Source of the DNA: Nitrosopumilus sp. | GTDB taxonomy: Archaea > Thermoproteota > Nitrososphaeria > Nitrososphaerales > Nitrosopumilaceae | Assembly: GCA_965214775.1 (NCBI GenBank) | Contig: OZ243974.1 | Location: forward strand, 2,016,001-2,080,000 | DNA: 64,000 nt | Direction: 5' to 3' | Shown here: piece by piece, positions 1 to 64,000 of the stretch | How the letters are laid out: each line of letters begins with the position of its first letter | Position numbering within the stretch: position 1 is the stretch's first letter | Translations under genes and position numbers: made by a program | The notes under the pieces: model-generated | The model's input: only the letters and a program-made list of their open reading frames with translations | Told to the model about the DNA's origin: nothing | Database searches by the model: none

Positions 1-842
1 GAGGGGGAACCGGGACTGTCGTAGAGTACAGGGGCCAAGGAATCACCGACCTTTCCATGGAGCAGAGAATGACAATCTGCAACATGTCTGTTGAAGCCGG
101 AGCAAGGGCCGGATTGATCTCGCCTGACGAAAAAACCTTCGACTATCTTAGGGACAGGCAATTCACCCCGAAAAATTATGACTCGCTAGTCAAATACTGG
201 AGGGACAATCTAAAAACTGACAGTGGCGCGAAATTTGAGAGGCAATTCACGCTGCAGATTGACGATATTGCCCCCCAGGTAAGCTGGGGAACAAATCCCG
301 GAATGACCTGCGATGTCACTGATTCGGTTCCGTCCCCGGACGATTTTGCAAAGGGCGATGAGAATCAAAAGAGAGGCGCACAAAAAGCTCTTGACTATAT
401 GGATCTGAGGCCTGGAACTCCAATCACCGATATCAAAATTGATCGTGTATTCATTGGTTCGTGTACCAATGCCAGACTGGAAGATCTTGTTGAGGCATCC
501 CGGGTGATCAAAGGCCATAAAATCTCTTCAAACGTCCGTGCCATGGCAGTTCCAGGCTCGCAAATGGTAAAGAAACAAGCCGAAGAGATGGGACTGGACA
601 AAATTTTCACCGATGCCAATTTTGAATGGAGGGAGTCTGGATGCAGCATGTGCCTTGGAATGAATCCTGATATTTTAGCTCCGGGGGAAAGATGTGCAAG
701 TACTTCGAACAGAAACTTTGAGGGAAGGCAAGGCACCGGCGGCAGAACCCACCTTGTAAGTCCTGTAATGGCTGCTGCTGCTGCCATTGAAGGCCATTTT
801 GTTGACGTAAGAGAATTAGGCGAGTTGGATGGAACCGTTTAA
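1..842 (+). CDS. leuC: 3-isopropylmalate dehydratase large subunit (5'-truncated by window)
   Basis: [18 protein letters not shown] and [12 protein letters not shown] aconitase-family motifs; overlaps leuD. Confidence 0.97.
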
Positions 843-1413
843 GCCTGTCAGAAGCATTGTGACTCCCTTGGACAAGGTCAATGTCGACACTGATCAAATA
901 GTTCCCAAACAATTTTTAAAACTGGTCCAAAAATCTGGATTTGGAAAGTTTCTGTTTTACAACTGGCGATACGACGAAAATGAAAACAAAAGGGACGATT
1001 TTGTTCTAAATGACCCAAAATTTGACGGTTCCCAAATTCTTGTTGCCGGTGATAATTTCGGATGCGGTTCCTCCCGCGAACATGCAGTATGGGCCTTGCA
1101 GGATTACGGTTTTGCAGTAGTCATCGCCCCTTCCTTTGCCGATATCTTCCTTGGCAACTGTTTTAAAAATGGCGTTCTGCCAATCTCTCTTGGACACAAA
1201 GCCGTAGAAAAACTGCAGTCTGAGACAGGCCCTGTCAGAGTAGATCTTGAAAACCAGAGCATCATCACCCCCTCAGAAACGATCCCCTTTGTGATTGATT
1301 CTCACAAAAAGAGAGTTCTGTTGGAGGGATTGGATGATATTGCGCAGACTTTGCAGTTCGAAGAAAAAATTTCCGAGTTTGAAAAAAATTCTACGGTTCC
1401 ATCTGTCTTATGA
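829..1413 (+). CDS. leuD: 3-isopropylmalate dehydratase small subunit
   Basis: NVDTDQI and [11 protein letters not shown] motifs. Confidence 0.97.
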
Positions 1414-2107
1414 TTTTATTTACGGTTTTTTGATTTCTTTCTAGGATTGATGGGGATTCGGCATCAATCCATTCCGTATTGCCAATATCAAAGGCGCTGA
1501 TTCTGCCTTCCTTGGACAGCGGCTGCAAGACATCATATGAGAGGTTGATCTCTTTTTGCCTTTTTGATCTGATTCCCTTTAAGACTTTTTTTCCTAGCAT
1601 GTAGATGCCCAGGCATTCTGACATCTGCAGTTTCACGGTAGGCTTTTCCTTGAATTCCTTGACCATTCCGTCCTCTACTACTGCAAAGCCCGTCTCTTCC
1701 CTCCGTCTTGTTCTTGTTGCAATGCATGCGTCGCTTTTCTTGTCTTTGAACTGCTTTTTCATTTTTTCAAGATCAACTGCGCACAGGTTGTCTACAAACC
1801 ACAAGACAAACTCTGATTCGTTTTTCAGGTGTTTTTCAACGTGGCGCAAGTCTCCTCCGGTACCACCTTGAGAGTCCTGAACAAAAACAATTTTTTTCTG
1901 ACTCCCAAAATAGTTTTTTATCTGGCCCCCCAGTCCCTTAAAATCTGAAACTATGATGATCTCCTTTACGAACTCAAATGATCTCAAATATTGAACCACA
2001 TACTCTATCAATGGCCTTCCGTTGATGGGAGTCATCGCCTTTGGAAAATAATCAGTATACGGCCTGCCCCGAGTTCCTCTGCCGCCTGCCAAAATTACAG
2101 CCTTCAC
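1391..2107 (-). CDS. Sugar-phosphate nucleotidyltransferase (NTP_transferase family)
   Basis: MKAVILAGGRGTR...PKAM and EFKEKP motifs. Confidence 0.9.
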   Translation of the reverse strand: MKAVILAGGRGTRGRPYTDYFPKAMTPINGRPLIEYVVQYLRSFEFVKEIIIVSDFKGLGGQIKNYFGSQKKIVFVQDSQGGTGGDLRHVEKHLKNESEFVLWFVDNLCAVDLEKMKKQFKDKKSDACIATRTRRREETGFAVVEDGMVKEFKEKPTVKLQMSECLGIYMLGKKVLKGIRSKRQKEINLSYDVLQPLSKEGRISAFDIGNTEWIDAESPSILERNQKTVNKIIRQMEP

Positions 2108-2110
2108 AGC

Positions 2111-2560
2111 CTAACGGTATGATTTTTGTTTTCTTCTTCTTGCACCAGAACCGCCGAACTTCTTTGGCTCTTTTCTTCTGGCATCTCCGCTAATCAGATA
2201 TTTGTCAAAATCCGTGATTCTCTTTCTTAGATCCTCCCTGGTGGATTTTGAGAAGGGGTGATCCTTGGGATCCCTCTTGGATTTGGTCCGGCCTGTCAAT
2301 GCCCTTGAAATTCCTGTTGCAACTGCACTAGCCTGACCCATAAATCCGCCACCCCTGACTCTTGCAGAAATGTCGATCCTTCCTCTCAAATCACCGGTAA
2401 TCTCTAGCGGTGCTAAAATCACTTCGCGGGCCGTCTCCTGCGGAATCATTTCTATTGGAACGTTGTTGATTCTGACCCTGCCTTGTCCTTTTGTGATGTA
2501 GACATGCGCACTAGCCGTCTTTCTTGTCGCAAAATAGATCTCGGTTTTTGGAGTCGTCAT
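2111..2560 (-). CDS. rps9: 30S ribosomal protein S9 (uS9)
   Basis: RKTA, RGGGFMGQ, EPKKFGG..ARRRKQKSYR C-terminus. Confidence 0.97.
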   Translation of the reverse strand: MTTPKTEIYFATRKTASAHVYITKGQGRVRINNVPIEMIPQETAREVILAPLEITGDLRGRIDISARVRGGGFMGQASAVATGISRALTGRTKSKRDPKDHPFSKSTREDLRKRITDFDKYLISGDARRKEPKKFGGSGARRRKQKSYR

Positions 2561-3060
2561 TCGGTCCACCCTATTACCCTGCCTAGCTCTCCCATTGTCG
2601 TGTAATTGGCGGCAGATTTTTTAATCTTTGCCTTTTCAAACTGAGTTTTTTCCAATGATTTTAATTCCTTGGGCGAGCCAATATATGCCCTTAGTCTTTT
2701 ATGTGCTTTGATGCCTGACGGTTTTTTTCCATGCGGCAGCATCCCTCTGATCATTTTTGTAATGATCGTGTCCGGTCTTCTTGGATGGAACGGTCCGTGT
2801 TTGGGATTCAGGACACTGGAAATCTCTAAAAACTTTCTGTATTCTTTAATTATGTTTGAACGGGTTCCGCTGATCATGATTTTCTCACAGTTGACAATTG
2901 ATATTCTGTTTCCTTGGAGGAGCAGTTTTGCTACATTAGATGACAGTCTTCCTGCGATATGATCGGTTGCATCTACGACGATCGGCCTGTCCGTTCTTGC
3001 GACTGTTTCCTGTTTGGCTGCCGCCGCTCCTCTGGGCCTGTTTAACCTGCCGTTAGCCAA
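2557..3060 (-). CDS. rpl13: 50S ribosomal protein L13 (uL13)
   Basis: VVDATDHIAGRLSS, GPFHPRRP, IRGMLP; start codon uncertain. Confidence 0.95.
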   Translation of the reverse strand: MANGRLNRPRGAAAAKQETVARTDRPIVVDATDHIAGRLSSNVAKLLLQGNRISIVNCEKIMISGTRSNIIKEYRKFLEISSVLNPKHGPFHPRRPDTIITKMIRGMLPHGKKPSGIKAHKRLRAYIGSPKELKSLEKTQFEKAKIKKSAANYTTMGELGRVIGWTE

Positions 3061-3400
3061 GCAGTACCACCCCTCTTCCGGTCGGATTCTGTCCTATCAA
3101 ATCAGAATAACTGATGATCTTTCCGCCGACTTTAATGATTTTTGCAGCAGCAGAATTTGAAATTGAAAAAGAGCACAGCGTTATTTTGTGAGGCACACTG
3201 CCTGTTCCGAGGACCTTGCCAGGAAAAACGACAACGTCGCCTTCCTTGGTCAGCTGGCCGATTCTCTTCAGGTTGATGTCCCTTCTTGCAATAGATGGCT
3301 TTAGCGCGTACTCTGCCAATCTTCCCCAGATTGGGGCGTCATTTTTTGTAGATGCCTTTCTGAGATCCCTTGCCATGCGTACGACAACCTGGCTAGTCAT
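3053..3400 (-). CDS. rpl18e: 50S ribosomal protein L18e
   Basis: APIW, VVFPGKVLG motifs; conserved position after rpoD. Confidence 0.95.
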   Translation of the reverse strand: MTSQVVVRMARDLRKASTKNDAPIWGRLAEYALKPSIARRDINLKRIGQLTKEGDVVVFPGKVLGTGSVPHKITLCSFSISNSAAAKIIKVGGKIISYSDLIGQNPTGRGVVLLG

Positions 3401-3446
3401 GTGAATAATGCGGTTTGAAACCCAAATATAATGTGTATGCTGCCGG

Positions 3447-4085
3447 TTATTCCTGAATCTGGCTTACCATCTCTTTGAACTCGCCAAGCTTGTTGCTGAC
3501 TTCATCTACTCCGGCAAGAATTATCTGTTCTGGACTGAGTGCCCCCGTTGATTCTATTGTGAGAACCCGCTCGTCTTCTTTTTCTGCCTCAGTCAGCGTT
3601 GAGACATTTGAGGAATTCCATTTGGCATGTTCTGTTCCTCTTCCTAGCCTTGCATAGCATTCCACCTTGATTCTTTGTCCTGGCGCAAGCTGTACAATTG
3701 GAATCTTTTCAGAGATTGGCTTGATGGAATCATCCTCAGAAGACAGTTCGTTTGAAAGAACCGTTCTGGTGACATCCGAGTCTCCGGAATCGAGCACCAG
3801 CATCACCTTGCAGTTTGAGCACCCTGCCTCGCTTTGACACTGGCATTTTGAAGGCTCATCAAACCTGCCCAGTTCTGTCTTTAATGGAACCAGCCCCAAC
3901 CTGTGCGCAAGTCCCTCGTCTGCCAAAACTGAGGTGTTTTCAATAATGTCTACAGTATCAATTGCAAATACCGGAACGCCGTTTAGACAGACTCGCCTGA
4001 GTGCGTTTGCATACTGTAACGGTATGCCCTTTAGCTTTACAGCAATCTTTTGATTATCTTTGCTAATTACCTCCAAGGACGACAA
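3447..4085 (-). CDS. rpoD: DNA-directed RNA polymerase subunit D (Rpo3)
   Basis: ANALRR, ENTSVLADEGLAHRLGLVP, Cys cluster, GRGTEHAKW; TTG start at 4085 assumed. Confidence 0.96.
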   Translation of the reverse strand: MSSLEVISKDNQKIAVKLKGIPLQYANALRRVCLNGVPVFAIDTVDIIENTSVLADEGLAHRLGLVPLKTELGRFDEPSKCQCQSEAGCSNCKVMLVLDSGDSDVTRTVLSNELSSEDDSIKPISEKIPIVQLAPGQRIKVECYARLGRGTEHAKWNSSNVSTLTEAEKEDERVLTIESTGALSPEQIILAGVDEVSNKLGEFKEMVSQIQE

Positions 4086-4137
4086 ATCTTGAACAAAATC
4101 TTCAAAATCCACATAAAAATCTAACTGGTTTTTCAGT

Positions 4138-4228
4138 GTAAGAGTTTACCCCTCAGGCGACGCTGCTGGCCGGAGCCTTCATGATCACGCCTGCCACGTC
4201 GTATCTTGGGGGAGGGGTAAACTCTTAC
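4138..4228. mobile_element. 91-bp MITE with IS66-type ends (family 1)
   Basis: TIR GTAAGAGTTTACCCCTC / GAGGGGTAAACTCTTAC; 8-bp TSD TTTTCAGT; same ends as IS66 at 51673 and 60223. Confidence 0.93.
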
Positions 4229-4232
4229 TTTT

Positions 4233-4353
4233 CAGTCTTCCCAGAAGTAACCCGGAAAACGGCTCTGGATTTGAGGCAAACCAAATTATGACGCCTGCAG
4301 ATTCACTCGCCGCCATCTGCACAGTCATGAATCACGTACTTCTGGGAAGACTG
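4233..4353. mobile_element. 121-bp MITE with ISH3-type ends
   Basis: TIR CAGTCTTCCCAGAAGTA / TACTTCTGGGAAGACTG shared with the element at 5229-8096. Confidence 0.9.
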
Positions 4354-4397
4354 AAAGAATAACTAGCTTTATTAGGCTAGGCTAAACTCAGAGGTCA

Positions 4398-4973
4398 ATG
4401 ACGAGTATGACAAAAACTCTACTTTTCGCATCACTGATAGCTGCAATGTTATTGCCGTTTTCAGGAATGCAGGCAGTAGATGCAAAAGAAAGCAAAGTAG
4501 TTGATTGGTCTGAATCACAACAAATGGCTTCTACCACACCAGGTGATTCTACTCGAACTGCGTCAGGCGGTTCTGTCTATGTATATTGTAACCATGAAGC
4601 ATCAATGTCAAACAAGTGTTATGGTTGGGATAATGGTGGTGACTTTTACTATTCTACACCATATACATACAAAAATGTAGATTCCTGTAACAGTTATACT
4701 TGTGCTGATCTAGATTACTATCATAGAGGCGACTCCATAATCAGCCATAATGGGTACGCATACACATTCGAATCTTCAAGTTATTATACCTGTGCAGTTG
4801 ACCTTGGATTATGTACATCACCATTAAAAGGTTACAACAACTATGAGACAATCCATCATAATAACATTCCAACAGGTGAACCAATCAATCACATAACTAC
4901 ATACAAATACGAACGACAAGGTGAAACAATATCTATTCTTGTAGTTCAACTAATGACTGAGGGATATAGTTAA
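4398..4973 (+). CDS. Hypothetical secreted Cys/Tyr-rich protein
   Basis: N-terminal signal peptide (KTLLFASLIAAMLLPF); AT-rich relative to flanks. Confidence 0.75.
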   Translation: MTSMTKTLLFASLIAAMLLPFSGMQAVDAKESKVVDWSESQQMASTTPGDSTRTASGGSVYVYCNHEASMSNKCYGWDNGGDFYYSTPYTYKNVDSCNSYTCADLDYYHRGDSIISHNGYAYTFESSSYYTCAVDLGLCTSPLKGYNNYETIHHNNIPTGEPINHITTYKYERQGETISILVVQLMTEGYS

Positions 4974-4991
4974 CCTCATTATTTTTTTATC

Positions 4992-5213
4992 ATGTTATCT
5001 GACAAAGAAAAACTGGAATGGTTTTCACATTTTACAAAATCCCTGTCTGCAATTAAATTAATGTGTACTGATTCTGTATATTCTAAAGAGGACATACTCA
5101 CTCAGATTGTCTCCTTGGAACAAGATCTAAAATCTATTGATTCAGGATATCTGCCTTCTGGTCCCAAACAGACTGTACAATGGCCAAAAAATGAAACCAG
5201 CACTCAAAATTAA
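4992..5213 (+). CDS. Small hypothetical protein
   Basis: 73-aa ATG ORF directly downstream of the secreted protein. Confidence 0.5.
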   Translation: MLSDKEKLEWFSHFTKSLSAIKLMCTDSVYSKEDILTQIVSLEQDLKSIDSGYLPSGPKQTVQWPKNETSTQN

Positions 5214-5521
5214 ACCAATATCTAGCATCAGTCTTCCCAGAAGTAACCCAAAATAGCCAATTTTGACCGAAACAGATCAATTAGGGCAGTCCTAGAAGGT
5301 ACTCATGCCTTACCAAAAGAACCAACTGAGACGTGATGCTCTTAACAACCCGCGCATATATCAAGATATCCTAAAGACCAGTCTTCCCATCTATGTTAAA
5401 ACGCCCGGGCCCTTTAGCGGCTGCGGATTGTGTCTCTCTGATCCACGCCTAGTTTAATATGGGCCGCTTTATAGCTTACGCTGGGTACAGGGGGGATCCG
5501 TTCCCTGCATGCGGCTGCGTG

Positions 5522-6652
5522 TTACTTGTCTGTTTTCTCCCTGACCTCGGGTGGCATCTTGGATGCTGCAGCTGCTGCTGCTGCGGCCTCTGCCCGGGCC
5601 AGCTTGAGTTTGTACGTCTTGGGATCGTGTCCGGAGTACGGCGTCCTTGTCACGAGCATGGACCATACGATCCTGATCATCTTGGTTGCCACGTGCGTCC
5701 TGGCCACCATGGGCCTTGCGCTGTTCCTCTTCTTGGATCTTGCATGGATCCTTCCCATCCTCTCGTCGTATATGGCGGCCGTCCGCACAGTCTGTAGCAT
5801 CGCCCAGTTGCACCTGCGGTTGGATGTCTTTCTCATTTTGCCGTGGTACTCCCTGTCGCCGGACTGGTGAACCGTAGGACACATGCCGAACCACGCAACA
5901 AGCTTGCCCGGGGTCTTGAACCTGGCAATGTCCCCGATCTCAGATACCAGCAGCATGGCCGTAAACGAGTCGATTCCCGGAATGCTCATCAGGATCCTCG
6001 CATCCTCGCTGACGCTGGCCTGCGCCGCTATCCTTGTCTCGATGTCCGCGATCTCCTCTGTGATCTGCCTGACCCTTCTGGCATGCACGCCGAGAACCGC
6101 ATCATCGTTTGGGTCGCCAAGATTCAGGGCGAACAGCTGCCCGAGTCCCTTGTTGGAGTACACGTGCGACGAGTCGATCCTCTCGTCATACCTGTCCAGG
6201 AGGCTGTGGATCTGGTTGATCACGGCCGTCCTGTCCTGCACGAGGCCGATCCTGCAGCGCATCAGCTCCCTGACGCTCCGGAGTTCGGGCGGTGCCACGT
6301 AGCACTCGGGAACCATTCCGGCCCTCAGGGCGTTTGCAAGCTTTCTTGCGTCGATCGGGTCCGTCTTTACGTCCATGTCGGAGATTATCCGCATCTTGTA
6401 GGTGTTGGCAAGCTTGATTGGTATTCCCGCGGACTCGAATGCCTCGTAGGTCTTGAGCCACATGTTGCCCGTGGACTCGCAGACGGCCTGGCAGTTCTTT
6501 CCGCCGTAACTGAGCTTTGCCTTCCTGGCAAACATGCCTGCCTCTCTGGATGTGTTCTCGTATGACGTCTCTTCCAGGATCCTCTTTTTGTCGTCCATAA
6601 TGCACGCTACGCATTTTCTCTTTCCAATGTCTATTCCTATGCTGTATTGCAT
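5522..6652 (-). CDS. IS110 DEDD recombinase/transposase
   Basis: IGIDIGK, CESTG, KTDPIDA (RuvC-like DEDD); IPGI, GMCPTVHQSG (Tnp serine); ATG at 6652. Confidence 0.95.
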   Translation of the reverse strand: MQYSIGIDIGKRKCVACIMDDKKRILEETSYENTSREAGMFARKAKLSYGGKNCQAVCESTGNMWLKTYEAFESAGIPIKLANTYKMRIISDMDVKTDPIDARKLANALRAGMVPECYVAPPELRSVRELMRCRIGLVQDRTAVINQIHSLLDRYDERIDSSHVYSNKGLGQLFALNLGDPNDDAVLGVHARRVRQITEEIADIETRIAAQASVSEDARILMSIPGIDSFTAMLLVSEIGDIARFKTPGKLVAWFGMCPTVHQSGDREYHGKMRKTSNRRCNWAMLQTVRTAAIYDERMGRIHARSKKRNSARPMVARTHVATKMIRIVWSMLVTRTPYSGHDPKTYKLKLARAEAAAAAAAASKMPPEVREKTDK

Positions 6653-6674
6653 CTTTTCTCGCTTTCCTCTTTTT

Positions 6675-6797
6675 GGTGGATCAGAGGCTGCACACATCTA
6701 TCAGCACGCCGTGGTGCACGAACACTGCAGCTCGGAATTACCGCATTCAGAAGTCAGCGCGCGGGGCGCATGGGAAGACAGCGGTTGATCCACACCA
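6675..6797 (-). ncRNA. Predicted bridge RNA of IS110-A
   Basis: Outer stem GUGGAUCA/UGAUCCAC enclosing loop 1 (guides GUCUUCCCA, ACUUCUG = target halves) and loop 2 (GUGUUCG, AUAGAUG = donor-junction halves). Confidence 0.85.
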
Positions 6798-6950
6798 CCA
6801 CCGCTACGGGCCCGGGCGTTTTTAACCCGTGTTCAGAAGTACCACGTCAAATTATCCCCGGCTCGAAACAATTCAAATAATGATGCCTGCATATCCGCAT
6901 GTCGTTTCTTGCACCTCCACGAGTCGGTTACTTCTGGGAAGACTGAAGAC

Positions 6951-8077
6951 CGTTGGCGACGGCATGGCCCCGTGCATCAAGACATCAGACAAGCACAACG
7001 CCATCTATGCTACAGACGACTTTATCAGGTGCCTGACGCGCGCGGCCGTATCCAACAGGCAGGTGGCAGGCTGCACGATGTCTGCACGTGACGTGCCAGC
7101 GGCTCCTGGAATGCCCCGCAATCCCACCGACGAGTGGATCCGCAGCGTCGCCATAAGATCCAAGCCCGGCCAGATCCAAGGCTGCCTTGCAGAAACCGTG
7201 GGCCGGCAGCTGAACCAGCTGAGGGATATGGGGATGATCACAAATGGCCAAAAGACGGATGCGGCAATAGACATGCACCTGATACCGCGCTATGACAAAA
7301 AGTACGGTAGTGAGCTTGTACGCTCCAAGAAGAAGAGCGGGACGATAGTCTGAGCGTTACATCACCATACAGTGCATCGTAAAGCACTGCCGCCTTGTGC
7401 TGGGAGCACTGCACATGCCGGCCCTTGAGGATACGGCCGATTTCGTGCGTAAAATCATCGATTCTGCACGCCGCACAGGCGCCGATCTTGGAGTCGTGAT
7501 GCTGGACCGCGAGTTCTTTTCGGCCGCAGTCATCTCCAAGCTGGATGCGGCCGGTGTCAGATGTATCATACCGTGCAAGAACACGGATGCAGTCGTTGCC
7601 ACCCTCAACGAGAATGGCGACGTGAAAAAAAGAAGGGAGGTCAAATCGGTCATATCCGGCACCACAAAGTCTGCACGGTACACGATGGTCATCACAAAGA
7701 GAAGGAAGAAGAGATCAGGCAAGACCGATGTGGAGAAGCTGCCGGCGCACGAGCGGCTCATCGGATTTGCAACCAACGTGCCCGGAATAGATCCGAACGA
7801 GTACAGCCGCAGGTGGGGGATCGAGACTGGATACAGGATGATAGAGAACGCAAGGGTCAGGACCCACAGCAAGAGCCCGGTCGTAAGGATGCTGTACTTT
7901 GTGTACTCGGCTGCGGTCTTCAACGCGTGGGTCATGGCAAACGCGATGATGAGAAACTTTACGGGGATCGTTACAGAGGATCCCCTGATCACCCAGCAGT
8001 GCCTCAATGACGTGATCAAGCGTGGTATGTCGGACTATAGGATGCTGCCCCAACCCCCTCCACCGGTGCCTCCATGA
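6951..8077 (+). pseudogene. ISH3 transposase, interrupted by insertion and frameshift/stop near 7350
   Basis: Two ORF pieces (..7353; 7397-8077) homologous to intact copies at 48946 and 54093. Confidence 0.85.
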
Positions 8078-8150
8078 GTTACTTCTGGGAAGACTGGGCA
8101 AGCGAAAACCTTCAAATAATTTTTAATCCTAGTATGTTTAACAGGTTTCA

Positions 8151-9319
8151 TATGCCAGAAAATCAAAAATTAAACCATGAATCCATAGTGGAAATGGAAA
8201 AGAGGGCCCGCAGGATAAGATCCAGCATTGATGAAATAGTGATGGAGGCAGACATGACAGGATCCGACTTTGAGGAATTAAAAAGCATGTTCGGGGAAAT
8301 AAGAAGGAAGATGGAGGGGATAAGATCGAATATCAAGATAATGAGAAGAGAGGCCGGCGTGGCAGGGCTTGACTTTGAGGAAATGATGACACATACTGGC
8401 ATGGCAGGATTCAGCTTTAAGAATGCAAGAACGAGTATCAGCCGGGTAAGATCCTGCGTTGAGGAGGCAGAAAGGGGGAGCGGCGTGGAAGTACTCAGGG
8501 TCAAGAAATTGTTAGATCATATCAGCACGATAAGATCTTACATTGGGAAGCATGGAGGAAGTGCCGACATGACAAGATCTGTCTTTGATCTGTTGGAAGT
8601 ATGGACTGACAGATTCAGAGCTCACTGCGTGGGAGTCAGAGAGGCGGTCAAGGGGTTGAGTGTGCCGGCAGAGTTGGGAATATCTGTCTACAGGAAAGTG
8701 GGAAAGGAGGTGGAGACGGCAAAGGCTGTGTTCAAGAAACTGGTAAGCATGTCTTATAAAACCGCCAAAAAGCCGCCACCATGGGGTACACAGAGATCTG
8801 ACTCGATGGAGGATGATCTTGAGCTGATAATACATGAACTCGGCGAACTAGAAAAGTATACAGGTGCAATGAGAGATAACTTTGAGGAATCAAAAGGATA
8901 CATCCTCAGATTACGATCTGAATTCGAGGAGATGAGAAAGAGCGCCTGCAGTGCAGGATCTGGCCTGCCAAAGCATTTGGGGAGACACGAGGATCCGCAG
9001 GCACAGGGCGGGGTCGGCAGGCAGGGATCCGTCCACGTACGAGCTGCGGCCCGAAAGCCTCCGGGTCGTGATCAGGGATACCGACATTGTCCTCAGAATC
9101 AATCCGAAGGGGCACCTCGACCCCATCCGCCGCCGGATTCTTTCACTGGCAGACGAGATCAGGACGGGGCTGAAGAGAATGGAGGCAGAAGGGGCCACGA
9201 TACCAGAGCGCGAGGACGTTGTAATCGCAAAAAACCGCGAAATCCTAGAGGCCGCCCTGGTCGACTTTGACTACGACGCCCATGCCGGGGATCCGCACCT
9301 GCCGCCTGCCACACTCTAG
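8151..9319 (+). CDS. Hypothetical coiled-coil protein, probably frameshifted or chimeric near 8950-9010
   Basis: Helical E/K/R/M-rich ORF degrades into low-complexity sequence while an overlapping frame (8951-9319) looks protein-like. Confidence 0.5.
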
Positions 9320-9335
9320 CGAATCGCCTGGAACC

Positions 9336-10095
9336 TAGTACCACGGCTACCAATTGATTACAAAAAGGACAATTTTTTTCAACCAAAGGATCTAAGATCT
9401 ACCAATCCCATATACACATGAAAGGAAAGAAGGAATTACCGGTGGGAACAGCGTTCCTACACGGGACAGCAGGCAAGGACGAGCTTTTTAGGATGCACAA
9501 GTCCGAAAAGGATGCCAAGGCGGCAATCCGGCTCCTTGCATACCATATGAGAAAGTGCGGCGCGAGCATATATGATATTGCCGAGAAGCTGAGCAGGCCG
9601 TATGGAACCGTACGATACTGGCTGGTGCGTGCGCACAAGCACGGCCTGGAGGGCAGGTTTGACATAAAGCACGGCGCCCCGTGCAGGCTCGACAAGAAAC
9701 AGATTGAACAGCTGCTGCGTACAGACCTGATCAAGGGCCCGGACAACTGCGGCTTTAAGGCCACAACATGGACAGGATCGCTGGTCATTGCCCACGTCAA
9801 AAAGAAGTTCGGCATCACGTATGCAGAAACGAGCATGTACGACCTGCTGCCCAGAATCGGCTTCTCATGCAGAAAGCCCAGGCCAAAACACCCAAAATCA
9901 GCCTCAGAACCCGAGAAAAAGGAGTTCGAGGAAAAGACCGGGCGGTGCACAAAGTACTATTCAAAAAAGGGGTACACGGTAATGATAGGCGACGAGGTAG
10001 GAGTTTATCCCGGAGTGGAACGTCAAGAACATCTGGTACGCCATAGGAAAGCCGGTCTATACGCCGTCCAACCTGTCAAGGAAGAGGTCCTACGT
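9336..10095 (+). mobile_element. IS630-family element, 3'-truncated and frameshifted
   Basis: Near-identical to the 5' two-thirds of the element at 22454-23588 (MKGKKELP..., MIGDE). Confidence 0.88.
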
Positions 10096-10307
10096 GGGTT
10101 GTTTCCTAATTCCATCTGCCTAGCTCAGTCTGCATGTTTTTCTGAATTTTTGCCCTTTTGCACGCCTGATCAATAGGCGTTATGCGTAATCGGTTTACAT
10201 CTGGGATTATTACGAACAAATTCGTCTCATTTATGTAGATTACGCATAAAGTCTAATGTGGCATCTCAACGGTTTTCAGGAATTCTGGCGAATTAGGAAA
10301 CAACACC
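10096..10307. mobile_element. MITE with IS5-like ends, containing a second MITE
   Basis: IR GTTGTTTCCTAATTC / GAATTAGGAAACAAC, resembling the IS end at 63627. Confidence 0.65.
10175..10254. mobile_element. 80-bp MITE of the 44752-46333 IS family
   Basis: TIR AG..TTATGCGTAATC / GATTACGCATAAAGTCT; TSD AAT. Confidence 0.85.
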
Positions 10308-10416
10308 CCAATAACTAGGTAAAAAACGATCCTTCTGATTCACATTTGGCTTTGCTGCTGCTACTGCTGCTGTTTTGCGTATAGATAAATACCAAATTGT
10401 CATAGGTATTTCAGAA

Positions 10417-11106
10417 ATGGCAGATGCTACAGTGGTAAGGTATTCCTATGAGGGCGAAAAATTTGAGATACTGGTAAAGCCTGATCCTGCCCTGGACTAC
10501 AAATTGGGAAAGAAAAAAGAGATCTCATCCGTTTTGATCTCAGATGACATTTACACTGATTCTGGAAAAGGCACAAAGCCTTCAACCGAAAAACTGCTAA
10601 AGGCGTTCAAAACTGAGAATGAGACCGAAATCGCAGCAATCATTCTTCAGAAGGGCGACCTGAATCTTACAACTGATCAAAGACGAAAAATGACTGAGGA
10701 GAAGAAAAAGCAGATTGTAGAGTATATCGCAAAAACGTATGTGGATCCAAAGACACACCTGCCCCATCCTCCATTGAGAATTGAGCAGGCAATGAAAGAC
10801 GGCAGGGTTTCTGTGGATTCTCAAAAAAATGTCGGTGAACAAGTCAAGGATATAGTTGACAAACTGCGTTCCATCATTGCCCTAAAATCTGAAAATCTGC
10901 AACTAGACATCACCATTCCTGCACAGTATGCCTCCCAGTCGTATGCCGTTCTAAAATCTGTAGGTTCGCTGAAAAAAGAAGAATGGCAAAACAACGGCTC
11001 GCTAAAAGCAATACTTGAAATACCGGCGGCGGCAAGGCCAAACGTGATAGACAGGTTGGGCTCTATAACCCGGGGATCTGCTTCAGTTGAGGTGGTAACA
11101 CAATAA
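10417..11106 (+). CDS. Ribosome maturation factor SBDS/Sdo1
   Basis: FEILVKPD, PHPPLRIEQAM motifs; head of exosome operon. Confidence 0.95.
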   Translation: MADATVVRYSYEGEKFEILVKPDPALDYKLGKKKEISSVLISDDIYTDSGKGTKPSTEKLLKAFKTENETEIAAIILQKGDLNLTTDQRRKMTEEKKKQIVEYIAKTYVDPKTHLPHPPLRIEQAMKDGRVSVDSQKNVGEQVKDIVDKLRSIIALKSENLQLDITIPAQYASQSYAVLKSVGSLKKEEWQNNGSLKAILEIPAAARPNVIDRLGSITRGSASVEVVTQ

Positions 11107-11786
11107 TGGAAAATAAGAGAAGATACGTCATCCCGGGCGATGTTGTGGCAACAGGCCCGTTTAGACCCGAGCAGAACGTTGTCCTCCAAGGAAGCAAGAT
11201 AGTCTCTACTGCAATTGGAATCTCTGAGATCTACGACGATTCTGTCCGCGTAATTCCCTTGACTGGAAAATACACTCCAAAAATAAATGATCTGGTAATT
11301 GGCAAGGTAATCTCTCACACTTCCCTTTCATGGGAACTAGACATAAATTCGTGCTATGTGGGATTTTTGCCAGCTCAAGACGTCTTTGGCCGTGACTTTT
11401 CTGCCCACGCAGACGAACTTACATCCAAACTGGCTTCCGGGGATCTTGTTGCAGCAAGAATTGCAAATTTTGACAGAACCCGAGATCCTCTTGTCACGAT
11501 TTCTGACAGAGACCTTGGAAAGATTGATTCTGGTGACTTGGTACGGATATCCCCAAGCAAGGTTCCACGCCTAATTGGAAAAAGAGGAACCATGATTCAG
11601 ACAATTGAAATGGCTACCGATGCAGCAATTACAATTGGCCAGAACGGATGGGTTGTAGTCTCTTGCGAGTCTCCAGAGGGATTATTAAAGGCCAAAAAGG
11701 CAATTCAAATGGTCAATGAGAAGGCACACGTTGCTAATTTGACTGATCAAGTGAAAGAAATGTTAGAATCAAAAGGCGAATCATAA
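11106..11786 (+). CDS. rrp4: Exosome component Rrp4
   Basis: VIPGD, S1 (YTPKINDLVIG) and KH (VPRLIGKRG) domains. Confidence 0.95.
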   Translation: MENKRRYVIPGDVVATGPFRPEQNVVLQGSKIVSTAIGISEIYDDSVRVIPLTGKYTPKINDLVIGKVISHTSLSWELDINSCYVGFLPAQDVFGRDFSAHADELTSKLASGDLVAARIANFDRTRDPLVTISDRDLGKIDSGDLVRISPSKVPRLIGKRGTMIQTIEMATDAAITIGQNGWVVVSCESPEGLLKAKKAIQMVNEKAHVANLTDQVKEMLESKGES

Positions 11787-12520
11787 TGGGCGGAAGAGAA
11801 GCAACAACGGTCCTGCTGGACGAAAACGGAATTCGTTGTGATGGACGTAAGGTGGACGAACCGCGACGGATCATGATAAGAGCAGGCGGACTGAAAAACG
11901 CTGATGGCTCAGCCTACATTGAATTTGGCGATAACAAAATCCTAGTCGGAGTGTTTGGCCCGCGTGACGTCCATCCAAAACACATGTCAGATACTGATAC
12001 TGGCATCCTGAGAGTCCGCTACCATATGGAGCCGTTTTCTGTCGGGGAACGAAAAAACCCCGCCCCTTCAAGAAGAGAGATTGAGATTTCCAAAGTCATC
12101 AAGGAGGCACTAGAACCTGCAGTCATGCTGGACAAATTCCCAAGAACCACAGTTGACGTATTTATCGAAGTATTGCAGGCCGATGGCGGAACCAGATGTG
12201 CCGCTTTAACAGCTGCTTCGGTTGCCTTGGCAGATGCGGGAATTCCAATGAGGGATCTAGTTGCAGCAATCGCTGCAGGCAAAGTTGCAGATACTGTCAT
12301 TCTTGACGTGAACAATGAGGAGGACCAAGCAGGCCAGGCAGACATGCCGATTGGCTACATGCCAAATCTTCAAAAAGTCACTCTTTTGCAGCTTGACGGG
12401 GTACTAACACCTGAAGAATACAAAAAATGCGTCCAAGTCGGAATCGAAGGCTGCAAGTTGGTTTATGATTTACAAAAGAAGGCACTCAATGACAAGTATT
12501 TTGGAAACGGAGGCAGTTAG
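11786..12520 (+). CDS. rrp41: Exosome component Rrp41
   Basis: RCDGR, ADGSAY, VLQADGGTR RNase PH motifs. Confidence 0.96.
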   Translation: MGGREATTVLLDENGIRCDGRKVDEPRRIMIRAGGLKNADGSAYIEFGDNKILVGVFGPRDVHPKHMSDTDTGILRVRYHMEPFSVGERKNPAPSRREIEISKVIKEALEPAVMLDKFPRTTVDVFIEVLQADGGTRCAALTAASVALADAGIPMRDLVAAIAAGKVADTVILDVNNEEDQAGQADMPIGYMPNLQKVTLLQLDGVLTPEEYKKCVQVGIEGCKLVYDLQKKALNDKYFGNGGS

Positions 12521-12522
12521 AA

Positions 12523-13344
12523 ATGGGCTCTCATTCAGTCGTTGACCAATTAAAGAAAAACCAAATCATTGAACTGTTGGAACAAGGCAAACGTGTTGAT
12601 GGAAGGGGGCATGACGAGGCGCGGGATGTCTCGATTCAAACCGATGCGATTCCAAAGGCAAACGGTTCTGCCAGGGTGAGGCTTGGCGATACCGAAGTTG
12701 TATGCGGAATAAAAATTCAGCCAGACAGGCCATTTCCGGACATGGGTGACAAGGGAATCTTCATCTGCACTGCTGAGTTGCTGCCGTTGTCGCATCCCAC
12801 AGTCGAGACAGGCCCTCCGGGACCTGACGTCATTGAATTGGCAAGGGTTGTCGACAGGGGAATCAGGGAGAGCCACATGGTTGATTTGTCCCAACTGGTA
12901 ATCGAGAAGGACAAATCCGTAGTCGGCGTATTTGCCGACAATGTCGTTGTCGATTATGATGGAAACCTGTTTGATGCATGTTCATACGCCACAGCAGCCG
13001 CACTGCTTTCTTCCCAAACCCCAAAATGGAATATGACAGATGACGTGCCGACCTTGGCCGAAGGCAAAGAGTCCCCCGTACCTATTACCACAATTCCTGT
13101 CTCAGTCACAATGGGCAAGATCAGAGACCACATCATCGTTGATCCCAACGGCGATGAATGGGATTGCATGGATGCCAGAATCACCATTACTACTGATTCT
13201 GATGGAAACATCTGTGCCTTACAAAAGGGCGGAAACGGCGGATTTACGTTTGAGGAAATCCTCAAGTGCGGCCAGACATCAGTCAAGGTAGGCTCGCAAA
13301 TAAGGGAAAAATTAAGGGCAGTCCAGTCCGGAGACCAGCGGTAA
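12523..13344 (+). CDS. rrp42: Exosome component Rrp42
   Basis: RVDGR, ANGSA, ELARVVDRGIRES, DYDGNLFDA. Confidence 0.96.
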   Translation: MGSHSVVDQLKKNQIIELLEQGKRVDGRGHDEARDVSIQTDAIPKANGSARVRLGDTEVVCGIKIQPDRPFPDMGDKGIFICTAELLPLSHPTVETGPPGPDVIELARVVDRGIRESHMVDLSQLVIEKDKSVVGVFADNVVVDYDGNLFDACSYATAAALLSSQTPKWNMTDDVPTLAEGKESPVPITTIPVSVTMGKIRDHIIVDPNGDEWDCMDARITITTDSDGNICALQKGGNGGFTFEEILKCGQTSVKVGSQIREKLRAVQSGDQR

Positions 13345-13345
13345 A

Positions 13346-13558
13346 ATGGCAAAAGGCAAGAAATCCCTAAAAGGCCTGGGTGCAAGATACGGAATCAAGA
13401 TAAGAAAGCAATATACCAAGATTCATCTGCAGCTAAAGGAAAAACGGGCGTGTCCTGAATGTGGCTCAAAGACGCTTGGCAGGGACGCAGTTGGAATCTG
13501 GTCATGTAAAAAATGCAGCTACAAGGTGGCTGGTACTGCATATGACGTTAAGCTATAA
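13346..13558 (+). CDS. rpl37ae: 50S ribosomal protein L37Ae (eL43)
   Basis: GARYG, CPECG...GIWSCKKC zinc ribbon. Confidence 0.95.
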   Translation: MAKGKKSLKGLGARYGIKIRKQYTKIHLQLKEKRACPECGSKTLGRDAVGIWSCKKCSYKVAGTAYDVKL

Positions 13559-13787
13559 GGCAAAAATTATTGTCGATGCAAAAGACAAGACACAGGCAAT
13601 TTTTGACTCGGTAAATACCGATAACGAGTTTTATCCGGAAAACCCCGTCAGGACAAAAATCGAGCTTGGCAAGACGCTGGCCATCTCAGTCGAGTCAGAT
13701 CACCTGCCTCATCTGCGCGCAAACCTGAATTCGACGCTGAGGCTGATCCAGGCAAGCCATGAAACCATTGAATCGGTAAAGATATAA
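13542..13787 (+). CDS. pcc1: KEOPS subunit Pcc1-like
   Basis: LRANLNSTLRL motif; conserved position before prefoldin beta. Confidence 0.8.
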   Translation: MTLSYKAKIIVDAKDKTQAIFDSVNTDNEFYPENPVRTKIELGKTLAISVESDHLPHLRANLNSTLRLIQASHETIESVKI

Positions 13788-13811
13788 CGAAACGATCTTT
13801 TCTGATAAATC

Positions 13812-14225
13812 ATGTCATCAGGACAAATGCCCCCGTGGCTCCAAGAACAGCTAATGAAGATGCAGCAAATACAGCAAAACCTTCAGTCTATCCTGACTCA
13901 GAAGCAGCATCTCGAAATTGAAAAAGCCGAGACCCAAAAGGCATTGGAGGAACTCCGAAAGGCAGGTGACGGTGATGCCGTATTCAAGCATGCAGGGGCA
14001 GTCTTGGTAAAATCCACAAAGCAAGAAATGATTGACGAGCTTGAGGAAAAGCAGGAGCTGGCAAAAACTAGGGCGACTGTGCTTGAAAAACAAGAGGAGC
14101 GCGTCAAGGAAACCCTCAAAGAGCAGGAGGCAAAAATCACCGAACTGATGAAAGGCAAGAATGCAGGCGCTTCTACTTCTACTACTACTCCACCTGCTTC
14201 TGCAGAGGAAAACCCCCGAAGATAG
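13812..14225 (+). CDS. pfdB: Prefoldin beta subunit
   Basis: Coiled coil-beta hairpin (VFKHAGAVLVK)-coiled coil. Confidence 0.93.
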   Translation: MSSGQMPPWLQEQLMKMQQIQQNLQSILTQKQHLEIEKAETQKALEELRKAGDGDAVFKHAGAVLVKSTKQEMIDELEEKQELAKTRATVLEKQEERVKETLKEQEAKITELMKGKNAGASTSTTTPPASAEENPRR

Positions 14226-14332
14226 CTTCATTCAAAGATATTCCGCCAAGATCAACTGGCTGAAATTTTGTAACCATATCAGTAGACGCTATATGAAATC
14301 TTATCTGTATCCTGTGATATACTATTACTGTT

Positions 14333-14450
14333 GGGCCTGAGAGTCGATCGGAACTTACCATGTACAAGGGTGTTCAGTAGACTGACTCGTAACAGCAGGC
14401 GGAAAGCAATGTACCGCGCAGAAGACGGTGAATGGAAGATTCCGCCCGGA
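14333..14450 (+). ncRNA. Predicted bridge RNA of IS110-B
   Basis: GAGUC/GACUC stem enclosing AUCGGAACU (14347-55) and UCAGUAG (14374-80); GCGGAA/UUCCGC stem enclosing donor-like AUGGAAGA. Confidence 0.78.
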
Positions 14451-14482
14451 TCAGGCATTTTGATCAGAAAGGAGGTGATAAC

Positions 14483-15562
14483 ATGATCAGCGTAGGAATA
14501 GACGTACACAAAAAGACATGCGTTGCAGCAGTAAAGGATGACTCTGGCAAGCTGCTAGAGCGATCCAAGTTTGAGAACAGCGTTTTGGCAACAACGAATT
14601 TTGCAACATATCTCAAGGAACAATACTGCGGACAGCTGCCAATAAAGGCAGTATGCGAGTCCACTGCCAACTACTGGATTATCGTACATGACACGCTTGA
14701 GGACTGCGGGATAGACACCGTGCTGGTGCATCCGGCAAAGGTCAAGGTGATAGCGCACGCCAAGATAAAGGACGACCGCGTAGATGCAAATATACTTGCC
14801 GACCTGCTCAGAGCAGACATGCTGCCAGAGTCGTTTGTGCCTGACAAGCACTACAGGGACCTCAGAATGCTGGGCAGGACCAGAACCGGCAAGACGGCAG
14901 AAGCCACCAGATGCAAGAACAAGATACACGCCATACTTGCAAAGTATGACTATGACCTGCCCACGCACAGCACGTTTACGATTTCTGCCATACAGCACAT
15001 CCAAGACGGGATAAAAATGTCAGAGATTGACGCGGCAACTGTGAAGATGTACCTTGATGACATCAAGAGGATACAGGATCAGATAAGGGATCTGGAGCGC
15101 AGCATTGCCTCTGTATCCGAAAGCGATACGAGGGCCAAGACGATTATGACCATGCCTGGAATAAGCCATGTCATTGCACTGACGATAATCTCTGAGATAG
15201 TCGATGTCAAGAGGTTTGCCACTCCAGAGAAGCTCGTCTCGTATGCAGGGCTGACTCCCTCGCGCAGGGACAGCGCAGACAGACACAAAGGAGGCGGCAT
15301 AACAAAGCAGGGATCCGTGTGGCTGCGCCAGGCCATGGTCAACTCGGCCACAGTCGCAGTACGAAACGACCCAAGGCTTGGTTCGATATATGAAAGGATA
15401 GGAAAGAGACGTGGATGGCAAAAGGCAAAGATTGCAGTTGCAAGACACATGCTGGAGATAATCTGGCACATGCTGACAACCGAAGAGGAGTACCGCACTC
15501 AGAACAAGGCTCTCACGCAGAGAAAGTATAAGAGGATGCATCGCATAGCAACATTGTCCTGA
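14483..15562 (+). CDS. IS110 DEDD recombinase/transposase
   Basis: SD GGAGGTGA; VGIDVHK, CESTA, KDDRVDA, MPGI, AGLTPSRRDS. Confidence 0.95.
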   Translation: MISVGIDVHKKTCVAAVKDDSGKLLERSKFENSVLATTNFATYLKEQYCGQLPIKAVCESTANYWIIVHDTLEDCGIDTVLVHPAKVKVIAHAKIKDDRVDANILADLLRADMLPESFVPDKHYRDLRMLGRTRTGKTAEATRCKNKIHAILAKYDYDLPTHSTFTISAIQHIQDGIKMSEIDAATVKMYLDDIKRIQDQIRDLERSIASVSESDTRAKTIMTMPGISHVIALTIISEIVDVKRFATPEKLVSYAGLTPSRRDSADRHKGGGITKQGSVWLRQAMVNSATVAVRNDPRLGSIYERIGKRRGWQKAKIAVARHMLEIIWHMLTTEEEYRTQNKALTQRKYKRMHRIATLS

Positions 15563-15627
15563 TTCGGAACATCACGCTGGCAAGGGTCCACGGTAGGATT
15601 AGGTACGATTTCATATGGGAGTTCCTA

Positions 15628-16721
15628 TACTGACGATCATTGAAAATTTCGCCTGATTACACGTCTTGTGAAGGTTTATAGATCTCCGCCATGGCCATTC
15701 TGACATGAACAAGACGAAAATCCTCACGGATGCCATGCGTGTGGAAAAGGATAACAGGGTTTATACCAGAATCCTGGCGGTGCGCTCCGTACTGCTTGGC
15801 AACACCACTGCACAGACCGCAGAGATTGCCGACGTGACACAGCGTACCGTACAGATATGGGTCGAGAGGTTTGAGCTTGACGGCGTTGACGGTCTCCGTG
15901 ACTCCCACAACAGGGGCAAAAAGCCAAAGGTCCCAGTCGGCAGGATAAAAAAGATCGCCATGAGGCTGCGCAGGATGGAAAAGCTCACCCCGAAGAAGAT
16001 GCGCAACTGGGTGCACCGCAAACTGCATGTCACATACAGCGTTGGAAGCATCAGAAGAATCCTGCGCACGATGGGATTCTCGCTAAAGACGTCAACCACC
16101 AAGCTGGCAAATGCTGCCGACGCAAAGGCGGTAAGACGGTGGCAAAGGGAGGCAAAAGACACGATTAGGCTTGCAAAAAGGCGCGGATTCAGGATAACCG
16201 TACAGGACGAGTCGATATTCGTCAGTACGGGAAGGGACGGCAAAAAGTTCTGGTCGCCAGTGGGGGACAGGATCGAGGTGCAACGATCCGGCAGAAGGGA
16301 GCGCGTCGTGGTATACGGAACGGTTGCAGACAACGGAACCAGGCTGATGCGCACATACGACAAGTTCAACAGCATAAACTTTGTGCGTTATCTCAAGCAG
16401 GCGCACAAAAAGTGGGGAAAGGTTCTGATTGTGATGGACAACGCAGCACAGCATAAGACCGAAAGGGTCCGCAAATACCTGGAGAAAAATCCTGACGTTA
16501 TCCTGCTGTACCTGCCGGTAGCTAGGCCGGAGCTGAGCGCCATAGAGCCAATCTGGAAGGATGCCAAGTACATGCTGGTCACATCTGCCTTTTACGATTC
16601 GGTAGATCACCTCAAAAGGGATGTCTCGGAATACTTTAGGACGTGTTCCATCAAGGTTGACATCTACAAATATCTTGAGCGCCGCGTGTAAGGGAGGCGA
16701 AATTTTCAATGATCGTCAGTA
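15628..16721 (+). mobile_element. IS630-family element (complete; transposase 15705-16691)
   Basis: 26-bp TIR TACTGACGATCATTGAAAATTTCGCC, TA flanks; QDES, MDNA..H, PELSAIE.IW. Confidence 0.93.
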
Positions 16722-16723
16722 TA

Positions 16724-16883
16724 GTCCACCTCCCGTCCTTGCTTGTTATCTCGTGCAGGAACGCGGTTCCCGCCGGCAGTTCCTTCCTTCCTTTCATACG
16801 TCTGTATGGGACTGGCAGGATCTTGGATCCTTTGGTTGAAGAAAATCGTCCCTTTTGTGATCAATTGGTAGCCGAGGATACTA
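16724..16883 (-). mobile_element. 5' fragment of IS630 element (22454 family)
   Basis: Homologous to 23440-23588, ends ...GAGGATACTA followed by CG. Confidence 0.85.
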
Positions 16884-17039
16884 CGGAATCTCCCATTCAC
16901 CGCCTGCGCGGCACGTTGCTTTCCGCCTGCTACTGCGAGTCAGCCTACTGAGCACCCTTGTACATGGCAAGTTCCGATCGACTCTCAGGCCCAACAGTAA
17001 TGTTGGATCACAGGATACGGATAAGATTTCATATAGCGT
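16884..17039 (-). mobile_element. Orphan IS110-B left end with bridge RNA (inverted second copy)
   Basis: Reverse complement closely matches 14286-14444; flank CTACTG = CAGTAG target half. Confidence 0.88.
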
Positions 17040-17282
17040 CTACTGAGATGGGCGATTATTTGAGATAGACACGGCGTACGGTTGTAACAGGTCGGGCTCT
17101 GGAAGCTCAGGCGTGAATCTTGCAATCCCGGAGGTCACTAGGGCAGCACCTCCAACCAGCAGGCTGATTTGGAAGAATCACAACACATAAAGATCGTTGG
17201 ATCTGCCTTTCCGGTATTGATCGGGGATCCTAGCATTACGGACGTGGATTGGAACAATCCCGACGTGATCCGCCTGTTTGAA

Positions 17283-17405
17283 CACATGAAGTCCAGGATG
17301 GAGGCAGTTGAAAGAGAAAACCTGCACATGAAGTCCAGGATGGAGGCAGTTGAAAGAGAAAACCTGCACATGAAGTCCAGGATGGAGGCAGTTGAAAGAG
17401 AAAAC
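17283..17405 (+). repeat. 3 x 42-bp in-frame tandem repeat (HMKSRMEAVERENL)
   Basis: Direct reading; N-terminal coiled coil of the IS66 transposase. Confidence 0.93.
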
Positions 17406-17414
17406 GAACAGCTA

Positions 17415-19602
17415 TAGCAATGATCAGAAGTCTTTGAGCCAAAACGGGATCATTCGAAAAGTATATGGATCGCCTAACCGGCGCAATGGCATGGCAAAAG
17501 AAACAGACAAAAGCCTGTCAGAGGCCATGCGCAAAGAAAAGGATGTCAAAGTCTACAAGAAGATCATGGCGCTGATGTTTGTGCTAGAAGACGACGTGGG
17601 CGTGCCTGAGACTGCAAGAAGGGTCCGGTGCAGTGAGAATTCCGTGCGCAGCCGGCCGGCGAGGTTTTCGGAGGACGGCATGGACTGCCTCCGGGATCTT
17701 CCCCGTTCCGGATGCAGGCCAAAGGTGGACAGAGAAAATATTGCCGCCATAATGGACCTGTTCACTGCATGCAAAAGTACCGATGTTATGACGGTACGCG
17801 ATGACATAAGGGATGCCACCGGGACAGAATACAGCACAGGACATGTCCGGAGAATGATGCGCCAGCACGGCCTGTCGCGCCGCAAGGTGCAAAACGTGCA
17901 TGTCAACCATGCCACCCCAAGCTCCGTATACTCGTGGCAACGGTATCTTGAAAACGTGCGGATTCCGTGCCTGAAAAGAGAGGGTTTTACGCTGGTGTCA
18001 TCTGATGAGGCGTTCTTCGTGCAGGGCGCATACGACAGATACGTGTGGGGTCCGGTCGGCACCAGAAGCGTGGCATCATATTCGGTGGACCACACAAAGG
18101 TGGCCGTGTTTGGAAGCATCACAGAAGACGGCAGAAGGCTGTTCAGGACGTTTACGGGATCGTTTAGGTCAGTGCAGTTCATACAATGTCTGGAGGCGTT
18201 GCGCGCCAAGTTTGGCAAGGTTGCCGTCTTTTGCGACAGGTGGAGTGTGCACAGATCTATTGACATCGCAGAATATCTGGCAGGTCATCCCGATATCAGG
18301 CTGATAATGATCCCGAAGGGATCGCCGTACCTCAATATCGTGGAAGAATGCTGGAACCTGGGCAAGCCTGTCGTTTTCAGGGGGATAGTGTACAGGAAAA
18401 TCAGCGAGCTGCGGCACACCATATCCGAGTACTACAGGACGGTGTCGTTTGCCCACCTTAGCATGTTCTATTGTACGAAAATTAGGTCGCACTAATTTGA
18501 GGAGGATTGCAGGGGATTACTTTAGGCTTTACCGATCAAGAAAACCGATGGTTGTAAGGCTCGAGGCAAAGCAGATCAGATACGCAGTGACGCAATGTGC
18601 AGGGGGACGAAAGCCCTCGGAGGTGGCCCCGGAGATAGGCGTCACGACAAGGCACGTCCAGCGGATGTATGCCCGGTTCAGGAAGACAGGCGACACGCAC
18701 CACGTGCCGCTCAAGCCGGGAAGGAAAAAGAGCGCCCCGGTTCCCGACGGGGACGTGCGCGCAGTCCTGGAGGAGTACAAACACAGTGCAGCAGGGGTGG
18801 TTCATACGGCCAAGAGGCTGCGAAGGCAACTCGATATAAGCTACTACGAGGTATACAGGATAATGAAAGAAAACGGGCTGGTGACGCCATCGGCTGCAAA
18901 ATCAATGCCCAGAAAATACGTCCGCTTTGAGCGCAAATACTCCAATGCCATGTGGCACGTGGACTGGCATACCATGAAGGATCCGCGCTTTGCAGGGCTC
19001 AATTTGGTCACGTTCCTAGACGACTCGTCCAGGTGCGTGACTGGTGCGGGCCTGTTCAGGGAGGCCACCTCAGAAAACGTCGTGGCGGTCCTGCGGCAGG
19101 CCGTGGCCCAGTTCGGCGCGCCTGCCACCATACTCTCAGACAACGGCAAGTGCTTTGTCGGGGCGCGCTCGGATCCGAAGAAGAAGAAGAGTCCGCCCAA
19201 GGGCGGATGGAGGCCCACTGCCTTTGAGGAGGAGCTGCTCAACTGCGAAATCGGGCTGATAAACTCCAGGCCGTATCACCCGCAGACCAATGGCAAACTG
19301 GAGAGATTCCACAGGAGCATCGAGGAGGAGATATGGAACCACAAGAGTCTGTCTGCATACATCGACTACTATAACGAGGACAGGCTGCACTGGTCGCTTG
19401 ACATCGACAACTACGAGACGCCGCTGCGGGCATTCTCCGACAGGGAGGCCACAGAAGCGATCAGGAAAAGCAACCCAAGATGGATGGAGGAGGACATTGG
19501 TGATGGTGCGACATAATTTTCATATAATACACCCACCTTAGCATGTACAAGTACATTTACAGATCGCCGGTCAAAGCCCTCAATTACTTGTGACCGTTGC
19601 TA
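17415..19602 (+). mobile_element. IS630-family element (transposase ~17491-18466) interrupted at its 3' end by IS481
   Basis: TIR TAGCAA.G.TCA, TA flanks; SDEA, CDRWSVH, SPYLNIVE. Confidence 0.87.
18467..19531 (+). mobile_element. IS481-family element (transposase 18548-19516)
   Basis: WHVD, LSDNG, YHPQTNGKLERFH; imperfect 26-bp TIR; 15-bp TSD CCCACCTTAGCATGT. Confidence 0.92.
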
Positions 19603-19884
19603 TACGGCACGCGCATCATCGGAATAATCGCGTTTCTCCGCTGCATGTGCCTATCCTTTGAAAGGATCCAGATCATACTGCATACGCTTCACGGTGCATA
19701 CATACCAACGTCCACCATCATCCGTCTGTGCGACGTCTCGGCAACCAGGATGAAGCCCGTATATGACGGCATCCTGGAGGAGATACGGCACTCAGAATCA
19801 GTCGCAGGCGACGAGACAGGCTGGTTTCTCAACGGGACGGGCCACTGGGTATGGGTGCTTGTGACTAAATTTTCGGCATTCTAC

Positions 19885-19995
19885 GTAACAGGTCGGGCTC
19901 TGGAAGTTCAGGCGCGAGTTTTGCCATCTCGGGGAGGCCTCCCATGTAGATTCGTGCCTAAAATCAGGAGCAGCTTCCAGAGCCTGACCTGTTAC
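19885..19995. mobile_element. 111-bp IS66 family-2 MITE inserted in its own parent IS
   Basis: TIR GTAACAGGTC.GGCTCTGGAAG; 8-bp TSD CATTCTAC. Confidence 0.93.
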
Positions 19996-20231
19996 CATTC
20001 TACCACATAGCGCCGTCCCGCTCAGGCGACGTCATAGATTCGCTGATGGCCGCCTTTGAGGGTATCGTATCCTCTGACTCGTATTCTGTGTGGAACCGCA
20101 TCGGCGGCAAGCACCAAAAGTGCCTCCTGCACTACTTTCGGGACATGTACCTGACGCTGGAGAAGAACCCTGGCGCCGAGTACGGCACGCTGTTTTGCAG
20201 GCTCCGCGACATTCTAAAGGACGCAATAGAG

Positions 20232-20322
20232 GTAAGAGTTTACCCCTCAGGCTGTACTACTGGCCGGAGCCTTCATGGTCACGCCTACCACGTCGTATCT
20301 TGGGGGAGGGGTAAACTCTTAC
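20232..20322. mobile_element. 91-bp IS66 family-1 MITE
   Basis: TIR GTAAGAGTTTACCCCTC; 8-bp TSD CAATAGAG; close match to 4138-4228. Confidence 0.93.
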
Positions 20323-22453
20323 CAATAGAGATGGGCAGGGCCACGCCCGGGGAGGTGGAGTGCCTCAAGCACCGCATACACAGGCTTGCGTCTGCCGCGT
20401 ACACGGACAGGGACTGCATCCGGTATACAAAGCGCCTCAAGAGGGAGATCAACGACCTGTTTACGTTCCTGGAGCATGACGTCGTGAAATACCACAACAA
20501 CGACAGCGAGAGGGCGCTGCGCATGATTGCAGTGATACGGAAGATCCTGTTCGGGAATAGGTCCGAGAAGGGCATGAGGATGACTGAGACCCTGTGCACC
20601 GTGTATGTCACGTGCGAGCTGCGCGGCGTCAACTTTTGCACGTTCGTAACGGACTATCTTGACGGCAGGGTCACGGAGATCCCGATGCCGGCAGACCAGT
20701 GCGTCGGCGCGATAGCAGCGGCAACATAACCGGCAAAAGCATGGCAGGCACTCCTGCAGGCGCACCATGAAATCAATTCGGATACGCAGGACTGCTGCTA
20801 CCATGCAAGTAACATGATGATGATGATGATGATGGCAGCAAGCGGTGTGCGATACGAGGATTCGTTCCGATCCGGCGCGCAGCTGCAGTCCTGATTCCCA
20901 AAAGACATGACAGATTGTGCCAAAATCCAGCTTCCAGAGCCCGATCAGACAGATTCGTGCCTGGAATCAGGAACAGCTTCCAGAGCCCGACCTGTTACGA
21001 ATTTGGAGTCATGAAAAAACAGGACGCTATTCAGATAAAGCGTGTAAATGGTGTGGAAACAAAAAAACGTACAGATTAAACCAATCAGGTGGAATTACGC
21101 AACAACCAGATCTGATCCGTTGATGGGGCATAACTTACTACTAGATTGCAGGGATCACTTTTATAGAATTACTTTTATGAAAAACCAATGATTGGCAAGA
21201 CGCTACTGGGACTGTTCTTGGCAATCGGATTATCTGCAATGCCCGCATTTGCAGAAACTGACACTCCTTACAAACAGTTTCAAAGTGGTATCGCGCTAGA
21301 GGAGATACAGTGCCGGGATTCAAAGACGCTGATGGAGACCACGCGCGGAACGCCTGCGTGCGTCAGCGCTGATTCCGTGCAAGAGCTGCGGCAGAAGGGC
21401 TGGACAGCGGTACGGCAGCAAGGCCATCCGGACATGCCAGCCGAGCCACATGCAAAAACGATAACCACCAGAAACACGGACGAACCGCTGATGGCATACT
21501 CTGGACTGGGATTTTCCTGGCCCCAATACAGCGTCACGTTTCCAGAGCAGGTCAGAATAGGCGAGCAGTTTGAGGTGGTGATCGACTATACGTTCATCAT
21601 ACCAGTCCTTGACGACGACGAGCACGGCGTAGAGTTTCTGAGCTACGAGGAGTCCGAGAGATATTGTACCGAGGAATGCCTGGAGCGTATAGAGTGGCTG
21701 GGTTCGAAGTTCTATATAGACAGAAATGTGTATGTTGATCTCATAAACGCCACAGACTACGTGTTCAAAAGACAGGGAAACGACACCAGGCATCTTCCCA
21801 TCAGGGGATTTGAGTACGGCACGATACCTCCCATACTCAACGGCACGCATCCGCAGCAAAAGACGCTCACGTTTGCAATCAACGAGCCCGATACCGAGTA
21901 CCCCTTTGGAGAAATAAGCATAGGCTTTGCTGGCGATATGGGGGGATGGATCTACTTTTACGTCGAACCCGACAACACCGTCCGCCTCAGCGACGAACCG
22001 ATCGTCGTTGAAGACGAGGGAATTCCACGACTGGGACTGAACATACCGGACCGTCCTCCCAGAGCTCCCCTTGAGGATCCGTTGAGTGGAGTGAGCAACC
22101 CGGAGGAGCTAATGCATGATCTGGCAGCGTTCTTCGAGGTGCTATACCCAGAAGTCAGCGCGGAGGACGAGATGCGCCAGGCAAACTTTCCAGAGGAGTT
22201 CATCGACAAGTTCTTTGGGCTGTATCCAGACCTGAGAATACAGTCCCATGCGCCTACACTGCAATTCATACTGCCGTCTGCGCATGCCCAGCCATCCCCC
22301 ACTTCTTTTGTTTACGGAAATGCGTATTACTATGATAGTGACGACAACATAGTCCCCTTGAAAAGTACGGAAGTATGCGCCTACACAAAACCCCACCGAA
22401 CTTTTGAGCCGGTTTACAATGGCCAGACGCATATATGCGACAAGACCAATACG

Positions 22454-23588
22454 TAGTATCTACGTCAGCCATTTGTTCATCTTTACCACCTTTATCTCGC
22501 CCCTGCGCGTCATACTGCGCAGTGATCTCTGCATCTCCTTGACGGTCTTGTAAAGGCAGTTTGAAGTCGCCTTTTTGAACCCGCGCCACTGCCCCTCCGA
22601 GTTGTTAAGCTCCGGCGCGTACGGCGGCAGGTACTTTAGCACCACGTCTCCGTTCCACTTGGCCATCTTTCTATTGAGTTCTGCTGACTTGTGGTACGAT
22701 GCGTTGTCGACAAACAACAACACCTTGCCGTACTTGCGGCGCAGTGTCCTGAGAAACTTGTAGAATGTTCCCGTGTTGGCCTTTTCGTAAAAGCGATAGT
22801 CAAACCTGTTTCTTGAGAGGGCCCCTATGACATAGAACCGCTTCCTAGACAGGCTGACGGGCGTATAGACCGGCTCTCCTACGGGGTACCAGCTGTTCTT
22901 GACGTTCCATCCCAGTATGAACATGGACTCGTCGCCTATCATTACCGTGTACCCCTTTTTTGAATAGTACTTTGCGCTCTGCCTAGCTTTTTTTTTGAAC
23001 TCCTTTTTCTCGGATTCTGAGGCTGATTTTGGGTGTTTTGGCCTGGGCTTTCTGCATGAGAAGCCGATTCTGTGCAGCAGGTCGTACATGCTCGTTTCTG
23101 CATACGTGATGCCGAACTTCTTTTTGACGTGGGCAATGACCAGTGGCCCTGTCCATGTTGTGGCCTTAAAGCCGCAGTTGTCCGGGCCCTTGATCAGGTC
23201 TGCGCGCAGCCGTTCAAGCTGTTTCTTGTCGAGCCTGCACGGGGCGCCATGCTTTATGTCAAACCTGCCCTCCAGGCCATGCTTGTGCGCACGCACCAGC
23301 CAGTATCGTACGGTTCCATACGGCCTGCTCAGCTTCTCGGCAATATCATATATGCTCGCGCCGCACTTTCTCATGTGGTATGCAAGGAGCCGGATTGCCG
23401 CCTTGGCGTCCTTCTCGGACTTGTGCATCCTAAAAAGCTCGTCCTTGCTTGCTATCCCGTACAGGAACGCTGTTCCCGTCGGTAATTCCTTCTTTCCTTT
23501 CATGTGTATATATGGGACTAATAGCTCTTAGATCCTTTGGTTGAAAAAAATTGTCCTTTTTGTGATCAATTGGTAGCCGAGGATACTA
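22454..23588 (-). mobile_element. IS630-family element (intact transposase 22460-23503)
   Basis: GDES, VDNASYH, LPPYAPELN; ends TAGTATC / GATACTA flanked by CG. Confidence 0.93.
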
Positions 23589-25056
23589 CGTCCGGCTACT
23601 TTGCACTCCTTTTTGTTCCACGAGGTATTAACTTGTATCTTGGCGTGCATACTGAAACCGACTACGTTAGAGTTGCCAAATACTTTAGCAGTCCACACAT
23701 TCACTACTCTTCTTCACCTGTTGCTATTACAAGTGGAATAGCAAGCACAGGTGACTTTGCTATACCCTCAAGCGGAGTGAGTTTCATTGTGTTTAAAGTG
23801 TTGAGAGAACTTGGTGCCATAGACCAGTGGTACAAAGACACTTTTAGGTATGATCCTCCCTTTGTGACCGCAAACTGGAGTTCAGAAGGATGCCGTGTGG
23901 GCCCAGGCGCACAAGGTACCACGATGTATCTTGCGCATACACACAAGTTCGACCATAATGGACAACCTGAACCGTGTGAAGGCACAGTCACATCAATCAC
24001 CCACCCTGACACCATAGCTCATGAGTTTGCGCACATTGTCTTTTTTGATCATTATAATTTGCAAAATTCCCGTTATCCGTACTCTGCAATAAACAATCCA
24101 GAAGGATGGCACAGTCCGGTACACCCGGATAACAGTGCAGGATTGGCATGGATCGAGGGATGGGCATTTTTTATGACAAATGCGTATTCTGGCACTCCGA
24201 CATACCAGCCAAGCTACATGGCAGGCCAGTGGAATTTTGAAACACGTACCCACAACGAGGTAAATGATGTTCTCTTCAGAGACAGGCCGTTTGTAACTGG
24301 CATCACGGGCGAGGGAAACGTGGCAGCTGCCCTGTACGATGCGTTTGATTCGACCAATGAGGCAGGAGACGACAGGCAAGGCCAACTCGCCAACATCTGG
24401 AATACGATGACCGACAGCCTGGAATCAGACGAGGACATAATCGCGGCGGACTTTTTTGAGTTCAAGGACGACTGGGATGACTCAGGGCATCCAAGCTTGG
24501 ACTCCATCTACACGCTAAACACGATGAACCCCCATACGGTCTCAGACGACATGCTGTCGGACACATTTGACAACCTTGATGCGTGGACGGAGATGGGGGA
24601 GCCTAACTGGCGCATCGGGATGCCCGACGAGGGAGGGCATCCCCCTGTTCATGCTGCAGCGAACATGGTTGCAAAGGCAGACGACTGCGACTTGGGATGC
24701 ACGATCATCCTGACGGACGGCATAGACCTCACAGGGCACAGCTCTGCTACTCTGTCGATGTATCGCTACGTCGACGATGCGCTTGATTCTGGCGAGTATC
24801 TGAAGGTCGACGCAAGCTCCGACGGGGGCATGACATGGACCAACATCTTCACGTGGAGCGGGAATGCAGACGATGACGACACATGGCATTTGGAGTCATA
24901 TGACTTGGCAGGCTATCTGACTTCCACCGACTTTAAGGTCCGCGTAGTGGCCAAGGCGAGTAGCATCTCCGAAGACGTGATGATCGATGATTTCACAATA
25001 GGACCATCGGATGATGGTGGTGATAACGGCAATGGTGGTGGTGGTGGTGGATCATT

Positions 25057-25790
25057 GGACACAACCCCGCCTGCTATAACCGCGCCTGCAGATGTCACGG
25101 CAGAGGCCACCGGCGCGCTGACTGTGATATCCATAGGGCAGGCCACGGCCACCGACACTGTGGATCCAGATCCGGCAGTGACAAACGACGCCCCGGAGTC
25201 ATTTCCTTTAGGCGATACCACAGTAACGTGGACAGCCACGGATGACTCTGGCAACGCGGCGACGGCCGCCCAGACCGTGACGATACTGGACACGACACTG
25301 CCGAGTATAACCGCACCTCCAGATGTCACAGTCGAAGCCACTGGTACACTGACTGCCGTACCCATAGGACAGGCAACTGCATCCGACATTGCCGATCCCG
25401 CCCCGGCAGTAACAAATGATGCGCCAGAATCGTTCCCCTTGGGGGACACGACAGTCACATGGGTCGCCACGGATGACTCTGGCAACGCGGCGACGGCCGC
25501 CCAGACCGTGACGATACGGGATACTACACCGCCCCGGATCGCCGCACCTGCCGATCACACGGCCGAGGCTGCCGGCATGATGACGGTTCTAAATGCCGGC
25601 GACTATGGGACTCCCACCGTGTCTGACATTGCGGATCCCAGCCCCACAATCACAAACGACGCACCGGAATCGTTCCCTCTAGGCAACACGACAGTGACAT
25701 GGACTGCAGCCGACTCTTCGGGCAACGCGGTGATGGCCGCCCAGACCATAACCGTTCAGGATACAACACCGCCTGCCATCTCCGGCCTGC
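25057..25790 (+). repeat. HYR-like domain repeats (~78 aa units)
   Basis: TNDAPESFPLG.TTVTW.A.D.SGNA repeated three times, followed by a fourth diverged unit. Confidence 0.85.
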
Positions 25791-27879
25791 GCAACATAAG
25801 CGTGGATGATCCGGTGGGCCGCGGAATGGCAGTCAGCTACGATGCGCCGACTGCCGCCGACCTCGTGGACGGGGCCGTGGCAGTATCATGCACGCACGAG
25901 TCCGGATCGACGTTTGCGCCCGGATTCACCGAGGTATCATGCACGGCGACAGACGGCTCTGCAAACTCGCTGCGGGACTGGTTTATCATACATGTGGACG
26001 CCTCAGACGCCATCCTGGACGTCTCGCAGACCGTGAGCACGGGCCGGTCCACGTGGAGTGTCACGGGCCCGGACAGGATATTCGCGGGGCAGACCTTCGA
26101 GTATACCGTAACCCTTGAGGACGGGGCGAGGCCCAGGGAGGAGGCCCTTGCCGTGTACAGTGCTGCGCCGGATACGCGGTACCTCGGATGGCATGATCCC
26201 GATGCAGACTGCCAGACTATATTGTGCGCGGGGTTTCCCGAACAAAAGCATAACACGTACAAGATAGCCAGTGACGAGGACTCGCCGTATACTGCCATGC
26301 ACAACAAGATGAAAAAGTCCAGATCCAGCCACACCATACTGCTGCAGCCGGCAGCCGACGCGCCGGCGGGGGCGCAGGCCACAGTAGGCATGCTGGATGC
26401 CAGCTACAACCCGAGGGGCGGCATACCGGTAACTATGCTGCCGTCGTCCACGAAGACGATACCGGATGGGGACACCACCTGGAGCGTAAAGGGCCCGGAC
26501 AGGATATTTCCCGGACAGACCTTCGAGTATACCATAACCATCGAGGAGGGCCCAAGGCACCAGCATGATGCCCTTGCCATATACAGCAGCTCGCTTACCG
26601 TCGATGACTTTGGTGGATTCGAGGAGGGTTCCGGGTGCAGCACGACCGTATGCACGGACTTTCCGGGACAGCGGCGCCGCACGATGGAGCTTGACAACCA
26701 CGCAGGCTCCGCGTACGACGTGAGGTATCATACGATCAACGCGCCAGGATCCCAGTATACGATACTGCTGAGGACCGCCGACGACGCAGACGCAGGAGGC
26801 ACGTTCAGGGTAGGGGTGGTGGATGGGGATGGGATCCCCATTGGCGGCATGCGGGTTATGATCACAGATCCCGTGACCGTCACGGGCCCCTATGAGGAGC
26901 TCGTGGCGGGCCTGTCCTTTGAGGGCAACCTGGCAGATGCGACGGGGGACAACAACGGCACGGCGGCCACAGGGGATGTCACGTACGTGCCGGGCAGGAT
27001 AGGCAGGGGGCTGCAGCTTGACAACTCCTCTCATGTAGTCCTTGCAGAAGAGGCCGACTTTGACTTTGGGCGGAGCGACCCGTTCAGCATGGCGTTCTGG
27101 CTCAGGCAGGATGTGCCTCAGACTGCCAGATCCATGATCCTCTCCAAGGCAGAGTCGTTTGGCCGTCCTGGCGCATATGTGTTTGTGTGGGACGGGGCGC
27201 CCAACAGGGTCCTGCTCCTGCTGTATGGAAACTCTTCTTTCATAAACGTGCACACACCGCAACACCTGAACATGTCAGACGGTGCCTGGCGCCATATTGC
27301 ATTCACGTACGACGGCTCGGGCGCCAAGGAGGGCCTCAACGTATACGTGGACGGCGAACACCGGGACTATGACCACTTCCGCAGGGGCGCGGGGCTGACA
27401 GGCAACATGACAAACGACCATGCGTTTACCATAGGGGCATCCGGCCTGGGGGAGTACGGCATATCCGATGCGGCACTTGACGAGCTGCGCGTGTACGATA
27501 CCGAGCTGTTGGCCCGGCAGGTGCGGCTGCTGCATGCGGCAGGCCTCGGCTAGCTTGTGCGATCACGGCGGGCCCAGCCTGCGACAGGAGTTCGTACCGG
27601 CCGGTAAGGATTCTCGAGGTGCTTCATGATCAGACGCACCTGCAAACGGACGATGACACTGAAGGGTCTGTGACTGCCGGCATGCACCACAGGCGGCACT
27701 GCCTGCCGGGGCCTTTGCCACCGTGCCTTCCACGCGGTATCTTCCGGAGGGGGCAGGACTCTTGTCGCGTATTGGTAGAACGCAATCCAAAACAATTTTA
27801 AGCCGACGCATCCCTTGATACGGTGAGCATCTTGATGGGATCCAAACGTGTGGGGGTTTCATCGCCTAGGTGTGGTAAA

Positions 27880-27926
27880 CCGTGTCACATTTGGAGCCAT
27901 TTTTCTGGGAACTTCTGGGAAGACTG
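27880..27926 (-). mobile_element. Isolated ISH3-type MITE end
   Basis: ...TTCTGGGAACTTCTGGGAAGACTG; reverse complement matches start of MITE at 44124. Confidence 0.75.
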
Positions 27927-27969
27927 ACTTATCTTCTACAGTTATTAACAGATCACGCATAGGTAATCT

Positions 27970-28656
27970 GTGAAAATTGAAAACCTTAGAATCATAGTAG
28001 ATGAAAGAGAACGTAAAAGCGGAATTCCCGAACTTTTAAAGTCCGTCGGGCTAAACCTTGAGATGAAGACTCTGCCCATTGGGGATTACATTGTTGCGCC
28101 TGAAACGGTAGTCGAAAGAAAAAGCATTCGAGATCTAATGTCCTCTGTCTTTGACGGGCGCCTGCTTGATCAGTGCTCCCGGCTGAAGGAGCACTTTGAG
28201 CACCCTGTCGTGCTGATGGAAGGAAACGTGGATGAAATTGAGGAGATTGCCGAAAACCCGATGATCTTTTATGGCGCAATCTCGACTGTCGCCCTTGATT
28301 TCAGGATTCCCATAATTCCCACGCCGAGTGCGGATCATACTGCAAAATTGCTTGTTTCGATGTGCTTTCGAAAGGATGCCCCCAAAGGACCGTATCTGAA
28401 AAAAATTAAAAAATCATCTGACCTGCAAAGACAGCAGCTGTCCGTTTTGTGCAGCCTTCCTGGAATTGGGGAAAAATTTGCCGTCCGAATGCTGGAAAAG
28501 TTCGGAACCCCGCTGAAAGTCTTTACAGCTGCGACCTCGGAACTGGCCAAGGTGGAGGGATTAGGGAGCGTACGTGCCAAAAAAATCAGGAAGACGCTGG
28601 ACTCTAAAAGCAAACTCCGAAAAGAAATAAATCAAAAAACCCTTCACGATGCCTGA
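27970..28656 (+). CDS. xpf: XPF/ERCC4 structure-specific endonuclease (short crenarchaeal type)
   Basis: IVDERE, GDY, VERK; tandem HhH motifs. Confidence 0.93.
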   Translation: MKIENLRIIVDERERKSGIPELLKSVGLNLEMKTLPIGDYIVAPETVVERKSIRDLMSSVFDGRLLDQCSRLKEHFEHPVVLMEGNVDEIEEIAENPMIFYGAISTVALDFRIPIIPTPSADHTAKLLVSMCFRKDAPKGPYLKKIKKSSDLQRQQLSVLCSLPGIGEKFAVRMLEKFGTPLKVFTAATSELAKVEGLGSVRAKKIRKTLDSKSKLRKEINQKTLHDA

Positions 28657-29138
28657 TCCCTGAGCAGCTTTCTTCTCAGCGGATTTCCACAGACAGGACA
28701 CTCCCTTTCAGAGGAATGACTTGTTCTTTTGCATCCGGGGCAATAATGAACCCATTTTCCGACATCCTTGATTCCTGCAGTCATGACTGGGGAAATCCTT
28801 AGGCCCAGATTTCTTGCGACATTGGAAACGGCAAAATCGTCTGAGATGATTTCCCCGTTTGTTTCGATGCACAGTGCTATGATGGAAATGTCTTGCTTTG
28901 ACAACTGCTGAAAGTCCCCCGTATCCTTTGCCGCTTTTCTCGCAGCAGACGTTGAGTGACTGCCAGGCTCTCTGATCTTCAGCCTGTTTGCCTCAAGTAG
29001 TGTTCCTAACGCATCGTGATTTTTCTTGATGTGCTTGATCTCGTCATATACCAGTGATGTCGTCGTATAGCAGCCGCCAGATGATCTGAACGGAACCCCT
29101 GCATAAAATGCACTTGCATCTAAAATTTTAGAATCCAA
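28644..29138 (-). CDS. Nob1-like PIN endonuclease
   Basis: ILDASA, LSKQDISI, SDDF, CPGC..CPVCG zinc ribbon. Confidence 0.88.
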   Translation of the reverse strand: MDSKILDASAFYAGVPFRSSGGCYTTTSLVYDEIKHIKKNHDALGTLLEANRLKIREPGSHSTSAARKAAKDTGDFQQLSKQDISIIALCIETNGEIISDDFAVSNVARNLGLRISPVMTAGIKDVGKWVHYCPGCKRTSHSSERECPVCGNPLRRKLLRDQAS

Positions 29139-29943
29139 GCTTGCTCATTTGCCGTAGCCCTCTCTTCTTTAACCGGATAAATACTGCGGGCTTTTTGTAT
29201 TTCTTAATGATGATTGGCTCCTCAAAATCAGCCGTCTTGATTACCTGGGCATCCATTACGATGCTGCAGTCATGCGAACAGATCACCTCGATCTTCTCAT
29301 CAGGAACAACGATTGATTCTAACCTGTATACTGGTGCCACCGGCGTGATTATCAACACGTCCAGACTCTCGTGCAGTATTGGCCCCCCCAGTGAAAACGA
29401 ATGTCCGGTCGAACCACTGGGCGTTGCAATGATTACCCCGTCCATTTTTTGTTTTACCGTGTCATTTTGAAACTTGATCTCAATCTCGGCAGTCTTGGTC
29501 AGGTTTGTCCTGCTGATGTAAATTTCATTCAAGGCCGGCGGAAACTCTTTTCCCCCGCACGATGCCACCACTCTTGTCCTTTTGTCCAGGAAAAACCTGT
29601 CTTTCTGAATCTGGTTTATGGCATCATCAATCCCGTCAATCGTTATTTCCGACAGGATTCCCCTGTTTCCCCCGACATTGATTGTCAAAATCGGCGTCTC
29701 ATTTTCCAAGTTTCTAAAGACCCGCAACGTTGTTCCGTCCCCTCCCAGCGTTACCACAAGGTCCAGTCTGACTCTTCTTAATTCCTCAAGTGTCTCCATC
29801 TTTTTTGCCCCTTCAACCTCGATTGGGGAAATGGTGTATACGGTCGATTTTTTAGAAAGGAACTTTTTAGCAACGTGCCTGGCTGCCTGCTCGGAATCCT
29901 TGGAGCCCACCTTGCTGACGACTGCAACTTTTTGTAGTTTCAA
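29128..29943 (-). CDS. nadK: NAD kinase
   Basis: GGDGT, ALNE, DGVIIATPSGSTGHSFSLGGP; TTG start assumed. Confidence 0.94.
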   Translation of the reverse strand: MKLQKVAVVSKVGSKDSEQAARHVAKKFLSKKSTVYTISPIEVEGAKKMETLEELRRVRLDLVVTLGGDGTTLRVFRNLENETPILTINVGGNRGILSEITIDGIDDAINQIQKDRFFLDKRTRVVASCGGKEFPPALNEIYISRTNLTKTAEIEIKFQNDTVKQKMDGVIIATPSGSTGHSFSLGGPILHESLDVLIITPVAPVYRLESIVVPDEKIEVICSHDCSIVMDAQVIKTADFEEPIIIKKYKKPAVFIRLKKRGLRQMSKLGF

Positions 29944-30033
29944 GCAGTTCTTCTGATTCTTGTTTACATAAAAATGATATTTTTGAAAAATCCTGGAAAA
30001 ACAATTAAGTATGCAGGCAGATCTGTAAAAGAC

Positions 30034-30879
30034 ATGAGTTACGCACACCCTGAGGTGCTGACAGATACGGAGTGGGTTTCGCAAAACCCTCCAAACGGAG
30101 ACAGAAAGCTAGTTGAAGTGGACTATGATCCCGTAAACGGATATCAAAAGGGCCACATTAACGGCGCCAGTCTAATCTGGTGGAAGCGCGACATCAACGA
30201 CGCCGTTACAAGAGACATCATTAACAAAAGGCAATTTGAAGAACTGATGTCAAAAAACGGAATTGCCCCTGAAAGCGAGGTAATCCTTTATGGCGACTTT
30301 AACAACTGGTTTGCGGCATTTGCATTCTGGGTGTTCAAGTACTATGGACATGAAAATCTCAAAATTATGAACGGCGGCAGAAAGAAATGGGAACTGGAAA
30401 ATAGGGACTACACGACAGACGAGCCGCAGGTTGCAGCAACCTCTTACAAAGCGCAACCTCCCGACGAAGGATTGCGCGCATATCTGTTTGATGTGAGCAG
30501 GACTCTTGACAGGGAAGACACGGTAATGGTGGATGTTCGCTCGCCTGCAGAGTTTGCCGGACAAATTACCGCCCCGCCGGAATATCCGACGGAGCATGCG
30601 CAACGAGGCGGCCACATCCCTGGAGCAAATAACATTCCGTGGGCAACTGCAGTCAATGACGCTGATGGAACCTTCAAGGCTGTTGAGGAACTAAGACAAA
30701 ACTATGAGCCAAAAGGCGTTACTGCAGACAAGGACGTAATCTGTTATTGTAGGATCGGAGAGCGTTCTTCACACAGCTGGTTTGTCCTGAAATATCTTCT
30801 TGGATATCCCAAAGTCCGTAACTATGACGGTTCGTGGACTGAATGGGGCAACATGATAGGAAATCCCGTGGAAAAGTAA
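30034..30879 (+). CDS. Thiosulfate sulfurtransferase (tandem rhodanese)
   Basis: GHIPGA, YCRIGERS, YDGSWTEW. Confidence 0.94.
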   Translation: MSYAHPEVLTDTEWVSQNPPNGDRKLVEVDYDPVNGYQKGHINGASLIWWKRDINDAVTRDIINKRQFEELMSKNGIAPESEVILYGDFNNWFAAFAFWVFKYYGHENLKIMNGGRKKWELENRDYTTDEPQVAATSYKAQPPDEGLRAYLFDVSRTLDREDTVMVDVRSPAEFAGQITAPPEYPTEHAQRGGHIPGANNIPWATAVNDADGTFKAVEELRQNYEPKGVTADKDVICYCRIGERSSHSWFVLKYLLGYPKVRNYDGSWTEWGNMIGNPVEK

Positions 30880-30880
30880 G

Positions 30881-31192
30881 TTGCTGCCAGACATTCCCGT
30901 CCTTGAGAAGGGTTCCTTCTATTTTGTCAAGGATGGTGGAACTGATTTCATTATGGAGGACAAGACCAAGCGGGGTCTTGCCGTCAAAGAGACGTCGATT
31001 GACGAGAAGCTTGGCGTAAGGGCTGACAAAGGAATGATCCATGACATGGACGGGATTGGGCACTGGGTTCCAATCAGATGGTACTTTTCAAAGGACTCTT
31101 TTGGTCTAAAACAGGTGTTGATTCATGCAGAGGCAATGGAAAAAAAATACGCAGAACTCAGGGAACTTACGTGTCCTGATGATGGCGACTGA
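30881..31192 (+). CDS. Hypothetical protein
   Basis: ORF immediately downstream of the rhodanese, host-like composition. Confidence 0.7.
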   Translation: MLPDIPVLEKGSFYFVKDGGTDFIMEDKTKRGLAVKETSIDEKLGVRADKGMIHDMDGIGHWVPIRWYFSKDSFGLKQVLIHAEAMEKKYAELRELTCPDDGD

Positions 31193-31517
31193 AGCGATTT
31201 GAAGTTGGCATGTTCTGATGATCAAACGGGCACATGACTATGGCAAACCGATCCGAACGCCGGCAAGTGTACATGATTCATGAAACTGTTTGACAGATCA
31301 TCAAAAAACTCTGGACATTCAAGAAGATGTTTGCCGTAGTGCATACTGTTGAAGATCGGTTGTTTTTTAGCGAAACAGGCACAATGTGTAAAAATCATGA
31401 TCCACTTTTTTTTGATGTGTATAATACATAACACTCTGATTTGTCCTGTTAGGAGTTTCTGCACAGGCCACTTAGAATCATTGGTTTTTCCTTGCATTTC
31501 TGATTTGTCTGAATATA

Positions 31518-31628
31518 GTAACATCTCGGGCTCTGGAAGCTCAGGCACGAATTTTGCCATCAAAAGGGGCTGTTCAAACAGAATTTGTGCCTGAAATCAG
31601 GAACGGCTTCCAGAGCCCGATCAGTTAC
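31518..31628. mobile_element. Degenerate IS66 family-2 MITE
   Basis: GTAAC..TCGGGCTCTGGAAGC / GCTTCCAGAGCCCGA..GTTAC; same length as 19885 copy; no TSD. Confidence 0.85.
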
Positions 31629-31687
31629 AATCTAAAAGACAAATGCAGGCAAAGGGAACCTGGCCGAAACTCAGAATAACCAAAAAA

Positions 31688-32125
31688 TCAACCCTTAAAC
31701 TCGGAAATCTCAATATCCATTCCCTCATCAAGGATATTGGATACGATCTTTTTAGTCGCCCTTATCTCATAGACCAGGTGGTCTTGGTTTTCCCTGATAA
31801 GACCCAGTCCCTCAGGCTTGCTTGCATTATCCATCTTTTCAGGAAGCACGTCCAGAACAATTTTTAACAGGTTGTCAAGATCCTTCTTTGTCCTTCCCTC
31901 AAGCGGCGTAACATCACCAGGTCCACCACCCCACAGGAAGAATCTCACATTAATGGACAGATTCCTATCAAGGCAAAACCCCCTGATCTCCTCCAGGTTT
32001 TCAGTCTGGCTTTTAATTTCTTCTTTCAACTTTAACTTTCTCTCAGCTATTTTATCGGAGATAGTAAACGGCTCAAAATGTCTCACTTTAATAAGGTATG
32101 ATTTTTTCCTCCTAAACAACATCAA
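31688..32125 (-). CDS. RusA-like endodeoxyribonuclease
   Basis: KKDLDNLLKIVLD motif and downstream acidic residue. Confidence 0.65.
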   Translation of the reverse strand: MMLFRRKKSYLIKVRHFEPFTISDKIAERKLKLKEEIKSQTENLEEIRGFCLDRNLSINVRFFLWGGGPGDVTPLEGRTKKDLDNLLKIVLDVLPEKMDNASKPEGLGLIRENQDHLVYEIRATKKIVSNILDEGMDIEISEFKG

Positions 32126-32956
32126 CCTTCAACGGGGTCGGAATATATTTGAAGGTTTAACCTTGTAAAAACATCCAGGTTTGTGCGGCTGGAATCCACA
32201 GCTATGACAAACACCATACATCGCATTCTTACTATACCCAACATTTCAATCTGGCGTGAGCGGCACTTGCGCGGGCCTCTCTTCATGCGGAGCCGGGAGT
32301 TGCAACAAGGACAGAATGCCCCGTCCCACTAGTTTGTTGCATAACCCTGCCTAAAATTTGAAACTTTACTGAAAATCACCAGAATGATCAACTAATTCTG
32401 ACCGAAAAAGTAATGGATCATGAAGGTGCCTCGTATGGTATATGTTGACACACACGGATAATGCAAAGTACGTAGAGAGAGGGGCAGGCCTAGTCGTCAA
32501 GTACAACCCGGACTGGGAGAAGGATCTCAAGGCTGCCAACCGCCACAAGGAGGGCGCCCCGTTCCTGTACGCCGAAGGCATGATAATGGCCGCAGCCGCC
32601 CTCAGGATCGCGTTCATGATAAAATACAGGCAGCTGTCAGGCATGTTCGAGGAGATGCTAAAGGGTGCGGACTCGCCGTGTTACACCACGATATTCAGAA
32701 GGATGCAGAAGCTTGACGTCGACATTGCAGAGAACATAATTACGGTGCGCGACAAGTCCCGCAACCTGGTCATGATAGCTGACGCCACGGGCCTCAAGCA
32801 GCACAACCGGGGCGAGTGGATATGCAAGAAATGGAAGGTAAGGCGCGGATTTGTCAAGATGCACCTGATGGTCGATGCAGACACCAAGCAGGTGCTGGCA
32901 GTATCTGTCACAAGTGATGCAATCGGCGACAGCACGGAACTGCCTGCACTGCTTGA

Positions 32957-33131
32957 GGATGCAGTCAAGAACATCAAGAAGGAAGAGGAGCAGAACCGCA
33001 CCGACAGCGCGGATGCAGTCAAGAACATCAAGAAGGAAGAGGAGCAGAACCGCACCGACAGCGCGGATGCAGTCAAGAACATCAAGAAGGAAGAGGAGCA
33101 GAACCGCACCGACAGCGCGGATGCAGTCAAG
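32957..33131 (+). repeat. 3 x 54-bp in-frame repeat (DAVKNIKKEEEQNRTDSA)
   Basis: Direct reading. Confidence 0.93.
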
Positions 33132-33449
33132 ATCCCCAACATGCTTGCAGACGGGACATCGCCGCTGGCTGTACTCGGCACCGGCGCGAATCCAGATATA
33201 CCGGGAAAGATCCTGCTTGCAGACGGCGCATACGGCTCAAGGAAAAACGTAGCCGAGTGTCACAAACGCGGCATAAAACCGCTCATACGGCTTTTGACAA
33301 GTTGCAATGCAAAGGGCAAGGGCACCGGCGACAAGTGGGGCATGCTTGTACGGTGGCAGCTTGGGGGCGGCCCCGAGGTGCCTGTGGGTGATCTCTCAAA
33401 GGAGGAAAGACAGGAGAACCTGCGGTACTGGGAGAGCACGGTCGGCTTT

Positions 33450-34703
33450 GTAAGGGTTTACCCCATCCCGAAGATACGACGTAAATAGGCATGATCGTGA
33501 GAGCCCTGATTGACAGCATCGCCTGAGAGGTGATCCGAAATTAGAAATCGAGTGCCCCGTCCGCAGCCGTTCTGCTGCCGCCACTCAGGCCGCAGCAGCG
33601 ATTCTGGCCAACGCCCTATCGTTGACCAGTCCGCACACGATACTGTTGGCAAGGTCGTACTTTTTGAGTGGGTTTCGGTACCGGTCGCCCATGATCCTGT
33701 ATGTTTTGACCCTGCGTATGGTGTTCTCCACGTACACGCGTATCTTTGAGTGCGTGATATTGTACTCTTTTTCCGCATCAGTGAGCTTGCCGCCCGGTTT
33801 TTTCTTGATTGGGAGTATGACGTCCGTGCCTGCATCCACTGACTGTGCTCCCTGGTATCCGCGGTCCATGTAGTGACGCAGCTTTGTGCTCTTTTGTTGT
33901 TGTTGCGGCGCATCACCATCCCCGCCGCCGCCGGGACACTTTTTCTCTTTCTCTTTCTCCTTTCTTTGGTCGTACCGGAACGTGGGATGCCTCATCTGGT
34001 ACATTGTGATGTCGTTTACGCGTCCCGGAGAGTGGGGCGTCTTGTGCACTATGAGTCCGTGAATGTTGGTGGTATACTGGACCTTGACTGTGTGCGTGCC
34101 TGCCTTGCCTGAATAGTGCGATCTCTCCATGTCCTTTCTCTTGGGCCTGCATATCTTTTGCTCTGAGGCATCTGTCAGGCAGACAAGTTCTGGAAGTACG
34201 TCCATTAGCTCCTCTACTGAGGATATTCTCTTGGTGCCCGAATAGATCTTTTCGGGGATCGACAGGCACTGCTTGAGAACCGGCGCAATCCTGTCAATTG
34301 TGCGCGAGACTGATGCCTGTCCAATGCCGAACATGGCAGATGCCACGTCCTGCGTGACGTACGTCCTGTAGTAGAACAGGGACAGCAGAAGACTCTCCTT
34401 TAGGTTCAGGGCAGTCGGGCGTCCTGCACCGATGTCACGCTTGCGGTCTTTTTTGGCAGAAAGCAGCCTCTTTCTGTCCATCTTTGGGTGTTTTTTTGCC
34501 ACCTTTGCATACAACAAATCAAATTCGGGGGCAGTCATGCCGGCAAACATCCTGAATGTCCGGGGGTTTTTTGATAATTTATCAAACAACTTCATGAATT
34601 ATGTACCTTTTGCCTGCATTTGGATCGGGTTGGTGTACAATATGTGCCCATTTGATCAAAATTTGCTAATTTCGAATCAACTCTCTGAGGGGTAAACTCA
34701 TAC
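33450..34703. mobile_element. IS66 family-1 MITE expanded by an internal IS
   Basis: GTAAGGGTTTACCCC / GGGGTAAACTCATAC; 9-bp TSD GTCGGCTTT. Confidence 0.9.
33526..34684 (-). mobile_element. IS5-like (DDE_Tnp_4 + HTH) element, transposase 33585-34595
   Basis: TIR AGAG.TGAT.CGAAATTAG; 3-bp TSD CTG; DASE, YSGK, DRGYQG, RVYVE. Confidence 0.88.
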
Positions 34704-34979
34704 GTCGGCTTTGGCAGCAGATGGATCGTCGAGATCGTGATATCGGCCATAAAGCGTATGTTCGGCGAATGCGTAATGGCCCTCAAGTGGTCCAATATAG
34801 TGCAGGAGGTAAAGCTGAGGATATGGCTGTATAACAAGTGGATAGCAGAGGCGGTGGCTGCCGTGTAGGAACTTGGAGCCGGTTGTGATCCGGGTGGACT
34901 GACTTGGCTCTAGTCGGAGTTATGCAACAGGCTAGCGACTTGACAACCTTTTTAAATAAAATAACTTTACAACAAACAA

Positions 34980-35927
34980 ATGTCGCTACTTCTCAAGGAT
35001 CGAGTATGGTCTATGGAAGCACCAACGGCAAAACGTGGCGTCTACCCATTGCACGGGTTCAAGCTGGGGCTTTACAGGCTGCCAGTCAAGTTTGAGGATC
35101 CCAATGAGATCAAGTCCGTTCATGACGGCCTGAAAAAGGCCTTTGAGATGGACATGTATGCAGACAGGATCTTTGCAACATACAGGTGGACTGAGCAAAA
35201 CATGGATGATCCTGACGCAAAGGGATATCAAAAAGTCGAGCTGTCTGTAACAGTCGAAATTGTTACAGGAGAAGTCGTGGATATCATCTATCAAATATTT
35301 CCGATTGAAAAATTTGGCGATCCAAACTGGGTCAAAGACTACAGAAAAAAGGCAGACCATTTTGCAAAAATGATCATTGACACTATCTTACGAAACACTA
35401 TTCTGGCTGACAAGATGGTTTCTTATCTTGTAAAATCAGAAAAAATTTCCGAGGTTGCGGCAATTCAAAAATTAGAGGAATTGACTCCTCTTGCAAAGAT
35501 TGTACTTGGCGCCAAAGTCAAGCCGGTCGAGGCTGCCGAAGACGAGGACGAAGAGGACGAAGGCGAGATTGAAGTCCCGGATGGCGCAAAACCGGGCCCA
35601 ATCGACGTTGAATACAAATCAAAGATGAAGCCTTCTGCATCATATGACGCTCCTGAGCACACCATAAAAACATGGGGCAGAAAAGGAACCGGTAACGGCA
35701 TCATGGGCGTCTGGGGGGAATTTGTTTCCGTTGACTACGATATCTGTGTGGCTGACGGCGGCTGTATTGAGGCATGTCCTGTTGCTGTCTATGAATGGTT
35801 TGACACTCCGGGAAATCCTGCCTCGGAGAAAAAACCCCTGATGTCAAAGGAACCGGACTGTATCTTTTGTCTGGCTTGTGAAGGCGTATGCCCTCCTCAG
35901 GCAATCAAGATCTTTGAGCAAAAATAA
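34980..35927 (+). CDS. 4Fe-4S dicluster (zinc-ferredoxin-like) domain protein with N-terminal extension
   Basis: CVADGGCIEACP and CIFCLACEGVCP motifs. Confidence 0.88.
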   Translation: MSLLLKDRVWSMEAPTAKRGVYPLHGFKLGLYRLPVKFEDPNEIKSVHDGLKKAFEMDMYADRIFATYRWTEQNMDDPDAKGYQKVELSVTVEIVTGEVVDIIYQIFPIEKFGDPNWVKDYRKKADHFAKMIIDTILRNTILADKMVSYLVKSEKISEVAAIQKLEELTPLAKIVLGAKVKPVEAAEDEDEEDEGEIEVPDGAKPGPIDVEYKSKMKPSASYDAPEHTIKTWGRKGTGNGIMGVWGEFVSVDYDICVADGGCIEACPVAVYEWFDTPGNPASEKKPLMSKEPDCIFCLACEGVCPPQAIKIFEQK

Positions 35928-35978
35928 AAGTTTCTCGCAAGTATAAATAGCGAATATCAGTTCTTCAAAACTAGGGAT

Positions 35979-38042
35979 ATGGCAGCCAACCCTTTCATAC
36001 ACTTTGTATTTGATCTGTTTATTATATCTGCAATTATAATTACAGCTTATACCTGCAATTTCTACTATCTTGCATATCTTTCAAGAAAAAGAAAAGACAT
36101 CCAGTCCACCACCGATTTGGGAACTCCGTCTGTAACCATCCAACTGCCAATTTACAATGAAAAATATGTTGCAAAGCGACTGGTCGATGCCGTTTGTGAT
36201 CTGGATTACCCAAAAGACAAAATGCGCATTATGTTGTTGGATGATTCTGATGACGACACTGTGGAATTACTGGGAGATGCAGTTGACGATTACAAGAAAA
36301 AGGGATTTCAAATCGAACACATACGTAGAGGAACAAGAAAAGGGTACAAGGCAGGCGCCCTGAAACATGCGATGAGGACCACCGATACGGAACTTGTAGC
36401 AATCTTTGACGCTGATTTCATTCCTCCAAAGTGGTTTCTAAAAAGAGCCATTCCGAGTTTCTCCAAACCCAGTATCGGTCTTGTCCAATGCAGATGGGGT
36501 CATGTCAATGAAAACTATTCTGCAATTACCCAGGCCCAGGCCCTTAGCTTGGACTTTCATTTTCTAATTGAACAAAAGGCAAAGAGCAACTCTCATTTGT
36601 TTATGAATTTTAACGGCACGGCCGGAATTTGGAGGCGTGACTGTATCGAGGATGCCGGTGGATGGCACATTGCAACTCTGGTTGAGGATCTTGATCTTAG
36701 TTACCGTGCACAAATGAAGGGCTGGAAATGTGTCTTCCTGCCTGATATTGTTGTTGATGCAGAACTGCCTGTGCAAATGAATGCGGCAAAAAGACAACAG
36801 TTCCGCTGGGCAAAGGGTTCCATCCAGTGCGCGTTAAAACTACTGTCTGATATTGTTGTAAAGCGCAAGGTTGCAATCGAGGCAAAGATTCAGGCCTTTA
36901 TTCAACTGACTCGTCACGTTGTTTATCCTTTGATGCTGATACAATTTCTGGCATTGCCGATTTTGTTGGCAGGCCAGGTCAACCTGTATCTAGTCAGCTT
37001 TCTTCCGGCATTGACCATTGCGGCATATCTTGCCATAGGTCCTGGCGCATACATCATGATCATTCAAAGCATGTATGACAAGTCGTGGAAATCCAAGGCA
37101 AAGATTCTTCCTACCTTGCTTGTTTACAACGCCGGAATGTCTGTAAACAATACCGTTGCAGTATTTGATGCAGTATTTGGAAAGAGAAACGAATTTCTGC
37201 GGACTCCAAAATATGGCGTCTTGAAGAAAAGGGACGACTGGAAAGACAATGCATACAATTTGCCGTTTTCACAGGTAACCCTGCTGGAACTGTTCTTTGG
37301 CATCTATGGAATTCTGGGAATCTTTGTTGCGATATTCTCCAACAATCCCGTATTTGTACCAATTATCGCCCTTCAGGCAATTGGATTCTTTTACATTGCC
37401 TATCTCAGCCTCTCTCATACAAGGTTTAAAAGAAATAAATCAAGCGCCCCCCGTCTGATTACCAAGAAAGAGAAAATGGCAAACACCGTCTACAAGCTAT
37501 CTGTGGTAGGAATATTTGCAATTATCGTATTTGGCGTAGGCATGGCTTTACACGGGTATGATGTGGACATCTACCCTCTGGATAGAATCCGAGGCAATCT
37601 GGATGGAATTATAGGCTCATCTGATCCTGCAATCATTGCTGCCCATCTGGCATATGTCCAGACTGACATGGACGCCATTCTTGAAAAGCTTCCAGAGACA
37701 ACCAATGCCAGAGGAGAGCCATCCAAAAACCCCGTTTGGATATTCCCAATTGAAACTACGAACTTTATACGAATTCAACAAGACGTGAATACTATGGCAG
37801 CAAGTGTTGAGCAGATTTCTACGGTTCCTAAAGACAGCTCTGCATATCATACCGGAATGATGGATATTAGCGATAGGGCCCTTTTGATCAAAACTAACAT
37901 AATGGATGCAACTCCGTACATGTATGTCAGTGTTGGAAATATTCTGTTTAGTGTGGTTTGGATTGCTGCAATCATTGGCATATTTGCAGCTTTGAAGAGA
38001 AAAAGAGAGCAACTCAAAGAAACAGACGAGTCTGGCGTTTAA
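35979..38042 (+). CDS. Membrane glycosyltransferase family 2 (cellulose-synthase-like)
   Basis: PIYNE, KAG, DAD, VED, QQFRW motifs; multiple TM helices. Confidence 0.93.
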   Translation: MAANPFIHFVFDLFIISAIIITAYTCNFYYLAYLSRKRKDIQSTTDLGTPSVTIQLPIYNEKYVAKRLVDAVCDLDYPKDKMRIMLLDDSDDDTVELLGDAVDDYKKKGFQIEHIRRGTRKGYKAGALKHAMRTTDTELVAIFDADFIPPKWFLKRAIPSFSKPSIGLVQCRWGHVNENYSAITQAQALSLDFHFLIEQKAKSNSHLFMNFNGTAGIWRRDCIEDAGGWHIATLVEDLDLSYRAQMKGWKCVFLPDIVVDAELPVQMNAAKRQQFRWAKGSIQCALKLLSDIVVKRKVAIEAKIQAFIQLTRHVVYPLMLIQFLALPILLAGQVNLYLVSFLPALTIAAYLAIGPGAYIMIIQSMYDKSWKSKAKILPTLLVYNAGMSVNNTVAVFDAVFGKRNEFLRTPKYGVLKKRDDWKDNAYNLPFSQVTLLELFFGIYGILGIFVAIFSNNPVFVPIIALQAIGFFYIAYLSLSHTRFKRNKSSAPRLITKKEKMANTVYKLSVVGIFAIIVFGVGMALHGYDVDIYPLDRIRGNLDGIIGSSDPAIIAAHLAYVQTDMDAILEKLPETTNARGEPSKNPVWIFPIETTNFIRIQQDVNTMAASVEQISTVPKDSSAYHTGMMDISDRALLIKTNIMDATPYMYVSVGNILFSVVWIAAIIGIFAALKRKREQLKETDESGV

Positions 38043-39634
38043 GAGATGTTCAAATCCTCTCTAATCTCATCCACAGCCCTGATGCCGTAAATGTCTCTTA
38101 TTTGTTGAATTCTTACAGATTCTCTTAGCATGTCCCTTCCAATCGTATTTGATAAAATCGAATAAACGTCGCTAAACCTGATCTCCCACCTGTCTGCACA
38201 ATCAAAAATCTTGCCCACTGCCCATTGTCTGACTTCGTGTGGCAGTGGAATCTTCTCGCCGGCATCTTGCGAAACTTTGTCAAACAGTTTGACGATTTCC
38301 AAGGTCTGCCTTCCCATTTTTTCCAAATCCTTGACTTCCCCGTATTTTGATTCGGCATTCATTCTGATGACTGACTGGTATTCTGACAGTTTCAACAGTG
38401 CCATCATCTCTTTTGAAGAATTACTTGAAGCCTTGCCAGTCGCATTTTTGACAGACTGAATTTCTTCAAACAATCTGTCTGACTTTCTACTGGATTCTGC
38501 GGCTGATTCGCCTTGTTTTTTGAGGGTCTCAGAGACCGTGGATATTTTTTGTTCGATGCTGTTTGTCTTGTCAAAAACATTTTTCTTGAAATCGCCGAAA
38601 TCTGCCTGGACTGATTTTAGACCTTCGCCAACAAAAGCTGTGGAATCTGCCCTGTGTGATAGGGAACTGATCTCAGTCTCGATTTTGTCGATCTTTCCTG
38701 CCAGTTCTCTCATTGATTGGAGGCCAGAGACGTCTACGGAATTGGCTTTATCTGAAATTGTTTCAAATTGCTGTCTTAGACCGTCTATGACTCCACCAAG
38801 AGAATCTATCTTTGCTGCTTTGGAAGAAATTGCATCGATGGTAGCCTTGATTGCCTCTAATTCTGAACTCAAATTAGATGATGAGGAAACACCTTCGGTA
38901 ATTTTGCCAAACTCTTGTCTGAGACTTTCCACAATTTGGGCCCCTGATTCCAACTGGGACGTTTTTCCAGAAACTTCCTCTATTGATTTTCTTAGATTTT
39001 CAATGTCTTCCCCAAGTCCGACAAACGAATCCGTTTTTCCGGAAACCTTTCTAAGATCGTCTCTTACTTCGTCAATTCTTTGTGCAATTTTGATAATCAT
39101 TTGGGAATTGTTTTTGATGGCGTTCATGCTGTCTTCTACCTGCTGAGCTAGTTCTTGTGATTTTGATGATTTTTGTAATTCTGAAACCCTGTTAATCTCG
39201 TCTTGCAATTTGGCAGTCTGATCATTGATTTTCGTTACCAGATTTGACTGCGTTCTGACTTGGTTTAGACCTGCATACAATTTTTGCGTGTCTTCTTCAA
39301 TAATGTTGATCTGTTTGGACTGTTTTTGAATGTGTTCTAGTGTGGATGTCAGGGTGTCAATCATTCCTTTCATTGAAACTAGAACCTTCTGGTTTTCGCC
39401 AAATATTTTTGACATTACTTTGATCTCTTTTTGGAGAATCTTGTTTGAATCTGAAACCGCTGCAACCTTCTTTAGCACTGCAAAGGGAGTCGGTTCTCTC
39501 TTGGATGCCGTCTTGGATGCCGTCTTGGATGCCGTCTTGGATGCCGTCTTGGATGCCGTCTTGGATGCCGTCTTGGATGCCGTCTTGGATGCCGTCTTGG
39601 ATGTGGCCTTTGTAGCTTTTTTCCTTGCAGCCAT
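38039..39634 (-). CDS. Long coiled-coil protein with N-terminal (TASK)8 repeat
   Basis: 531-aa heptad-rich ORF. Confidence 0.85.
   Translation of the reverse strand: MAARKKATKATSKTASKTASKTASKTASKTASKTASKTASKTASKREPTPFAVLKKVAAVSDSNKILQKEIKVMSKIFGENQKVLVSMKGMIDTLTSTLEHIQKQSKQINIIEEDTQKLYAGLNQVRTQSNLVTKINDQTAKLQDEINRVSELQKSSKSQELAQQVEDSMNAIKNNSQMIIKIAQRIDEVRDDLRKVSGKTDSFVGLGEDIENLRKSIEEVSGKTSQLESGAQIVESLRQEFGKITEGVSSSSNLSSELEAIKATIDAISSKAAKIDSLGGVIDGLRQQFETISDKANSVDVSGLQSMRELAGKIDKIETEISSLSHRADSTAFVGEGLKSVQADFGDFKKNVFDKTNSIEQKISTVSETLKKQGESAAESSRKSDRLFEEIQSVKNATGKASSNSSKEMMALLKLSEYQSVIRMNAESKYGEVKDLEKMGRQTLEIVKLFDKVSQDAGEKIPLPHEVRQWAVGKIFDCADRWEIRFSDVYSILSNTIGRDMLRESVRIQQIRDIYGIRAVDEIREDLNIS
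39499..39603. repeat. 12-bp tandem repeat (TTGGATGCCGTC) x8+
   Basis: Direct reading, perfect copies. Confidence 0.96.
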
Positions 39635-39693
39635 GAAATAAATTGAAAATTTGATGATAAAAAAGTTAGGTCTAAAATAAAAAATGTAAAGAG

Positions 39694-39801
39694 CTACTTG
39701 TTTACGACTTTTGGTTCGTGCAGCAGTTCATGGAAGGTCTTTTCGGCCAATCCGTTTGGGGTTTCTATGAAGCCCTTTGGACAGTATTCGCATTGAATCA
39801 T
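39694..39801 (-). CDS. 35-aa C2H2-type zinc-binding microprotein (below ORF-track cutoff)
   Basis: MIQCEYCPKGFIETPNGLAEKTFHELLHEPKVVNK*; AT-rich TATA-like sequence ~25 nt upstream. Confidence 0.65.
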   Translation of the reverse strand: MIQCEYCPKGFIETPNGLAEKTFHELLHEPKVVNK

Positions 39802-40057
39802 ATAGTACGGTACGGTACGGTACCATTAATAACCAGGTAATTGCAGTGTAACCAATTTTGCAGTCAGATACCCCAGGTCATGTCTCCACATAGAATTCAG
39901 CTGACCTAATCATCACCCTGCAATGATGTGGTTGTGAAAAATACGCATATAGACTGTTCCTCTTTTTTGAGCCTGAAAAATTTCGAAAAACTTCTAAAAA
40001 ATATTTTTGAGATTCCAAATCAGAAATCGTTTTTAAACAAATTTGATAAAACATAGC

Positions 40058-41389
40058 ATGCAAAACAGGCTGCTGCAAATTGACTCAAGCGGAATTCAGA
40101 GTTCGCTGAATAATACGGTCAGCAGTCTCATTGAACAAATTACCCCTGAATTGCCCCATACCAGTTTTGTTACAGATCTAGCTTTCATTATGATAATTGG
40201 CGCCGTTGTTACTTTGGCATTCTTTAAAATCAAGCAGCCCCTGATCATCGGGTATCTTTTTGCCGGAATGCTGATTGGTCCCCTGTCTCCCTTTTGGTCA
40301 TGGGTCTTGCCAGAGGGCGGTCCTCCCAGCGATGTTCTGGAAGGCGTAGGAATACTGTCCGATATTTCTGCATTGAATCTTTTTGCCGAGATTGGCGTCA
40401 TCTTGCTCCTCTTTGTAATCGGCATAGAATTTCCCTATGCTAAAATTCGGAGCATTGGAAGAGTCGCAGTCGGTGTAGGCACTATTGGCCTGTTCTCCAC
40501 ACTGGGAGCTGTCTTTTACACTGCAACTGCACTTGGAATGCAGTTTATGGATGCGTTGTTTATTGCAGCAGCACTTTCTATCTCTAGTACTGCAATAATA
40601 GTAAAGATTCTTGAGGAGATGGGAAGAATAAAGAAGGAATCCTCGATTCTTGTTCTGGGCATTCTTATTGTAGAAGACGTCATTGCAGTCATCCTGATTT
40701 CGTCTCTGCAATCTGTTGCGCTAGTTGGAACCGTGTCTGTGGAATCCGTCCTCATTGTAGTGCTAGTTGCAACAGGGTTGATCGTTGGAACATTTACGGT
40801 TGGAAAAAGGGTAATTCCTCCCTTGATAGACAAGGTTGCAGCCGCAGAACATCGTGAAATTTTATTACTCAGCGTATTGGGCGTCTGCTTTGGTTATGCG
40901 TTGTTTGCCAACATTGTCGGACTGTCTGTCGCAATCGGCGCCTTCCTGGCAGGTGTGTTGGTTGCCGAATCAAAGTCAGCTGAAGTTGCAAAGTTACTTT
41001 CAAGCCCAATCAAGGACATGTTTGTGGCGATCTTCTTTATCTCTGTAGGGGCACTGATGGATGTCTCGCAGTTGGAGAATTACATCTTTGTTGCCATTGC
41101 GCTAATTGCAGTTGCGACAGGAATGAAATTTGGCGGAAATATGATTGGCAATGTTCTGTTTAGACAAAAACGCGGAAAATCAATGCGTTCTGCGTTCACT
41201 TTGGCTTCCCCCCGCGGTGAATTCTCTATTGTTATTGTAAAGGCAGGAGTTGACATTGGTGCAGTGAGCGCCTTCTTGTTCCCGCTGGTTGGCATCATTT
41301 CAATTATCACCGCATTTCTGTCTCCCTTTTTGGTAAAGGCAGGAGATAAAATAATCCCGGCATTTGAGGAAAAAGAAGATGTCCGATGA
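40058..41389 (+). CDS. Cation:proton antiporter (CPA2/KefB family)
   Basis: GVILLLFVIGIE, SISSTAI, ILIVED, GAFLAG, RGEFS. Confidence 0.93.
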   Translation: MQNRLLQIDSSGIQSSLNNTVSSLIEQITPELPHTSFVTDLAFIMIIGAVVTLAFFKIKQPLIIGYLFAGMLIGPLSPFWSWVLPEGGPPSDVLEGVGILSDISALNLFAEIGVILLLFVIGIEFPYAKIRSIGRVAVGVGTIGLFSTLGAVFYTATALGMQFMDALFIAAALSISSTAIIVKILEEMGRIKKESSILVLGILIVEDVIAVILISSLQSVALVGTVSVESVLIVVLVATGLIVGTFTVGKRVIPPLIDKVAAAEHREILLLSVLGVCFGYALFANIVGLSVAIGAFLAGVLVAESKSAEVAKLLSSPIKDMFVAIFFISVGALMDVSQLENYIFVAIALIAVATGMKFGGNMIGNVLFRQKRGKSMRSAFTLASPRGEFSIVIVKAGVDIGAVSAFLFPLVGIISIITAFLSPFLVKAGDKIIPAFEEKEDVR

Positions 41390-41810
41390 GCTGGACAGAT
41401 TCCTTGGACAGGTTCATGACGGGATAACAACTTTTGATTTTGATGGAAAAGAGACTCCGTGTATTGTAATTGAGGATAAAAAATATGATGAAATGCTTGC
41501 AAAAGTTGCGGGACAAACCTTCTCTGTTAGTACAGATCTGAACATTCTTCAAGACGGCCTGGGAAATGTCTTTGTGGAAATCGTCTTGACATTTTCAAAG
41601 GGAAACATTGTTGAAAAATTCCTTGTCAATGCAAAAACAGACTTGAAATTTTTTGAATGCCTAGCTCAGACAACCATGCTGGCACTGTCCTCTCCAAAGT
41701 CAAATTATGGAAAAGACAATGTGTTTATGGTTCAGCTGCCAAGGCCTGAAAAAGCCCAAGACGCCCTTGAGATAATCCGAACTGGACTGATTCCCAAGAA
41801 TCAAAAATAG
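41379..41810 (+). CDS. Hypothetical protein
   Basis: ATG at 41379, overlaps antiporter stop. Confidence 0.75.
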   Translation: MSDELDRFLGQVHDGITTFDFDGKETPCIVIEDKKYDEMLAKVAGQTFSVSTDLNILQDGLGNVFVEIVLTFSKGNIVEKFLVNAKTDLKFFECLAQTTMLALSSPKSNYGKDNVFMVQLPRPEKAQDALEIIRTGLIPKNQK

Positions 41811-41887
41811 TGGTGCAGTTACCGGGATTTGAACCCGGGTCACGAACTTGGCAAGCTCGAATATTAACCAAACTATACTATAACTGC
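41811..41887 (-). tRNA. tRNA-Gly(GCC)
   Basis: Cloverleaf GCAGTTA/TAACTGC acceptor, anticodon loop TTGCCAA, GGTTCAAATCC T-arm, encoded CCA. Confidence 0.95.
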
Positions 41888-41950
41888 AACAATCCTAGAG
41901 GATGAATTTGGATATTAAACTGTTTTTAACTATTTGACACAATACAAAAC

Positions 41951-42214
41951 ATGGATGAAAAACTCTTCAAGAAGATAGAGCAAAAGATTCAGGACATGGC
42001 CTCAGACAAGGTACATTTGCAAAACCTCTCCGGTCTGATTTCGTCAACTGATGACTCCCGCTCGTTTGTGTTTGGAATTGTTGTTGGGCGCCTGTACAAT
42101 TCATTTTTCTATCAGTCAAAGAGAATTCTTAATCGAGAACCTAACGAACAAGAAATTCAGGAATTCTTAAGGTTTGTAGAATCTAAAAAATCAGCGTTGG
42201 AAAGTCTAAGGTGA
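41951..42214 (+). CDS. Hypothetical protein
   Basis: 87-aa ATG ORF, host-like composition. Confidence 0.7.
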   Translation: MDEKLFKKIEQKIQDMASDKVHLQNLSGLISSTDDSRSFVFGIVVGRLYNSFFYQSKRILNREPNEQEIQEFLRFVESKKSALESLR

Positions 42215-42715
42215 CGGCTTGTTCCATTTGATGACTTTGATTTTTGGTGTTCCTGGCATTTTTACACATGCCCCTTTGAGCGCTTTTTTAGCTGCCTCCA
42301 AGTGATCTTGGCCATTGACGTATAATTCCATAATGCATTGACCCTGAACAATTCTTGCCCCCAAGCTGACAGCCTTGCCCCATGATCTTCTCATCCCTTC
42401 TGAAATCCTGTCTGCACCTGCAGTTGCAATCTGCTTGTTTTCTCTAAGCAGATTGTGCGGATATACCCTTAATCTGGAATAATAGCCTGATTCGCCTGTA
42501 GTCTTTTCTAATGTCTTGTTTGCAGCCAGTCTTGTCGATTCAATTGCCATGTGCCTGATCTGGATCTTTTCATTGAGACACAACTGAACACAGTACTCAT
42601 AGGTGTCTCTTTTTCCTCCTTGGAATTTTGCAATCTTGATGTTTGGTTTGCCCTTGATGTACTCTTTTCTGGTAAACACTTGTCCGTTGCCTTCCCTGTA
42701 ATTGGCACCATGCAT
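42206..42715 (-). CDS. rpl10e: 50S ribosomal protein L10e (uL16)
   Basis: RVYPH.LRENK, GADRISEGMR.SWGK. Confidence 0.96.
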   Translation of the reverse strand: MHGANYREGNGQVFTRKEYIKGKPNIKIAKFQGGKRDTYEYCVQLCLNEKIQIRHMAIESTRLAANKTLEKTTGESGYYSRLRVYPHNLLRENKQIATAGADRISEGMRRSWGKAVSLGARIVQGQCIMELYVNGQDHLEAAKKALKGACVKMPGTPKIKVIKWNKPSP

Positions 42716-42815
42716 GATATCCACAAACCAAAATGCCCATATTTTAACGGTTAGTCATGTATCGCATTCGTATTTTCCAATGCTTATATGGAAATCCCTT
42801 GGTTTTCACTTCAGA

Positions 42816-43367
42816 ATGGATGAGATTCTTCCGGTAAAGGGACAAATGGCATCAGGCCAGCAGGTGTTCATTTCTGATAGGGACATGGTTCATGACTTGG
42901 AACTCAAGGGTTTTGGGGAGACTGAAGATTCAAAACTGCTCTTAAAATCCTTTGAAACCTTGTATCTGCTTTACACAAAAAAACTTGTCCTGAAAAAGGG
43001 CAAGAGGCAGATTGACTTTGATTCCTACATGGGCGTTTGTCAGAAAAGTGATTCTGAAATTTTTACAAAATTTTTGATTTATCGAGATTTGAGAAACAGG
43101 GGGTATGTGGTCAAAGATGGGTTCGGATTTGGTTCGGACTTTCGTGTTTACGAGCGAGGACATTTTGGGCAAAAGGGTGCCAAATTCCTGATCTTTGGTC
43201 TTAATGAAGGACAACAAGAGAAAACGGGGCAAATGCAAAAAAAGATAGAAGAGATCACCCAAATGGGCAAGGAACCCATTGTTGCAGTGATTGAACGAAG
43301 GGGAGAAGTAATCTATTACAAAATCAACAGAATGAACTTTTATGAAAACAAAGCTGAATCTGGGTAG
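42816..43367 (+). CDS. endA: tRNA-intron endonuclease
   Basis: YRDLRNRGYVVKDGFGFGSDFRVY motif. Confidence 0.88.
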   Translation: MDEILPVKGQMASGQQVFISDRDMVHDLELKGFGETEDSKLLLKSFETLYLLYTKKLVLKKGKRQIDFDSYMGVCQKSDSEIFTKFLIYRDLRNRGYVVKDGFGFGSDFRVYERGHFGQKGAKFLIFGLNEGQQEKTGQMQKKIEEITQMGKEPIVAVIERRGEVIYYKINRMNFYENKAESG

Positions 43368-43368
43368 G

Positions 43369-44028
43369 CTACTCCTGTAATATCCACTCTGATGAGTATT
43401 TGAGAAGATTGTTGTTTTCAGCATACATGAAATCATAAACTTCGACATGCCTTGTTTTGTTGTCCCACAAATCCTCGAAATCTTTCATCTTCCTTTCGAC
43501 TCTGGATTTGTCGTTCCATGATGTAAACACGTCAACTGATTCAAAATCCCTTGTCTGAGTTGAAAATGACTCTCTTGACGTTCCGGTAAATGCCACTGCC
43601 TGATCTTGATCATCTCTGAAAATACCTATTCTTTCTGAAAATGAATCTGCAACTTGCTCGGAATTGGGGATTGCTATTTTCAACTCGACTTGCCCGTTAT
43701 CCACTATCTTTTGCAGTTTCTGAATCTTTGTGTCTTTGATAAATTTTCCATCAAACGTTTTGGTGTGTTTTTCTGAAAATAATTTTGCAAGCAGGTTGAG
43801 ATCAGACGTTCGAAACCTGTGGCCGGTAATCATTCTCAATCCTGCCTTTCCGCTGGCAAAATTATCAAACGCCATGGAAATCGTGGCCAGAGTCTGTATT
43901 GAGAGAAAATCCACGCATCTGTCATATTCGATGCAGTTGCTCAGACATGGGAAGAAAAACTCTGCAACAATGTCGTTTCTGTCTGAACGGTATTCTTCTT
44001 TCAGATTGACTTTACGTAAACCCAACAC
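43369..44028 (-). CDS. Stand-alone PLD-like domain (N-terminus of XPB/Rad25-like helicases)
   Basis: YRS..DIV.EFF.PCL...YDR; FSERIGIF.D...VAFTG (degenerate HKD). Confidence 0.7.
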   Translation of the reverse strand: MLGLRKVNLKEEYRSDRNDIVAEFFFPCLSNCIEYDRCVDFLSIQTLATISMAFDNFASGKAGLRMITGHRFRTSDLNLLAKLFSEKHTKTFDGKFIKDTKIQKLQKIVDNGQVELKIAIPNSEQVADSFSERIGIFRDDQDQAVAFTGTSRESFSTQTRDFESVDVFTSWNDKSRVERKMKDFEDLWDNKTRHVEVYDFMYAENNNLLKYSSEWILQE

Positions 44029-44123
44029 TGGTAAAAAACAAAATTGCTATTTAAAGAAACATTTTGGGATTTTTTTTGAGTCCTGCTACATTTTTCAAGT
44101 TAAGATAAAGTTACCTGTTTTTT

Positions 44124-44244
44124 CAATCTTCCCAGAAGTTCCCAGAAAAACGGCTCCACATTTGACACAATTCAGATTATGATGCCTGCAGATCCGCATG
44201 CAGCCGTCTGCACTATCATGAGTCAGTTACATCTGTGAAGGCTG
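44124..44244. mobile_element. Degenerate 121-bp ISH3-type MITE
   Basis: CAATCTTCCCAGAAGT ... ACATCTGTGAAGGCTG; interior similar to 4233-4353. Confidence 0.82.
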
Positions 44245-44751
44245 TCTTTGACATTTCAAGTATGTTTGAAGCGCGGGATACCATGTCATCATCAGAGCAT
44301 GGTTGCAGAACATTGGCATCCATGCGAAAAGGATCTCAGGACAGATTGAGATTGCTGCTTTCTGCCTGATCTGACGCAGATGTGCTGGATTGGCTTTGTC
44401 ATTCGAGCCTGTTTGGAATTGAACCAAAGTCAGCCAAGTGAAAAGTAAATGAGATTTGTTGTTTTGTAATGATATTGAGGCATCGTGCCTCCTGCCCAAC
44501 TTCTGTTTTTACTTGATTTCTCAGTACTTTTCACTTGGCTGAAAGTTCAGAACAGTTTATGAATGCCGTCCTTGCAAGATTATTTGATTTTATTTGGCGA
44601 TTCAAAACAAGAGACTGCAACAGTTCATGGAAGAATTTGTATCAAGACTGGTCAAAGACTATCCTGATGAAATCGTCTCCTTTGTGTTGTTTGGTTCTGC
44701 AACAACCGGGGAGTGGGTTTGTGGCAAGTCTGACATTGACTGTATGGTAAT

Positions 44752-46333
44752 AGACTTTATGCGTAATCGACCGTGATTAAAAATTCCGTAGGCTTTTCCA
44801 AACGCAAATGCGCTGATCGGATCAAGTTACCGCATGCATCTCGTGTCATGACGCACGTAAAAGCCAGTTGCGCCAAAAGAACGTGCGCAACCATGCAGCA
44901 CGGCAATGTGCCCCTTTGACAAGTCAGAAAGAATGGCGGTCCGTACCGCCGTATGTCATGTGTCTGGCAGCAGATGCAGCTGCTGCAGCAGCTGGCCATA
45001 GTGTTTTTTCCTTTTCAGCATAGTCTTGAGGTTCTCAAGACCCGTGATTATCTGCATGAAATAGTTTAGATCCTTGGCAGTTCCGCCAAACGGCATGGTA
45101 AGAATGCCATATCTTTTGAGCCGTCCTATGTGGTGCTCCACCCTGACGCGAACCCTGCTTATCTGCCTGCGGCGCCTCTTTTGTGTTGCAGTAAGATCCC
45201 CGTCCCTGGGCTTCTTTGGGGGCTGCCTGTGTATGGCGCCCGGAAGCATCTTTTGAATGCCCTCAAATCCCAGGTCGCTGTAAATCACAAACGCCTCTTC
45301 CGGATCGTCTGCGTTTTTTGCATTCCTCATTGATCCGGTGTGCCTTCCAAAGTCCGGGCCGCCCCCTGCGTTCATCACGCCCTTGTCGTTGACGCTTCCG
45401 TCCACAGTCTTGCCGCAGTGCAGTATGAGGCCGTCCAGGTTCGAGGTAATTATCGTGTTGAACATGTGCCGCTTTTTTCTTCCCGAGTATCTGGTCTTTC
45501 TTGCGGTCCTGTCCCCGGGCCTGTCTACCGGAGTCAGGGTGCCGTCAATCAGGAGCGTCTTTTTTGGGATCAGCACCTCCTCCAGCTTGCCTGCCGGGGT
45601 CTTGCAGATGATGCTTGTTAGCTTTTCGGAGGCAGGCAGGAGCCGGCGCAGTAACACGGCACCGTACCGGAGGTACCTGGACATTGTGGACTGGTCGACG
45701 TCAAATGTCGCGGCCAGATGATGCTGCGTTGCCTTGGTCCTTATGCTCATGAGTACTGCAAGCAGCGCGTGCCTGATGTACAGCTTGCACCGGTTTCCGG
45801 CATCGCCGCCTCTTACGTCGTCCTCCCAGAACAGGGGTCTGTCCTCGTCGTCCATGACTTCTTCCGTAAAGCGCTCCAGTATGATCGTAAATGACTCCTT
45901 TGTGCATCCCGTGACGTTGCAAAGGCGCACCGGATCGCCGATTATGCCGTCTGCAACCTCGATTGCGTGCATCCGCAGAGGCGTCCCGCCGCGCACGACT
46001 CTTTTTGTCTTGTTTTCTTCGGACTGCCACAACGAGTCCTCAAACGCAAGCTGCTTCCTCATACGCTCGTTTTGCTTGGACATCTGTTTGTTTTGCTTGG
46101 ATACCTGCTCGTGTTGCTCGACTAGCATCTCGTGTTGCGCTTGTAACGCTTGAAATGCTTGGAGAGTCTTGTCATTTGAGCCCATACAGTTAGGGAATCA
46201 TACAGATCTTTAGGGTTGTTGGTGTGCAAATAATGATCTATTGTGTCGTATTTTTAGATCAGATGGGCCGATTACGCATAAAGTCTTTTGTGTCGTATTT
46301 TTAGATCAGATGGGCCGATTACGCATAAAGTCT
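44752..46333 (-). mobile_element. IS5-like (DDE_Tnp_4) element, transposase 44956-46185
   Basis: TIR AGACTTTATGCGTAATCG; TSD AAT; IDGT, YSGRKK, DLGFEG, RVRVEH. Confidence 0.9.
46241..46333. repeat. Tandem duplication (46 bp) of the IS end including its TIR
   Basis: 46241-46286 identical to 46288-46333. Confidence 0.92.
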
Positions 46334-47278
46334 AATAATAAAAAACAAAAAACTCTGCAAAGAAATCGAAAAACACCTGAGCAAACTCTTGCTTGAACTT
46401 GATGCAAAACACAGCCTAAAACTATCTGAAACGTGCACATCGTACAAAAAGACTGGCAACCCTGCATTGAATCTCATCTTCAGGACTGAAAGCAAAATGA
46501 TGTTTGGACAGCCGTTTTATGTGGTAGCTCAAGATCAGCTTGACCTGGGGGGATTCAAGATAAGAAAAGATCTCAAAATCGAAATCGGCACAAGAACCAT
46601 AGCGTCGCTTGGACTGTTTTTGCAGAGGATAAAGAGCACGGGAATCATCCTATATGGCAGAGACATTAGAAAGGAAATTCCAAAAACGGTTCCAGAGATT
46701 GAAAAAGTAAAGGCGTTATTTAACGCAATGCTTCTCCTGATGATGAGTTTTGTAATCTTTCCATACAGTCCAAAGTCTGCTTTTTTTCATGCGGTAAAGG
46801 CAAACTTTTGGGCATGCGATGACGTGCTTTTTGCATTAGACAGGCCCCTCTCAACAACTACACAAGAAATAGCGGAAATCTGCTTTCTTTTTAACAAGTC
46901 TGGGATTGATTCGGATCATCTGATGCGATCACTGGAATACAAGAAAGCCAATGATGACACGCCGATGAAGAAGGGGTTTGTCATACAATACATGCTAAAG
47001 AGCACAAAGTTTGTTTATGGGCTGTATGCGGCTGCCTTGAGAAAATTGTTCAAGTTGTAGTGGTGATCTGGATTGGAAAATGAAAACTAGAATTCAAACC
47101 TGTCAGCCAAACTATCATGTTGGATCCTTTTTGCGTTTCAATAATCTGGTTTGACACGTCTGATTTGGATATTGCATGACAATACGCGTATGAGACCGCC
47201 TATCACTGCTGGCCAAGTATGAAAATCATGACTGCATGTGGATTCACGCCTATCTGCCAAGTGGAGGTGGTCTCGTAC

Positions 47279-47369
47279 GTACGAGTTTACCCCTCACCTG
47301 AGATACGATGTGGCAGGCGTGATCATGAAGGCTCCAGACACCAGTGACGCCTAAGGGGTAAACTCGTAC
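47279..47369. mobile_element. 91-bp IS66 family-1 MITE (GTACGAG variant)
   Basis: GTACGAGTTTACCCCT / AGGGGTAAACTCGTAC; 9-bp TSD GTCTCGTAC. Confidence 0.92.
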
Positions 47370-47508
47370 GTCTCGTACAACCGAATAATCGTAACCGTAT
47401 GTGTCTCAACAAAATTCAGATGGTGCCAAAATAAATGGCAACGCAGACAAACAGACTGCCGCAAAAAAGAGGACACATGTGAAATCAAAGGCGGTGCAAC
47501 AGCAACAA

Positions 47509-47606
47509 CTGCAGTATGTCAGCCTGGACGTGAACAAGGAGTTCATCTAGTTGTAGTGATGGACAAGAACGGCAAGGTGCTGAGGAACACAAGAATCAAC
47601 AACAAG
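47509..47606 (+). pseudogene. IS110 transposase 5' relic
   Basis: LQYVSLDVNKEF*...MDKNGKVLRNTRINN resembles the N-termini of the intact IS110 ORFs. Confidence 0.6.
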
Positions 47607-47819
47607 AGACTTTATGCGTAATCGGTTCAGATCTGGGGTTATTACGAACGAATTGTAACAGGTTAGCCCCTGCCTAGAGTTGGAGTCACGTCCCTTGCCG
47701 GCCAGGCATGAAAGCCACCACTGCAGGCAGATTGTGCCTGACTGCTGCCTAGGCAGGGGCTATCCTATTGCAATTTGTTCGTAATAATCCTAGATCTGAA
47801 CCGATTACGCATAAAGTCT
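47607..47819. mobile_element. Palindromic MITE (44752-family ends) enclosing an IS66-like mini-element 47655-47771
   Basis: 48-bp inverted arms AGACTTTATGCGTAATCGGTTCAGATCT...; inner GTAACAGG.TAGCCCCTGCCTAG / CTAGGCAGGGGCTATCCTATTGC. Confidence 0.8.
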
Positions 47820-47917
47820 AATGACGGCAGTGAGTCGGTTCGGGCTTTGCAGACCCTGATCATACATGAACGAACCTGCATCATATGGATGCCATGTGAA
47901 ATCCCATCGGCATCCCG

Positions 47918-48086
47918 GGAGTTGATCCGGAATTAAAAGCGTGCGAATCATTTCCCGGATTTTTCTACTGTGCATATGCCAGGTAACTCATAGGCAGTTT
48001 ATCATCTGCAGGCATCCTAATCGATTTGATGCAAGCAGGCTTGTTCATGCGTCACGACCCGAGTCTGCTGGTTTCGAATCAACTCT
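47918..48086. mobile_element. MITE of the 33526-34684 IS family
   Basis: GGAGTTGATCCGGAAT / TTTCGAATCAACTCT; TSD CCG. Confidence 0.75.
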
Positions 48087-48167
48087 CCGGCAAACGTGGT
48101 TTTCATATGACACGGTAATGATTGGCCGTAATGGCAAATTTTTATTGAGTGCAATCTACAAGACTGT

Positions 48168-48653
48168 ATGGGGCGCGGACTATTCCTGGATCGTGACGGC
48201 GTATTGAATTTTAAGGCCGAGTCCTACGTGACAGGAGCAGATGAGCTGGTATTGCTTCCGGATGTGGGAAAGCACTTGAGGAAATTTCAGGAATGCGGCT
48301 TTCAGCTGTTTGTGATTACCAACCAGTCTGCAATAAATCGAGGACTGCTAAGCCGTGAGACCCTGAATGAGATCCACCAAAAACTGCTACGCCAGTTATC
48401 CGCAGATGGCGTTACTGTAAAAAAAATCTACTACTACCCGCACAGACCAGAAGAAAAGTGCGCATGCCGCAAACCGAAAAATGCATTATTTGAAAAGGCC
48501 CTAAGGGATAACAGTCTTGATCCTTCACAGTCTTGGATGATAGGGGATTCAGACTCCGATATCGAAACTGCAATCGCTTCCGGCATAAATCCATTTAAAA
48601 TAAAAACCAATTCTTCCCTGCTGGCCTGTGCTGAGAAGATATTAAATGGCTGA
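48168..48653 (+). CDS. HAD-IIIA phosphatase, GmhB/HisB-like
   Basis: LDRDGVL, TNQS, YPH....CACRKP, IGDS.SD. Confidence 0.9.
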   Translation: MGRGLFLDRDGVLNFKAESYVTGADELVLLPDVGKHLRKFQECGFQLFVITNQSAINRGLLSRETLNEIHQKLLRQLSADGVTVKKIYYYPHRPEEKCACRKPKNALFEKALRDNSLDPSQSWMIGDSDSDIETAIASGINPFKIKTNSSLLACAEKILNG

Positions 48654-48823
48654 AATTGTTTGTTTTGAGCCCCAAATACGAGATCACTGCCTGCCGTTTT
48701 TTCTTTAATAAAAGAACCGGGAGGTTATGCAGTACTGGGATCCAAAGTAGTTTGCCCACCTTCTTCACTTGTTGGCATTGCGTCCCCCTGCTGAGAGGTG
48801 ATCCGAAATTGGAAGCCGTACGA

Positions 48824-50173
48824 CAGTAGACGGAAATGTACCCCCTTTAAATACGTCTGACAGACGACAGCGTAAAAAAATCTACCAAAAATGTAAACAA
48901 ATCTAGATCACACAGATCAACTGTAAGGCGCCCCTACCCGCTATAGTGATTGGACAAAATAGCGGGCAAAAGCACCGCATCAACATGGGCAACAGGGTGC
49001 TTAATACCTTGGCAAACATCATAGGCGGCGGGGGCGAGATCAAGTTCTCCAAGCAGCATAACGCGCTATACGGACTGTCACAGTTTGTGATGATCCTGGC
49101 ATCCATGTGCAAATCAGGCCAGACTGCAACAGAGAGCGTGATAGAGTTTGAAGACAGCGAGAACCTGCCCACTGCCAGGTGGTTTCACGGAATGGTCCGA
49201 ACCGCAGGCCTTGACGGAATAAGACAGATTTGCGATGACCTGATGGATATTGCAATCAAGGCCGCCAAAAAGGGCGGCATTCACAGTAACGGCCCCGTCA
49301 TGATTGCAATAGACAAGCACGAGATACCGCGGTATGACAAGGACAACATGAAGTATCTGATAAGATCAAAGCCCAAAAAGGGAACAAGCAAGTTCGAGGC
49401 GTATGCGACCATGCAGGCAGTCGACTCTCCTGTCAATGCCACGCTCGGATGCATTCCGCTCACAAGGGAGGACTTTGACGCCGATTTCGTGCGTAAATTT
49501 GTGAATATTCTCAGGAAATCAAACATAATGTACCGGCTCTTTCTGCTGGATCGGGAGTTCTACTCAGTTGACATAATGACAGAGATGTATCGTGCAGGAA
49601 AAAAGTTCCTGATGCCTGCAATCAAGAATGCCACAGTAAAGAATGCAATAGAGGCGGCACACGCAGCAGGCAAGACCAAGGGGAGCTGCGTGTCTGATTT
49701 TACCATTACAAACCGCAAAGGCAAGACCGCATCATTTAACCTGGTCATCGTGCCGTCTGCCATGCACGGGCAGGAGGGCAAGACAGTAGTGGAACAGTAC
49801 GTGGCATTTGCCACCAACCTCCCGTTCTCCAACGCACTGCACGAGATCGATACTGCCTCACCGGACTACCGGAAGAGGTGGGGCATAGAGACAGGATACA
49901 GGCAGATAGAGCAGATACGGGCCAAGACCATAAGCAGGAACCAGGACATCAGACTGCTTGTATTTTTTGTGTCTGTCTTTGTGTACAACATGTGGGCCAT
50001 CGAGCGCAACAGGGACGACATATGGTGTGCGAGAAGGGATCTTACGTTATTGCGGGTTTCATGCGCGCTTCTCATGGCTGCTAGAAGGAATCTTGCAGAA
50101 TACGGGTTTGCCGGCCCGCCACTGCCGCCGTAGGGTCGAGGTGGCCTTTGGGGGGTTACATTTCCGTCTACTG
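48824..50173 (+). mobile_element. ISH3-family IS (transposase 48946-50133)
   Basis: TIR CAGTAGACGGAAATGTA; IAIDKH, LDREF, YRKRWGIETGYR; preceded by an isolated IS5-like end at 48794. Confidence 0.9.
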
Positions 50174-50389
50174 GATAAGGGGGCGAACTACTTTTCGAAT
50201 CCCACACAATCTGCAGGTGTTTTAATCGATTTAATGCAAGTTTGCTTATGCATGAGCTTTTGCGATCCTCAAGTCAGACAGAGATGACGGAGCAGCAGGA
50301 AGGGGCCATGACGGTCTTTTTGCGGGCACTTGTGCAGGCGCTAGAGGACGGTTCGATCATCTGCAGGCACCGCCTGCGGTTCCAGTCGG

Positions 50390-51571
50390 TCAGTCAGGGG
50401 ATGATTTGGGGGGGGGGGGCTCGGGGTGGGCGGAGGCGTGCTGTGCACGGACGCCGCCTTCCGTGAAGTCCGGATGCCCTTCCTTACCGCATACATCCCT
50501 TATGCACCGGCCCAGCTGCCTGCCTGCCTGATCAATCGACAGCCTTTCAATATAGTGCCGCCTCCCCTGCATGGCCACGCGCCTCCTGAGGACGTCGTCG
50601 TCCCTCAGCTGCAGGATGCACCGGGCCAGCTCCTCAGGCGAGTCGGACTGTACCAGCATGCAGTTTTTCTTGTCTGCCAGGCCGGCCTCGCGTGTCGCGG
50701 GCGTGCTTATTGTAATCAGGGGCTTGGCCGATGACAGGGTCTGGTTGATCTTGTTTAACATGGATCCCTTGCATTTGTCGCTTGTGCCAAACACCCCCAG
50801 ACACGCGTCGCTGTCCTTTATCTGCTGTGCAAGTGACAGAGCCGGAAGCATTCCACGAAATCTTATGTTAGAAAGGCCGGCCTCCTCGGCGTACCGCCTC
50901 ACTACTGGCTCGTCCTGGCCGCTGCCGCAGAAGACAAACGTTATGTCCTTTTCACCACGCAGGCGGTCGGCCGCCTCCGTTATGACCTTGGTGCCGTATG
51001 TGGGAATGAACGTTCCAAAATACAGCACGACGAACTCGTCCGTCCTCTCCTTGAACGGAAGCGGTGCAAAAAGCGGCTCGTATGCGGCAGGCCAGAGCCG
51101 GCGGAACCTTTCCCTCGGTAGGCCGTACTCCCTGACAAAGTAGTCGATCTGAAAGGTGCTCTCCGTTATTGCCAGATCCGCCCATCTGCAGGCGGTTCTT
51201 TCTGCAAAGTGGGCGAACTTGGCCCTCAGCGAGTTTTTGGGTAAGTTATAGGCATCTGTCAGCGAGGCGTAGATTGGGATTGGGGTAAAATAGATTATGG
51301 GCCCCCTGTGAACCAACCTGGCAAGGGGAAGTGTGATTATTCCGCGCCACGGGATTATCATAACGTCATAGCTGATCCTTCTGTGCTTTAGAAACAGCCG
51401 GATGTACGCCTTGATGGCCGAGCCGTAGGAATGACAGTCCTCGTGGCATTCCACGGTTTCAAAGCCCTGCGACTCGCAGATTACCTTTAGCAGTTCCCCA
51501 CTGCTGTTAGACGGAATACCGTTAGTCGATCTGGCGTAGGAGCCAAAAAGACACACCCTCATGGAATGCAA
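50390..51571 (-). CDS. Glycosyltransferase family 4
   Basis: YFGTFIPTYG, CGSG, LGVFG...NK..Q, GT-B C-terminal helix. Confidence 0.88.
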   Translation of the reverse strand: MHSMRVCLFGSYARSTNGIPSNSSGELLKVICESQGFETVECHEDCHSYGSAIKAYIRLFLKHRRISYDVMIIPWRGIITLPLARLVHRGPIIYFTPIPIYASLTDAYNLPKNSLRAKFAHFAERTACRWADLAITESTFQIDYFVREYGLPRERFRRLWPAAYEPLFAPLPFKERTDEFVVLYFGTFIPTYGTKVITEAADRLRGEKDITFVFCGSGQDEPVVRRYAEEAGLSNIRFRGMLPALSLAQQIKDSDACLGVFGTSDKCKGSMLNKINQTLSSAKPLITISTPATREAGLADKKNCMLVQSDSPEELARCILQLRDDDVLRRRVAMQGRRHYIERLSIDQAGRQLGRCIRDVCGKEGHPDFTEGGVRAQHASAHPEPPPPKSSPD

Positions 51572-51672
51572 GGTACGGGCTGATCATAATAGTCTTTCCA
51601 GCAACAGCTCGGACTCGAAGCCATTCCTGATTTTAGTCGTGAATTTGCCGCCTCGTAAACTCGGCAGCAGCC

Positions 51673-53224
51673 GTAAGAGTTTACCCCTTACCTATTTGGT
51701 GAATTCTTTCTGACCACCCGATCTATAAGATAGTAGTACCTAGGAAAATGCATGTCATCAGGCTCGGAGGTCAAGATACTGCGCGACGAGATTGCATGTC
51801 TCATAGCCGAGTGCGGAAAGAATGAGAAAACCATCGCCGATCTGCAGCAGGTAGTAGTCAAAGATGCCACAGAGAAGGCCGAGCTTGCAACACAGGTCGT
51901 GCTGCTGACGGCAGAAAACCAGCAGCTCAAACAGCACATCAAATATTACGAGAACCCGCACACCCCATCCTCGCAGAACTCGATTCCGACCAGGCAGCAA
52001 AAGGCAGCTGCGGCAAAGGCATCAGGCAACGTACCGGCATCTGCAAAGGCAAAACCGGGCCGCAAACCGGGACACGAGGGAGTATCACACAAGAGAAAGC
52101 CGACTGAGTTTGTAAAGCACTGCCCCAAAAAGTGCGACAAGTGCAACAGCACCAACATGAAGAAGCCCGAAAAGTTGTTCTCAAAGACCGTGACTGAGAT
52201 CCCCAAGAAGCCCAAACCGGTCACGACAGAGCACACCGCATACAAACGCGAATGCGCCGACTGCGGCCACGTGTCAATCGAGGATGACAGGGACTGGAAC
52301 GTGCAGGGAACCGAGTTTGGACCAAACATTACGGGGATGATAACCTCAATGCACATGGCACCTGTCTCCATACAGGCCACGGCCACAATGTGCTCAGAAA
52401 TCCTGGACATGGATGTCTCAGAGGCAGGCGTGTTGCAGTGCCTGAGGGCCTGCACCAAGGCAATAAAACCCAGCGTAGAGGGCATCAAGCAGGCCATCCG
52501 GGATTCTGATTATCTGCATATTGACGAGACTGCCATGCCATACAACGGCAGGACGGCCCGCATATGGGTAATAGTGGGCAAGAACAAGGACGGCTCCACG
52601 ACCGGCGTCCACACGCTGGCCGCACCCAGCAGGGCCAGGGTCGTAGTGGATACGAACTTTCCGTATTATGATAAACCAGTTACAGTTGATGGGTACGGCG
52701 TATATGTCGTATTCAAGATCAGGCAGTGGTGCTGGGCACACATACTCCGGGAGGCCAAGGACGCCGGCAAGACTTCCCGGCAGGCCCACGCGCTGTATGA
52801 TGCCCTCAAGAAAAAATTTCTTTTTGCCAAGGGGCTGGGGCCACCACCACCACCGGAGGAGAAGAAGAACGGTGTCAGGCAGCAACAACACGACATGCTG
52901 GTAGTCGAGACACGCGCGCTGGCCGTAGCATTCAGGGAGGCAGGTTGCAAAAAATTTGCCACAAAGCTTGAGAATGCCTCAGAATACCTGTACACGTTCG
53001 TGCTGTATCCGGGCATGGAGCCCACCAACAACCTGGCCGAGCGCATGCTGAGGCCGTCCGTAATTGCGCGCAAGATATTCCAGGGACTCCGTACCATGGA
53101 GGGCATGGAGATGTTCACCGTACTGATGACGTGTACGATGAACTGGCGCGCCCAAGGGTGTAACGTGAGTGAGATGGTCGCCAAGACCCTGACTGGAAAC
53201 GTCGCCTGAGGGGTAAACTCTTAC
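51673..53224 (+). mobile_element. IS66-family single-ORF element, family 1 (intact transposase 51752-53209)
   Basis: TIR GTAAGAGTTTACCCCT; Zn finger, HIDET, VDGY, WCWAHI.R, PTNNLAERMLR; no TSD. Confidence 0.94.
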
Positions 53225-53272
53225 CCTGAATCAACTCGAAATACATTTAACGCCGTCCACCCTACGTGCCGT

Positions 53273-53851
53273 GTGCCTTTCACGTTCAAGCGGCTATCCA
53301 TCCCGGATGTAGTCCTTGTACAGGCAGAATATTGGCCAGACGAGCGTGGGTTTGTTCTAGAAAGCTTCAATGAATTTGCATTTGCATCTAGCGGCATAAT
53401 GACTAATAGGTTCGTGCAGGACAAATGTTCCCACTCGCGCAGAGGGGTTCTGCGCGGATTGCACTATCAGAAGGATCCGTACGCGCAGGCAAAGCTGGTC
53501 ATGGCAACAAGGGGCGAGATCTTTGACGTTGCAGTAGACATGCGACGGAACTCGCCGACGTATGGCAGGTGGGTGGCAGAGGTGCTCTCTGATCAGAATC
53601 ACAGGATGCTTTATGTGCCGGAGGGATTTGCGCACGGCACTTATGTGCAAAGCGACGTGGCAGACATCGTATACAAGACGAGCCGTGATTACTCACCTGA
53701 GAATGAACGAGGCATCATATGGAACGATCCAGACATAAACGTCAGGTGGCCTACAGGCGACCCGTTACTATCAGAAAAGGATCGGCATCAATCACTCCTG
53801 AGAGATGCTGACAACAACTTTGTTTGGCAGAAGCCAGCTGACCGAAGGTAA
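53273..53851 (+). CDS. rfbC: dTDP-4-dehydrorhamnose 3,5-epimerase
   Basis: DERG, GVLRGLHYQ, QAKLV, DVAVD.R..SPTYG, PEGFAHG. Confidence 0.95.
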   Translation: MPFTFKRLSIPDVVLVQAEYWPDERGFVLESFNEFAFASSGIMTNRFVQDKCSHSRRGVLRGLHYQKDPYAQAKLVMATRGEIFDVAVDMRRNSPTYGRWVAEVLSDQNHRMLYVPEGFAHGTYVQSDVADIVYKTSRDYSPENERGIIWNDPDINVRWPTGDPLLSEKDRHQSLLRDADNNFVWQKPADRR

Positions 53852-53874
53852 ATAGCTTGTTCTCCCTCCAGCTA

Positions 53875-53953
53875 TAGCAACGGGCAGAAGTCTTTGAGTC
53901 AAAGTAGGCCATAACTACACGTAAAAAACCTCAATTATTTCTGCTCGTTGCTA
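53875..53953. mobile_element. 79-bp IS630-type MITE (17415 family)
   Basis: TAGCAACG.GCAGAA / TTCTGCTCGTTGCTA; TA flanks. Confidence 0.85.
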
Positions 53954-54001
53954 TAAGTGAAATGTATAGTGCGGCGTTGTCCGGAATTTTTCCAGAAATC
54001 T

Positions 54002-55247
54002 CAGTAGTTCCGATTGTGGCCTGAAAATAAGGCAAATTGACAGATTTTTATGATCACTTGGATCTATAGGGGGAACTTTTAGCAATTTCTCCATGACAAA
54101 AAGTGCCAGGGCCGCTCAAAAGCCGTACGGACACAGGGAGCGCAAGATGTTCCAGAACGCCGTCTCGGCAGTAGGCATGAAGTTCTCTGACAGACACAAC
54201 GCAATATACGATGAAACGGATGCAGCTGCGCTTCTGGCAACGATGTCCAAGGAGCGCATGTGCGCAGAACAGGCCGCAGAGATACTCCGGGACTCTGCAG
54301 GCCGCAGCCCCGGCGCCGACTGGCTGCTTGGCAAGCTGGGCCAGGTGGACTATGAGACGATGCACAAGAGGGCCGACAAGATCCTGCGCAGGACCGTCAC
54401 AGACTCCATCAAAGGTGGCCTGATTGGAAAATCCCCGATCATAGCCATCGACAAGACCAAGATCCCGCGGTACGACCGCAATCCGGACATGACCCACAAG
54501 ATAAAGTACAGGGGGCCGGGCACCCGCACGGCTGAGGCATACATCACTGCAAGAACAGTAGGACAAAAGCACCAGACGCACCTTGCGTGCCTTCCGGTGA
54601 CCAGGGACGCGTTTAACCCCGAATTCGTGCGTAAATTGCTGCAAACCATCAAGAGAATGCACATCAGGCCGCAGATGGTCCTGATGGACAAGGAGTTTTA
54701 CTCAGTTGACGTACTCAACACGATAAATAATGCAGGATTGCGGTTCATGACTCCTGCAGTATGCACCAAGGGAGTTGAGAGGGCCATACAGGAGCACATA
54801 GACGGGCACAGGGATGCAGTCAGCAAGTATACCATATCCTCTGGCAGCAGCAAGATAAGATGCAACCTGATAATACTGGAAAGGGAGGATAAAAACAAGA
54901 AAAAGTTCCACATCGCCTTTGTCACCAACATGACCAACTGCATGCCGGAGGATTTGTTTGAGCTTCCCGAGGAGTACCGCAAGAGGTGGGGAATAGAGAC
55001 CGGATACCGGGACGTCAAGAGGGCCATGCCGCGCACCTGCAGTCGGAACGATGCCATAAGACTCATACTGTTCTACCTGTCGCTTGGAATGTCTAACATC
55101 TGGATGATCGCAAGATCATGGTGCAAAAAAAAGAAGATCAAGCTCAAGGTGCTGCTTGCCCGGATTATAAGATGGTGTATGAGACCATGGAACAAAAAGC
55201 CCCCCGATCCGGGCTAGGGCAGGCCGGGGTCACAATCGGAACTACTG
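54002..55247 (+). mobile_element. ISH3-family IS (intact transposase 54093-55217)
   Basis: TIR CAGTAGTTCCGATTGTG; 5-bp TSD AATCT; YRKRWGIETGYR. Confidence 0.94.
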
Positions 55248-55342
55248 AATCTACCGATAAGCTTATAGATCATAAGCGCAGGATGCGACAACCTTATGGA
55301 TCATAGGATCGACGTCCCCGTATCAATGAAATCAAAGACCAA

Positions 55343-55416
55343 CAAGAAGGAATCCAAGAAGGAATCCAAGAAGGAATCCAAGAAGGAATCCAAGAAGGAA
55401 TCCAAGAAGGAATCCA
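55343..55416 (+). repeat. 12-bp repeat (AAGAAGGAATCC) x6 encoding KKES
   Basis: Direct reading. Confidence 0.93.
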
Positions 55417-56669
55417 GCAAGACCAGCAAGAAAAAAAAGTCAGAGTACACGAGACCTCCGGAATACTATGCCGAGTACGAGAAAAAAAGGAGAGAGGACA
55501 GCAAGAGGTGCGGCATCGGAATCAAAAAGATCCGCAAGATCCTCCTGTCCCTCCTCCATAACACAGAGCAAGAGGATGAAATTCCCTATCTTCTGTGCGT
55601 ACTCGACATGGAGTACCGCGGAAACTCGTATCGCAGACACGTCGAATACATGGAGTCGAATCCTGGTTCAACTAACATGTACGGGCTCAAAAAGGTTCCG
55701 GCCAAGTCGACACTGCATGATGCAGCCGTAAGGATAGCTGCCTGGGACAAGTCGGTGCTAAGATCGGTACTCTCAGAACAGGCAGGCGCAGACGCCAGGG
55801 GAACGTTGCTTGGCGACTCTAGCGGTTTCTCCATAATGAGATACCACACATGGGAGGACGCAAAGAAGGGCGTCATATCCAGGCAGATGTTTGCCAAGCT
55901 GCACATACTGTTGGCCCCGCACGGCAAGATTGCCGCCTGCGAGGTGACGCCGGGCGAATTCCATGATTCCCCGGTGTTCCGTAACGAGCTGCTACCGCAG
56001 GTTCCCAACGGCACAGGACACGTGATCCTGGATGCCGCATACGACTCGTATGAGAACTGCAGGGTCATAGCCGACGGAGGCAGAACCCCAGTGATATGTC
56101 CGCGTATAGGATATACGGTTCACGGGTTCAACGCCCGCTCCAAGATGCTAAGATGGCACAAAAAGGACCCCGAGGGATTCGAGAAGACGTACCACCAGCG
56201 CAGCCTCGTTGAGTCGGCCTTCTCGTCGATAAAGGCAAGGTTTGACTCCACGGTGCGCGCCATGTCGCTTCCGATGCAGTCGCTCAGGCTTACCCTCAAG
56301 GTATTCTGCTACAATCTGGTCAGCTAGGATCCATAATGCCGGTACGGTGGAATCGTCCGGCTAGCGGATGCTATGCAGTATGACGTCAAAACACGGGCCA
56401 TAACTGCACAATGCGGGCCGGAGTGCGGATTCGTCTCTATGTTTGCAGTCATTGCGCCATGATTTTGTACAAATCTCCCCGGAAATCACGTCCTAAAATC
56501 ACGATTCCGGACAACGCCGTATAGTGCGCACAGTTGAAATCCGAACACTTTCTATCGAAATAGACACGATATATCAAAATTAGTCCGTTTTTTTATAAGT
56601 TGACTACAGCTTTGTCATGACAGGGTACCTGCGTCCCACATTCCATACGTATCGCCTCCCACAGCCAGC

Positions 56670-58083
56670 TAGTTTGTTGCATAACCCTTCCTAAAATTTG
56701 AAATCTGACCGAAAATCACCAAAATGATCAACTAATTCTGACCGAAAAAGTAATGGATCATGAGGATGCCTCGTATGGTATACATTGGCACACACGGACA
56801 ATGCAAAGTACGTAGAGAGAGGGGCAGGCCTGGTCGTCAAGTACGACCCCGGCTGGGAGAAGGATCTCAAGGTTGCCAACCGCCACAAGGAGGGCGCCCC
56901 GTTCCTGTACGCCGAAGGCATGATAATGGCCGCAGCCGCCCTCAGGACCGCATTCATGATAAAATACAGGCAGCTGTCAGGCATGTTCGAGGAGATGCTA
57001 AAGGGTGCGGACTCGCCGTGTTACACCACGATATTCAGAAGGATGCAGAAGCTTGACGTCGACATTGCAGAGAACATAATTACGGTGCGCGACAAGACCT
57101 GTAACCTGGTCATGATAGCTGACGCCACGGGCCTCAAGCAGCACAACCGGGGCGAGTGGATACGCAAGAAATGGAAGGTAAGGCGAGGATTCGTCAAGAT
57201 GCACCTGATGGTTGATGCAGACACCAAGCAGGTGCTTGCAGTATCTGTCACAAGTGATGCAGTAGGCGACAGCACGGAACTGCCGGCACTGCTTGAGGAG
57301 GCGGCCAAGAACATCAAGAAGGAAGAGGAAGAAGAGGAGCAGAACCGCACCGACAGCGCGGATGCAGTCAAGAACATCAAGAAGGAAGAGGAGCAGAACC
57401 GCACCGACAGCGCGGATGCAGTCAAGAACATCAAGAAGGAAGAGGAAGAAGAGGAGCAGAACCGCACCGACAGCGCGGATGCAGTCAAGAACATCAAGAA
57501 GGAAGAGGAGCAGAACCGCACCGACAGCGCGGATGCAGTCAAGATCCCCAACATGCTTGCAGACGGGACATCGCCGCTGGCTGTACTCGGCACCGGCGCG
57601 AATCCAGATATACCGGGAAAGATCCTGCCTGCAGACGGCGCATACGGCTCAAGGAAAAACGTAGCCGAGTGCCACAAACGCGGCATAAAACCGCTCATAC
57701 GGCTTTTGACAAGTTGCAATGCAAAGGGCAAGGGCACCGGCGACAAGTGGGGCCGGCTGGTGCGATGGCAGCTCGGGGGCGGCCCCGAGGTGCCGGTGGG
57801 TGATCTCTCAAAGGAGGAAAGACAGGAGAACCTGCGGTACTGGAAGAGCACGGTCGGCTTTGGCAGCAGATGGATCGTCGAGATCGTGATATCGGCCATA
57901 AAGCGTATGTTCGGCGAGGGCGTAATGGCCCTCAAGTGGTCCAATATAGTGCAGGAAGTAAATCTGAGGATATGGCTGTACAACAAGTGGATCGCAGAGG
58001 CGGTGGCTGCCGTGTAGGGACCGGGCGCCGGTCATGATCCAGGCGGACTAACTTGGCTCTAGTCGGAGTTATGCAACAAACTA
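56670..58083 (+). mobile_element. IS5-family (IS903-like) element, transposase 56785-58017
   Basis: TIR TAGTTTGTTGCATAAC; 8-bp TSD CAGCCAGC; four internal 63/54-bp repeats. Confidence 0.93.
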
Positions 58084-58162
58084 CAGCCAGCTCGTGGTTT
58101 ATATAGTGAAATGATTTTCGGATGCTAGAGGTTCAAGCTAGTGTGCGGTACGGCAAGCAGAA

Positions 58163-58874
58163 ATGAGCGATTACAAAAAAAAAAACAATCCTTGGTAAAC
58201 TAAAGTACCATTGCAAAAAGTGCGTCCTTACCACCATCCCGGGGTCACGTTCGGTTCATTTGTTCTTGCATACGAAACTACTACGTGGGTATCTTCCTTC
58301 TAACGCAACAGTCGCACAGGTAAAGTCGACAATACCGGATTTATTCGAAGGCAAATATTCCAGCGTCCTGTACATAGGTGCGAGTTACCTGAGACAACAC
58401 TTTCTGGACGACTTTGTACGCATGTATGATCGTGTCGTAGTGCTTGAGATCGATAAGAAAAACGCAGAATATGTCAGGCAGAAATTCGACCTGCCGGGAG
58501 TTACCGTGGTATGCGGTGACGTACGCAATACAGCGGACTTGATGGACGGAGAGGGAATGGGGGGGCGGCGGCGGTTCGATGCATGCTTCTTTTACCACGG
58601 TTTGGAACACCTGCCCAAGGAGGATGTCGCTGATGTGCTAAACACGCTTGAATCCATAACAGATCATATAATCGTGCTTGGAATGCCATACGGCCATTAT
58701 GAGCAGGATTCTGAATACGGGAACGTATACGAAAGACACCTTTGGGACATCTATCCGGACGACATGCACCGGCTGGGATATCGAACCTACACGATAGGGG
58801 ACGTAGACGACACCTCATCAAACATGATTGCTTGGAAGCACACCGGTAAGAAGACCTCTGGACTCAAAAAGTAG
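58163..58874 (+). CDS. Class I SAM-dependent methyltransferase-like protein, 5' end frameshifted at A11 tract
   Basis: VLYIGA, VLEID, GDV, LEHL; ATG 58163 in frame only if tract is A10. Confidence 0.75.
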
Positions 58875-58934
58875 CCTGATGACGGTGTGGATCCCGTGCT
58901 TTCCTTTGTATAAGACATTCCATATAACACACTC

Positions 58935-59126
58935 CCCCTTTTTGATCAAAGTGTGTGCGCCCAACTGAACGGAAAACTCCCATTCGCCCTCGATTATGTG
59001 GCATTTCGTCGTCCGCCTGCTCTGAGCCAGTCTCATACACGCCCTCATATGTGGCAAGGTTACTTCGGCTCCTGGGCCCAACACGGATAATATGGCGTCC
59101 GCTACGGATAAGATTTGATATAACGT
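58935..59126 (-). mobile_element. IS110 left end C with bridge-RNA-like NCR and no transposase
   Basis: Homologous to 14286-14475 and 61970-62152; flank GTATGAG repeated inside the stem-enclosed loop. Confidence 0.78.
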
Positions 59127-59140
59127 CTCATACGTTTTTT

Positions 59141-60226
59141 ATGTGTGATAGCCACCAAAATGTCACGTTGAGACTGTTGTGCGTCTGCCAGGAATCAAAA
59201 TTACTTCCTGAACGGGAGATCATCGAAAACCTAGGGGAATACTCGATAGCGTGGAAGATCGTCGGCACGAGTCAGTTCCTTGAAAAGGGCGTCAGAAGAC
59301 TGCCCATACTAAACAGAACAAAAAAGAAAAAATTCGAAAGGCTGCTAGATGAGTTCAACCCCGATTTTGTCATGCTGGACAGTCCAAGCGAGCTGGGGCC
59401 TATTGCAGCCGGCAAAAAAATACCGGTGCTGGTGTATTTCTGGGACAACTGGTCGTACCGGGAAATGGAAAGGGACAAGATGGTTTATCGCAGCATGTAT
59501 CATGCCGTACGGGCCCGCGTGATGAATCCCTGCCTGAAAAGGGCCTCCGTCATACTTGCCGAGACTGACTCCGTAGCCGATACCATAAGGGAGCACCATC
59601 CCCGAAGCAGCGTGACGACGTTCCCCTATTCCAGCATAGATACGGACTATTGGAGCGGCGACGGGCGCAATGGCAGGGGCATGGCGCTGAGACATCCGTG
59701 CGTGGGCCTGTTGCAGCATGCCAACGAGTGGTTCAAGGCAAAGGAGATGCTCATCCTGCCCCGGGTCGTCGAGGCGCTCCCACACGTAACATTCTACTGG
59801 GCCGGCGACGGGCGGTACCGCGACAGGATACTGGGGCCGCTGGCCGGATACGACAACTTTGAGTGGCTGGGGGCACTCGAATACCCCGACAGGGTCAGGG
59901 ACTATCTCTCCTCGATCGACATATACGGCCTTGCCAGCGCCATCGAAATGTCGCCGTACTCGCTAAAACAGGCCATGTCCATGGGCGTGCCGGCGATCGT
60001 CACAGATAGTGACTACATATCAGCAACGATGCTGGACGGTAAGACGGGGTTTCTGGTCAGACGGGGGGATCATGAGGGATGGATAGAAAGGATCTTGCTG
60101 CTGCTAGGTGACGTAGAGAGGGCGCAGGAGGTGGGGAGGCAGGGGCGCAGGTTTGTACGGGACAGCTGGGACAGCAGGCTGGCAGCAGAAAAGCTTGTCG
60201 CCATCCTCAAAAGCGTCAGGTCGTAA
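59141..60226 (+). CDS. Glycosyltransferase family 4
   Basis: WAGDG, EMSPYSLKQAMSMGVP, GKTGFLV; last codons replaced by IS66 end; start uncertain. Confidence 0.87.
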   Translation: MCDSHQNVTLRLLCVCQESKLLPEREIIENLGEYSIAWKIVGTSQFLEKGVRRLPILNRTKKKKFERLLDEFNPDFVMLDSPSELGPIAAGKKIPVLVYFWDNWSYREMERDKMVYRSMYHAVRARVMNPCLKRASVILAETDSVADTIREHHPRSSVTTFPYSSIDTDYWSGDGRNGRGMALRHPCVGLLQHANEWFKAKEMLILPRVVEALPHVTFYWAGDGRYRDRILGPLAGYDNFEWLGALEYPDRVRDYLSSIDIYGLASAIEMSPYSLKQAMSMGVPAIVTDSDYISATMLDGKTGFLVRRGDHEGWIERILLLLGDVERAQEVGRQGRRFVRDSWDSRLAAEKLVAILKSVRS

Positions 60227-61774
60227 GAGTTTACCCCTCAGGCGACGTTTCCAGTCAGGGTCTTGGCGACCATCTCACTCACGTTACACCCCTGGGCGCG
60301 CCAGTTCATCGTACACGTCATCAGTACGGTGAACATCTCCATGCCCTCCATGGTACGGAGTCCCTGGAATATCTTGCGCGCAATTACGGACGGCCTCAGC
60401 ATGCGCTCGGCCAGGTTGTTGGTGGGCTCCATGCCCGGATACAGCACGAACGTGTACAGGTATTCTGAGGCATTCTCAAGCTTTGTGGCAAATTTTTTGC
60501 AACCTGCCTCCCTGAATGCTACGGCCAGCGCGCGTGTCTCGACTACCAGCATGTCGTGTTGTTGCTGCCTGACACCGTTCTTCTTCTACTCCGGTGGTGG
60601 TGGCCCCAGCCCCTTGGCAAAAAGAAATTTTTTCTTGAGGGCATCATACAGCGCGTGGGCCTGCCGGGAAGTCTTGCCGGCGTCCTTGGCCTCCCGGAGT
60701 ATGTGTGCCCAGCACCACTGCCTGATCTTGAATACGACATATACGCCGTACCCATCAACTGTAACTGGTTTATCATAATACGGAAAGTTCGTATCCACTA
60801 CGACCCTGGCCCTGCTGGGTGCGGCCAGCGTGTGGACGCCGGTCGTAGAGCCGTCCTTGTTCTTGCCCACTATCACCCATATGCGGGCCGTCCTGCCGTT
60901 GTATGGCATGGCAGTCTCGTCAATGTGCAGATAATCAGAATCCCGGATGGCCTGCTTGATGCCCTCTACGCTGGGCTTTATTGCCTTGGTGCAGGCCCTC
61001 AGGCACTGCAACACGCCTGCCTCTGAGACATCCATGTCCAGGATCTCAGAGCACATTGTGGCCGTTGCCTGTATGGAGGCAGGTGCCATGTGCATTGAGG
61101 TTATCATTCCCGTAATGTTTGGTCCAAACTCGGTTCCCTGCACGTTCCAGTCCCTGTCATCCTCGATTGACACGTGGCCGCAGTCGGCGCATTCGCGTTT
61201 GTATGCGGTGTACTGCTCTGTCGTGACCGGTTTGGGCTTCTTGGGGATCTCAGTCACGGTCTTTGAGAACATCCTTTCGGGCTTTTTCATGTTGGTGCTG
61301 TTGCACTTGTCGCACTTTTTGGGGCAGTGCTTTACAAACTCAGTTGGTTTTCTCTTGTGTGATACTCCCTTGTGTCCCGATTTGCGGCCCGGCTTTGCCT
61401 TTGCAGATGCCGGTACGTTGCCTGATGCCTTTGCAGCAGCAGTCTTTTTCTGTCTGGTAGGAATCGAGTTCTGCGAGGATGGGGTGTGCGGGTTCTCGTA
61501 ATATTTGATGTGCTATTTGAGCTGCTGGATTTCTGCCGTCAGCAGCACGACCTGTGTTGCAAGCTCGGCCTTCTCTGTGGCATCCTTGACTACTACCTGC
61601 TGCAGATCGGCGATGGTTTTGTCCTTCTTTCGGCACTCGGCTATGAGACGTGCAATCTCGTCGCGCAGTATCTTGACCTCCGAGCCTGATGACATGCATT
61701 TTCCTAGGTACTGCTATCTTATAGATCGGGTGGTCAGGAAGAATTCACCAAATAGGTAAGGGGTAAACTCTTAC
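60223..61774 (-). mobile_element. IS66 family-1 element, transposase pseudogene
   Basis: Near-identical inverted copy of 51673-53224 with premature stops (61513, 60586). Confidence 0.93.
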
Positions 61775-62152
61775 GTTCCACGTTGCCTCGCAGACTGTCT
61801 GGATCTTGCGTAGTGCATGTTCCCCTTTGATCTGCCCGGCAGACTTTCTTGCTGCATCGGCCGTGTTGGAAAACTCTATCTGTCCCAGAATCTTTGCGGA
61901 ATGGTTCTTGATGGCTGCTGTACGCGTCTTTTTATGAACGCCTATTCCCATGCTGATCATTGTATCGCCTCCTTTTTGATCAAAGTGTGTGTGCCCAACT
62001 GAACAGAAAACTTCCACCCACCCCTAGCATTTCGTTGTCCCCTCCCACTCTCAACCAGTCTCTTACATGCCCTCATATATGGCAGAAGTACTTGTTCCTG
62101 GGCCCAGCATGGATAATATGGCGTCCGCTATGGATAAGATTTGATATAACGT
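61775..62152 (-). mobile_element. Truncated IS110 element D (left end, NCR, ~62 codons)
   Basis: MISMGIGVHKK...VCEAT cut by IS66; flank GTACGAG; NCR guide GTAAGAG. Confidence 0.82.
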
Positions 62153-62223
62153 CTCGTACAGCAAGTGATCGAAAAAGCTAAAAAGAGGCAAATCCACCTA
62201 GACTTGATGAAAGATTTTAGCTG

Positions 62224-62724
62224 TTGCTGGAAATTTTTCACTATTGGAGGCTTACAATAAAATTGAAAGCATCCAAAGTGATTAAGACAAAGAGCATATA
62301 CAAACCAAAGGAGTATGGTGATGGTCTAAGAGTCCTAATAACGAGGTACTACCCCAGAGGCGTCAAAAAAACCCATTTTGATAGATGGATGAGGGATCTT
62401 GCGCCTAGCCAAGAACTGTTACGCAGATACAAAAACGAACAAATCCATTGGGAGGATTTTATACCATCATTCAAACTTGAATTGCAAGAAAATCAAAACA
62501 GTATCAATTTAATAAAATCATTGAAGGCCAAATCAAACTATTCCCACGTAACCTTGCTGTGCTATGAACCGGAAGGCACACCATGTCACAGGCACCTGCT
62601 AAAAGAGATCATTAGGAATCCGAACCTTCTAAATGTTGATTTTGTGCCGGAATATGCTGATTATCATAAAGGAGGAGCGATGAAGAAACATGTTGCCCAC
62701 AAGGAAGCTTGTATCGTATCCTGA
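62224..62724 (+). CDS. DUF488/YeaO family protein
   Basis: DGLRVLITRYYPRG, LAPS.EL, VTLLCYE...CHR; true start probably ~62278. Confidence 0.85.
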   Translation: MLEIFHYWRLTIKLKASKVIKTKSIYKPKEYGDGLRVLITRYYPRGVKKTHFDRWMRDLAPSQELLRRYKNEQIHWEDFIPSFKLELQENQNSINLIKSLKAKSNYSHVTLLCYEPEGTPCHRHLLKEIIRNPNLLNVDFVPEYADYHKGGAMKKHVAHKEACIVS

Positions 62725-63372
62725 TTCGCCAATGTGGAGGTTTTTCCACACTTGCTCAATTTTGTCGGGATTTTTTCTAATCCATTCGTAAACTCCCCAC
62801 TCCAAAATCTGCTGATCATGAGGATTTTTTGATTTGCAGCCAGAGCATCGATAGGTCATTCTTGGTTGTACATCATAGTTGTGAATCGTTAGAAATGGCT
62901 CCTGAGAAAAGAGTGTAGTTTGTACATTGCGTTCGTGTTTTTTTCTTTTTTCAAAACGCTGTTGGAATTCACGAGGCTTTATGAATCCCAGACTTGATCT
63001 CTCATCGTTTAGATCTTGTATACACTCAACGCCATATTTTTTGTGCATGTCATTTAACAATGCTATCCATTTTGATCTTGATAATGTTTCATGATCAGTT
63101 ATTTTGAATCGTAGTTTACCCCATTCTGATTTTGACCCCTGCATTTTCCAACTTTCATTTCTAGTATCCTGTGGATTTCTCTCCAATGGGACTTCCACCA
63201 CGTGCCATCTTTTCATAGGGGTGTCCGGTGGTACTGGGTAAACCCTTATCAAGCCATATTTTGGCGAATAGCCCGCAGTACAAACAGTTTTCCTGTTATC
63301 ACTTATTTCGTCAGGTGCTGCACTGCCTAACACAATGAGATCATCGATTTTTATTTTCTCTACATCAGACAT
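62629..63372 (-). CDS. Uncharacterised protein (TVCTAG...IRVYP motif; DUF488-neighbour type)
   Basis: 247-aa ORF convergent on and overlapping the DUF488 gene; CxxC..H. Confidence 0.8.
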   Translation of the reverse strand: MSDVEKIKIDDLIVLGSAAPDEISDNRKTVCTAGYSPKYGLIRVYPVPPDTPMKRWHVVEVPLERNPQDTRNESWKMQGSKSEWGKLRFKITDHETLSRSKWIALLNDMHKKYGVECIQDLNDERSSLGFIKPREFQQRFEKRKKHERNVQTTLFSQEPFLTIHNYDVQPRMTYRCSGCKSKNPHDQQILEWGVYEWIRKNPDKIEQVWKNLHIGESGYDTSFLVGNMFLHRSSFMIISIFRHKINI

Positions 63373-63457
63373 GCTGTCTACTCACCAATTCCTTGTCTTT
63401 CGTAGCAACGCCTGCCGTAATAGGTTTTGTTGTTGATCCATAAAGTTGATTCAAAAT

Positions 63458-63548
63458 GTACGAGTTTACCCCTTAGGCGACACTACTGACTGGAGTCTTC
63501 ATGATCACGCCTGCCACGCCGTATGTCAGGTGAGGGGTAAACTCGTAC
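63458..63548. mobile_element. 91-bp IS66 family-1 MITE (GTACGAG variant)
   Basis: GTACGAGTTTACCCCT / AGGGGTAAACTCGTAC. Confidence 0.92.
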
Positions 63549-63559
63549 GTCAGGTCAAA

Positions 63560-63626
63560 ATGAGCGAATCCGAAGGGAACCAGATCAGGGTGGCCTTTGT
63601 CTACAAGCCGTCGTGGAGGTACTATG
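63560..63626 (+). pseudogene. 5' end of next surface-glycan gene (MSESEGNQIRVAFVYKP), cut by IS5
   Basis: ATGA overlap with the reconstructed glycosyltransferase stop. Confidence 0.55.
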
Positions 63627-64000
63627 GGGGTTGTCGCCTAATTCACCTCAGGCTGCCTCCACCGGCACGCCAATCCTTGCGGCACACTCCATCCTGTTTA
63701 GCACCTCAAGGTTCCATCCTATGGCCTTGCACAGACCGAACCTCCTGCGGGTGGCCGCCTTTCTGAACCGGCACGTCAGCCTGTTGCCTTCTGTCTCCTC
63801 TGCGCCGAAGATGCCCTCGATCAGCGCGCGCTTCTTGTAGGCCTCGGCGTCAAACATCTCGACTGCCTTTTTCCTGTACTTTGTTTTGGCGTTGACCGCG
63901 TTTGACCTCTGCTTGATGTTGGGCTTCATTCCGTATTCCATGACGAGCCTTACGTTCTTCTCCGAGTCATACCCCTTGTCTGCATTAAAGATGCTGCCGG
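63627..64000 (-). mobile_element. IS5-family element, 3' part (runs off window)
   Basis: ADKGYDSE, YKKRALIEGIFG; end GGGGTTGTCGCCTAATTC. Confidence 0.85.

Follow-up and report, generated by a model that had tools for sequence, protein, structure and literature searches.

The window, meaning the whole 64,000-nucleotide stretch of DNA from the ammonia-oxidising archaeon Nitrosopumilus sp. analysed here, carries five left ends (LEs) of IS110-family elements, named A, B, B', C and D, together with ISH3-like, IS66 and IS630-like elements and a MITE (Table 1). The starts of the five LEs, 6833 (-), 14286 (+), 17039 (-), 59126 (-) and 62152 (-), agree to the base with those of the first-pass annotation, and the limits of the span it delineated also fit: the MITE repeat on the right side of A has its final base at 5379, and GTACGAG, the flank of D, starts at 62159. 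Of the five elements, only A and B are complete; the other three, B', C and D, survive as truncated left-end stubs and are dead.

Table 1. Mobile elements, predicted RNA loops and flanking repeats in the window.
Feature	Position	Strand	Remarks
ISH3-like IS, 1.3 kb	5229..8096	.	same terminal repeat as A's host MITE; split at 5378/6946
Final 9 nt of A's host MITE repeat	5379..5387	-	GGAAGACTG; directly right of A
IS110-family element A	5388..6833	-	1446 bp, complete; boundaries consistent with copies at genome 1437276 and 1982893
A recombinase ORF	5522..6697	-	391 aa; PF01548 + PF02371 (Pfam); NCBIfam NF033542 232 bits, cut-off 140
A candidate donor-binding loop	6687..6731	-	outer stem GCTGCA/TGCAGC
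A target-binding loop (predicted)	6743..6780	-	both strands match A's flanks
Left part of ~121-bp MITE hosting A	6834..6945	-	repeat CAGTCTTCCCAGAAGT from 6945; end ...ACTTCTG at 6834
B left flank	14280..14285	+	CAGTAG; first 6 nt of ISH3-like terminal repeat
IS110-family element B	14286..15621	+	1336 bp, complete; core AG; 10-bp subterminal inverted repeat
B target-binding loop (predicted)	14341..14388	+	lower stem GAGTC/GACTC; upper stem UACC/GGUG
B candidate donor-binding loop	14404..14446	+	outer stem GCGGAA/TTCCGC; inner stem ACC/GGT
B recombinase ORF	14432..15562	+	376 aa; PF01548 + PF02371; NF033542 248 bits, cut-off 140
B right flank	15622..15625	+	TTCC; 4 nt of expected TTCCGAT, remainder cut off by IS630-like element
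IS630-like element	15626..16723	+	terminal repeats TATACTGACGATC...; NF033545 180.7 bits
B', solo LE fragment	16890..17039	-	~150 nt; 89% identical to B; flank CAGTAG; without ORF
Intact IS66 copy	51673..53224	+	NF033517 200 bits, cut-off 180
Intact ISH3-like IS	54002..55247	+	1246 bp; NF033541 134.9 bits, below cut-off
C, solo LE fragment	58935..59126	-	target loop 59024-59071; flank GTATGAG; without ORF
IS66 copy inside D's ORF	60223..61774	-	1552 bp; repeat GTAAGAGTTTACCCCT
D, LE and first recombinase codons	61775..62152	-	target loop 62053-62098; N-terminal ORF fragment only

The LE of element A begins with AACACGGG and its right end (RE) finishes with ...AACATAGATG, a TG core being present at both junctions. 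The predicted target-binding loop has as its 5' strand TGTCTTCCCAT (6770-6780), complementary to the core plus the right flank GGAAGAC; the cap is a GCGC/GCGC hairpin (6757-6769), and the 3' strand reads ACTTC-TG-AA, that is, left flank, core and first 2 nt of the LE (ACTTCTG matches the last seven flank nucleotides 7/7). The candidate donor-binding loop combines a 3' strand, ATAGATG, identical to the final 7 nt of A's RE, with a 5' strand, GTGTTCG, that complements AACAC at the start of the LE. Alone among the five window elements, A is flanked on both sides by the halves of its host repeat, in the order ACTTC-TG, A, GGAAGACTG. The A-bearing MITE itself interrupts an ISH3-like IS, forming a three-layer nest; the two parts of this IS (150 + 1151 = 1301 bp) add up to the length of an intact copy at genome 1783274-1784574, the transposase of which scores 123.8 bits with NF033541, under the cut-off of 225.

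Element B begins with ACGCTATATGAAATC at the LE and finishes with ...GATTTCATATGGGAG at the RE. Its recombinase, aligned to that of IS621 (8wt6) with catalytic residue numbers from PMC11208158, has kept D, E, D, D and Ser at those positions. In the predicted target loop, the 5' strand GATCGGAACT is the complement of AG+TTCCGATC, and the 3' strand bears TCAGT-AG-AC, of which TCAGTAG matches the last seven flank nucleotides 7/7. In the candidate donor loop the 3' strand is AATGGAAG (AATGGGAG in most copies), compared with the RE end TATGGGAG; for the 5' strand of the B and C donor loops no match to the left end was found. Around B the host repeat is represented by 6 nt at the left side and by 4 nt at the right, where the IS630-like element follows; the leader of the latter holds a second B-type site (GGTTTATAG|ATC) near 15676. 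Upstream of CAGTAG lies GTAACCATAT, the 10 nt with which the left junction of another IS110 lineage, E, begins.

The three stubs retain only the left 6-7 nt of their host repeat. B' has an intact predicted target loop (16937-16984), with TCAGTAG matching its flank 7/7; its interpretation as a miniature derivative was rejected, the DNA past it belonging to another repeat family. C, in which the 3' loop strand GTATGAG agrees 7/7 with the flank, is followed by single-copy DNA, and D, with guide GTAAGAG and flank GTACGAG (6/7), was ended prematurely by insertion of an IS66 copy; a second, identical D copy lies at genome 1802389. A stem-enclosed loop with a strand matching the element's own flank, as first noticed at the five LEs, is thus present in each, the match being complete in four. 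The window also holds uninterrupted targets, of C/D type (GTAAG-AG-TTTAC) at both ends of the intact IS66 copy and of B type (CAGT-AG-TTCCGAT) at both ends of the 1246-bp ISH3-like IS.

B, B', C and D share a common scaffold (89% identity for B/B', 81% for C/D, ~68% for B/C). Among 16 B-type LE copies, the variable alignment columns gather at 64-68 and 88-93, within the two loop strands, and RNAalifold predicts both target-loop stems, with compensatory changes. In the named structure 99.2% of cells pair and four pairs are changed on both sides, against at most 41% pairing in slid controls. Single-sequence MFE z-scores are unremarkable (+0.5 to +0.9), and no Rfam family match was found within the window. 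A search for RNA sequencing runs containing this DNA found none.

The genome contains 43 LE hits, 40 of them B/C/D-type; 12 of these 40 were dropped with the loop or LE start missing, leaving 28. Left guide plus core agree with the flank at 7/7 positions in 13 of the 28, at 6/7 in 11, and are unmatched in four (369541, 1269606, 1690520 and 2169388). At least four of the five non-core flank positions are matched in 24 of the 28 left ends. For 25 unique guide/flank combinations, 104/150 non-core positions agree, compared with a permutation mean of 56 (sd 7.2) and with none of 20000 permutations reaching the observed value; this was the covariation check that the first-pass annotation had proposed for the genome copies. 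The B scaffold alone gives 70/102 against a permutation mean of 42, again with 0/20000 as high. On the right side, TTTAC follows five of six C-type right ends, and at class level 32/35 positions match the right guide, versus 41% in mismatched class pairs. Real LE-RE pairs form a weak test, only 11 of the 28 copies having a right end within 2.5 kb: 35/63 positions match against a mean of 29, a score reached by 436/20000 permutations, and three pairs (2634799, 2751228 and 2787936) have unrelated right flanks. The core dinucleotide is present at both junctions of insertions.

The flanks correspond to the opening 5-11 nt of terminal repeats that belong to ISH3-like IS and MITEs or to IS66 and its MITE. 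The repeat CAGTCTTCCCAGAAGT, with 99 genome hits and varying outside sequence, is the terminal repeat of the ~121-bp MITE and the 1.3-kb IS; CAGTAGTTCC (33 hits) lies at the termini of the 1246-bp IS and a 1.5-kb IS, and GTAnGAGTTTAC (125 hits) at those of a ~90-bp MITE and the 1552-bp IS66. The best NCBIfam match for the transposases of the CAGT-ended IS is ISH3 at 124-140 bits, below the 225 cut-off, and the GTAnGAG-ended IS is IS66 (200 bits, cut-off 180). Other B subclasses have subterminal sites, 45-58 nt inwards from the ends of IS5-like elements, IS630-like elements and another IS110 lineage. The first-pass annotation had described the flanks of the five window elements as starts of terminal inverted repeats of other IS families; in the genome as a whole, not all targets are terminal repeats. 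Lineage E, also above the NCBIfam IS110 cut-off ('IS110 family RNA-guided transposase'), has its left junction as the insertion site of A2 and the inside of its left end as that of B3. Guide-specified 11-/12-mers are multicopy (A 92/88, C2 62/60, B1 26/12, B2b 17/17), where 1.35/0.34 would be expected by chance; no multicopy genome target was found for D's right guide.

Related genomes repeat the pattern. In G002, three guides on a B-like scaffold (GCGAAAG, GCAAAAG and TCAAAAG) each match their own flank 7/7, and an A-like scaffold matches its left flank 7/7 and its right flank 6/8; the A-like scaffold of G015 matches its left flank 6/7. The G014 copy matches its own flanks poorly (5/7 left, 2/8 right), and its donor loop strand and RE are both ATAGGTG, having changed together. 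One scaffold with guides differing in step with the targets, as first described for the window, is thus seen both within the genome and in relatives, and there are at least eight specificities on the conserved scaffold after guide divergence. Guide/flank permutation, multicopy guide-specified targets and loop-strand variability all uphold the view that the loop strands behave as bridge-RNA target guides.

The best explanation, and in our judgement a very probable one, is that these are RNA-guided IS110 elements with guides set to the ends of other transposons. It builds on the observed anatomy, guide/flank covariation, stem covariation and target identity and multiplicity; we infer that the RNA is made and bound by the recombinase and that the recombinase is active. 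In A and B, and in B', C and D before truncation, a DEDD/Ser recombinase would be steered by a bridge-type RNA from the left-end non-coding region. The 5' strand of its predicted target-binding internal loop is complementary to core and right target, and the 3' strand, identical to left target and core, would pair with the bottom strand; the 3' strand of a second internal loop matches the element's own right end. Insertion would take place at a core of 2 nt, AG in B/C/D and TG in A, then found at both junctions, with no target duplication. The guides appear set to sequences that are multicopy in the genome through their position at, or close to, the termini of other mobile elements. For A the predicted site lies 11 nt inside a repeat shared by an ISH3-like IS and its MITE, for B1 6 nt inside another ISH3-like repeat, and for C/D 7 nt inside the repeat that IS66 has in common with its MITE. 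Guides of other B subclasses would specify subterminal sites of IS5-like and IS630-like elements and another IS110 lineage, and that of A2 the left junction of this same IS110 lineage. Splitting of the host repeat presumably disables that host copy. We read the transposon ends as chosen mainly via selection for abundant, harmless landing sites, with damage to the host element as what would be a side effect.

Anti-transposon hyperparasitism with a fitness effect, in which IS110 elements are selected for disabling transposons or the host benefits, with an ensuing arms race, seems to us unlikely, even though the host repeat is split 5-11 nt from its tip and all IS110 lineages in the genome target another mobile element, IS110s included (A2 and B3 on E). 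Hits are reciprocal, with IS66 inside D, an ISH3-like IS inside a C left end and MITEs directly adjoining 28-nt stubs of B left ends; occupancy is low, at ~2, 9 and 10 ends versus 99, 33 and 125 intact target hits, so that most ends are unoccupied, and the targets include leaders that are non-essential and not part of a terminal repeat. Bacterial relatives equally target harmless REP sequences (PMC11208160), and abundance alone thus explains target choice.

Another possibility, which we regard as improbable, is that few real insertions took place and that the copies stem mostly from duplication of segments or of host elements with IS110 cargo. Long flanks are indeed common to many copies, and independent insertions are well below copy number: a 16-nt flank GTAACCATATCAGTAG is common to B, 2746644 and 2751228, 30 nt of flank are common to 181547, 1124122 and 1252185, and the two D copies are 100% identical over the 168-nt LE query with the same 30-nt flank. 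Such repetition is expected, however, since the target is itself a repeat. Only unique combinations entered the permutation test, at least six different outer sequences are found beyond the CAGTAG flank of B1 copies, class guides differ exactly where class flanks differ, and G002 and G015 hold independent guide/flank pairs. Finally, protein-only site recognition, with loop/flank identity a by-product such as a left-junction copy without guiding role, is very hard to credit: the 3' loop strand, taken with the 2 nt after it, does mimic the left junction (TCAGT-AG-AC) and such internal copies take part in rearrangements, but two separate strands covary with two different flanks, both lie in a conserved, covariation-supported internal loop like those of proven bridge and seek RNAs (PMC11208160 and PMC11187229), and recombinases 90-98% identical occur at different targets.

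RNA-guided targeting of transposon ends would make these elements a natural archaeal example of a mechanism known from bacteria, with unusually many specificities in one genome. The principle is less new than the first-pass annotation implied: for bacteria, publications already describe IS110-family elements that target other transposons, as well as guides redirected in nature (IS1383, IS4321/IS5075, ISEc21), and it had named IS4321/IS5075 and neither IS1383, ISEc21 nor the published redirection. Neither for Nitrososphaerota nor for other archaea was the phenomenon found described in the literature searched, passages of PMC6563490 included.

The bridge RNA of IS621 (IS110 group; Durrant et al. 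2024, PMC11208160; Hiraizumi et al. 2024, PMC11208158) resembles the present system in the DEDD and Ser recombinase, an RNA from the left-end non-coding region, target and donor internal loops, a left guide pairing with the bottom strand and a right guide with the top strand, and multicopy-repeat targets. In A/B/C/D, in contrast, the right-target guide comes first, on the 5' side of the left-target guide, the guides measure ~5+2 and 2+4-7 nt (9 and 4 nt in IS621), AG or TG forms the core (CT in IS621), the subterminal inverted repeats are 10 bp (B/C) or ~19 bp (A) long (2-3 bp in IS621), the host is archaeal, and the targets are transposon ends instead of REP sequences. ISEc21 (Siddiquee et al. 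2024, PMC11187229) likewise has a guide RNA from the upstream non-coding region, a natural target within another IS family (a conserved part of the transposase genes of the IS3 family) and guide redirection in nature, in its relative ISMch6; its bottom-strand match lies 5' of the top-strand match, the reverse of the order in A/B/C/D, and its target is a coding region rather than a terminal repeat. IS4321/IS5075 and IS1383, cited in PMC11208160 and PMC11187229, do target terminal inverted repeats (of the Tn21 family and IS1384, respectively), but they are bacterial and have one specificity each, versus many on shared scaffolds here, and IS4321/IS5075 belong to the IS1111 group, with a long non-coding region downstream. 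The seekRNA elements of that group (ISEc11, ISPa11, ISKpn4; PMC11187229) share with the elements described here the order of top-strand complement first, then bottom-strand match, and subterminal inverted repeats with short terminal extensions, those of B being 7 nt on the left (core counted) and 3 nt on the right, in agreement with the description of IS1111. The elements A, B, C and D differ from the IS1111 group in having the RNA region upstream of the recombinase gene, whereas lineage E has the full IS1111 layout, with its RNA region downstream.

The window spans bases 2016001-2080000 of a single-contig genome of 2.83 Mb, which encodes an archaeal AmoA; this fits an ammonia-oxidising archaeon. 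The recombinases of A and B, the two complete IS110-like elements of the window, both carry the DEDD_Tnp_IS110 (PF01548) and Transposase_20 (PF02371) domains (E 4e-26 to 5e-23). Against the NCBIfam model NF033542 ('IS110 family RNA-guided transposase', cut-off 140 bits) they score 232 and 248 bits respectively, and the recombinase of a third lineage, E, located outside the window, scores 236 bits. Catalytic residues were compared for B alone: in a phmmer alignment with IS621 (8wt6; residue numbers taken from PMC11208158) its motifs GIDVHK, CEST, KDDRVDA and RRDSA face D11, E60, D102/D105 and S241, the N-terminal stretch being weak when taken alone (i-Evalue 0.14). The junctions are of IS110 type: the tips lack terminal inverted repeats, the target is not duplicated, and a single short core is shared by both junctions. 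By domain content A and B belong to the IS110 family, and B appears to retain the catalytic D, E, D and D as well as the serine.

Coordinates of the IS110 elements, their left-end (LE) remnants and their recombinase genes (window positions unless marked as genome)
Feature	Position	Strand	Length	Evidence
Element A	5388-6833		1446 bp	
A recombinase gene	5522-6697	minus		PF01548 + PF02371 (Pfam), NF033542, tblastn
Element B	14286-15621		1336 bp	
B recombinase gene	14432-15562	plus		PF01548 + PF02371 (Pfam), NF033542, tblastn
C LE region	59133-58934			DNA comparison
D LE region	from 62159 downward			DNA comparison
D recombinase, N-terminal fragment	near 61987			tblastn
Lineage E copies	genome 634000-635540, 1626200-1627700, and four more			

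Positions of the LEs were set by the sharp change from variable to conserved sequence across genomic copies, and the five LE starts proposed in the first-pass annotation proved exact to the base. By blastn the genome holds 43 LE copies or fragments, 40 of the B/C/D type and three of the A type. Four DNA sequencing runs yielded nothing beyond pieces of contigs and joints that echo copies elsewhere in the genome. The LE starts with ACGCTATATGAAATC in B, ACGTTATATCAAATC in C and D and AACACGGG in A, and the right end (RE) terminates in ...GATTTCATATGGGAG in B, ...ATTTGATATGGGAG in C and ...AACATAGATG in A. A dinucleotide core (AG in B, C and D; TG in A) precedes the LE and forms the tip of the RE, and is found once in intact targets. 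Subterminal inverted repeats (ATATGAAATC and GATTTCATAT in B, ATATCAAAT and ATTTGATAT in C) measure 10 bp in B and C, with extensions of 7 and 3 nt, and about 19 bp in A. Throughout A-D, non-coding DNA occupies 135-150 nt upstream of the recombinase gene and about 60-130 nt downstream. A circular B donor would carry the RE-LE junction ...ATGGGAG + ACGCTATATG...

The truncated remnants B', C and D share one scaffold with B, as had been claimed: the non-coding region upstream of the B gene has an 89%-identical counterpart, B', at 17051-16884, while C and D hold a related version of it. B' is an LE of about 150 nt only, fused to another repeat family, C is an LE of about 190 nt followed by single-copy DNA, and D ends after about 380 nt, cut within its recombinase gene by a 1552-bp IS66 copy (60223-61774). 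Reading B' as a miniature derivative with its own RE (17039 to 16685) was rejected because the DNA past about 150 nt belongs to that other repeat family; the 40-nt match of B' to the region downstream of B is an IS630-like terminal repeat and not an RE. The idea that B and B' each occupy one repeat of the IS630-like element was likewise discarded, since that element begins at TATACTG, 4-6 nt past the IS110 junctions. A C RE taken from the copy at genome position 403765 (GGGAAG followed by TTTAC) was dropped in favour of ...ATTTGATATGGGAG. At 1269606(-) in the genome, a C-type LE carries the inverted sequence GTAAC CTCATAC in place of its first 5 nt and flank, as would follow from inversion of a single junction. 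In the 423-aa ORF at window 58955-60226 the glycosyltransferase begins at about residue 116; the stretch before it is a spurious extension that reads through the C LE fragment on the opposite strand.

In each scaffold the LE is predicted to encode an RNA with an internal loop, the target loop, bounded by a lower stem and by an upper stem that ends in a hairpin; the layout in B is GAGTC, GATCGGAACT, UACC-loop-GGUG, UUCAGUAGACU, GACTC. Both stems were predicted unprompted by RNAalifold from 11 sequences representing three scaffold versions in two genomes. Pairing in the named structure reaches 99.2% of cells, and both sides have changed in 4 of the 12 pairs (e.g. A-U to G-C in five sequences), while shuffles and slid controls were much lower, at 41% paired or less. 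Single-sequence MFE z-scores were uninformative and not unusual, as expected when a structure is mostly loops, and an Rfam scan of the window at gathering thresholds returned tRNA only, with no family matching the loop RNA. Among 16 B-type LEs the variable columns are concentrated precisely in the two loop strands.

The 3' strand of the target loop, or left guide, corresponds to the left flank plus core. The first-pass annotation had reported a loop strand matching its own flank at five LEs, and all five stand: the match is 7/7 for ACTTCTG in A, TCAGTAG in B and B' and GTATGAG in C, and 6/7 in D (GTAAGAG vs GTACGAG). Genome-wide, 28 B/C/D-type LEs were scored after exclusion of 12 of the 40 that had no loop or no LE start; the left guide matched at 7/7 nt in 13 and at 6/7 in 11, and did not match in four (genome 369541, 1269606, 1690520 and 2169388). 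Guide-flank covariation, the check that the annotation itself had named, amounted to 104/150 over the six non-core positions (25 unique combinations) against a permutation mean of 56, a score reached by 0 of 20000 permutations; within the B scaffold alone the outcome is likewise 0 of 20000. The two nucleotides past the core in this strand equal the first two of the LE in A, B, C and D; the identity is found in only one of three copies from the related genome G002, so no handshake guide is claimed.

The 5' strand, or right guide, is complementary to the core plus right flank, exactly so in A (GGAAGAC), and TTTAC follows five of the six C-type REs. A weaker fit characterises the B type, in which the 11 copies with a retained RE score 37/55 over the first 5 nt; this score is reached by 460 of 20000 permutations (nine unique pairs), and three of the 11 junctions are clearly rearranged. 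At the class level, guide-specified right halves equal a multicopy target at 32/35 positions, and the 11- and 12-mers spelled out in full by the guides have 17 to 92 genomic occurrences, where chance predicts 1.35 and 0.34. For the D right guide, a search in three registers gave no multicopy target.

A second internal loop, a candidate donor loop, comes after the target loop. Its 3' strand agrees with the RE in A (ATAGATG, 7/7) and in B and C (AATGGGAG vs TATGGGAG, 7/8), and in the related genome G014 the loop strand and the RE both read ATAGGTG, i.e. they have changed together. Its 5' strand matches the LE in A only, no assignment being made in B or C, and the long-range RNAalifold pairs 43-52/147-155 and 119-122/134-137 clash with the inner stem tested for this loop.

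Read from sequence, the predicted loop strands match the left target in the same sense and the right target as its complement, each including the core, as in a bridge/seek RNA. Given this anatomy and the D, E, D, D and Ser positions that line up between B and IS621, we take RNA guidance, proposed in the first-pass annotation, to be the probable mechanism; a circular donor would recombine via its core into the guide-specified site. The logic of RNA guidance is evident at the sequence level; expression of the predicted RNA, its binding by the recombinase and catalysis are inferred.

The word 'hyperparasite', also used in that annotation, is fair as to where the elements live, almost wholly inside other transposons. 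An inactivating or suppressive role towards their hosts would be putative, and the majority of target ends are unoccupied. The motif CAGTCTTCCCAGAAGT (99 matches) is the terminal repeat of a MITE of about 121 bp and a 1.3-kb IS; CAGTAGTTCC (33 matches) forms the termini of a 1246-bp IS (window 54002-55247) and a 1.5-kb IS; and GTAnGAGTTTACCCCT (125 matches) those of a MITE of about 90 bp and the 1552-bp IS66 (NF033517, 200 bits). The attribution of targets to ISH3 holds in part: ISH3 is the best NCBIfam match for the transposases of the 1.3-kb, 1246-bp and 1.5-kb IS, but at 124-140 bits, under the cut-off of 225, which makes 'ISH3-like' a fair label short of proven membership. Sequence beyond the motif varies in all cases, so that each IS110 element lies within the host repeat, 6, 7 or 11 nt from its tip. 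Of the window copies, A shows this cleanly: it occupies the right-hand repeat of a MITE (6945 to 5379) that is itself within the 1.3-kb IS at 5229-8096. The whole forms a three-layer nest, in which A splits the 121-bp MITE and this MITE in turn splits an ISH3-like IS belonging to the same family as itself. B is flanked by CAGTAG on the left and on the right by TTCC only, followed by the IS630-like element (15626-16723).

An IS5-like element at window 53973-56518 (repeat GGCGTTGTCCGGAAT) contains the intact ISH3-like IS, inserted at 54001/55248; the IS5-like ORF at 55296-56327 scores 99 bits with NF033579, under the cut-off, and the element retains an unoccupied site of the B-scaffold guide class B2, TTATAGATCAT, at about 55263. 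A 91-bp MITE (47279-47369; region 47270-47378) lies between 9-bp direct repeats GTCTCGTAC. This is the reverse complement of GTACGAG plus AC, the C/D-type left junction, and may be a coincidence or else be left over from an earlier C/D insertion.

Outside the window, further guide classes occur on the B scaffold. One, TTATAG followed by ATCAT or ATCTC, is situated at a depth of 45-58 nt in the left ends of the IS5-like element, a related IS and the IS630-like element; another, AAACAG followed by ATTA, lies within the left end of lineage E; and the guide TTACAG is carried by one copy. Lineage E (recombinase of 376 aa) comprises six ORF copies and has a long downstream non-coding region (about 300 nt); its insertions fall within the initial 5 nt of a third MITE's repeat (GTAAC followed by AGGTTAGCCCC; 108 bp, 36 repeat matches). 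The E downstream region contains two GAGGG-N-GATCCTC-capped loops, whose strands resemble the target (GTAAC / TTAACCT) and the RE (ATAGATAA). A second A-type specificity, A2, has a protein 88% identical to A; its guides are ACATATG and GTATAACCA, and its insertion site coincides with the E left junction; the GTTAC flank is also found at four further A-type REs.

In the related genomes, the B-like scaffold of G002 comes with three distinct left guides, all identical to the flanks of their respective copies. The A-like scaffold matches at 7/7 on the left and 6/8 on the right in G002 and at 6/7 on the left in G015, and poorly in G014 (left 5/7, right 2/8). An A-like IS110 of G014 (G014:C1:1820476-1824543, about 1180-1400), with a guide that fits its flanks poorly, lies inside an apparent CRISPR array, 12 nt after a repeat; the array has three repeats of about 30 nt ending in GATAGGATTGAAAG and spacers of about 37 nt.

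Outside the window, at genome 1348670(-), 2788413(+) and 1209796(-), left-guide DNA seems to serve as a false left junction. A 95-nt LE stub terminates at the last base of the guide TCAGTAG, immediately followed by the host-IS sequence TTCCGAT, another copy has its RE fused directly to LE position 94 (GGGAG followed by ACTGACTCG), and at a third site only 19 nt of the RE are left between CAGTAG and TTCCTAG. As the left-guide DNA duplicates the left junction, it may function as an intrinsic half-site, which would yield 95-nt stubs and RE-to-loop junctions and so may limit the element's own lifespan. Insertions in the reciprocal direction are also seen. Besides the IS66 copy in the D recombinase gene, an ISH3-like IS end at genome 1874821-1874895 adjoins a C LE that begins only at about position 75 (CAGTAGTTCCTAGG, other strand), and at 893497 and 1771853 MITEs with the CAGTCTTCC repeat stand directly after 28-nt stubs of B LEs.

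The four scaffolds (A, B, C/D and E) may represent a self-contained, RNA-guided transposon war with at least eight guide specificities, all aimed at mobile-element ends, in which IS110 guides may also hit each other's junctions and targeted elements insert back into IS110s. A-D may in addition constitute an undescribed class that combines an IS1111-type guide order, long subterminal repeats and an RNA in the LE. That an RNA-guided war, an undescribed architecture and a left-guide half-site should all hold together is, in our estimation, rather unlikely. What is new here is an archaeal and unusually diversified case, transposon targeting and guide redirection by the IS110 family being already established. 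The known principle is unchanged, and the value lies in a compact natural data set for the evolution of bridge-RNA guides, with about 40 B/C/D LE copies and three of A, in which B-type copies differ almost only at guide positions and intact and occupied targets share one genome. The sequence signature of the bridge-RNA mechanism is now seen in an archaeon, with relevance to the annotation of nested IS and to IS-family counts in these genomes, and compact recombinases with new cores (AG, TG) and guide layouts become candidates for testing.

IS110 recombinases were already known in archaea (10.1101/2024.06.21.599552), and the main text of a survey of thaumarchaeal mobile elements (PMC6563490) does not mention IS110. 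Literature searches turned up no account of bridge RNAs directed at transposon ends in archaea, although the supplementary tables of Durrant et al. and Table S1 of Krupovic et al. may already list these elements. Insertion into transposon ends is reported for IS4321/IS5075 (Tn21 repeats) and IS1383 (IS1384 repeats), ISEc21 targets IS3-family transposase genes, and natural guide redirection is described for ISEc11/ISXne4 and ISEc21/ISMch6 (both PMC11187229). The products in which the guide seems to act as a junction recall the 'half-match' recombination of a preprint (10.64898/2026.08.31.748434). A-D resemble the IS110 group sensu stricto (IS621- and ISEc21-like) in having the RNA region in the LE, upstream of the recombinase gene, and differ from it in their subterminal repeats of 10 bp (B/C) and about 19 bp (A), against 2-3 bp in that group (PMC11208160). 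Their guide order is right then left, as described in IS1111 members; in ISEc21, by contrast, the bottom-strand (left) match comes first (Siddiquee et al., PMC11187229). With the IS1111 group A-D share subterminal repeats (7-17 bp in that group) and a top-strand complement before the bottom-strand match; they depart from it in the position of the RNA, as IS1111 elements have a long non-coding region and RNA downstream, an arrangement to which lineage E conforms. As in IS621 (PMC11208160), the left guide corresponds to the top strand, pairing with the bottom one, and the right guide complements the top strand, both including the core.

Follow-up and report, generated by a model that had tools for sequence, protein, structure and literature searches.

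IS110-A, an IS110-family element of 1446 bp, lies on the minus strand of a 64,000-nucleotide stretch of DNA (the window) from Nitrosopumilus sp., a Nitrososphaerales-type archaeon with a genome of 2.83 Mb. It is very probably an insertion sequence of the IS110/IS1111 superfamily that is guided by a bridge RNA (seekRNA). The non-coding region upstream of its recombinase gene is predicted to encode a compact RNA with two internal loops, one matching the site of insertion and the other the joined ends of the element itself. The evidence comprises the exact junctions of the element, four readable guides, a covarying fold, and guides that change together with flanking DNA in a second full copy and in a set of archaeal relatives.

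The element and its insertion site

At the left junction, read on the plus strand, positions 5379-5389 are CAGTCTTCCCA and TCTATG begins at 5390; at the right junction, positions 6826-6835 are CCCGTGTTCA and GAAGTA occupies 6836-6841. The dinucleotide CA stands on both sides (5388-89 and 6834-35), and because this CA/TG core is present at both ends the boundary is ambiguous by 2 nt. Deletion of 5390-6835 yields CAGTCTTCCCAGAAGTA, the same as the intact copy at 5229; there is no target duplication, and removal restores the site exactly, with the core dinucleotide TG (CA) at both junctions. In the orientation of the element the target reads ACTTC-TG-GGAAGAC and lies 11 nt inside the inverted repeat of ISH3-like IS/MITEs, and the predicted circle junction reads ATAGA-TG-AACAC (on the plus strand, ...CCCGTGTT-CA-TCTATG...). 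The terminal extensions beyond the core are 7 and 5 nt long. The target 14-mer GTCTTCCCAGAAGT occurs exactly six times in the window (4235+, 4338-, 5231+, 6930-, 8081- and 27911-), against 0.01 expected from shuffles, and one site with a single mismatch is found at 44126. Genome-wide, 84 perfect A-type targets stand empty. A second IS110-family element is present in the same 64-kb window.

The recombinase matches PF01548 (4.3e-26) and PF02371 (3.4e-21), both above their cut-offs, and scores 232.5 bits with the NCBIfam model NF033542, 'IS110 family RNA-guided transposase', whose cut-off is 140. Its similarity to the IS621 recombinase is weak (phmmer E 4.5e-6). Residues D8, E59, D98, D101 and S264 align with residues 13, 62, 104, 107 and 243 of the IS621 chain in 8wt6, a numbering offset by 2 from the native D11/E60/D102/D105/S241; of these, D102 and S241 are named in the available text of PMC11208158.

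IS110-A sits in the inverted repeat of a 121-bp MITE, which itself lies inside an ISH3-like IS. The interrupted MITE has the same layout as the MITE at 4233-4353, and the sequence has 54 BLAST matches in the genome. It is surrounded by the 5-bp duplication AAGAC (5374-5378 and 6946-6950), a length typical of ISH3, and the terminal inverted repeats of the ISH3-like IS and MITE measure 17-21 bp. The transposase of the ISH3-like IS matches PF01609, and its best NCBIfam match is NF033541 (6.7e-36 and 123.9 bits in the full-length copy L054, below the cut-off of 225). Contigs of four sequencing runs join 5373 to 6946 and 5250 to 6912, representing the uninterrupted IS and MITE forms, and these joins probably come from other copies.

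A preliminary description of this DNA had proposed a complete IS110 element with a CA core, the removal of which would restore a perfect terminal inverted repeat, and a recombinase that keeps the DEDD residues and the Tnp serine. The two domains, intact gene and defined ends, the restored site, the core at both junctions and the alignment of all five residues with the catalytic residues of IS621 bear this out, and the free perfect targets that it placed at 4233, 4353, 5229, 6945, 8096 and 27926 are the six exact 14-mer sites. Its statement that the insertion lies inside an ISH3-MITE repeat holds for the MITE repeat, but 'ISH3' stands as the best match under a curated cut-off (124 vs 225 bits).

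Table 1. Features of IS110-A and of the elements that host it (window coordinates)
Feature	Position	Strand	Basis or match
IS110-A	5390-6835	-	Junctions; 100% self-match; 5388-6833 is an equally possible boundary
Left-end subterminal inverted repeat, 19 nt	6808-6826		Junction reading
Right-end subterminal inverted repeat, 18 nt	5395-5412		18 positions match the left repeat, with one indel
Non-coding right end, 132 nt	5390-5521	-	Sequence reading
Recombinase gene, 376 aa; ATG at 6652, stop 5522-5524	5522-6652	-	Profile matches; RuvC-like DEDD domain and Tnp domain with SG
Core of the predicted bridge RNA (118 nt), made up of the closing helix and the loops for target and donor binding	6676-6793	-	MFE, covariation
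Predicted closing helix, 5' strand GUGGAUCA	6786-6793	-	Duplex folding, MFE
Predicted closing helix, 3' strand UGAUCCAC	6676-6683	-	Duplex folding, MFE
Predicted target-binding loop; stem CCGC/GCGG, internal hairpin GCGC(CCCGC)GCGC	6741-6784	-	Sequence, covariation, MFE
Predicted donor-binding loop; stem GCUGC(A)/(U)GCAGC, internal hairpin GCAC(CACGGC)GUGC	6687-6731	-	Sequence, covariation, MFE
5' target guide GUCUUCCCA	6771-6779	-	9/9 complement to TGGGAAGAC, the core plus right-end flank (element orientation)
3' target guide ACUUCUG	6748-6754	-	7/7 identical to left-end flank plus core; would pair with the bottom strand
5' donor guide GUGUUCG	6719-6725	-	Complement to core plus left-end start TGAACAC; 6 Watson-Crick pairs and G.T
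3' donor guide AUAGAUG	6695-6701	-	7/7 identical to right-end tip ATAGA plus core TG
Outer 11 nt of the split MITE inverted repeat, CAGTCTTCCCA	5379-5389	+	Junctions, MITE comparison
Remainder of the 121-bp MITE; intact right inverted repeat 6929-6945	6836-6945	+	BLAST
ISH3-like IS hosting the MITE	5229-8096	+	Uninterrupted copies elsewhere, e.g. G000:C1:1783274-1784574

The predicted RNA, its guides and related copies

The non-coding region upstream of the recombinase gene is 182 nt long, compared with 132 nt at the right end. Read on the minus strand, its target-binding loop (6784-6741) is CCGC-U-GUCUUCCCA-U-GCGC(CCCGC)GCGC-UG-ACUUCUG-AAU-GCGG. The second, donor-binding loop (6731-6687) repeats this pseudo-symmetric architecture as GCUGCA-GUGUUCG-U-GCAC(CACGGC)GUGC-UG-AUAGAUG-UG-UGCAGC. 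Within the genome, the pair of target guides in this spacing is found only in IS110-A and its truncated copy. The target half-sites share CTTC/GAAG, a small palindrome, and the two target matches are consequently not fully independent. The single mismatch of the 5' donor guide places a guide G opposite the core T, and the 3' donor guide is invariant in 15 of 17 relatives. Our re-reading gives the same matches as the preliminary description, both for the target guides (9/9 and 7/7, CA core included) and for the donor loop (6/7 and 7/7), to which the predicted circle junction fits. The 'left' and 'right' that it assigned to the target halves were sides of the plus strand; the matches themselves stand, and in the orientation of the element the 9-nt guide addresses the right-end flank. 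Its view of IS110-A as a ready-to-test programmable recombinase seems to us fair for a candidate system.

The behaviour of this RNA on folding depends on its boundaries. When the whole 182-nt leader is folded, the target loop is not recovered and the result is no better than shuffles (z = 0.09). If the conserved closing helix is used to set the boundaries, the minimum free energy (MFE) fold of the 118-nt RNA is exactly the proposed structure, at -42.9 kcal/mol and with a modest z of -1.37, and both loops, for which the preliminary description had named RNA folding as the check, form. This held for three of the four sequences folded in bounded form, the MFE of copy B (described below) being a different fold. 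Across 16 aligned sequences and 18 pairs, 89.2% of pairs are kept, as opposed to at most 53.5% when the pairing is slid. Seven pairs change on both sides, and the covariation score was reached in 0 of 500 shuffles, a control that overstates significance since the sequences are kin. For helix 2 of the alignment the paired share of cells falls to 68.8%, since the AT-rich clade is aligned there with an offset. The closing helix was not counted on the MAFFT alignment, in which two clades are out of register by one column; by per-sequence duplex folding it forms in 16 of 16 sequences, its own sequence differing by clade. A scan of positions 5000-7300 against Rfam 15 (E <= 1) gave no match. Preceding the closing helix by about 26 nt, the motif UUAAAAA in the left subterminal repeat may act as an archaeal TATA box for the RNA.

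A second full copy, copy B (G000:C1:1982891-1984335), is 91% identical to IS110-A, and the two recombinases are 88% identical. Both genes are intact, encoding 376 aa in A and 377 aa in B, and are under purifying selection, with a dN/dS of 0.26 at a dS of 0.23. Within the 118-nt RNA the two copies differ at 8 positions, comprising 5 of the 16 target-guide bases, none of the 14 donor-guide bases and 3 of the 88 others (Fisher p = 0.001 for target guides against all other positions); the element ends are also unchanged. The left flank of copy B, ACATA-TG, matches its 3' guide at 7/7, and the right flank, TG-GTTAC, matches its 5' guide at 6/9. The same TGGTTAC adjoins two solo right-end fragments (L004 and L005). 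The site of copy B consists of the 11 nt with which another IS110-family element begins, at its left tip, and the perfect 14-mer target predicted for this copy is absent from the genome. We read copy B as a natural retargeting, in which rewritten target guides match a new site.

Three other, independent A-type insertions lie in the same repeat as IS110-A. L003, in the same genome, is in the MITE/IS repeat and has the left flank only; L046, in another genome, matches its left flank at 7/7 and has an unrelated right flank (2/9); and L049, also in another genome, matches at 6/7 and 8/9 with degraded flanks. The preliminary description had regarded copies outside ISH3 repeats as contrary to its proposal; copy B, which is the one located elsewhere, carries guides that are altered accordingly. 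The genome holds one full copy per guide type, the A type being represented by one full and one truncated copy.

Fifteen related loci were found in Nitrososphaerales-type genomes, in which the fold is kept with compensatory changes and the guides track their own flanks. The 3' target guide equals the left flank plus core at 7/7 in 14 of 18 elements and at 6/7 in the other 4, and the relatives' 5' target guide matches 5-8 of 9 flank bases. For the 14 elements with both flanks, cognate guides and flanks match at a mean of 13.0 of 16 positions versus 8.2 for non-cognate combinations, a sum reached in 0 of 20000 permutations, and the correspondence persists within the 8 AT-rich elements alone (p ~0.0002). 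AG instead of TG adjoins the right end in L040 and L042. In the donor loop, the 5' guide covaries with the start of the left end in four clades (GUGUU/AACAC, UGUAU/ATACA, UAUC/GATA); in the relatives it matches about 4-6 bases, and its core part is not complementary. The subterminal repeats of the AT-rich relatives are 9-10 bp long.

Proposed mechanism and alternative readings

In the mechanism that we propose, an RNA of about 118 nt would be encoded upstream of the DEDD/Ser recombinase gene, and its closing helix would hold the two internal loops. The first loop would pair with both strands of the target, ACTTC-TG-GGAAGAC, and the second would pair likewise with ATAGA-TG-AACAC, the sequence formed where the element's ends meet in the excised circle. 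Strand exchange by the recombinase would follow at the common TG core (CA on the plus strand), and the element would therefore enter without duplication. The geometry of base pairing would be that of IS621, but with the orientation of both DNAs reversed with respect to that of the RNA gene, and the long subterminal inverted repeats would flank the donor bases. Three steps in this scheme are inferred from sequence, namely production of the RNA, its binding to the recombinase and the continued mobility of the element.

Two alternatives concern the RNA itself. The leader could be an ordinary structured 5' UTR or regulatory RNA, its matches having arisen by chance or through capture of a piece of the target, a reading with which the stability of the whole leader, no greater than that of shuffles, and the partial dependence of the two target matches through the CTTC/GAAG palindrome would agree. 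We regard it as very improbable, given that two loops carry, at pseudo-symmetric positions, four separate matches of 7-9 nt, that altered flanks go with altered guides in copy B and in 14-18 relatives, that the stems covary, and that the protein family is known to use exactly such RNAs. It is also improbable, if less remotely so, that the first loop alone guides (a seekRNA in the narrow sense), with the protein recognising the ends through the subterminal repeats and the second-loop matches arising as a by-product. The subterminal repeats of 18/19 bp, which greatly exceed the 2-3 bp given for the IS110 group in the available text of PMC11208160, would suit such a division of labour, as would the suggestion in part of PMC11187229 that end recognition may differ in the IS1111 family and the short matches, not complementary in the core, of the relatives' 5' donor guide. 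Against it, the 3' donor guide is identical at 7/7 to the right-end tip and core, the 5' donor guide shifts in step with the left-end start in four clades, no donor-guide base (0/14) or element end has changed between A and B, and the second loop is as pseudo-symmetric as the first, in the manner described for IS621 in the text available from PMC11208158.

A third alternative accepts the bridge RNA and questions the present state of the element, which could be a bridge-RNA transposon by descent that is now dormant or dead, with its guides still readable. The presence of one full copy per guide type beside 84 empty perfect A-type targets argues for low or no current activity, the more so as the A type amounts to one full and one truncated copy, and L046 and L049 have damaged start regions (a one-base insertion; a stop in the third codon) together with degraded flanks. 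The contigs of the four runs contain neither a circle joint nor the empty-MITE joint 5389/6836, in a type of data that cannot reveal rare forms. Such copy numbers are compatible with dormancy, but few copies need not mean death, and excision of IS621 is naturally rare according to the part of PMC13626964 available. Both full copies retain intact genes at a dN/dS of 0.26 and the catalytic residues are intact; the donor loop has not changed over a dS of 0.23, which points to continued constraint on the RNA; and copy B, retargeted and with flanks to match, implies that there was activity once A and B had split. We consider dormancy possible but, on this evidence, rather unlikely, and we favour an RNA-guided insertion sequence that may still be able to move.

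Relation to known systems

Bridge and seek RNAs constitute a young class of programmable recombination systems, and the characterised examples in the available portions of PMC11208160, PMC11208158 and PMC11187229 are all bacterial. In the papers searched, we found no described archaeal or thaumarchaeal bridge RNA; cases from archaea, or IS1111 cases with an upstream NCR such as ISMtsp17, may be listed in the supplementary material to PMC11208160 and PMC11187229. In the IS110 layout, as set out in part of PMC11208160, the RNA lies upstream, the bottom-strand guide comes first and a subterminal repeat is almost lacking (2-3 bp); in the IS1111 layout, as far as published descriptions were available, the RNA lies downstream, the top-strand guide comes first and the subterminal repeats are 7-17 bp, usually 11-13 bp. 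IS110-A, judged by its predicted RNA, mixes the two, having the guide order and long subterminal repeats of IS1111, yet an upstream RNA. An IS1111 element with an upstream NCR appears in the consulted part of PMC11187229 as an exception, with ISMtsp17 named.

Tentatively, and with somewhat less than even confidence, we suggest that these features define a third architectural class of bridge-RNA transposons, characterised by IS1111 polarity, long subterminal repeats, an upstream self-closed three-way RNA, a TATA-like box in the left repeat and life in the tips of other IS. If so, the class would so far belong to Nitrososphaerales-type archaea and perhaps be common to ISHvo10-like haloarchaeal elements, the RNA would be made from the integrated copy and not only from the circle junction, and a few guide substitutions would have taken the lineage from one IS family to another, unrelated one. 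The known mechanism is left unchanged by IS110-A; the natural covariation indicates that the place of the RNA gene need not dictate how target and donor are oriented with respect to it. Copies A and B form a natural matched pair, with intact recombinases, an identical donor loop and different target loops, each in its own site, and could be used as a ready-made specificity-swap experiment. Other usable features are the different core dinucleotide (TG/CA) and a compact predicted RNA of about 118 nt with defined ends.

IS110-A resembles IS621 in both protein domains with catalytic D/E/D/D and S, in an upstream-encoded RNA whose target loop precedes its donor loop, in loops that each consist of a stem, a long guide (9 nt), a hairpin and a shorter guide (7 nt), in the presence of the core dinucleotide in all four guides, in the lack of target duplication and in the use of a repeated sequence as target. 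In IS621 the complement of the bottom strand, equivalent to the left flank, lies 5' of the complement of the top strand (PMC11208160 and PMC11208158, in part). Thus, the 5' guide of IS621 equals the left-end flank, whereas that of IS110-A complements the right-end flank, and this order is reversed relative to IS621 in all 18 elements of the clade. The core is CT in IS621 and TG (CA) in IS110-A, the subterminal repeats are 2-3 bp as against 18/19 bp, and a covarying closing helix encloses both loops of IS110-A, a feature that the IS621 passages of PMC11208160 and PMC11208158 do not describe. The host of IS110-A, finally, is an archaeon; a sigma-70 junction promoter therefore cannot apply, and the promoter logic of the host cannot be that of a bacterial junction promoter.

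With IS1111 elements such as ISEc11, ISKpn4 and ISPa11, as portrayed in the available text of PMC11187229, IS110-A shares the seekRNA order, in which the complement of the top strand comes first, subterminal inverted repeats with short asymmetric terminal extensions, and natural retargeting between close relatives, A and B corresponding to ISEc11 and ISXne4. It differs from them in that its RNA (loops 6687-6784) is upstream of the ATG at 6652 rather than downstream of the gene, in its recombinase of 376 aa (330-350 aa in the IS1111 family, from the same source), in extensions of 7 and 5 nt beyond the core as opposed to 7 and 3, and in its clear second (donor) loop.

The nearest named relative is ISHvo10, with 32% identity over 90% of the protein (tblastn E 1e-39). 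The available text of PMC11187229 calls ISHvo10 'more diverged' and also notes the long non-coding regions of ISHvo10/ISHvo9. These elements of Haloferax volcanii pHV4 are likewise archaeal and have, on their two sides, long non-coding regions of about 234 and 235 nt, together with a 14-bp subterminal repeat and an upstream stretch identical to the right-end tip; an RNA of the same two-loop layout could not be mapped in them by eye, and their left flanks have no shared motif. A parallel in habit is provided by IS4321/IS5075 of the IS1111 family, which, as Partridge and Hall reportedly described in 2003, enter the terminal inverted repeats of other transposons at one fixed position. IS4321/IS5075 are bacterial and target Tn21-family repeats, whereas the A type enters an ISH3-like repeat 11 nt from its tip and the B type enters an IS110-family left tip; in ammonia-oxidiser-type archaea, too, insertion sequences parasitise the ends of other insertion sequences.

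Insertion site and recombinase of IS110-A

IS110-A (copy A) is an IS110-family element that splits an inverted repeat of a MITE. On the plus strand, positions 5379-5389 read CAGTCTTCCCA and are followed by TCTATGTTAAAACGCCCGGGCCC from 5390, and the element ends ...GGGCCCGGGCGTTTTTAACCCGTGTTCA at 6835, followed by GAAGTA; because CA is present at both junctions, the cut can be placed equally well at 5388/6833. Excising 5390-6835 in silico yields the 17-mer CAGTCTTCCCAGAAGTA, identical to the intact copy at 5229, and thus restores the perfect terminal inverted repeat, as the preliminary description had held. The target 14-mer GTCTTCCCAGAAGT occurs exactly six times in the window (0.01 expected from shuffles), at the same six places that had been named as unoccupied perfect targets, and 84 times in the 2.83-Mb host genome (G000), most in inverted pairs about 103 bp apart.

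The 121 bp left between 5379 and 6945 after removal of the insert have the layout of the MITE at 4233-4353, and this 121-bp MITE has 54 BLAST matches in the genome. The MITE is inserted, with an AAGAC duplication of 5 bp, in a 1.3-kb IS (5229-8096 without the insert). This IS is also present uninterrupted elsewhere, for example at G000:C1:1783274-1784574, and 5373 is joined to 6946 in contigs from four public sequencing runs. The target repeat had been assigned to ISH3; ISH3 is indeed the best NCBIfam match of the 401-aa host transposase, but its 123.9 bits fall below the cut-off of 225, and the host IS is therefore labeled ISH3-like. The target (5381-5389 plus 6836-6840, and every intact copy) contains the palindrome CTTC-CCA-GAAG, which is why CUUC is common to both target guides of copy A; the target of copy B likewise holds a palindrome, CATATG.

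The recombinase passes NF033542, "IS110 family RNA-guided transposase", with 232.5 bits (cut-off 140), and phmmer against the PDB returns ISCro4 (1.8e-6) and IS621 (4.5e-6). Alignment places D8, E59, D98, D101 and S264 on the IS621 chain residues equivalent to D11, E60, D102, D105 and S241, so that the DEDD residues and the Tnp serine are kept, as proposed.

Features of IS110-A and of its further copies in the host genome (plain coordinates refer to the window)
Feature	Position	Strand	Sequence or description
Closing helix, 5' strand	6793-6786	minus	GUGGAUCA
Loop 1 (target-binding)	6784-6741	minus	A-CCGC-U-GUCUUCCCA-U-GCGC(CCCGC)GCGC-UG-ACUUCUG-AAU-GCGG
Linker between loops 1 and 2		minus	9 nt
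Loop 2 (donor-binding)	6731-6687	minus	GCUGCA-GUGUUCG-U-GCAC(CACGGC)GUGC-UG-AUAGAUG-UG-UGCAGC
Stretch after loop 2	ends 6676	minus	CUC-UGAUCCAC
Recombinase ORF	ATG 6652 to stop 5522	minus	376 aa, PF01548 + PF02371
Copy B (L002)	G000:C1:1982891-1984335		second full copy, 91% identity, intact 377-aa gene
L004	G000:C1:254726-254830		solo right-end fragment, ~100 nt, of the B-type element
L005	G000:C1:1631196-1631294		solo right-end fragment, ~100 nt, of the B-type element

The predicted bridge RNA and its guides

Folding of 6672-6797 gives exactly a closing helix and two internal loops with one hairpin each (-42.9 kcal/mol, z = -1.37), and to this extent the predicted loops form; in the fold of the entire 182-nt leader, however, the two-loop structure is absent (z = 0.09). 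The same architecture is found in two of the three relatives folded, and the minimum-energy structure of copy B is a different fold. In an alignment of 16 sequences, 89.2% of cells are paired across the four inner helices (18 pairs), versus no more than 53.5% after sliding of the partner; both sides have changed in seven pairs, and the covariation score is reached by 0 of 500 shuffles. One hairpin is paired at only 68.8%, as the longer hairpin of the AT-rich clade is aligned one column off. The closing helix, built from the stretches before loop 1 and after loop 2, forms in 16/16 sequences, and its strands differ in sequence, without relation, among the four clades; shuffles do as well in at most 3/200 cases for the nine AT-rich sequences and in 1-23/200 for the other seven. 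Because the 16 sequences are kin, controls of this sort, for the inner helices too, overstate independence.

Read in its own direction (minus strand), copy A has: left flank ...GGTACTTC, core TG, left end AACACGG..., right end ...ATAGA and right flank (TG)GGAAGACTG. In loop 1, the 5' guide is complementary to TGGGAAGAC (9/9) and the 3' guide is ACTTCTG (7/7), both including the core, and re-reading the sequence thus reproduces the target guides originally described. The predicted circle junction is likewise fitted by loop 2, whose 5' guide is complementary to TGAACAC apart from a G facing the core T (6/7 plus G.T) and whose 3' guide is ATAGATG (7/7). Genome-wide, these guide pairs, at the spacing found in copy A, are confined to copies of the element.

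Upstream of the closing helix by about 26 nt (counted), the left subterminal repeat contains UUAAAAA, a putative archaeal TATA box from which the integrated copy itself would express the RNA; in the AT-rich relatives, GUAAAAG stands at a comparable distance. The right non-coding end (5436-5446, minus) carries GTGGATCAGAG, a perfect 11-nt complement of CUCUGAUCCAC, the closing-helix 3' strand (6676-6686), exceeding the 8-bp helix with the left-end partner. It could provide an alternative closing-helix pairing in read-through or circle-derived transcripts.

Retargeting in the host genome and among relatives

Of the eight differences between the predicted 118-nt RNAs (6676-6793 in copy A) of copies A and B, five fall among the 16 target-guide bases and three outside the guides; all 14 donor-guide bases are identical (Fisher p = 0.001, target guides versus all other RNA positions). 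The full recombinase gene is preserved in each copy (376 aa in A, 377 aa in B; dN/dS 0.26). The copy B target guides are GUAUAACCA and ACAUAUG, and its flanks are ...GACACATA/TG and TG/GTTACGTG, to which the 3' guide fits 7/7 and the 5' guide 6/9. Copy B sits 5-7 nt within the left tip of a different IS110-family element of the genome (378 aa, with a long downstream non-coding region), whose left end begins with the 11-nt site TAACCATATGT; six copies of the latter share this start. The TGGTTAC of this site also adjoins L004 and L005, whose internal truncation points lie 6 nt apart and which look like remnants after deletions of the remaining element plus its host IS. The truncated left part L003 carries A-type guides (those of copy A) and adjoins GGGTTACTTC/TG, which makes it an independent insertion into the same repeat. 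Thus copies outside the ISH3-like repeats, which the preliminary description regarded as refuting, do exist in the form of copy B, but with changed, matching guides.

With one genome scanned per species, 15 relative loci were recovered (41-79% protein identity), 14 of them from Nitrososphaerales, Nitrosopumilaceae or "Thaumarchaeota" MAGs. Two, L046 and L049, have A-type guides and damaged gene starts, with left flanks GTTACTTC/TG and AACTTT/TG, respectively; the right flank of L049 fits 8/9 and that of L046 is unrelated. The remaining relatives have guides of their own. The 3' target guide equals left flank plus core at 7/7 in 14 of 18 elements and at 6/7 in four, and the relatives' 5' target guides fit more weakly (5-8 of 9), often with a G facing the core T at the guide end. 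Across 14 elements with both flanks, cognate guide-flank matches average 13.0/16 versus 8.2 for non-cognate ones, a sum reached in 0 of 20000 permutations; restricted to the eight AT-rich elements, which have similar targets, the test gives p ~0.0002. The donor 5' guide varies in step with the left-end start across four clades, and almost no variation is seen in the donor 3' guide (GAUAGAUG) or in the right-end tip (ATAGA). Two AT-rich relatives (L040, L042) keep TG at the left junction and have AG instead of TG after this tip, a change that could have arisen by mutation after insertion or reflect tolerance at the first core position.

L047, from a Nitrosopumilus-type MAG, is flanked by (TTG)n and (TGTGGTTG)n runs that its guides GUUGUUG and ACCCACACA match 7/7 and 8/9, and hence uses a microsatellite-like target. 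Among named elements of the plasmid collection, ISHvo10 of Haloferax volcanii comes closest (32% identity). On pHV4 (L055, 15910-19284), ISHvo10 and ISHvo9, ~90% identical, adjoin a TnpB gene and differ in two short upstream non-coding blocks (CCC-TGC-GGAG...CA-AGC-AUGGG versus ATC / ATT); they may be another natural retargeting pair.

The host genome holds 34 IS110 DEDD domain matches (27 above cut-off), including a group of ~142-aa open frames covering only the first 71 profile positions, and at least three IS110-type families, two being targets or neighbours of one another. One unrelated IS110-family element lies in the window at ~14250-15750 (plus strand; PF01548 match 14492-14947). It belongs to a 376-aa group, ~33% identical, with three near-identical genome copies and 10-bp subterminal repeats (ATATGAAATC); its upstream GGGUGUUCC-GUAGAC repeats the right-end tip plus left-end start on the same strand, and its flank TTNGTAACCATAT is similar to the left tip of a third IS110-type family.

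Guide polarity and comparison with known systems

Junctions, guides, catalytic residues, fold, retargeting and relatives support the original reading overall, and, judged from sequence, IS110-A is a genuine, unusually well-documented natural bridge-RNA element. The one real correction concerns polarity: the guide matches stand, but their order is inverted relative to IS621, in which the left target is reported to lie next to the left, RNA-encoding end (PMC11208160, PMC11208158). All 18 elements of copy A's clade show the reverse arrangement in both loops. Compared with IS621, the element is inserted inverted relative to its guides; the RNA-DNA complex is physically the same with both DNAs rotated, and the chemistry need not differ. 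The core lies within all four guides of copy A, as is reported for IS621 (PMC11208160).

The available text of the seekRNA paper on IS1111 (PMC11187229) describes the guide order seen in IS110-A, lists as exceptions ISMtsp17, with an upstream non-coding region, and ISHvo10 and ISAcp5, with long ones on both sides, and in its main text yielded no guide analysis of these three. IS1111-like subterminal repeats are present in IS110-A (18/19 bp) and in AT-rich relatives (9-10 bp), and the upstream position of the RNA is shared with the IS110 group. IS110-A is a known kind of system whose layout mixes both described groups, IS110 and IS1111.

What the first reader, a model, noticed from the sequence alone, without database searches (positions are those of the whole stretch)
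14280..15625. IS110-B guide predicts the TIR of an ISH3 element 40 kb away
Target loop GAGUC-G-AUCGGAACU...UCAGUAG-ACU-GACUC (14341-14388) specifies TCAGT-AG-TTCCGAT. That 14-mer occurs exactly at 54001-54014 and, inverted, at 55235-55248, the ends of the intact ISH3 IS. The element's own junctions give CAGT|AG| and |AG|TTCC before an IS630 insertion removes the rest. The guide matches three target bases (GAT) no longer present in its flank, so the match cannot be a local duplication. Donor-loop matches are weaker (AUGGAAGA vs junction ATGGGAGA; other guide only partly matching).
Basis: partly seen in the sequence, partly recalled or inferred. Interest (0 to 1): 0.85.

Follow-up and report, generated by a model that had tools for sequence, protein, structure and literature searches.

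The report
RNA-guided IS110 element targeting ISH3 ends
An archaeal IS110-family mobile element carries a guide RNA gene whose target loop spells the tip of another transposon's inverted repeat, a natural case of an RNA-guided mobile element that settles inside other mobile elements.

Summary
The sequence facts hold. Window 14286-15619 is an intact IS110-family element: a 359-aa DEDD recombinase, AG core at both junctions and 10-bp subterminal inverted repeats. Its upstream non-coding region folds as a two-loop bridge/seek RNA. The target loop reads CAGT-AG-TTCCG. That is the tip of the ISH3-like IS at 54002-55247 and of 16 such tips in the genome.

Across 25 left ends, the loop's two 5-nt guide segments covary with the flanks (107/125 and 37/55 identities; shuffles 53 and 29). 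Three stems show compensatory changes. Relatives in other thaumarchaeal genomes obey the same rule.

- IS630 inserted at a CTAG and removed nothing. The real right flank is TTCCTAG, the tip of a second ISH3-like IS.
- Of "GAT", only G is a guide position; AU is constant.
- No intact copy sits in a TTCCGAT tip (0 of 16). All four D-class right junctions read TTCCT.

Guide order is that of IS1111-type seekRNAs, not IS621, although the RNA gene lies upstream. Every guide class in this genome aims at another repeated element; four of the five encode transposase-like proteins.

Verdict: real, and a new member of a known kind. Interest is moderate.

The parts
14279..14285 (+). Left target half TCAGT plus core AG. 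CAGTAG is the first 6 nt of an ISH3-like inverted-repeat tip.
   Evidence: The same CAGT-AG precedes 7 left ends in the genome.
14286..15619 (+). IS110-family element, 1334 bp. One of three copies in the genome with an intact 359-aa reading frame.
   Evidence: 3 full-length matches at 100, 99 and 97%. (intact frames). (PF01548 + PF02371; NF033542 at 248.6 bits, cut-off 140).
14286..14482 (+). Left non-coding region encoding the bridge/seek RNA.
   Evidence: 14 pairs in 3 helices, 98.1% paired, 6 pairs with compensatory change. G-U pairs fit only this strand.
14291..14300 (+). Subterminal inverted repeat ATATGAAATC. Its partner lies at 15607-15616.
   Evidence: I11, 14291-14306 with 15601-15616. 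It covaries in family A (ATATCAAAT / ATTTGATAT).
14341..14388 (+). Target-binding loop. Stem GAGUC/GACUC. The 5' strand is AU-CGGAA-CU (14347-14355) and is complementary to AG-TTCCG. An inner hairpin spans 14356-14372. The 3' strand UCAGU-AG (14374-14380) is identical to the left flank plus core. It is followed by AC (14381-14382), a candidate handshake dinucleotide.
14398..14446 (+). Donor-binding loop. Stem GGCGGAA/UUCCGCC. The 3' strand AUGGAAG (14432-14438) reads AUGGGAG in nearly all other copies and equals the right end ATGGG plus core AG. The 5' strand AAGCAAUGU is only partly complementary to the left end.
14483..15562 (+). Recombinase gene (359 aa): DEDD RuvC-like domain plus Tnp domain.
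   Evidence: IS621 structure 8wt6, E 4e-12; the D, E, D..D and GLTP....S motifs align.
15620..15627 (+). Core AG, right target TTCC, and TA (the first half of the CTAG used by IS630). Together with G16724 the old flank reads AG-TTCCTAG.
15628..16721 (+). IS630-family element inserted into the CTAG of the ISH3-like tip. It carries an unoccupied class-A IS110 target, TTTAT-AG-ATCTC, at 15675-15686.
   Evidence: (NF033545, 180.7 bits).
16734..16886 (+). 153-bp terminal fragment of another multi-copy IS (about 20 copies). It cuts the second IS110 left end.
16887..17046 (-). Second, inverted left-end fragment of the same IS110 type (nt 1-153, 91% identical). It has the same guide (CGGAA / UCAGU) and its own flank TCAGT-AG (17040-17046).
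   Evidence: (I1).
54002..55247 (+). Intact ISH3-like IS (type A). Both tips are CAGTAGTTCCG (54002-54012 and 55237-55247) and match the guide 11 of 11. The 5-bp duplication is AATCT.
   Evidence: NF033541 is the best hit at 134.9 bits, below the cut-off of 225.

Best explanation
Window 14286-15619 is an autonomous IS110-family (DEDD/serine) recombinase element. Its upstream non-coding region encodes a two-loop guide RNA of the bridge/seek RNA kind.

In the first loop, the 3' strand (UCAGU-AG) has the sequence of the left flank plus core, so it pairs with the bottom strand. [quoted passage not shown] Together they specify (T)CAGT-AG-TTCCG. The first ten bases, CAGTAGTTCC, are the shared tip of the terminal inverted repeats of two resident ISH3-like IS types. 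The eleventh, G, fits the 1246-bp type at 54002-55247.

In the second loop, the 3' strand (AUGGG-AG) has the sequence of the element's right end plus core. It would therefore recognise the joined ends of the excised circle.

Insertion places the element 4-6 bp inside the tip of the host IS, in one orientation, with the AG core on both sides and no target duplication.

Shown here: the anatomy, the conserved structure, guide-flank covariation, and occupancy of ISH3-like tips. Inferred from IS621, ISEc11 and ISEc21 experiments in the literature: that the RNA is made, binds the recombinase and directs recombination.

The window copy itself sits in a tip of the second ISH3-like type (TTCCT, one mismatch to its guide). 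Later IS630 and other IS insertions and deletions left only 13 nt of that host IS.
For: (1) Family. PF01548 (E 6e-28), PF02371 (E 5e-23), NF033542 at 248.6 bits over a cut-off of 140. The catalytic motifs align to the IS621 structure.

(2) Guide-flank covariation in 25 left ends of two families. Left flank 5-mer versus 3'-strand 5-mer: 107 of 125 identical, shuffle mean 53.2, 0 of 10000 shuffles as high. Right flank versus reverse complement of the 5'-strand 5-mer, in the 11 copies with a paired right end: 37 of 55, shuffle mean 28.8, 44 of 10000 as high. Five guide classes each match their own flank class: TTTAT, CAAAC, CTTAT, TCAGT, GTATG.

(3) Guide positions are hypervariable. 10 of 160 columns hold 42% of the column entropy among 16 family-B left ends.

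(4) Structure. 19 left ends, 7 of them from other thaumarchaeal genomes. 14 pairs are 98.1% paired. 6 pairs have changes on both sides, against 2.3 in shuffles (0 of 500 as high). Slid controls give 30-45% paired.

(5) The target is a real IS tip. CAGTAGTTCC occurs 33 times in the genome, 31 at tips of two ISH3-like IS types. CAGTAGTTCCG occurs 17 times, 16 at type-A tips.

(6) Occupancy. One full ISH3-like type-B element (91% identical to an empty copy) has an IS110 copy in each tip. A 19-bp footprint CAGT-AG-GTACGATTTCATATGGG-AG-TTCCTAG lies in another tip. A left-end fragment is fused at its guide to TTCCGATTGTGG of a type-A tip.

(7) Relatives L031-L046 show the same rule, for example flank TTCAC-AG with guide UUCAC-AG in L034.

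(8) Both guide variants at the fifth right position (C in 5 copies, U in 3) can pair with the G of type-A tips but not with the T of type-B tips. This is read and is an inference.
Against: No transcript evidence was obtained.

The single-sequence fold is no better than shuffles (z -0.22). Rfam has no matching family.

No intact copy lies in a TTCCG tip: 0 of 16. All 4 D-class right junctions read TTCCT. The one type-A case is a rearranged fragment whose host IS is decayed.

Three of 25 left ends disagree with their left flank: genome 2169388 at 1 of 5, 1690520 at 2 of 5, 2787936 at 4 of 5 with the guide of another class. Two paired copies have right flanks that do not fit: 2751228 at 1 of 5 (a tandem partial copy follows) and 2634799 at 2 of 5 (chimeric flanks).

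Copies are related by descent, and some sit in IS that themselves multiply. The shuffle counts therefore overstate independence.

The window copy's donor guide carries a G-to-A change (AUGGAAG).

The 5' strand of the donor loop matches the left end at only 3-5 positions, with one covarying pair: G:C in family B against A:T in family A and in L031, L033.

The window copy shares 19 nt of left flank with the copy at genome 2751228. It may have arrived by duplication rather than by a fresh guided insertion.
Confidence: 0.85

Rival explanations
1. The guide is real, but its working target is the tip of the 1.5-kb ISH3-like type B (CAGT-AG-TTCCT/C). The match to the 54002 element (type A, TTCCG) is a by-product of the two IS types sharing their first ten bases. 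The fifth right position would then be tolerant or drifting.
For: 4 of 4 D-class right junctions read TTCCT, and 0 of 16 type-A tips hold an intact copy. In other classes the outermost right positions are also often mismatched: ATCAC versus ATCTC, ATTAA versus ATTGA. IS621 tolerates a natural mismatch in its target (Durrant et al., passage read).
Against: Neither guide variant (C or U) pairs with T, while both pair with G. One left-end fragment is joined to TTCCGATTGTGG of a type-A tip exactly after the guide-encoded TCAGT-AG. Persistence at mismatched sites could be survivor bias if matched sites allow excision; that is an untested inference.
Confidence: 0.3
2. The window copy was not inserted here by its guide. 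It came with its flank by duplication or recombination from a composite like genome 2746628-2751244, an ISH3-like IS with IS110 in both tips. The local junctions would then say nothing about recent activity.
For: It is 99.1% identical over 1355 nt to the copy at 2751228, including 19 nt of left flank (GTAACCATAT + CAGTAG...). The window also holds a second, inverted left end 2.7 kb away, the same two-tip layout as that composite.
Against: The flanks beyond those 19 nt differ, and the right sides differ. This rival concerns history only and leaves the guide-target relation untouched. Contigs of 4 runs from 1 study carry the same left junction, so it is not an assembly artefact.
Confidence: 0.35
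3. The loop-tip identity is not RNA guidance. It would be a captured piece of target DNA, or a protein-recognised site that happens to resemble the tip.
For: No RNA or biochemical data exist for this element. The thermodynamic fold signal is absent.
Against: The two halves lie in the element in split and inverted arrangement (reverse complement of the right half, then a hairpin, then the left half), not as a copy of the tip. The same two 5-nt windows change in step with five different flank classes. The stems keep pairing through compensatory changes. Homologous elements are shown experimentally to use such RNAs (Durrant 2024, Siddiquee 2024; passages read).
Confidence: 0.03

Closest known systems
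IS621 and its bridge RNA (Durrant et al. 2024, PMC11208160; Hiraizumi et al. 2024, PMC11208158)
   Same: DEDD plus serine recombinase with the same Pfam pair. The RNA gene lies in the left end, upstream of the recombinase. There are two internal loops, each with two guide segments that overlap on a 2-nt core, plus a dinucleotide after the 3' guide that fits the handshake rule (AC against the left end's first two bases). There is no target duplication, and the core is repeated at both junctions.
   Different: The guide order is reversed. I checked this directly on an IS621 copy of E. coli W (L048). There the 5' strand AUCGGGCCU equals the left flank ATCAGGC-CT on the sense strand, and the 3' strand GUAG is complementary to CT-AC. 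Here the 3' strand equals the left flank and the core reads AG on the sense strand. The right and left guides are 5+2 nt each (IS621: 7+2 and 2+2). The 10-bp subterminal inverted repeats contrast with 2-3 bp in the IS110 group (Durrant, passage). Protein similarity is remote (E 4e-12).
IS1111-type elements with seekRNA (ISEc11, ISKpn4, ISPa11; Siddiquee et al. 2024, PMC11187229)
   Same: The top-strand match lies 5' of the bottom-strand match in the RNA (section read). Subterminal inverted repeats fall in the 7-17 bp range. Natural reprogramming occurs among relatives.
   Different: The non-coding region is upstream of the recombinase here. In IS1111-type elements it is downstream, with few listed exceptions such as ISMtsp17 (section read). 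I did not place the protein in their tree. Its C-terminal motif reads GL.P....SA.
IS4321 / IS5075 (Partridge and Hall 2003)
   Same: IS110/IS1111-family elements that insert at one position and orientation inside the terminal inverted repeats of another transposon family.
   Different: Those are bacterial and target the Tn21-family 38-bp repeats. I know this paper only from its title in the reference lists; it is not held.
ISEc21 (Siddiquee et al. 2024)
   Same: An upstream-NCR element whose RNA-specified target lies inside other IS (section read).
   Different: Its target is a conserved coding stretch of IS3-family transposase genes, not an IS end. It has the IS621-type guide order.

Membership tests
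IS110 family (ISfinder sense, IS110 + IS1111 groups) | Recombinase with RuvC-like DEDD domain (PF01548) and Tnp domain (PF02371) | tested here: met
   E 6.3e-28 and 4.9e-23, both over the gathering scores. NF033542 at 248.6 bits (cut-off 140).
IS110 family (ISfinder sense, IS110 + IS1111 groups) | Catalytic D, E, D, D and the serine of the G..P....S motif | tested here: met
   alignment to IS621 (8wt6): GIDVHK/GIDTAK, CESTANY/IEATGTY, DDRVDANILAD/TDTVDARMLAE, GLTPSRRDSA/GLTPRRYESG. The assignment of these motifs to the catalytic residues is recalled, apart from S241, which is named in the passage read.
IS110 family (ISfinder sense, IS110 + IS1111 groups) | No terminal inverted repeats, no target duplication, same core dinucleotide at both junctions | tested here: met
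   AG occurs at 24 of 24 left junctions and at 14 of 15 right junctions (one TG). The flanks join to continuous IS sequence.
Bridge/seek RNA-guided elements | [quoted passage not shown] | tested here: met
   Expression of the RNA was not testable.
Bridge/seek RNA-guided elements | Second loop matching both sides of the joined element ends (the donor) | tested here: inconclusive
   The 3' strand AUGGGAG equals the right end plus core in most copies. The 5' strand pairs with only 3-5 nt of the left end and not with the core; one position covaries.
IS110 group (IS621/ISEc21 type) | Long non-coding region upstream of the recombinase | tested here: met
   197 nt upstream and 57 nt downstream.
IS110 group (IS621/ISEc21 type) | Bottom-strand match 5' of top-strand match in the RNA | tested here: not met
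   compared with IS621 in E. coli W and with the text of Siddiquee et al..
IS1111 group | Subterminal inverted repeats of 7-17 bp | tested here: met
   10 bp perfect, ATATGAAATC, 5 nt and 3 nt from the ends. It covaries in family A.
IS1111 group | Non-coding region downstream of the recombinase | tested here: not met
IS1111 group | Recombinase clusters with IS1111 relatives in a tree | not tested
   Plasmid tblastn gave only 'IS110 family' labels. The best hits were haloarchaeal and rhizobial at 35-38%, and enterobacterial ones at 22-27%. No tree was built.
ISH3 family (the target IS) | Transposase matches the ISH3 model | tested here: inconclusive
   NF033541 is the best hit for both types, but below the cut-off of 225: 134.9 bits and 140.7 bits. 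PF01609 DDE_Tnp_1 is met.
ISH3 family (the target IS) | Terminal inverted repeats and short target duplication | tested here: met
   17-18-nt inverted repeats and a 5-bp duplication in type A. A 4-bp duplication in 4 of 5 type-B copies inspected. That 4-5 bp is typical of ISH3 is recalled.

The most novel reading that the evidence does not exclude
A thaumarchaeal lineage of IS110-family elements combines an upstream RNA gene with IS1111-type guide order and subterminal repeats. Within one genome it has been naturally reprogrammed at least five times. Each time the new target is the terminal region of another resident repeated element: ISH3-like tips, an IS66-like tip, and sites 45-70 nt inside the ends of IS630, an IS5-like element and an unclassified 22-copy repeat.

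Only the ISH3-directed class keeps a recombinase. The other classes survive as 475-484-bp derivatives that carry only the ends and their own guide RNA, and would be moved in trans.

The elements would thus be RNA-guided hyperparasites of transposons, splitting the tips that their hosts need. The guide-encoding DNA itself appears to be used now and then as a half-site for recombination.
Probability: 0.35. Interest if true: 0.6.

Novelty: new member of a known kind. Interest (0 to 1): 0.45.

Why it matters
Bridge/seek RNAs were described in 2024, almost wholly from bacterial elements. This genome offers a compact natural experiment in an archaeon. About 25 left ends are closely related, and nearly half of their variation sits in ten guide positions. 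Each guide class sits in the site that its own guide spells.

That gives a ready-made specificity table: 5+2 nt on each side, and which positions tolerate mismatch. It also gives a set of small guide-only derivatives and DNA footprints of aberrant half-site events.

It further shows an ecological pattern: RNA-guided elements choosing other transposons' ends as landing sites. Only single bacterial cases of this were known (IS4321/IS5075, ISEc21).

It does not reveal a new mechanism.

Tried and rejected
Rfam. The whole window at gathering thresholds gave only a tRNA. 14200-15700 at E up to 10 gave nothing. No curated family covers this RNA.

Single-sequence folding. MFE -49.5 kcal/mol, z -0.22. 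The RNA has large internal loops, so I relied on covariation instead.

Expression. No RNA holder was listed among public runs.

Laying contigs of 4 runs (1 study) on 13900-17300. Unique-flank contigs cover 13900-14299 with 0 differences and end at the repeat boundary. The joints listed come from other copies, for example the right end joined to the IS630 site. No empty site was seen, and a part without cover proves nothing.

Subgroup assignment by plasmid tblastn was uninformative.

I looked for a target duplication around the ISH3-like copy at genome 1348581, to show that IS110 entered it in place. The far end of that IS is decayed, so there is no answer.

The ORFs of the 22-copy repeat that carries the class-B site gave no NCBIfam hit. 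It stays unclassified.

The idea that GTAACCATAT (shared left flank of three copies) is part of the IS110 element was rejected, because other copies lack it. It equals the first 10 nt of that 22-copy repeat. Why it lies there is unexplained.

Partridge and Hall 2003 is not held. Supplementary files were not opened. Durrant's Supplementary Data, Extended Data Fig. 10 and Siddiquee's Supplementary Fig. 2 may already show elements with this mix of features.

Not in print as far as three searches go: IS110 + ISH3 + Thaumarchaeota; bridge RNA + archaea + IS110 + inverted repeat; seekRNA + IS1111 + IS110. None listed an archaeal IS110 aimed at ISH3 ends.
Full report
WHAT IS THERE

Window 14286-15619 is a 1334-bp element. 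Its one long frame (ATG 14483, 359 aa) matches DEDD_Tnp_IS110 and Transposase_20 and NCBI's IS110 RNA-guided transposase model at 248.6 bits against a cut-off of 140. It aligns to the solved IS621 recombinase through the D, E, D..D and GLTP....S motifs.

The element is bounded by AG on both sides: TCAGT|AG|ACGCTATATG on the left and CATATGGG|AG|TTCC on the right. It has a perfect 10-bp subterminal inverted repeat, ATATGAAATC, 5 and 3 nt from its ends.

The genome holding the window is one contig of 2.83 Mb. It has three copies with intact frames and about 20 further left ends, right ends and internal-deletion derivatives.

The loop coordinates, the two exact 14-mer matches and the junctions are correct. 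The IS at 54002-55247 has inverted repeats starting CAGTAGTTCCGATTGTG and a 5-bp duplication AATCT. Its transposase is closest to the ISH3 model, though below that model's cut-off.

Two statements are wrong.

First, IS630 (15628-16721) did not remove anything. It sits in C-TA|TA-G, as do 18 of 20 IS630 ends in this genome. The earlier flank therefore read AG-TTCC-TAG.

Second, the AU of 'GAU' is the same in all 16 family-B left ends, whatever their flank. The guide spells TTCCG, and the further 'AT' match is a 1-in-16 bonus.

IS THE LOOP A GUIDE?

I aligned all left ends with their flanks. The five bases before ...AG-ACUGACUC in the RNA gene equal the five bases before the AG core in the left flank at 107 of 125 positions in 25 copies. 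Shuffled pairings gave a mean of 53.2, and 0 of 10000 shuffles were as high.

The five bases before ...CU on the other strand of the loop are the reverse complement of the first five bases of the right flank at 37 of 55 positions, in the 11 copies with a paired right end. Shuffled mean was 28.8, and 44 of 10000 shuffles were as high.

The copies fall into classes whose guides and sites agree:

| Class | Site |
|---|---|
| A | TTTAT-AG-ATCTC |
| B | CAAAC-AG-ATTAC |
| C | CTTAT-AG-ATCAT |
| D | CAGT-AG-TTCC(G/T) |
| Family A (67% identical) | GTA(T/A)G-AG-TTTAC |

Ten guide columns out of 160 carry 42% of the variation among family-B left ends.

Exceptions exist and are listed under evidence against. 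They fit guide RNAs acting in trans, or recombination between copies, but I did not test that. The copies are not independent events, so the shuffle figures are generous.

STRUCTURE

The alignment held 19 left ends: 12 from this genome and 7 from other thaumarchaeal genomes found with the protein. The outer stem of the target loop, its inner hairpin and the hairpin of the donor loop are 98.1% paired.

Six pairs changed on both sides, against 2.3 in column shuffles (0 of 500 as high). Partners slid by 1-3 columns gave 30-45% paired.

Invariant G-U pairs fit only the recombinase strand. The single-sequence energy is unremarkable, and Rfam has no family for it.

THE TARGET

CAGTAGTTCC occurs 33 times in the genome, and 31 of these are tips of two IS types. 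Type A is the 1246-bp type at 54002 (tip ...TTCCGATTGTG). Type B is a 1.5-kb type (tip ...TTCC[C/T]AG[A/G]TGTAC) whose 463-aa transposase is also closest to ISH3.

D-class IS110 copies do sit in such tips:

- Both tips of one complete type-B element at genome 2746628-2751244 are occupied.
- A 19-bp footprint lies in a third tip.
- The window copy sits in a tip of which 13 nt remain.

All four D-class right junctions read TTCCTA.

So the element at 54002 matches the guide perfectly (11 of 11, and 15 free tips like it exist). The sites actually occupied carry one mismatch.

One fragment (genome 1348670-1348581) has left-end nt 1-95 running straight from the guide-encoded TCAGTAG into TTCCGATTGTGG of a type-A element. 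This is what a recombination at the core between a type-A tip and the guide DNA would leave. An internal deletion of a copy once inserted there would leave the same.

Both guide variants at that position (C and U) can pair with G and not with T. I therefore keep type A as a cognate target. I give the rival (type B is the working target) 0.3.

GEOMETRY COMPARED WITH KNOWN SYSTEMS

[quoted passage not shown] I checked this on an IS621 copy of E. coli W. The flank is ATCAGGC-CT-TGTAT..., the RNA gene reads ...AUCGGGCCU...GUAG..., and all are on the recombinase strand.

Here the order is reversed. [quoted passage not shown] Put differently, the core is CT on the strand opposite to the gene.

Read in that frame everything else matches IS621:

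- The 5' strand is 9 nt and ends in CU.
- The 3' strand ends in AG.
- The next two bases (AC) are complementary to the two donor bases beside the core.
- The dinucleotide after the donor guide covaries with the first right-flank bases: UU with TT in family A, AU with AT in classes A-C. Class D fits at only one of the two positions.

Siddiquee et al. report exactly this reversed order for IS1111-type seekRNAs, together with subterminal repeats, but with the RNA gene downstream (sections read). The element thus mixes IS110-type position with IS1111-type order and repeats. They mention rare exceptions in position (ISMtsp17). I could not see their supplementary tree.

THE LOCAL HISTORY

Right of the window copy come, in order:

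- AG-TTCC;
- IS630, inserted in the CTAG;
- 10 nt of unknown origin;
- a 153-bp tip fragment of another multi-copy IS;
- an inverted left-end fragment of a second D-class IS110 with its own TCAGT-AG flank.

This is the layout of the two-tip composite at genome 2746628-2751244 after loss of the host IS body. The window copy also shares 19 nt of left flank with that composite. Descent by duplication is therefore a live alternative for how this copy got here (0.35). It does not affect what the guide specifies.

WIDER PATTERN

Every guide class points into another repeated element:

- Class A sits 45 nt inside IS630. There are 7 free sites, one at window 15675-15686.
- Class C sits inside the end of an IS5-like element, with 17 free sites. 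One is at window 55262-55273, in the very element into which the 54002 IS has inserted.
- Class B sits about 65 nt inside a 22-copy unclassified repeat.
- Family A sits at the tip GTAAGAGTTTACCCC of an IS66-like element, with 74 sites.

Only class D keeps intact recombinase genes. Classes A-C are truncated copies or 475-484-bp derivatives that retain both ends and the RNA gene.

VERDICT

The finding is real and the core idea is right. The mechanism and the habit of landing in other transposons are both already described for bacterial relatives. The value lies in the clean natural reprogramming series, the archaeal host and the mixed architecture.

Noticed in passing
window 16887-17046 (-): A second, inverted left-end fragment of the same IS110 type. 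It has the same guide and a TCAGT-AG flank, and is cut in its donor loop by the tip of another multi-copy IS (16734-16886). With the full copy it mimics the 'both tips occupied' composite at genome 2746628-2751244.
   Followed up: partly
window 15675-15686 and 55262-55273: Unoccupied sites for two other guide classes. TTTATAGATCTC lies inside the IS630 next to the element. CTTATAGATCAT lies inside the IS5-like element that hosts the ISH3-like IS.
   Followed up: yes
window 58928-59126 (-) and 61955-62152 (-): Left ends of a second IS110 family (about 67% identical) with guide GUAUG/GUAAG-AG and UUUAC. The 62152 copy is interrupted at about 61774 by an IS66-like element whose tip GTAAGAGTTTACCCC is itself the target that this family's guide spells.
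   Followed up: partly
genome 181547-182022, 807934-808415, 2726224-2726708, 2784518-2785002, 2831293-2831777 (loci L016, L017, L012, L013, L011): 475-484-bp internal-deletion derivatives of two types (nt 1-204 + 1049-1335, and 1-384 + 1225-1335). They keep both ends and the guide RNA gene but have no recombinase, and each has its own guide class. They are candidate guide-carrying miniature elements moved in trans.
   Followed up: partly
genome 1348581-1348670; 2788411; 1209797: Junctions that use AG half-sites inside the element. In the first, guide DNA TCAGT-AG is fused to an ISH3-like tip. In the second, the right end plus AG is fused to ACTGACTCG just after the guide of another copy. The third is a 19-bp footprint formed at an internal TT-AG. 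They resemble the half-match events described for IS621 (abstract and methods section read).
   Followed up: partly
window 14270-14279; genome 2746628, 2751244: Three D-class copies share GTAACCATAT just outside CAGTAG. That 10-mer is the first 10 nt of a 22-copy repeat. At the composite it flanks both sides as an inverted pair around a 4-bp ATAT. This is unexplained.
   Followed up: partly
window 14334-14422: Contigs in all 4 runs laid (1 study) join 14333 to 14423. This is a variant copy lacking the whole target loop, at low depth (7-87).
   Followed up: no
window 17285-17400: Three tandem copies of a roughly 42-nt unit (ATGAAGTCCAGGATGGAGGCAGTTGAAAGAGAAAACCTGCAC) inside a short frame at 17169-17417, within another IS-like element bounded by 24-nt inverted repeats at 17084 and 19995.
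   Followed up: no
genome 1874827-1874894: An ISH3-like type-B element has inserted into the target-loop hairpin of a family-A IS110 left end, so the two kinds of element interrupt each other in both directions.
   Followed up: no

Follow-up and report, generated by a model that had tools for sequence, protein, structure and literature searches.

The locus lies within a window of 64,000 nucleotides, corresponding to positions 2016001–2080000 of a host genome (referred to as G000) assembled as a single 2.83-Mb contig. The host belongs to the Archaea: its SSU rRNA scored 1459 bits with the archaeal model vs. 1097 bits with the bacterial model. On the minus strand, window positions 58934–59133 comprised a 7-nt flank (GTATGAG) followed by positions 1–193 of the left end (LE) of an IS110-family element. 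On one side of this fragment, beyond a short stretch of unique DNA, was a methyltransferase-like gene with weak Pfam matches (Methyltransf_11, E-value 3.8e-4 and 21.5 bits vs. a cut-off of 21.2; Methyltransf_25, below cut-off), and on the other a glycosyltransferase gene with its ATG at 59141, 8 nt from the flank. The minus strand at the start of the fragment read ...AAAAAAC GTATGAG / ACGTTATATCAAATC... (the slash marks the boundary), or, in a longer reading of the same boundary, ...CACATAAAAAAC GTATGAG / ACGTTATATCAAATCTTATCC...; the DNA upstream of the flank was unique. The fragment is not an assembly artefact: both of its boundaries were bridged by error-free contigs from four DNA runs of two studies (runs that may include the source sample), with contigs such as 58056–58988 spanning the deletion junction and 59090–59443 and similar ones spanning the left boundary.

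Analysis of positions 58850–59250 by BLAST against the window returned a match of 80.7% identity at 61968–62159 and weaker matches at 14284–14403 and 17016–17041, and a 281-nt query gave 24 matches in the whole genome. Six genomic copies with 93–95% identity and two with 81% matched over a span limited to 58934–59133, indicating that the coordinates of the fragment delimit a real repeat unit; 11 more copies were found with the same query at approximately 66–67% identity. The E-value of the fragment against other copies (6e-87) ruled out chance. The group of the fragment itself is named subfamily A, the 81%-identity copies A2, and the 66–67% group subfamily B; left ends of A and B were about 67% identical. 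A distant blastn search of a plasmid collection gave no match to the fragment.

Every full copy carried the repeat directly upstream of an IS110 recombinase gene, finishing at AAGGAGGTGATAAAATG, and the fragment is therefore, as judged from homology, the non-coding LE of a subfamily A element. Between its first bases (ACG...) and the ATG, the subfamily A LE is 200 nt long, and 193 nt of it remain in the fragment. No recombinase open reading frame was present within or beside 58934–59133, so the fragment represents a piece of an IS110-family member rather than a complete one. Among the sister copies, an intact B element (window 14284–15619) contained a 376-amino acid open reading frame (14432–15562) with matches to Pfam DEDD_Tnp_IS110 (7e-28) and Transposase_20 (5e-23), accessions PF01548 and PF02371, and to NCBIfam NF033542, 'IS110 family RNA-guided transposase' (248 bits vs. 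a cut-off of 140). Three intact B recombinase genes were found in the genome and no intact A transposase; an interrupted A gene at G000 403938–405124 was 59% and 53% identical to the B transposase. Right ends of B elements lay about 70 nt after the stop codon. Sub-terminal inverted repeats were 10 bp long in B (ATATGAAATC/GATTTCATAT) and 9 bp in A (ATTTGATAT/ATATCAAAT), with a compensating G/C change. Transposase-less derivatives of B elements, 478–487 bp in length, occurred at six places; they kept both ends together with the first 44 and last 75 codons, and were inserted at several sites with matching guides. The features of the fragment and its surroundings are collected in Table 1.

Table 1. 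Features of the left-end fragment, its neighbourhood and the related terminal repeats (coordinates of the window)
Feature	Position	Strand	Remark
Methyltransferase-like gene	58260–58874	+	Stop codon 59 nt from the break of the fragment
Unique DNA, 59 nt	58875–58933	−	Far side of the deletion junction; only self-match in the genome
IS110 subfamily A LE, positions 1–193	58934–59126	−	Assigned by sequence homology
Predicted bridge-RNA scaffold	58959–59077	−	Two loops inside closing stem P0; supported by covariation
Closing stem P0	59072–59077 with 58959–58964	−	GCCCAG with UUGGGC; encloses both loops
Target-binding loop (loop 1, predicted)	59024–59071	−	Outer stem GAGCC (59067–59071)/GGCUC (59024–59028); hairpin UGCC...GGCG
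Target loop, 5' strand AGUAACCU	59057–59064	−	Complementary to AG-GTTACT
Target loop, 3' strand GUAUGAG	59032–59038	−	Equals left flank plus core
AC after target loop 3' strand	59030–59031	−	Equals first two LE bases (handshake-like)
Donor-binding loop (loop 2, predicted)	58969–59016	−	Outer stem GCGGA/UCCGU; hairpin UGCC...GGCG
Donor loop, 5' strand CGACG	59007–59011	−	Bases 2–4 pair with LE positions 3–5
Donor loop, 3' strand AAUGGGAG	58977–58984	−	Equals last 8 nt of subfamily A right end
UU after donor guide	58975–58976	−	Follows AAUGGGAG
Sub-terminal inverted repeat ATATCAAAT	59113–59121	−	Pairs with ATTTGATAT just inside the subfamily A right end
Left target half including AG core, GTATGAG	59127–59133	−	Equals outermost 7 nt of an IS66/MITE-type terminal inverted repeat
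Terminal inverted repeat variant GTATGAGTTTAC	34692–34703	−	One of 9 window matches to GTAWGAGTTTAC
IS66-like element, repeats 1552 bp apart	51673/53224	inverted pair	Encloses intact IS66-family transposase gene
IS66-like element, repeats 1552 bp apart	60223/61774	inverted pair	Encloses broken IS66 gene
MITEs, repeats 91 bp apart	4138/4228 and 20232/20322	inverted pairs	Found by repeat search

The scaffold was located upstream of the ATG in all copies, and its structure was evaluated through four helices, namely P0, both helices of loop 1 (outer stem and hairpin), and the loop 2 hairpin. Fifteen non-identical LE cores (A, A2, and B) were aligned with MAFFT; 99.3% of the cells in these helices were paired, vs. 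26–42% when the 3' partners were slid by one to three columns, and 6 of the 19 pairs changed on both sides; RNAalifold recovered the same helices unaided. At alignment pair 15–56, U-A was present in 8 of the 15 rows and C-G in the other 7, and GAGCC/GGCUC in subfamily A vs. GAGUC/GACUC in its sister subfamily is thus a true compensatory change. Most of the double-sided changes within the host genome stemmed from one split between A and B and hence amounted to few independent events, for which reason a covariance model was built and used to search 60 other genomes of the genus, with homologues found in five. With these included (19 distinct rows), 94.9% of the cells were paired vs. 14–40% in the slid controls and double-sided changes rose to 10 of 19 pairs, in an alignment that was fitted to the covariance model and so biased towards it. 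The outer stem of the donor loop, which is GCGGA/UCCGU in A and GGCGGAA/UUCCGCC in B, falls in different alignment registers in the two subfamilies and was therefore judged by eye only. Taken together, covariation in the aligned sequences supports a scaffold with two internal loops.

The folding of the fragment as a single sequence was uninformative (minimum free energy −50.6 kcal/mol, z = 0.97 vs. shuffles), so that the structure rests on the alignments. This fold, no better than that of shuffled sequences, together with the lack of an Rfam match (the region had no hit at the gathering threshold, nor at E-values up to 10), could be taken to mean that the LE is only a leader or promoter of the transposase and that the likeness of the flanks reflects a site preference determined by the protein. 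Such a view is hard to reconcile with the compensatory changes in the stems, with guide segments that vary in step with the flanks on an unchanging scaffold, and with a layout that reproduces the published pairing scheme of IS621, down to candidate handshake bases, and we consider its probability minimal. A sigma-70 promoter scan detected 0 sites, a result that is irrelevant for an archaeal host.

Two strands of the loops were hypervariable, against a fixed scaffold. Their relation to the insertion sites was quantified for 29 distinct element/flank combinations from five genomes (G000, G002, G055, G058, and G062), the 7-nt guide on the 3' strand of the target loop corresponding to the 7 nt to the left of the element. 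Guide and left flank agreed on average in 4.31 of the 5 variable nucleotides, vs. 1.75 for non-cognate pairs; the match was perfect in 14 of the 29 combinations and extended to at least 4 of 5 nucleotides in 26. When one representative was taken for each of 13 guide classes, none of 20,000 permutations reached the observed total. The right flank was assessed in ten B copies with a right end found by script, and seven of these agreed with the reverse complement of the 8-nt 5'-strand guide over the 5–7 leading bases, counted from the core (AGTTCC, AGATCAT, and AGATT, for example; guide vs. flank, AGTTCCGA vs. AGTTCCTA, AGATCATA vs. AGATCATG, and AGATTAAA vs. AGATTGAG). Agreement in the remaining three (2634799, 2751228, and 2787936) comprised the core and 0–1 further base; the right ends of these three copies are nested or possibly non-cognate. 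The guides of the target loop, as read from these comparisons, thus correspond to the two halves of the insertion site, on opposite strands, and share the core.

The donor-loop guides likewise match, at the level of sequence, the ends of the element itself. The donor guide AAUGGGAG was identical in A and B and equalled the terminal bases of their right ends, which both finished in ATGGGAG (in subfamily A, ...GATATGGGAG/TTTACC). Bases 2–4 of the donor-loop 5' strand paired with LE positions 3–5 in 22 of 24 distinct combinations, covering four LE variants; a pairing with the core like that of the target loop was sought on this strand and not found, only these three bases being paired. The candidate handshake bases of the target loop equalled LE positions 1–2 in 19 of 25 combinations, and those of the donor loop equalled positions 1–2 of the predicted right target in 11 of 21. 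An AG core was present at both junctions of complete copies, the arrangement in subfamily A being GTACG-AG/...GGG-AG/TTTACC.

Subfamily A carried the guides GTA(A/T)GAG and AGTAAACT, which specified the target GTAAG-AG-TTTACT. By sequence comparison, GTA(A/T)G-AG-TTTAC(T) represents the outermost 12 bp of the terminal inverted repeat (TIR) that bounds the 1552-bp IS66-like elements and the 91-bp MITEs of the host. There were 9 matches to GTAWGAGTTTAC in the window vs. 0.01 expected by chance. The repeat GTAAGAGTTTACC bounded elements encoding an IS66 transposase, for which the intact gene in the window scored 200 bits with NCBIfam transpos_IS66 (cut-off 180) and the broken gene matched Pfam DDE_Tnp_IS66 (6e-20). 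Across the genome the repeat GTA.GAGTTTAC occurred 125 times, and its versions with A, C, T, or G as the fourth base numbered 60 (GTAAGAGTTTAC), 42 (GTACGAG..), 14 (GTATGAG..), and 9 (GTAGGAG..), respectively.

The junctions of the elements agreed with this target. All 11 LE junctions of A and A2 copies read GTA.GAG/ACGTTATATC, the DNA further upstream being unrelated in each case, and right-end junctions took the form ...GATATG.GAG/TTTAC (n = 5). One A element was complete at both ends (G000 403765–415395; flanks GTACGAG/.../TTTACCCC), although it contained two interruptions, a 93-bp MITE and a 10,157-bp insert with an 8-bp duplication; its right flank TTTACCCCTCAGG and its left flank GTACGAG together gave the commonest variant of the repeat. 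Four further full right-end junctions of subfamily A also adjoined TTTACC. For the A2 copy at window 61775–62159, the predicted full target GTA.GAGAAGTAC occurred 0 times in the genome. Near the fragment, a search of 56500–60400 for a degenerate IS66 repeat at up to three mismatches found only the one at 60223.

A preliminary description of this DNA, made from the letters alone, had proposed that an IS110 end with the same scaffold as other copies carries guides matching the IS66/MITE TIR, and the 29-combination comparison of guides and flanks, the full A element, and the five right-end junctions bear this out. Its individual readings were also recovered: the GTATGAG flank followed by the LE start on the minus strand, the stem GAGCC/GGCUC as a compensatory variant of GAGUC/GACUC, a GUAACCU-type guide and GUAUGAG on the loop strands within that stem, the retained donor guide, the TIR variant on the minus strand at 34692–34703, and a homology that ends just before the transposase start codon. 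The inspection of flanks that it had suggested revealed repeat halves at the 11 LE and 5 right-end junctions, and the right flank of the full-length homologue was TTTAC-like. The retargeting to the IS66 TIR that it had ascribed to this end in particular is real, but is a property of subfamily A as a whole and not of the fragment alone.

These observations suggest how an intact relative would operate. The LE of about 200 nt upstream of the DEDD/Tnp recombinase gene would encode a two-loop bridge (seek) RNA. The 5' strand of its target loop (AGUAAACU) would pair with top-strand DNA on the right side of the insertion point and the 3' strand (GUA[A/U]GAG) with bottom-strand DNA on the left, overlapping on the AG core, and the donor loop would present AAUGGGAG for the terminus of the right end and three bases that pair with LE positions 3–5. 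Since the guides of subfamily A spell the outermost bases of the TIR, the element inserts within this repeat, 7 bp inside its end, and thereby splits it.

For the fragment itself, we consider it very probable that it is a dead remnant of an archaeal IS110-family element of subfamily A that was truncated by a deletion. On the simplest account, a subfamily A element may have entered the end of an IS66-like element or MITE in the spacer between the methyltransferase and glycosyltransferase genes, after which a deletion starting at LE position 194 would have taken away all that followed, including the recombinase gene, the right end, and what remained of the IS66/MITE sequence, joining the LE to unique DNA. 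The entry into such a repeat is deduced from the 7-nt flank and from how the other copies behave, and truncation by a single deletion is likewise deduced. Homology in the fragment stopped inside a Shine-Dalgarno-like AAGGAGG, 8 nt short of the expected ATG of the transposase, and no right-end sequence was found in the window. Degenerate homology beyond 58934 was considered and rejected: the 230-nt tail, compared with the longest A copy, scored 19, the same as the shuffle mean (19.0), and 106 of 200 shuffles scored as high.

The fragment was the sole case among 13 A-type LE fragments in which the DNA beyond the break was unique in the genome. Repeated DNA followed in the other 12, at the break itself in 11 and from +41 in one, and belonged to another repeat or insertion sequence in ten cases and to the B-type transposase of a chimera in one, the last being an internal deletion. 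Numbered from the G of the flank, the breaks of these 12 lay at 33, 33, 61, 190, 209, 245, 263, 286, 305, 378, 378, and 1366, vs. 200 in the fragment. The 13 fragments thus had 11 different breaks; the shared 378 was a segmental duplicate, the shared 33 a nested unit, and none shared 200. No empty site was found by either of two routes. At the DNA level, the flanking genes had no match in any of 40 relatives (a genome of the same genus gave a match confined to the LE), and in a paralogous glycosyltransferase locus of the host (G000 1072807–1073470) homology began only at about window position 59195.

The preliminary description had left a choice between a guide-only mini-element and a deletion relic. 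The former would be a non-autonomous unit in which LE positions 1 to about 190 are fused to the last bases of the right end, mobilized in trans and inserted at a target matched only in its left half. The break has some resemblance to such a fusion, as the junction reads GGGGGAG where the right end reads ATGGGAG, ...GGGAG being followed by non-homologous DNA; the transposase-less B derivatives are true examples of shortened elements, and insertion at a half-matched target has been reported for IS621, according to a preprint (bioRxiv 10.64898/2026.08.31.748434). However, GGGGG can be read equally well as a mutated form of the AAGGAGG found in the LE, the fragment lacks the right-end sub-terminal repeat, and the right flank TGTGTTAT mismatches the GTTACT predicted by the guide. 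The genome-wide check for copies lacking an open reading frame with a fixed right end, proposed in that description, yielded no second copy sharing the break. With a single copy and no right end, a mini-element is very improbable, and the alternative of a deletion relic was upheld.

Compared with the consensus of five other A copies over LE positions 1–183, the fragment differed at 8 of 183 positions, four of which, at LE positions 55, 68, 108, and 169, were private; this total falls within the range of 2–10 differences among those copies. One private change kept a pair, turning A-U into G-U in P0. Another was an A-to-C change in the guide (AGUAACCU vs. AGUAAACU in the five other copies), which breaks the match of the guide to the handshake bases of the donor loop: the fragment has 1 of 2 such bases matching, vs. 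2 of 2 in three other distinct A rows. Judged from these bases, the change looks like decay. The resulting 12-mer GTATGAGGTTAC nevertheless had two exact occurrences in the genome, both in MITE-type repeat ends. An inert relic is the most likely condition of the fragment; an intact scaffold, the preserved P0 pair, and a predicted guide with two exact 12-nt matches nevertheless leave a small probability of a retained function.

Such a function would be that of an orphan guide gene: the fragment would still be transcribed, and an intact B recombinase would use its RNA in trans at IS66/MITE ends of the GGTTAC variant. In a related version, an archaeal promoter inside the LE would keep transcribing a complete bridge RNA as a stand-alone guide that outlives its dead insertion sequence. 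We regard the first as improbable and hold the same doubt about the second. The scaffold and both loops of the fragment are complete, the A and B right ends share the terminus addressed by the common donor guide, and GTATGAGGTTAC is found twice in the genome; a TATA-like TTATAT lies wholly inside the LE (positions 4–9), so that an integrated archaeal copy may need no circle junction for transcription, and the bridge RNA of IS621 is described as working in trans (PMC11208160). Against this, 0 of 20 subfamily B LE copies were located at a GTA.GAG flank, and there is therefore no trace of trans-retargeting. The donor-loop bases match the start of an A-type LE (GTT) and not that of a B-type (GCT), the left ends of the two subfamilies have diverged to about 67% identity, and the A-to-C change disagrees with the handshake bases of the fragment. 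If the orphan-guide reading were true, RNA from a dead insertion sequence would continue to attack a rival transposon family. As an inert relic, the fragment itself matters little; it would gain interest only if orphan left ends of this kind proved to be transcribed and to act in trans.

The first descriptions of bridge (seek) RNAs date from 2024 and concern mainly elements of bacteria. These RNAs, their natural reprogramming, and the targeting of the terminal repeats of other transposons by IS110-family elements are already known; new here are the archaeal member, the new victim (IS66/MITE ends), and the mirrored layout. No paper on IS110 elements aimed at IS66 repeats was found among the literature listings and abstracts covered. 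The significance lies in the family rather than in the fragment: one scaffold carries at least 13 target guides, each at a matching site, constituting a natural reprogramming series in an archaeon, and because a whole subfamily is aimed at the TIR of another transposon family, one insertion sequence disables another.

Among the closest known systems is IS621 (Durrant et al., 2024, PMC11208160; Hiraizumi et al., 2024, PMC11208158). As outlined in these reports, IS621 likewise has a non-coding end 5' of a DEDD/Tnp recombinase gene and an RNA with two internal loops, in which one guide is identical to the core and one half of the target, and its counterpart is complementary to the core and the opposite half. 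The correspondence extends, in the same descriptions, to a donor loop that matches the element ends, to two bases after the 3'-strand guide that are candidate handshake bases here, and to a CT core on the suitable strand. The recombinase, in contrast, was only weakly similar (49 bits to PDB 8wt6), and the order of the target guides along the RNA was reversed relative to the sense strand. IS621 is described as carrying the left-target guide on the 5' strand and the right-target guide with handshake bases on the 3' strand, the RNA being sense to the 'top' strand (PMC11208160; PMC11208158). When the DNA of the present elements was read on the other strand, their layout was exactly the IS621 scheme, with core CT; the reversed order thus means that the RNA and recombinase genes are opposite in orientation to the CT core. 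Further differences are the archaeal host, the closing stem around both loops, the lack of an Rfam match, and sub-terminal repeats of 9–10 bp vs. the 2–3 bp reported for the IS110 group; repeats of 7–17 bp characterize the IS1111 group (PMC11208160).

Within the host genome, the transposase-less B derivatives resemble the fragment in carrying the same LE scaffold without a working transposase, but they keep both ends and occupy several sites, whereas the fragment has no right end and is unique. A precedent for the choice of target is found in IS4321/IS5075, IS110-family elements directed at terminal repeats of other transposons (cited in PMC11187229). According to what is described of such IS1111-type, Tn3-targeting elements, they share with the present family a target that is the TIR of another transposon, sub-terminal inverted repeats, and a reversed order of the target segments; the order of the two target-matching regions is described as differing between IS1111-type and IS110-type seekRNAs (Siddiquee et al., PMC11187229). 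Their guide region, however, is downstream of the recombinase gene and is upstream here, and their victims belong to the Tn3 family of bacteria, vs. IS66-like elements and MITEs of an archaeon. When the features of the IS1111 group were considered, the 9–10-bp sub-terminal repeats were present in our family, whereas a guide RNA downstream of the recombinase was not. The better-supported view is that the family joins a guide region upstream of the recombinase gene, an IS110-type trait, with 9–10-bp sub-terminal repeats and a reversed guide order, both resembling IS1111; the genes of this family are therefore inverted relative to the CT core of IS621.

Subfamily B, the IS110-family group with an intact transposase, was represented at six loci of the genome by derivatives without a transposase gene, which look like mobilised mini-elements. 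Both ends and a bridge-RNA scaffold of their own were present in these derivatives, and codons 1–44 and 302–376 remained. Guides and flanks matched on both sides in five of the six. The exception, at 2787936, has guide DNA of a host B copy as its right flank, because it is nested in that copy: the mini-element (G000, the whole genome, 2787936–2788413) interrupts the host's target-loop guide, and its right flank, ACTGACTCG, is scaffold sequence downstream of that guide. Half of a target is mimicked by the guide DNA of the interrupted copy itself.

Coordinates of mobile-element features in the window and in the whole genome (G000); LE, non-coding left end encoding the predicted bridge-RNA scaffold
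Feature	Location	Strand	Details
B derivatives without transposase	G000, LE starts 181547, 808415, 2726224, 2784518, 2787936, 2831777		478–487 bp
B fragment, left end only	window 16885–17050	−	~159 nt, 89% identity
A/B chimera	G000 1100385–1100783	−	A left end joined to B transposase start
A2 copy	window 61775–62159	−	LE + first ~71 transposase codons
Insert inside full A element	G000 405125–415281		10,157 bp; inverted ends + duplication
DDE_Tnp_1 transposase ORF	window 56785–58017	+	Pfam
Second, unrelated IS110-family lineage	window 5522–6697	−	plus 7 other G000 loci

Several other copies were incomplete or rearranged. The B fragment consisting of a left end was flanked by TCTCAGTAG and overlapped a covariance-model match at window 16869–16995. 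In the chimera, the A-type left end carried guides against the IS66 repeat, and the transposase start was 93% identical to B over amino acids 9–81 and truncated thereafter. The A2 copy was cut by a 1552-bp IS66-like element (window 60223–61774), with no continuation on the far side of that element; a duplicate with identical junction and flank was located at G000 1802019–1802397. The 5′-strand guide of this A2 copy was divergent (GTACTTCT), and a search of the genome did not find its predicted target. The insert in the full subfamily-A element was bounded by inverted GGAACTGGGAAGTTTACGG ends with an 8-bp duplication (TCACGCAA) and contained several long ORFs, an organisation that looks like a composite transposon, or cargo flanked by two IS copies.

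Near the subfamily-A left-end fragment (window 58934–59133), the Pfam-matched parts of the DDE_Tnp_1 ORF were separated by near-identical repeats (…KKEEEEEEQNRTDSADAVKNI…, about four times). In three of four DNA runs, contigs connected the IS end at window 58084 with the IS66 repeat at 60223 through an intervening stretch of 37 other letters, omitting the 2.1-kb segment with the methyltransferase gene, the left-end fragment and the glycosyltransferase gene. The exact 20-mer of this junction was not found in G000, and the junction may represent a variant arrangement or a repeat of another organism.

The transposase of the second lineage shared 31–34% identity with that of subfamily B and scored 232 bits against the NCBIfam model transpos_IS110.
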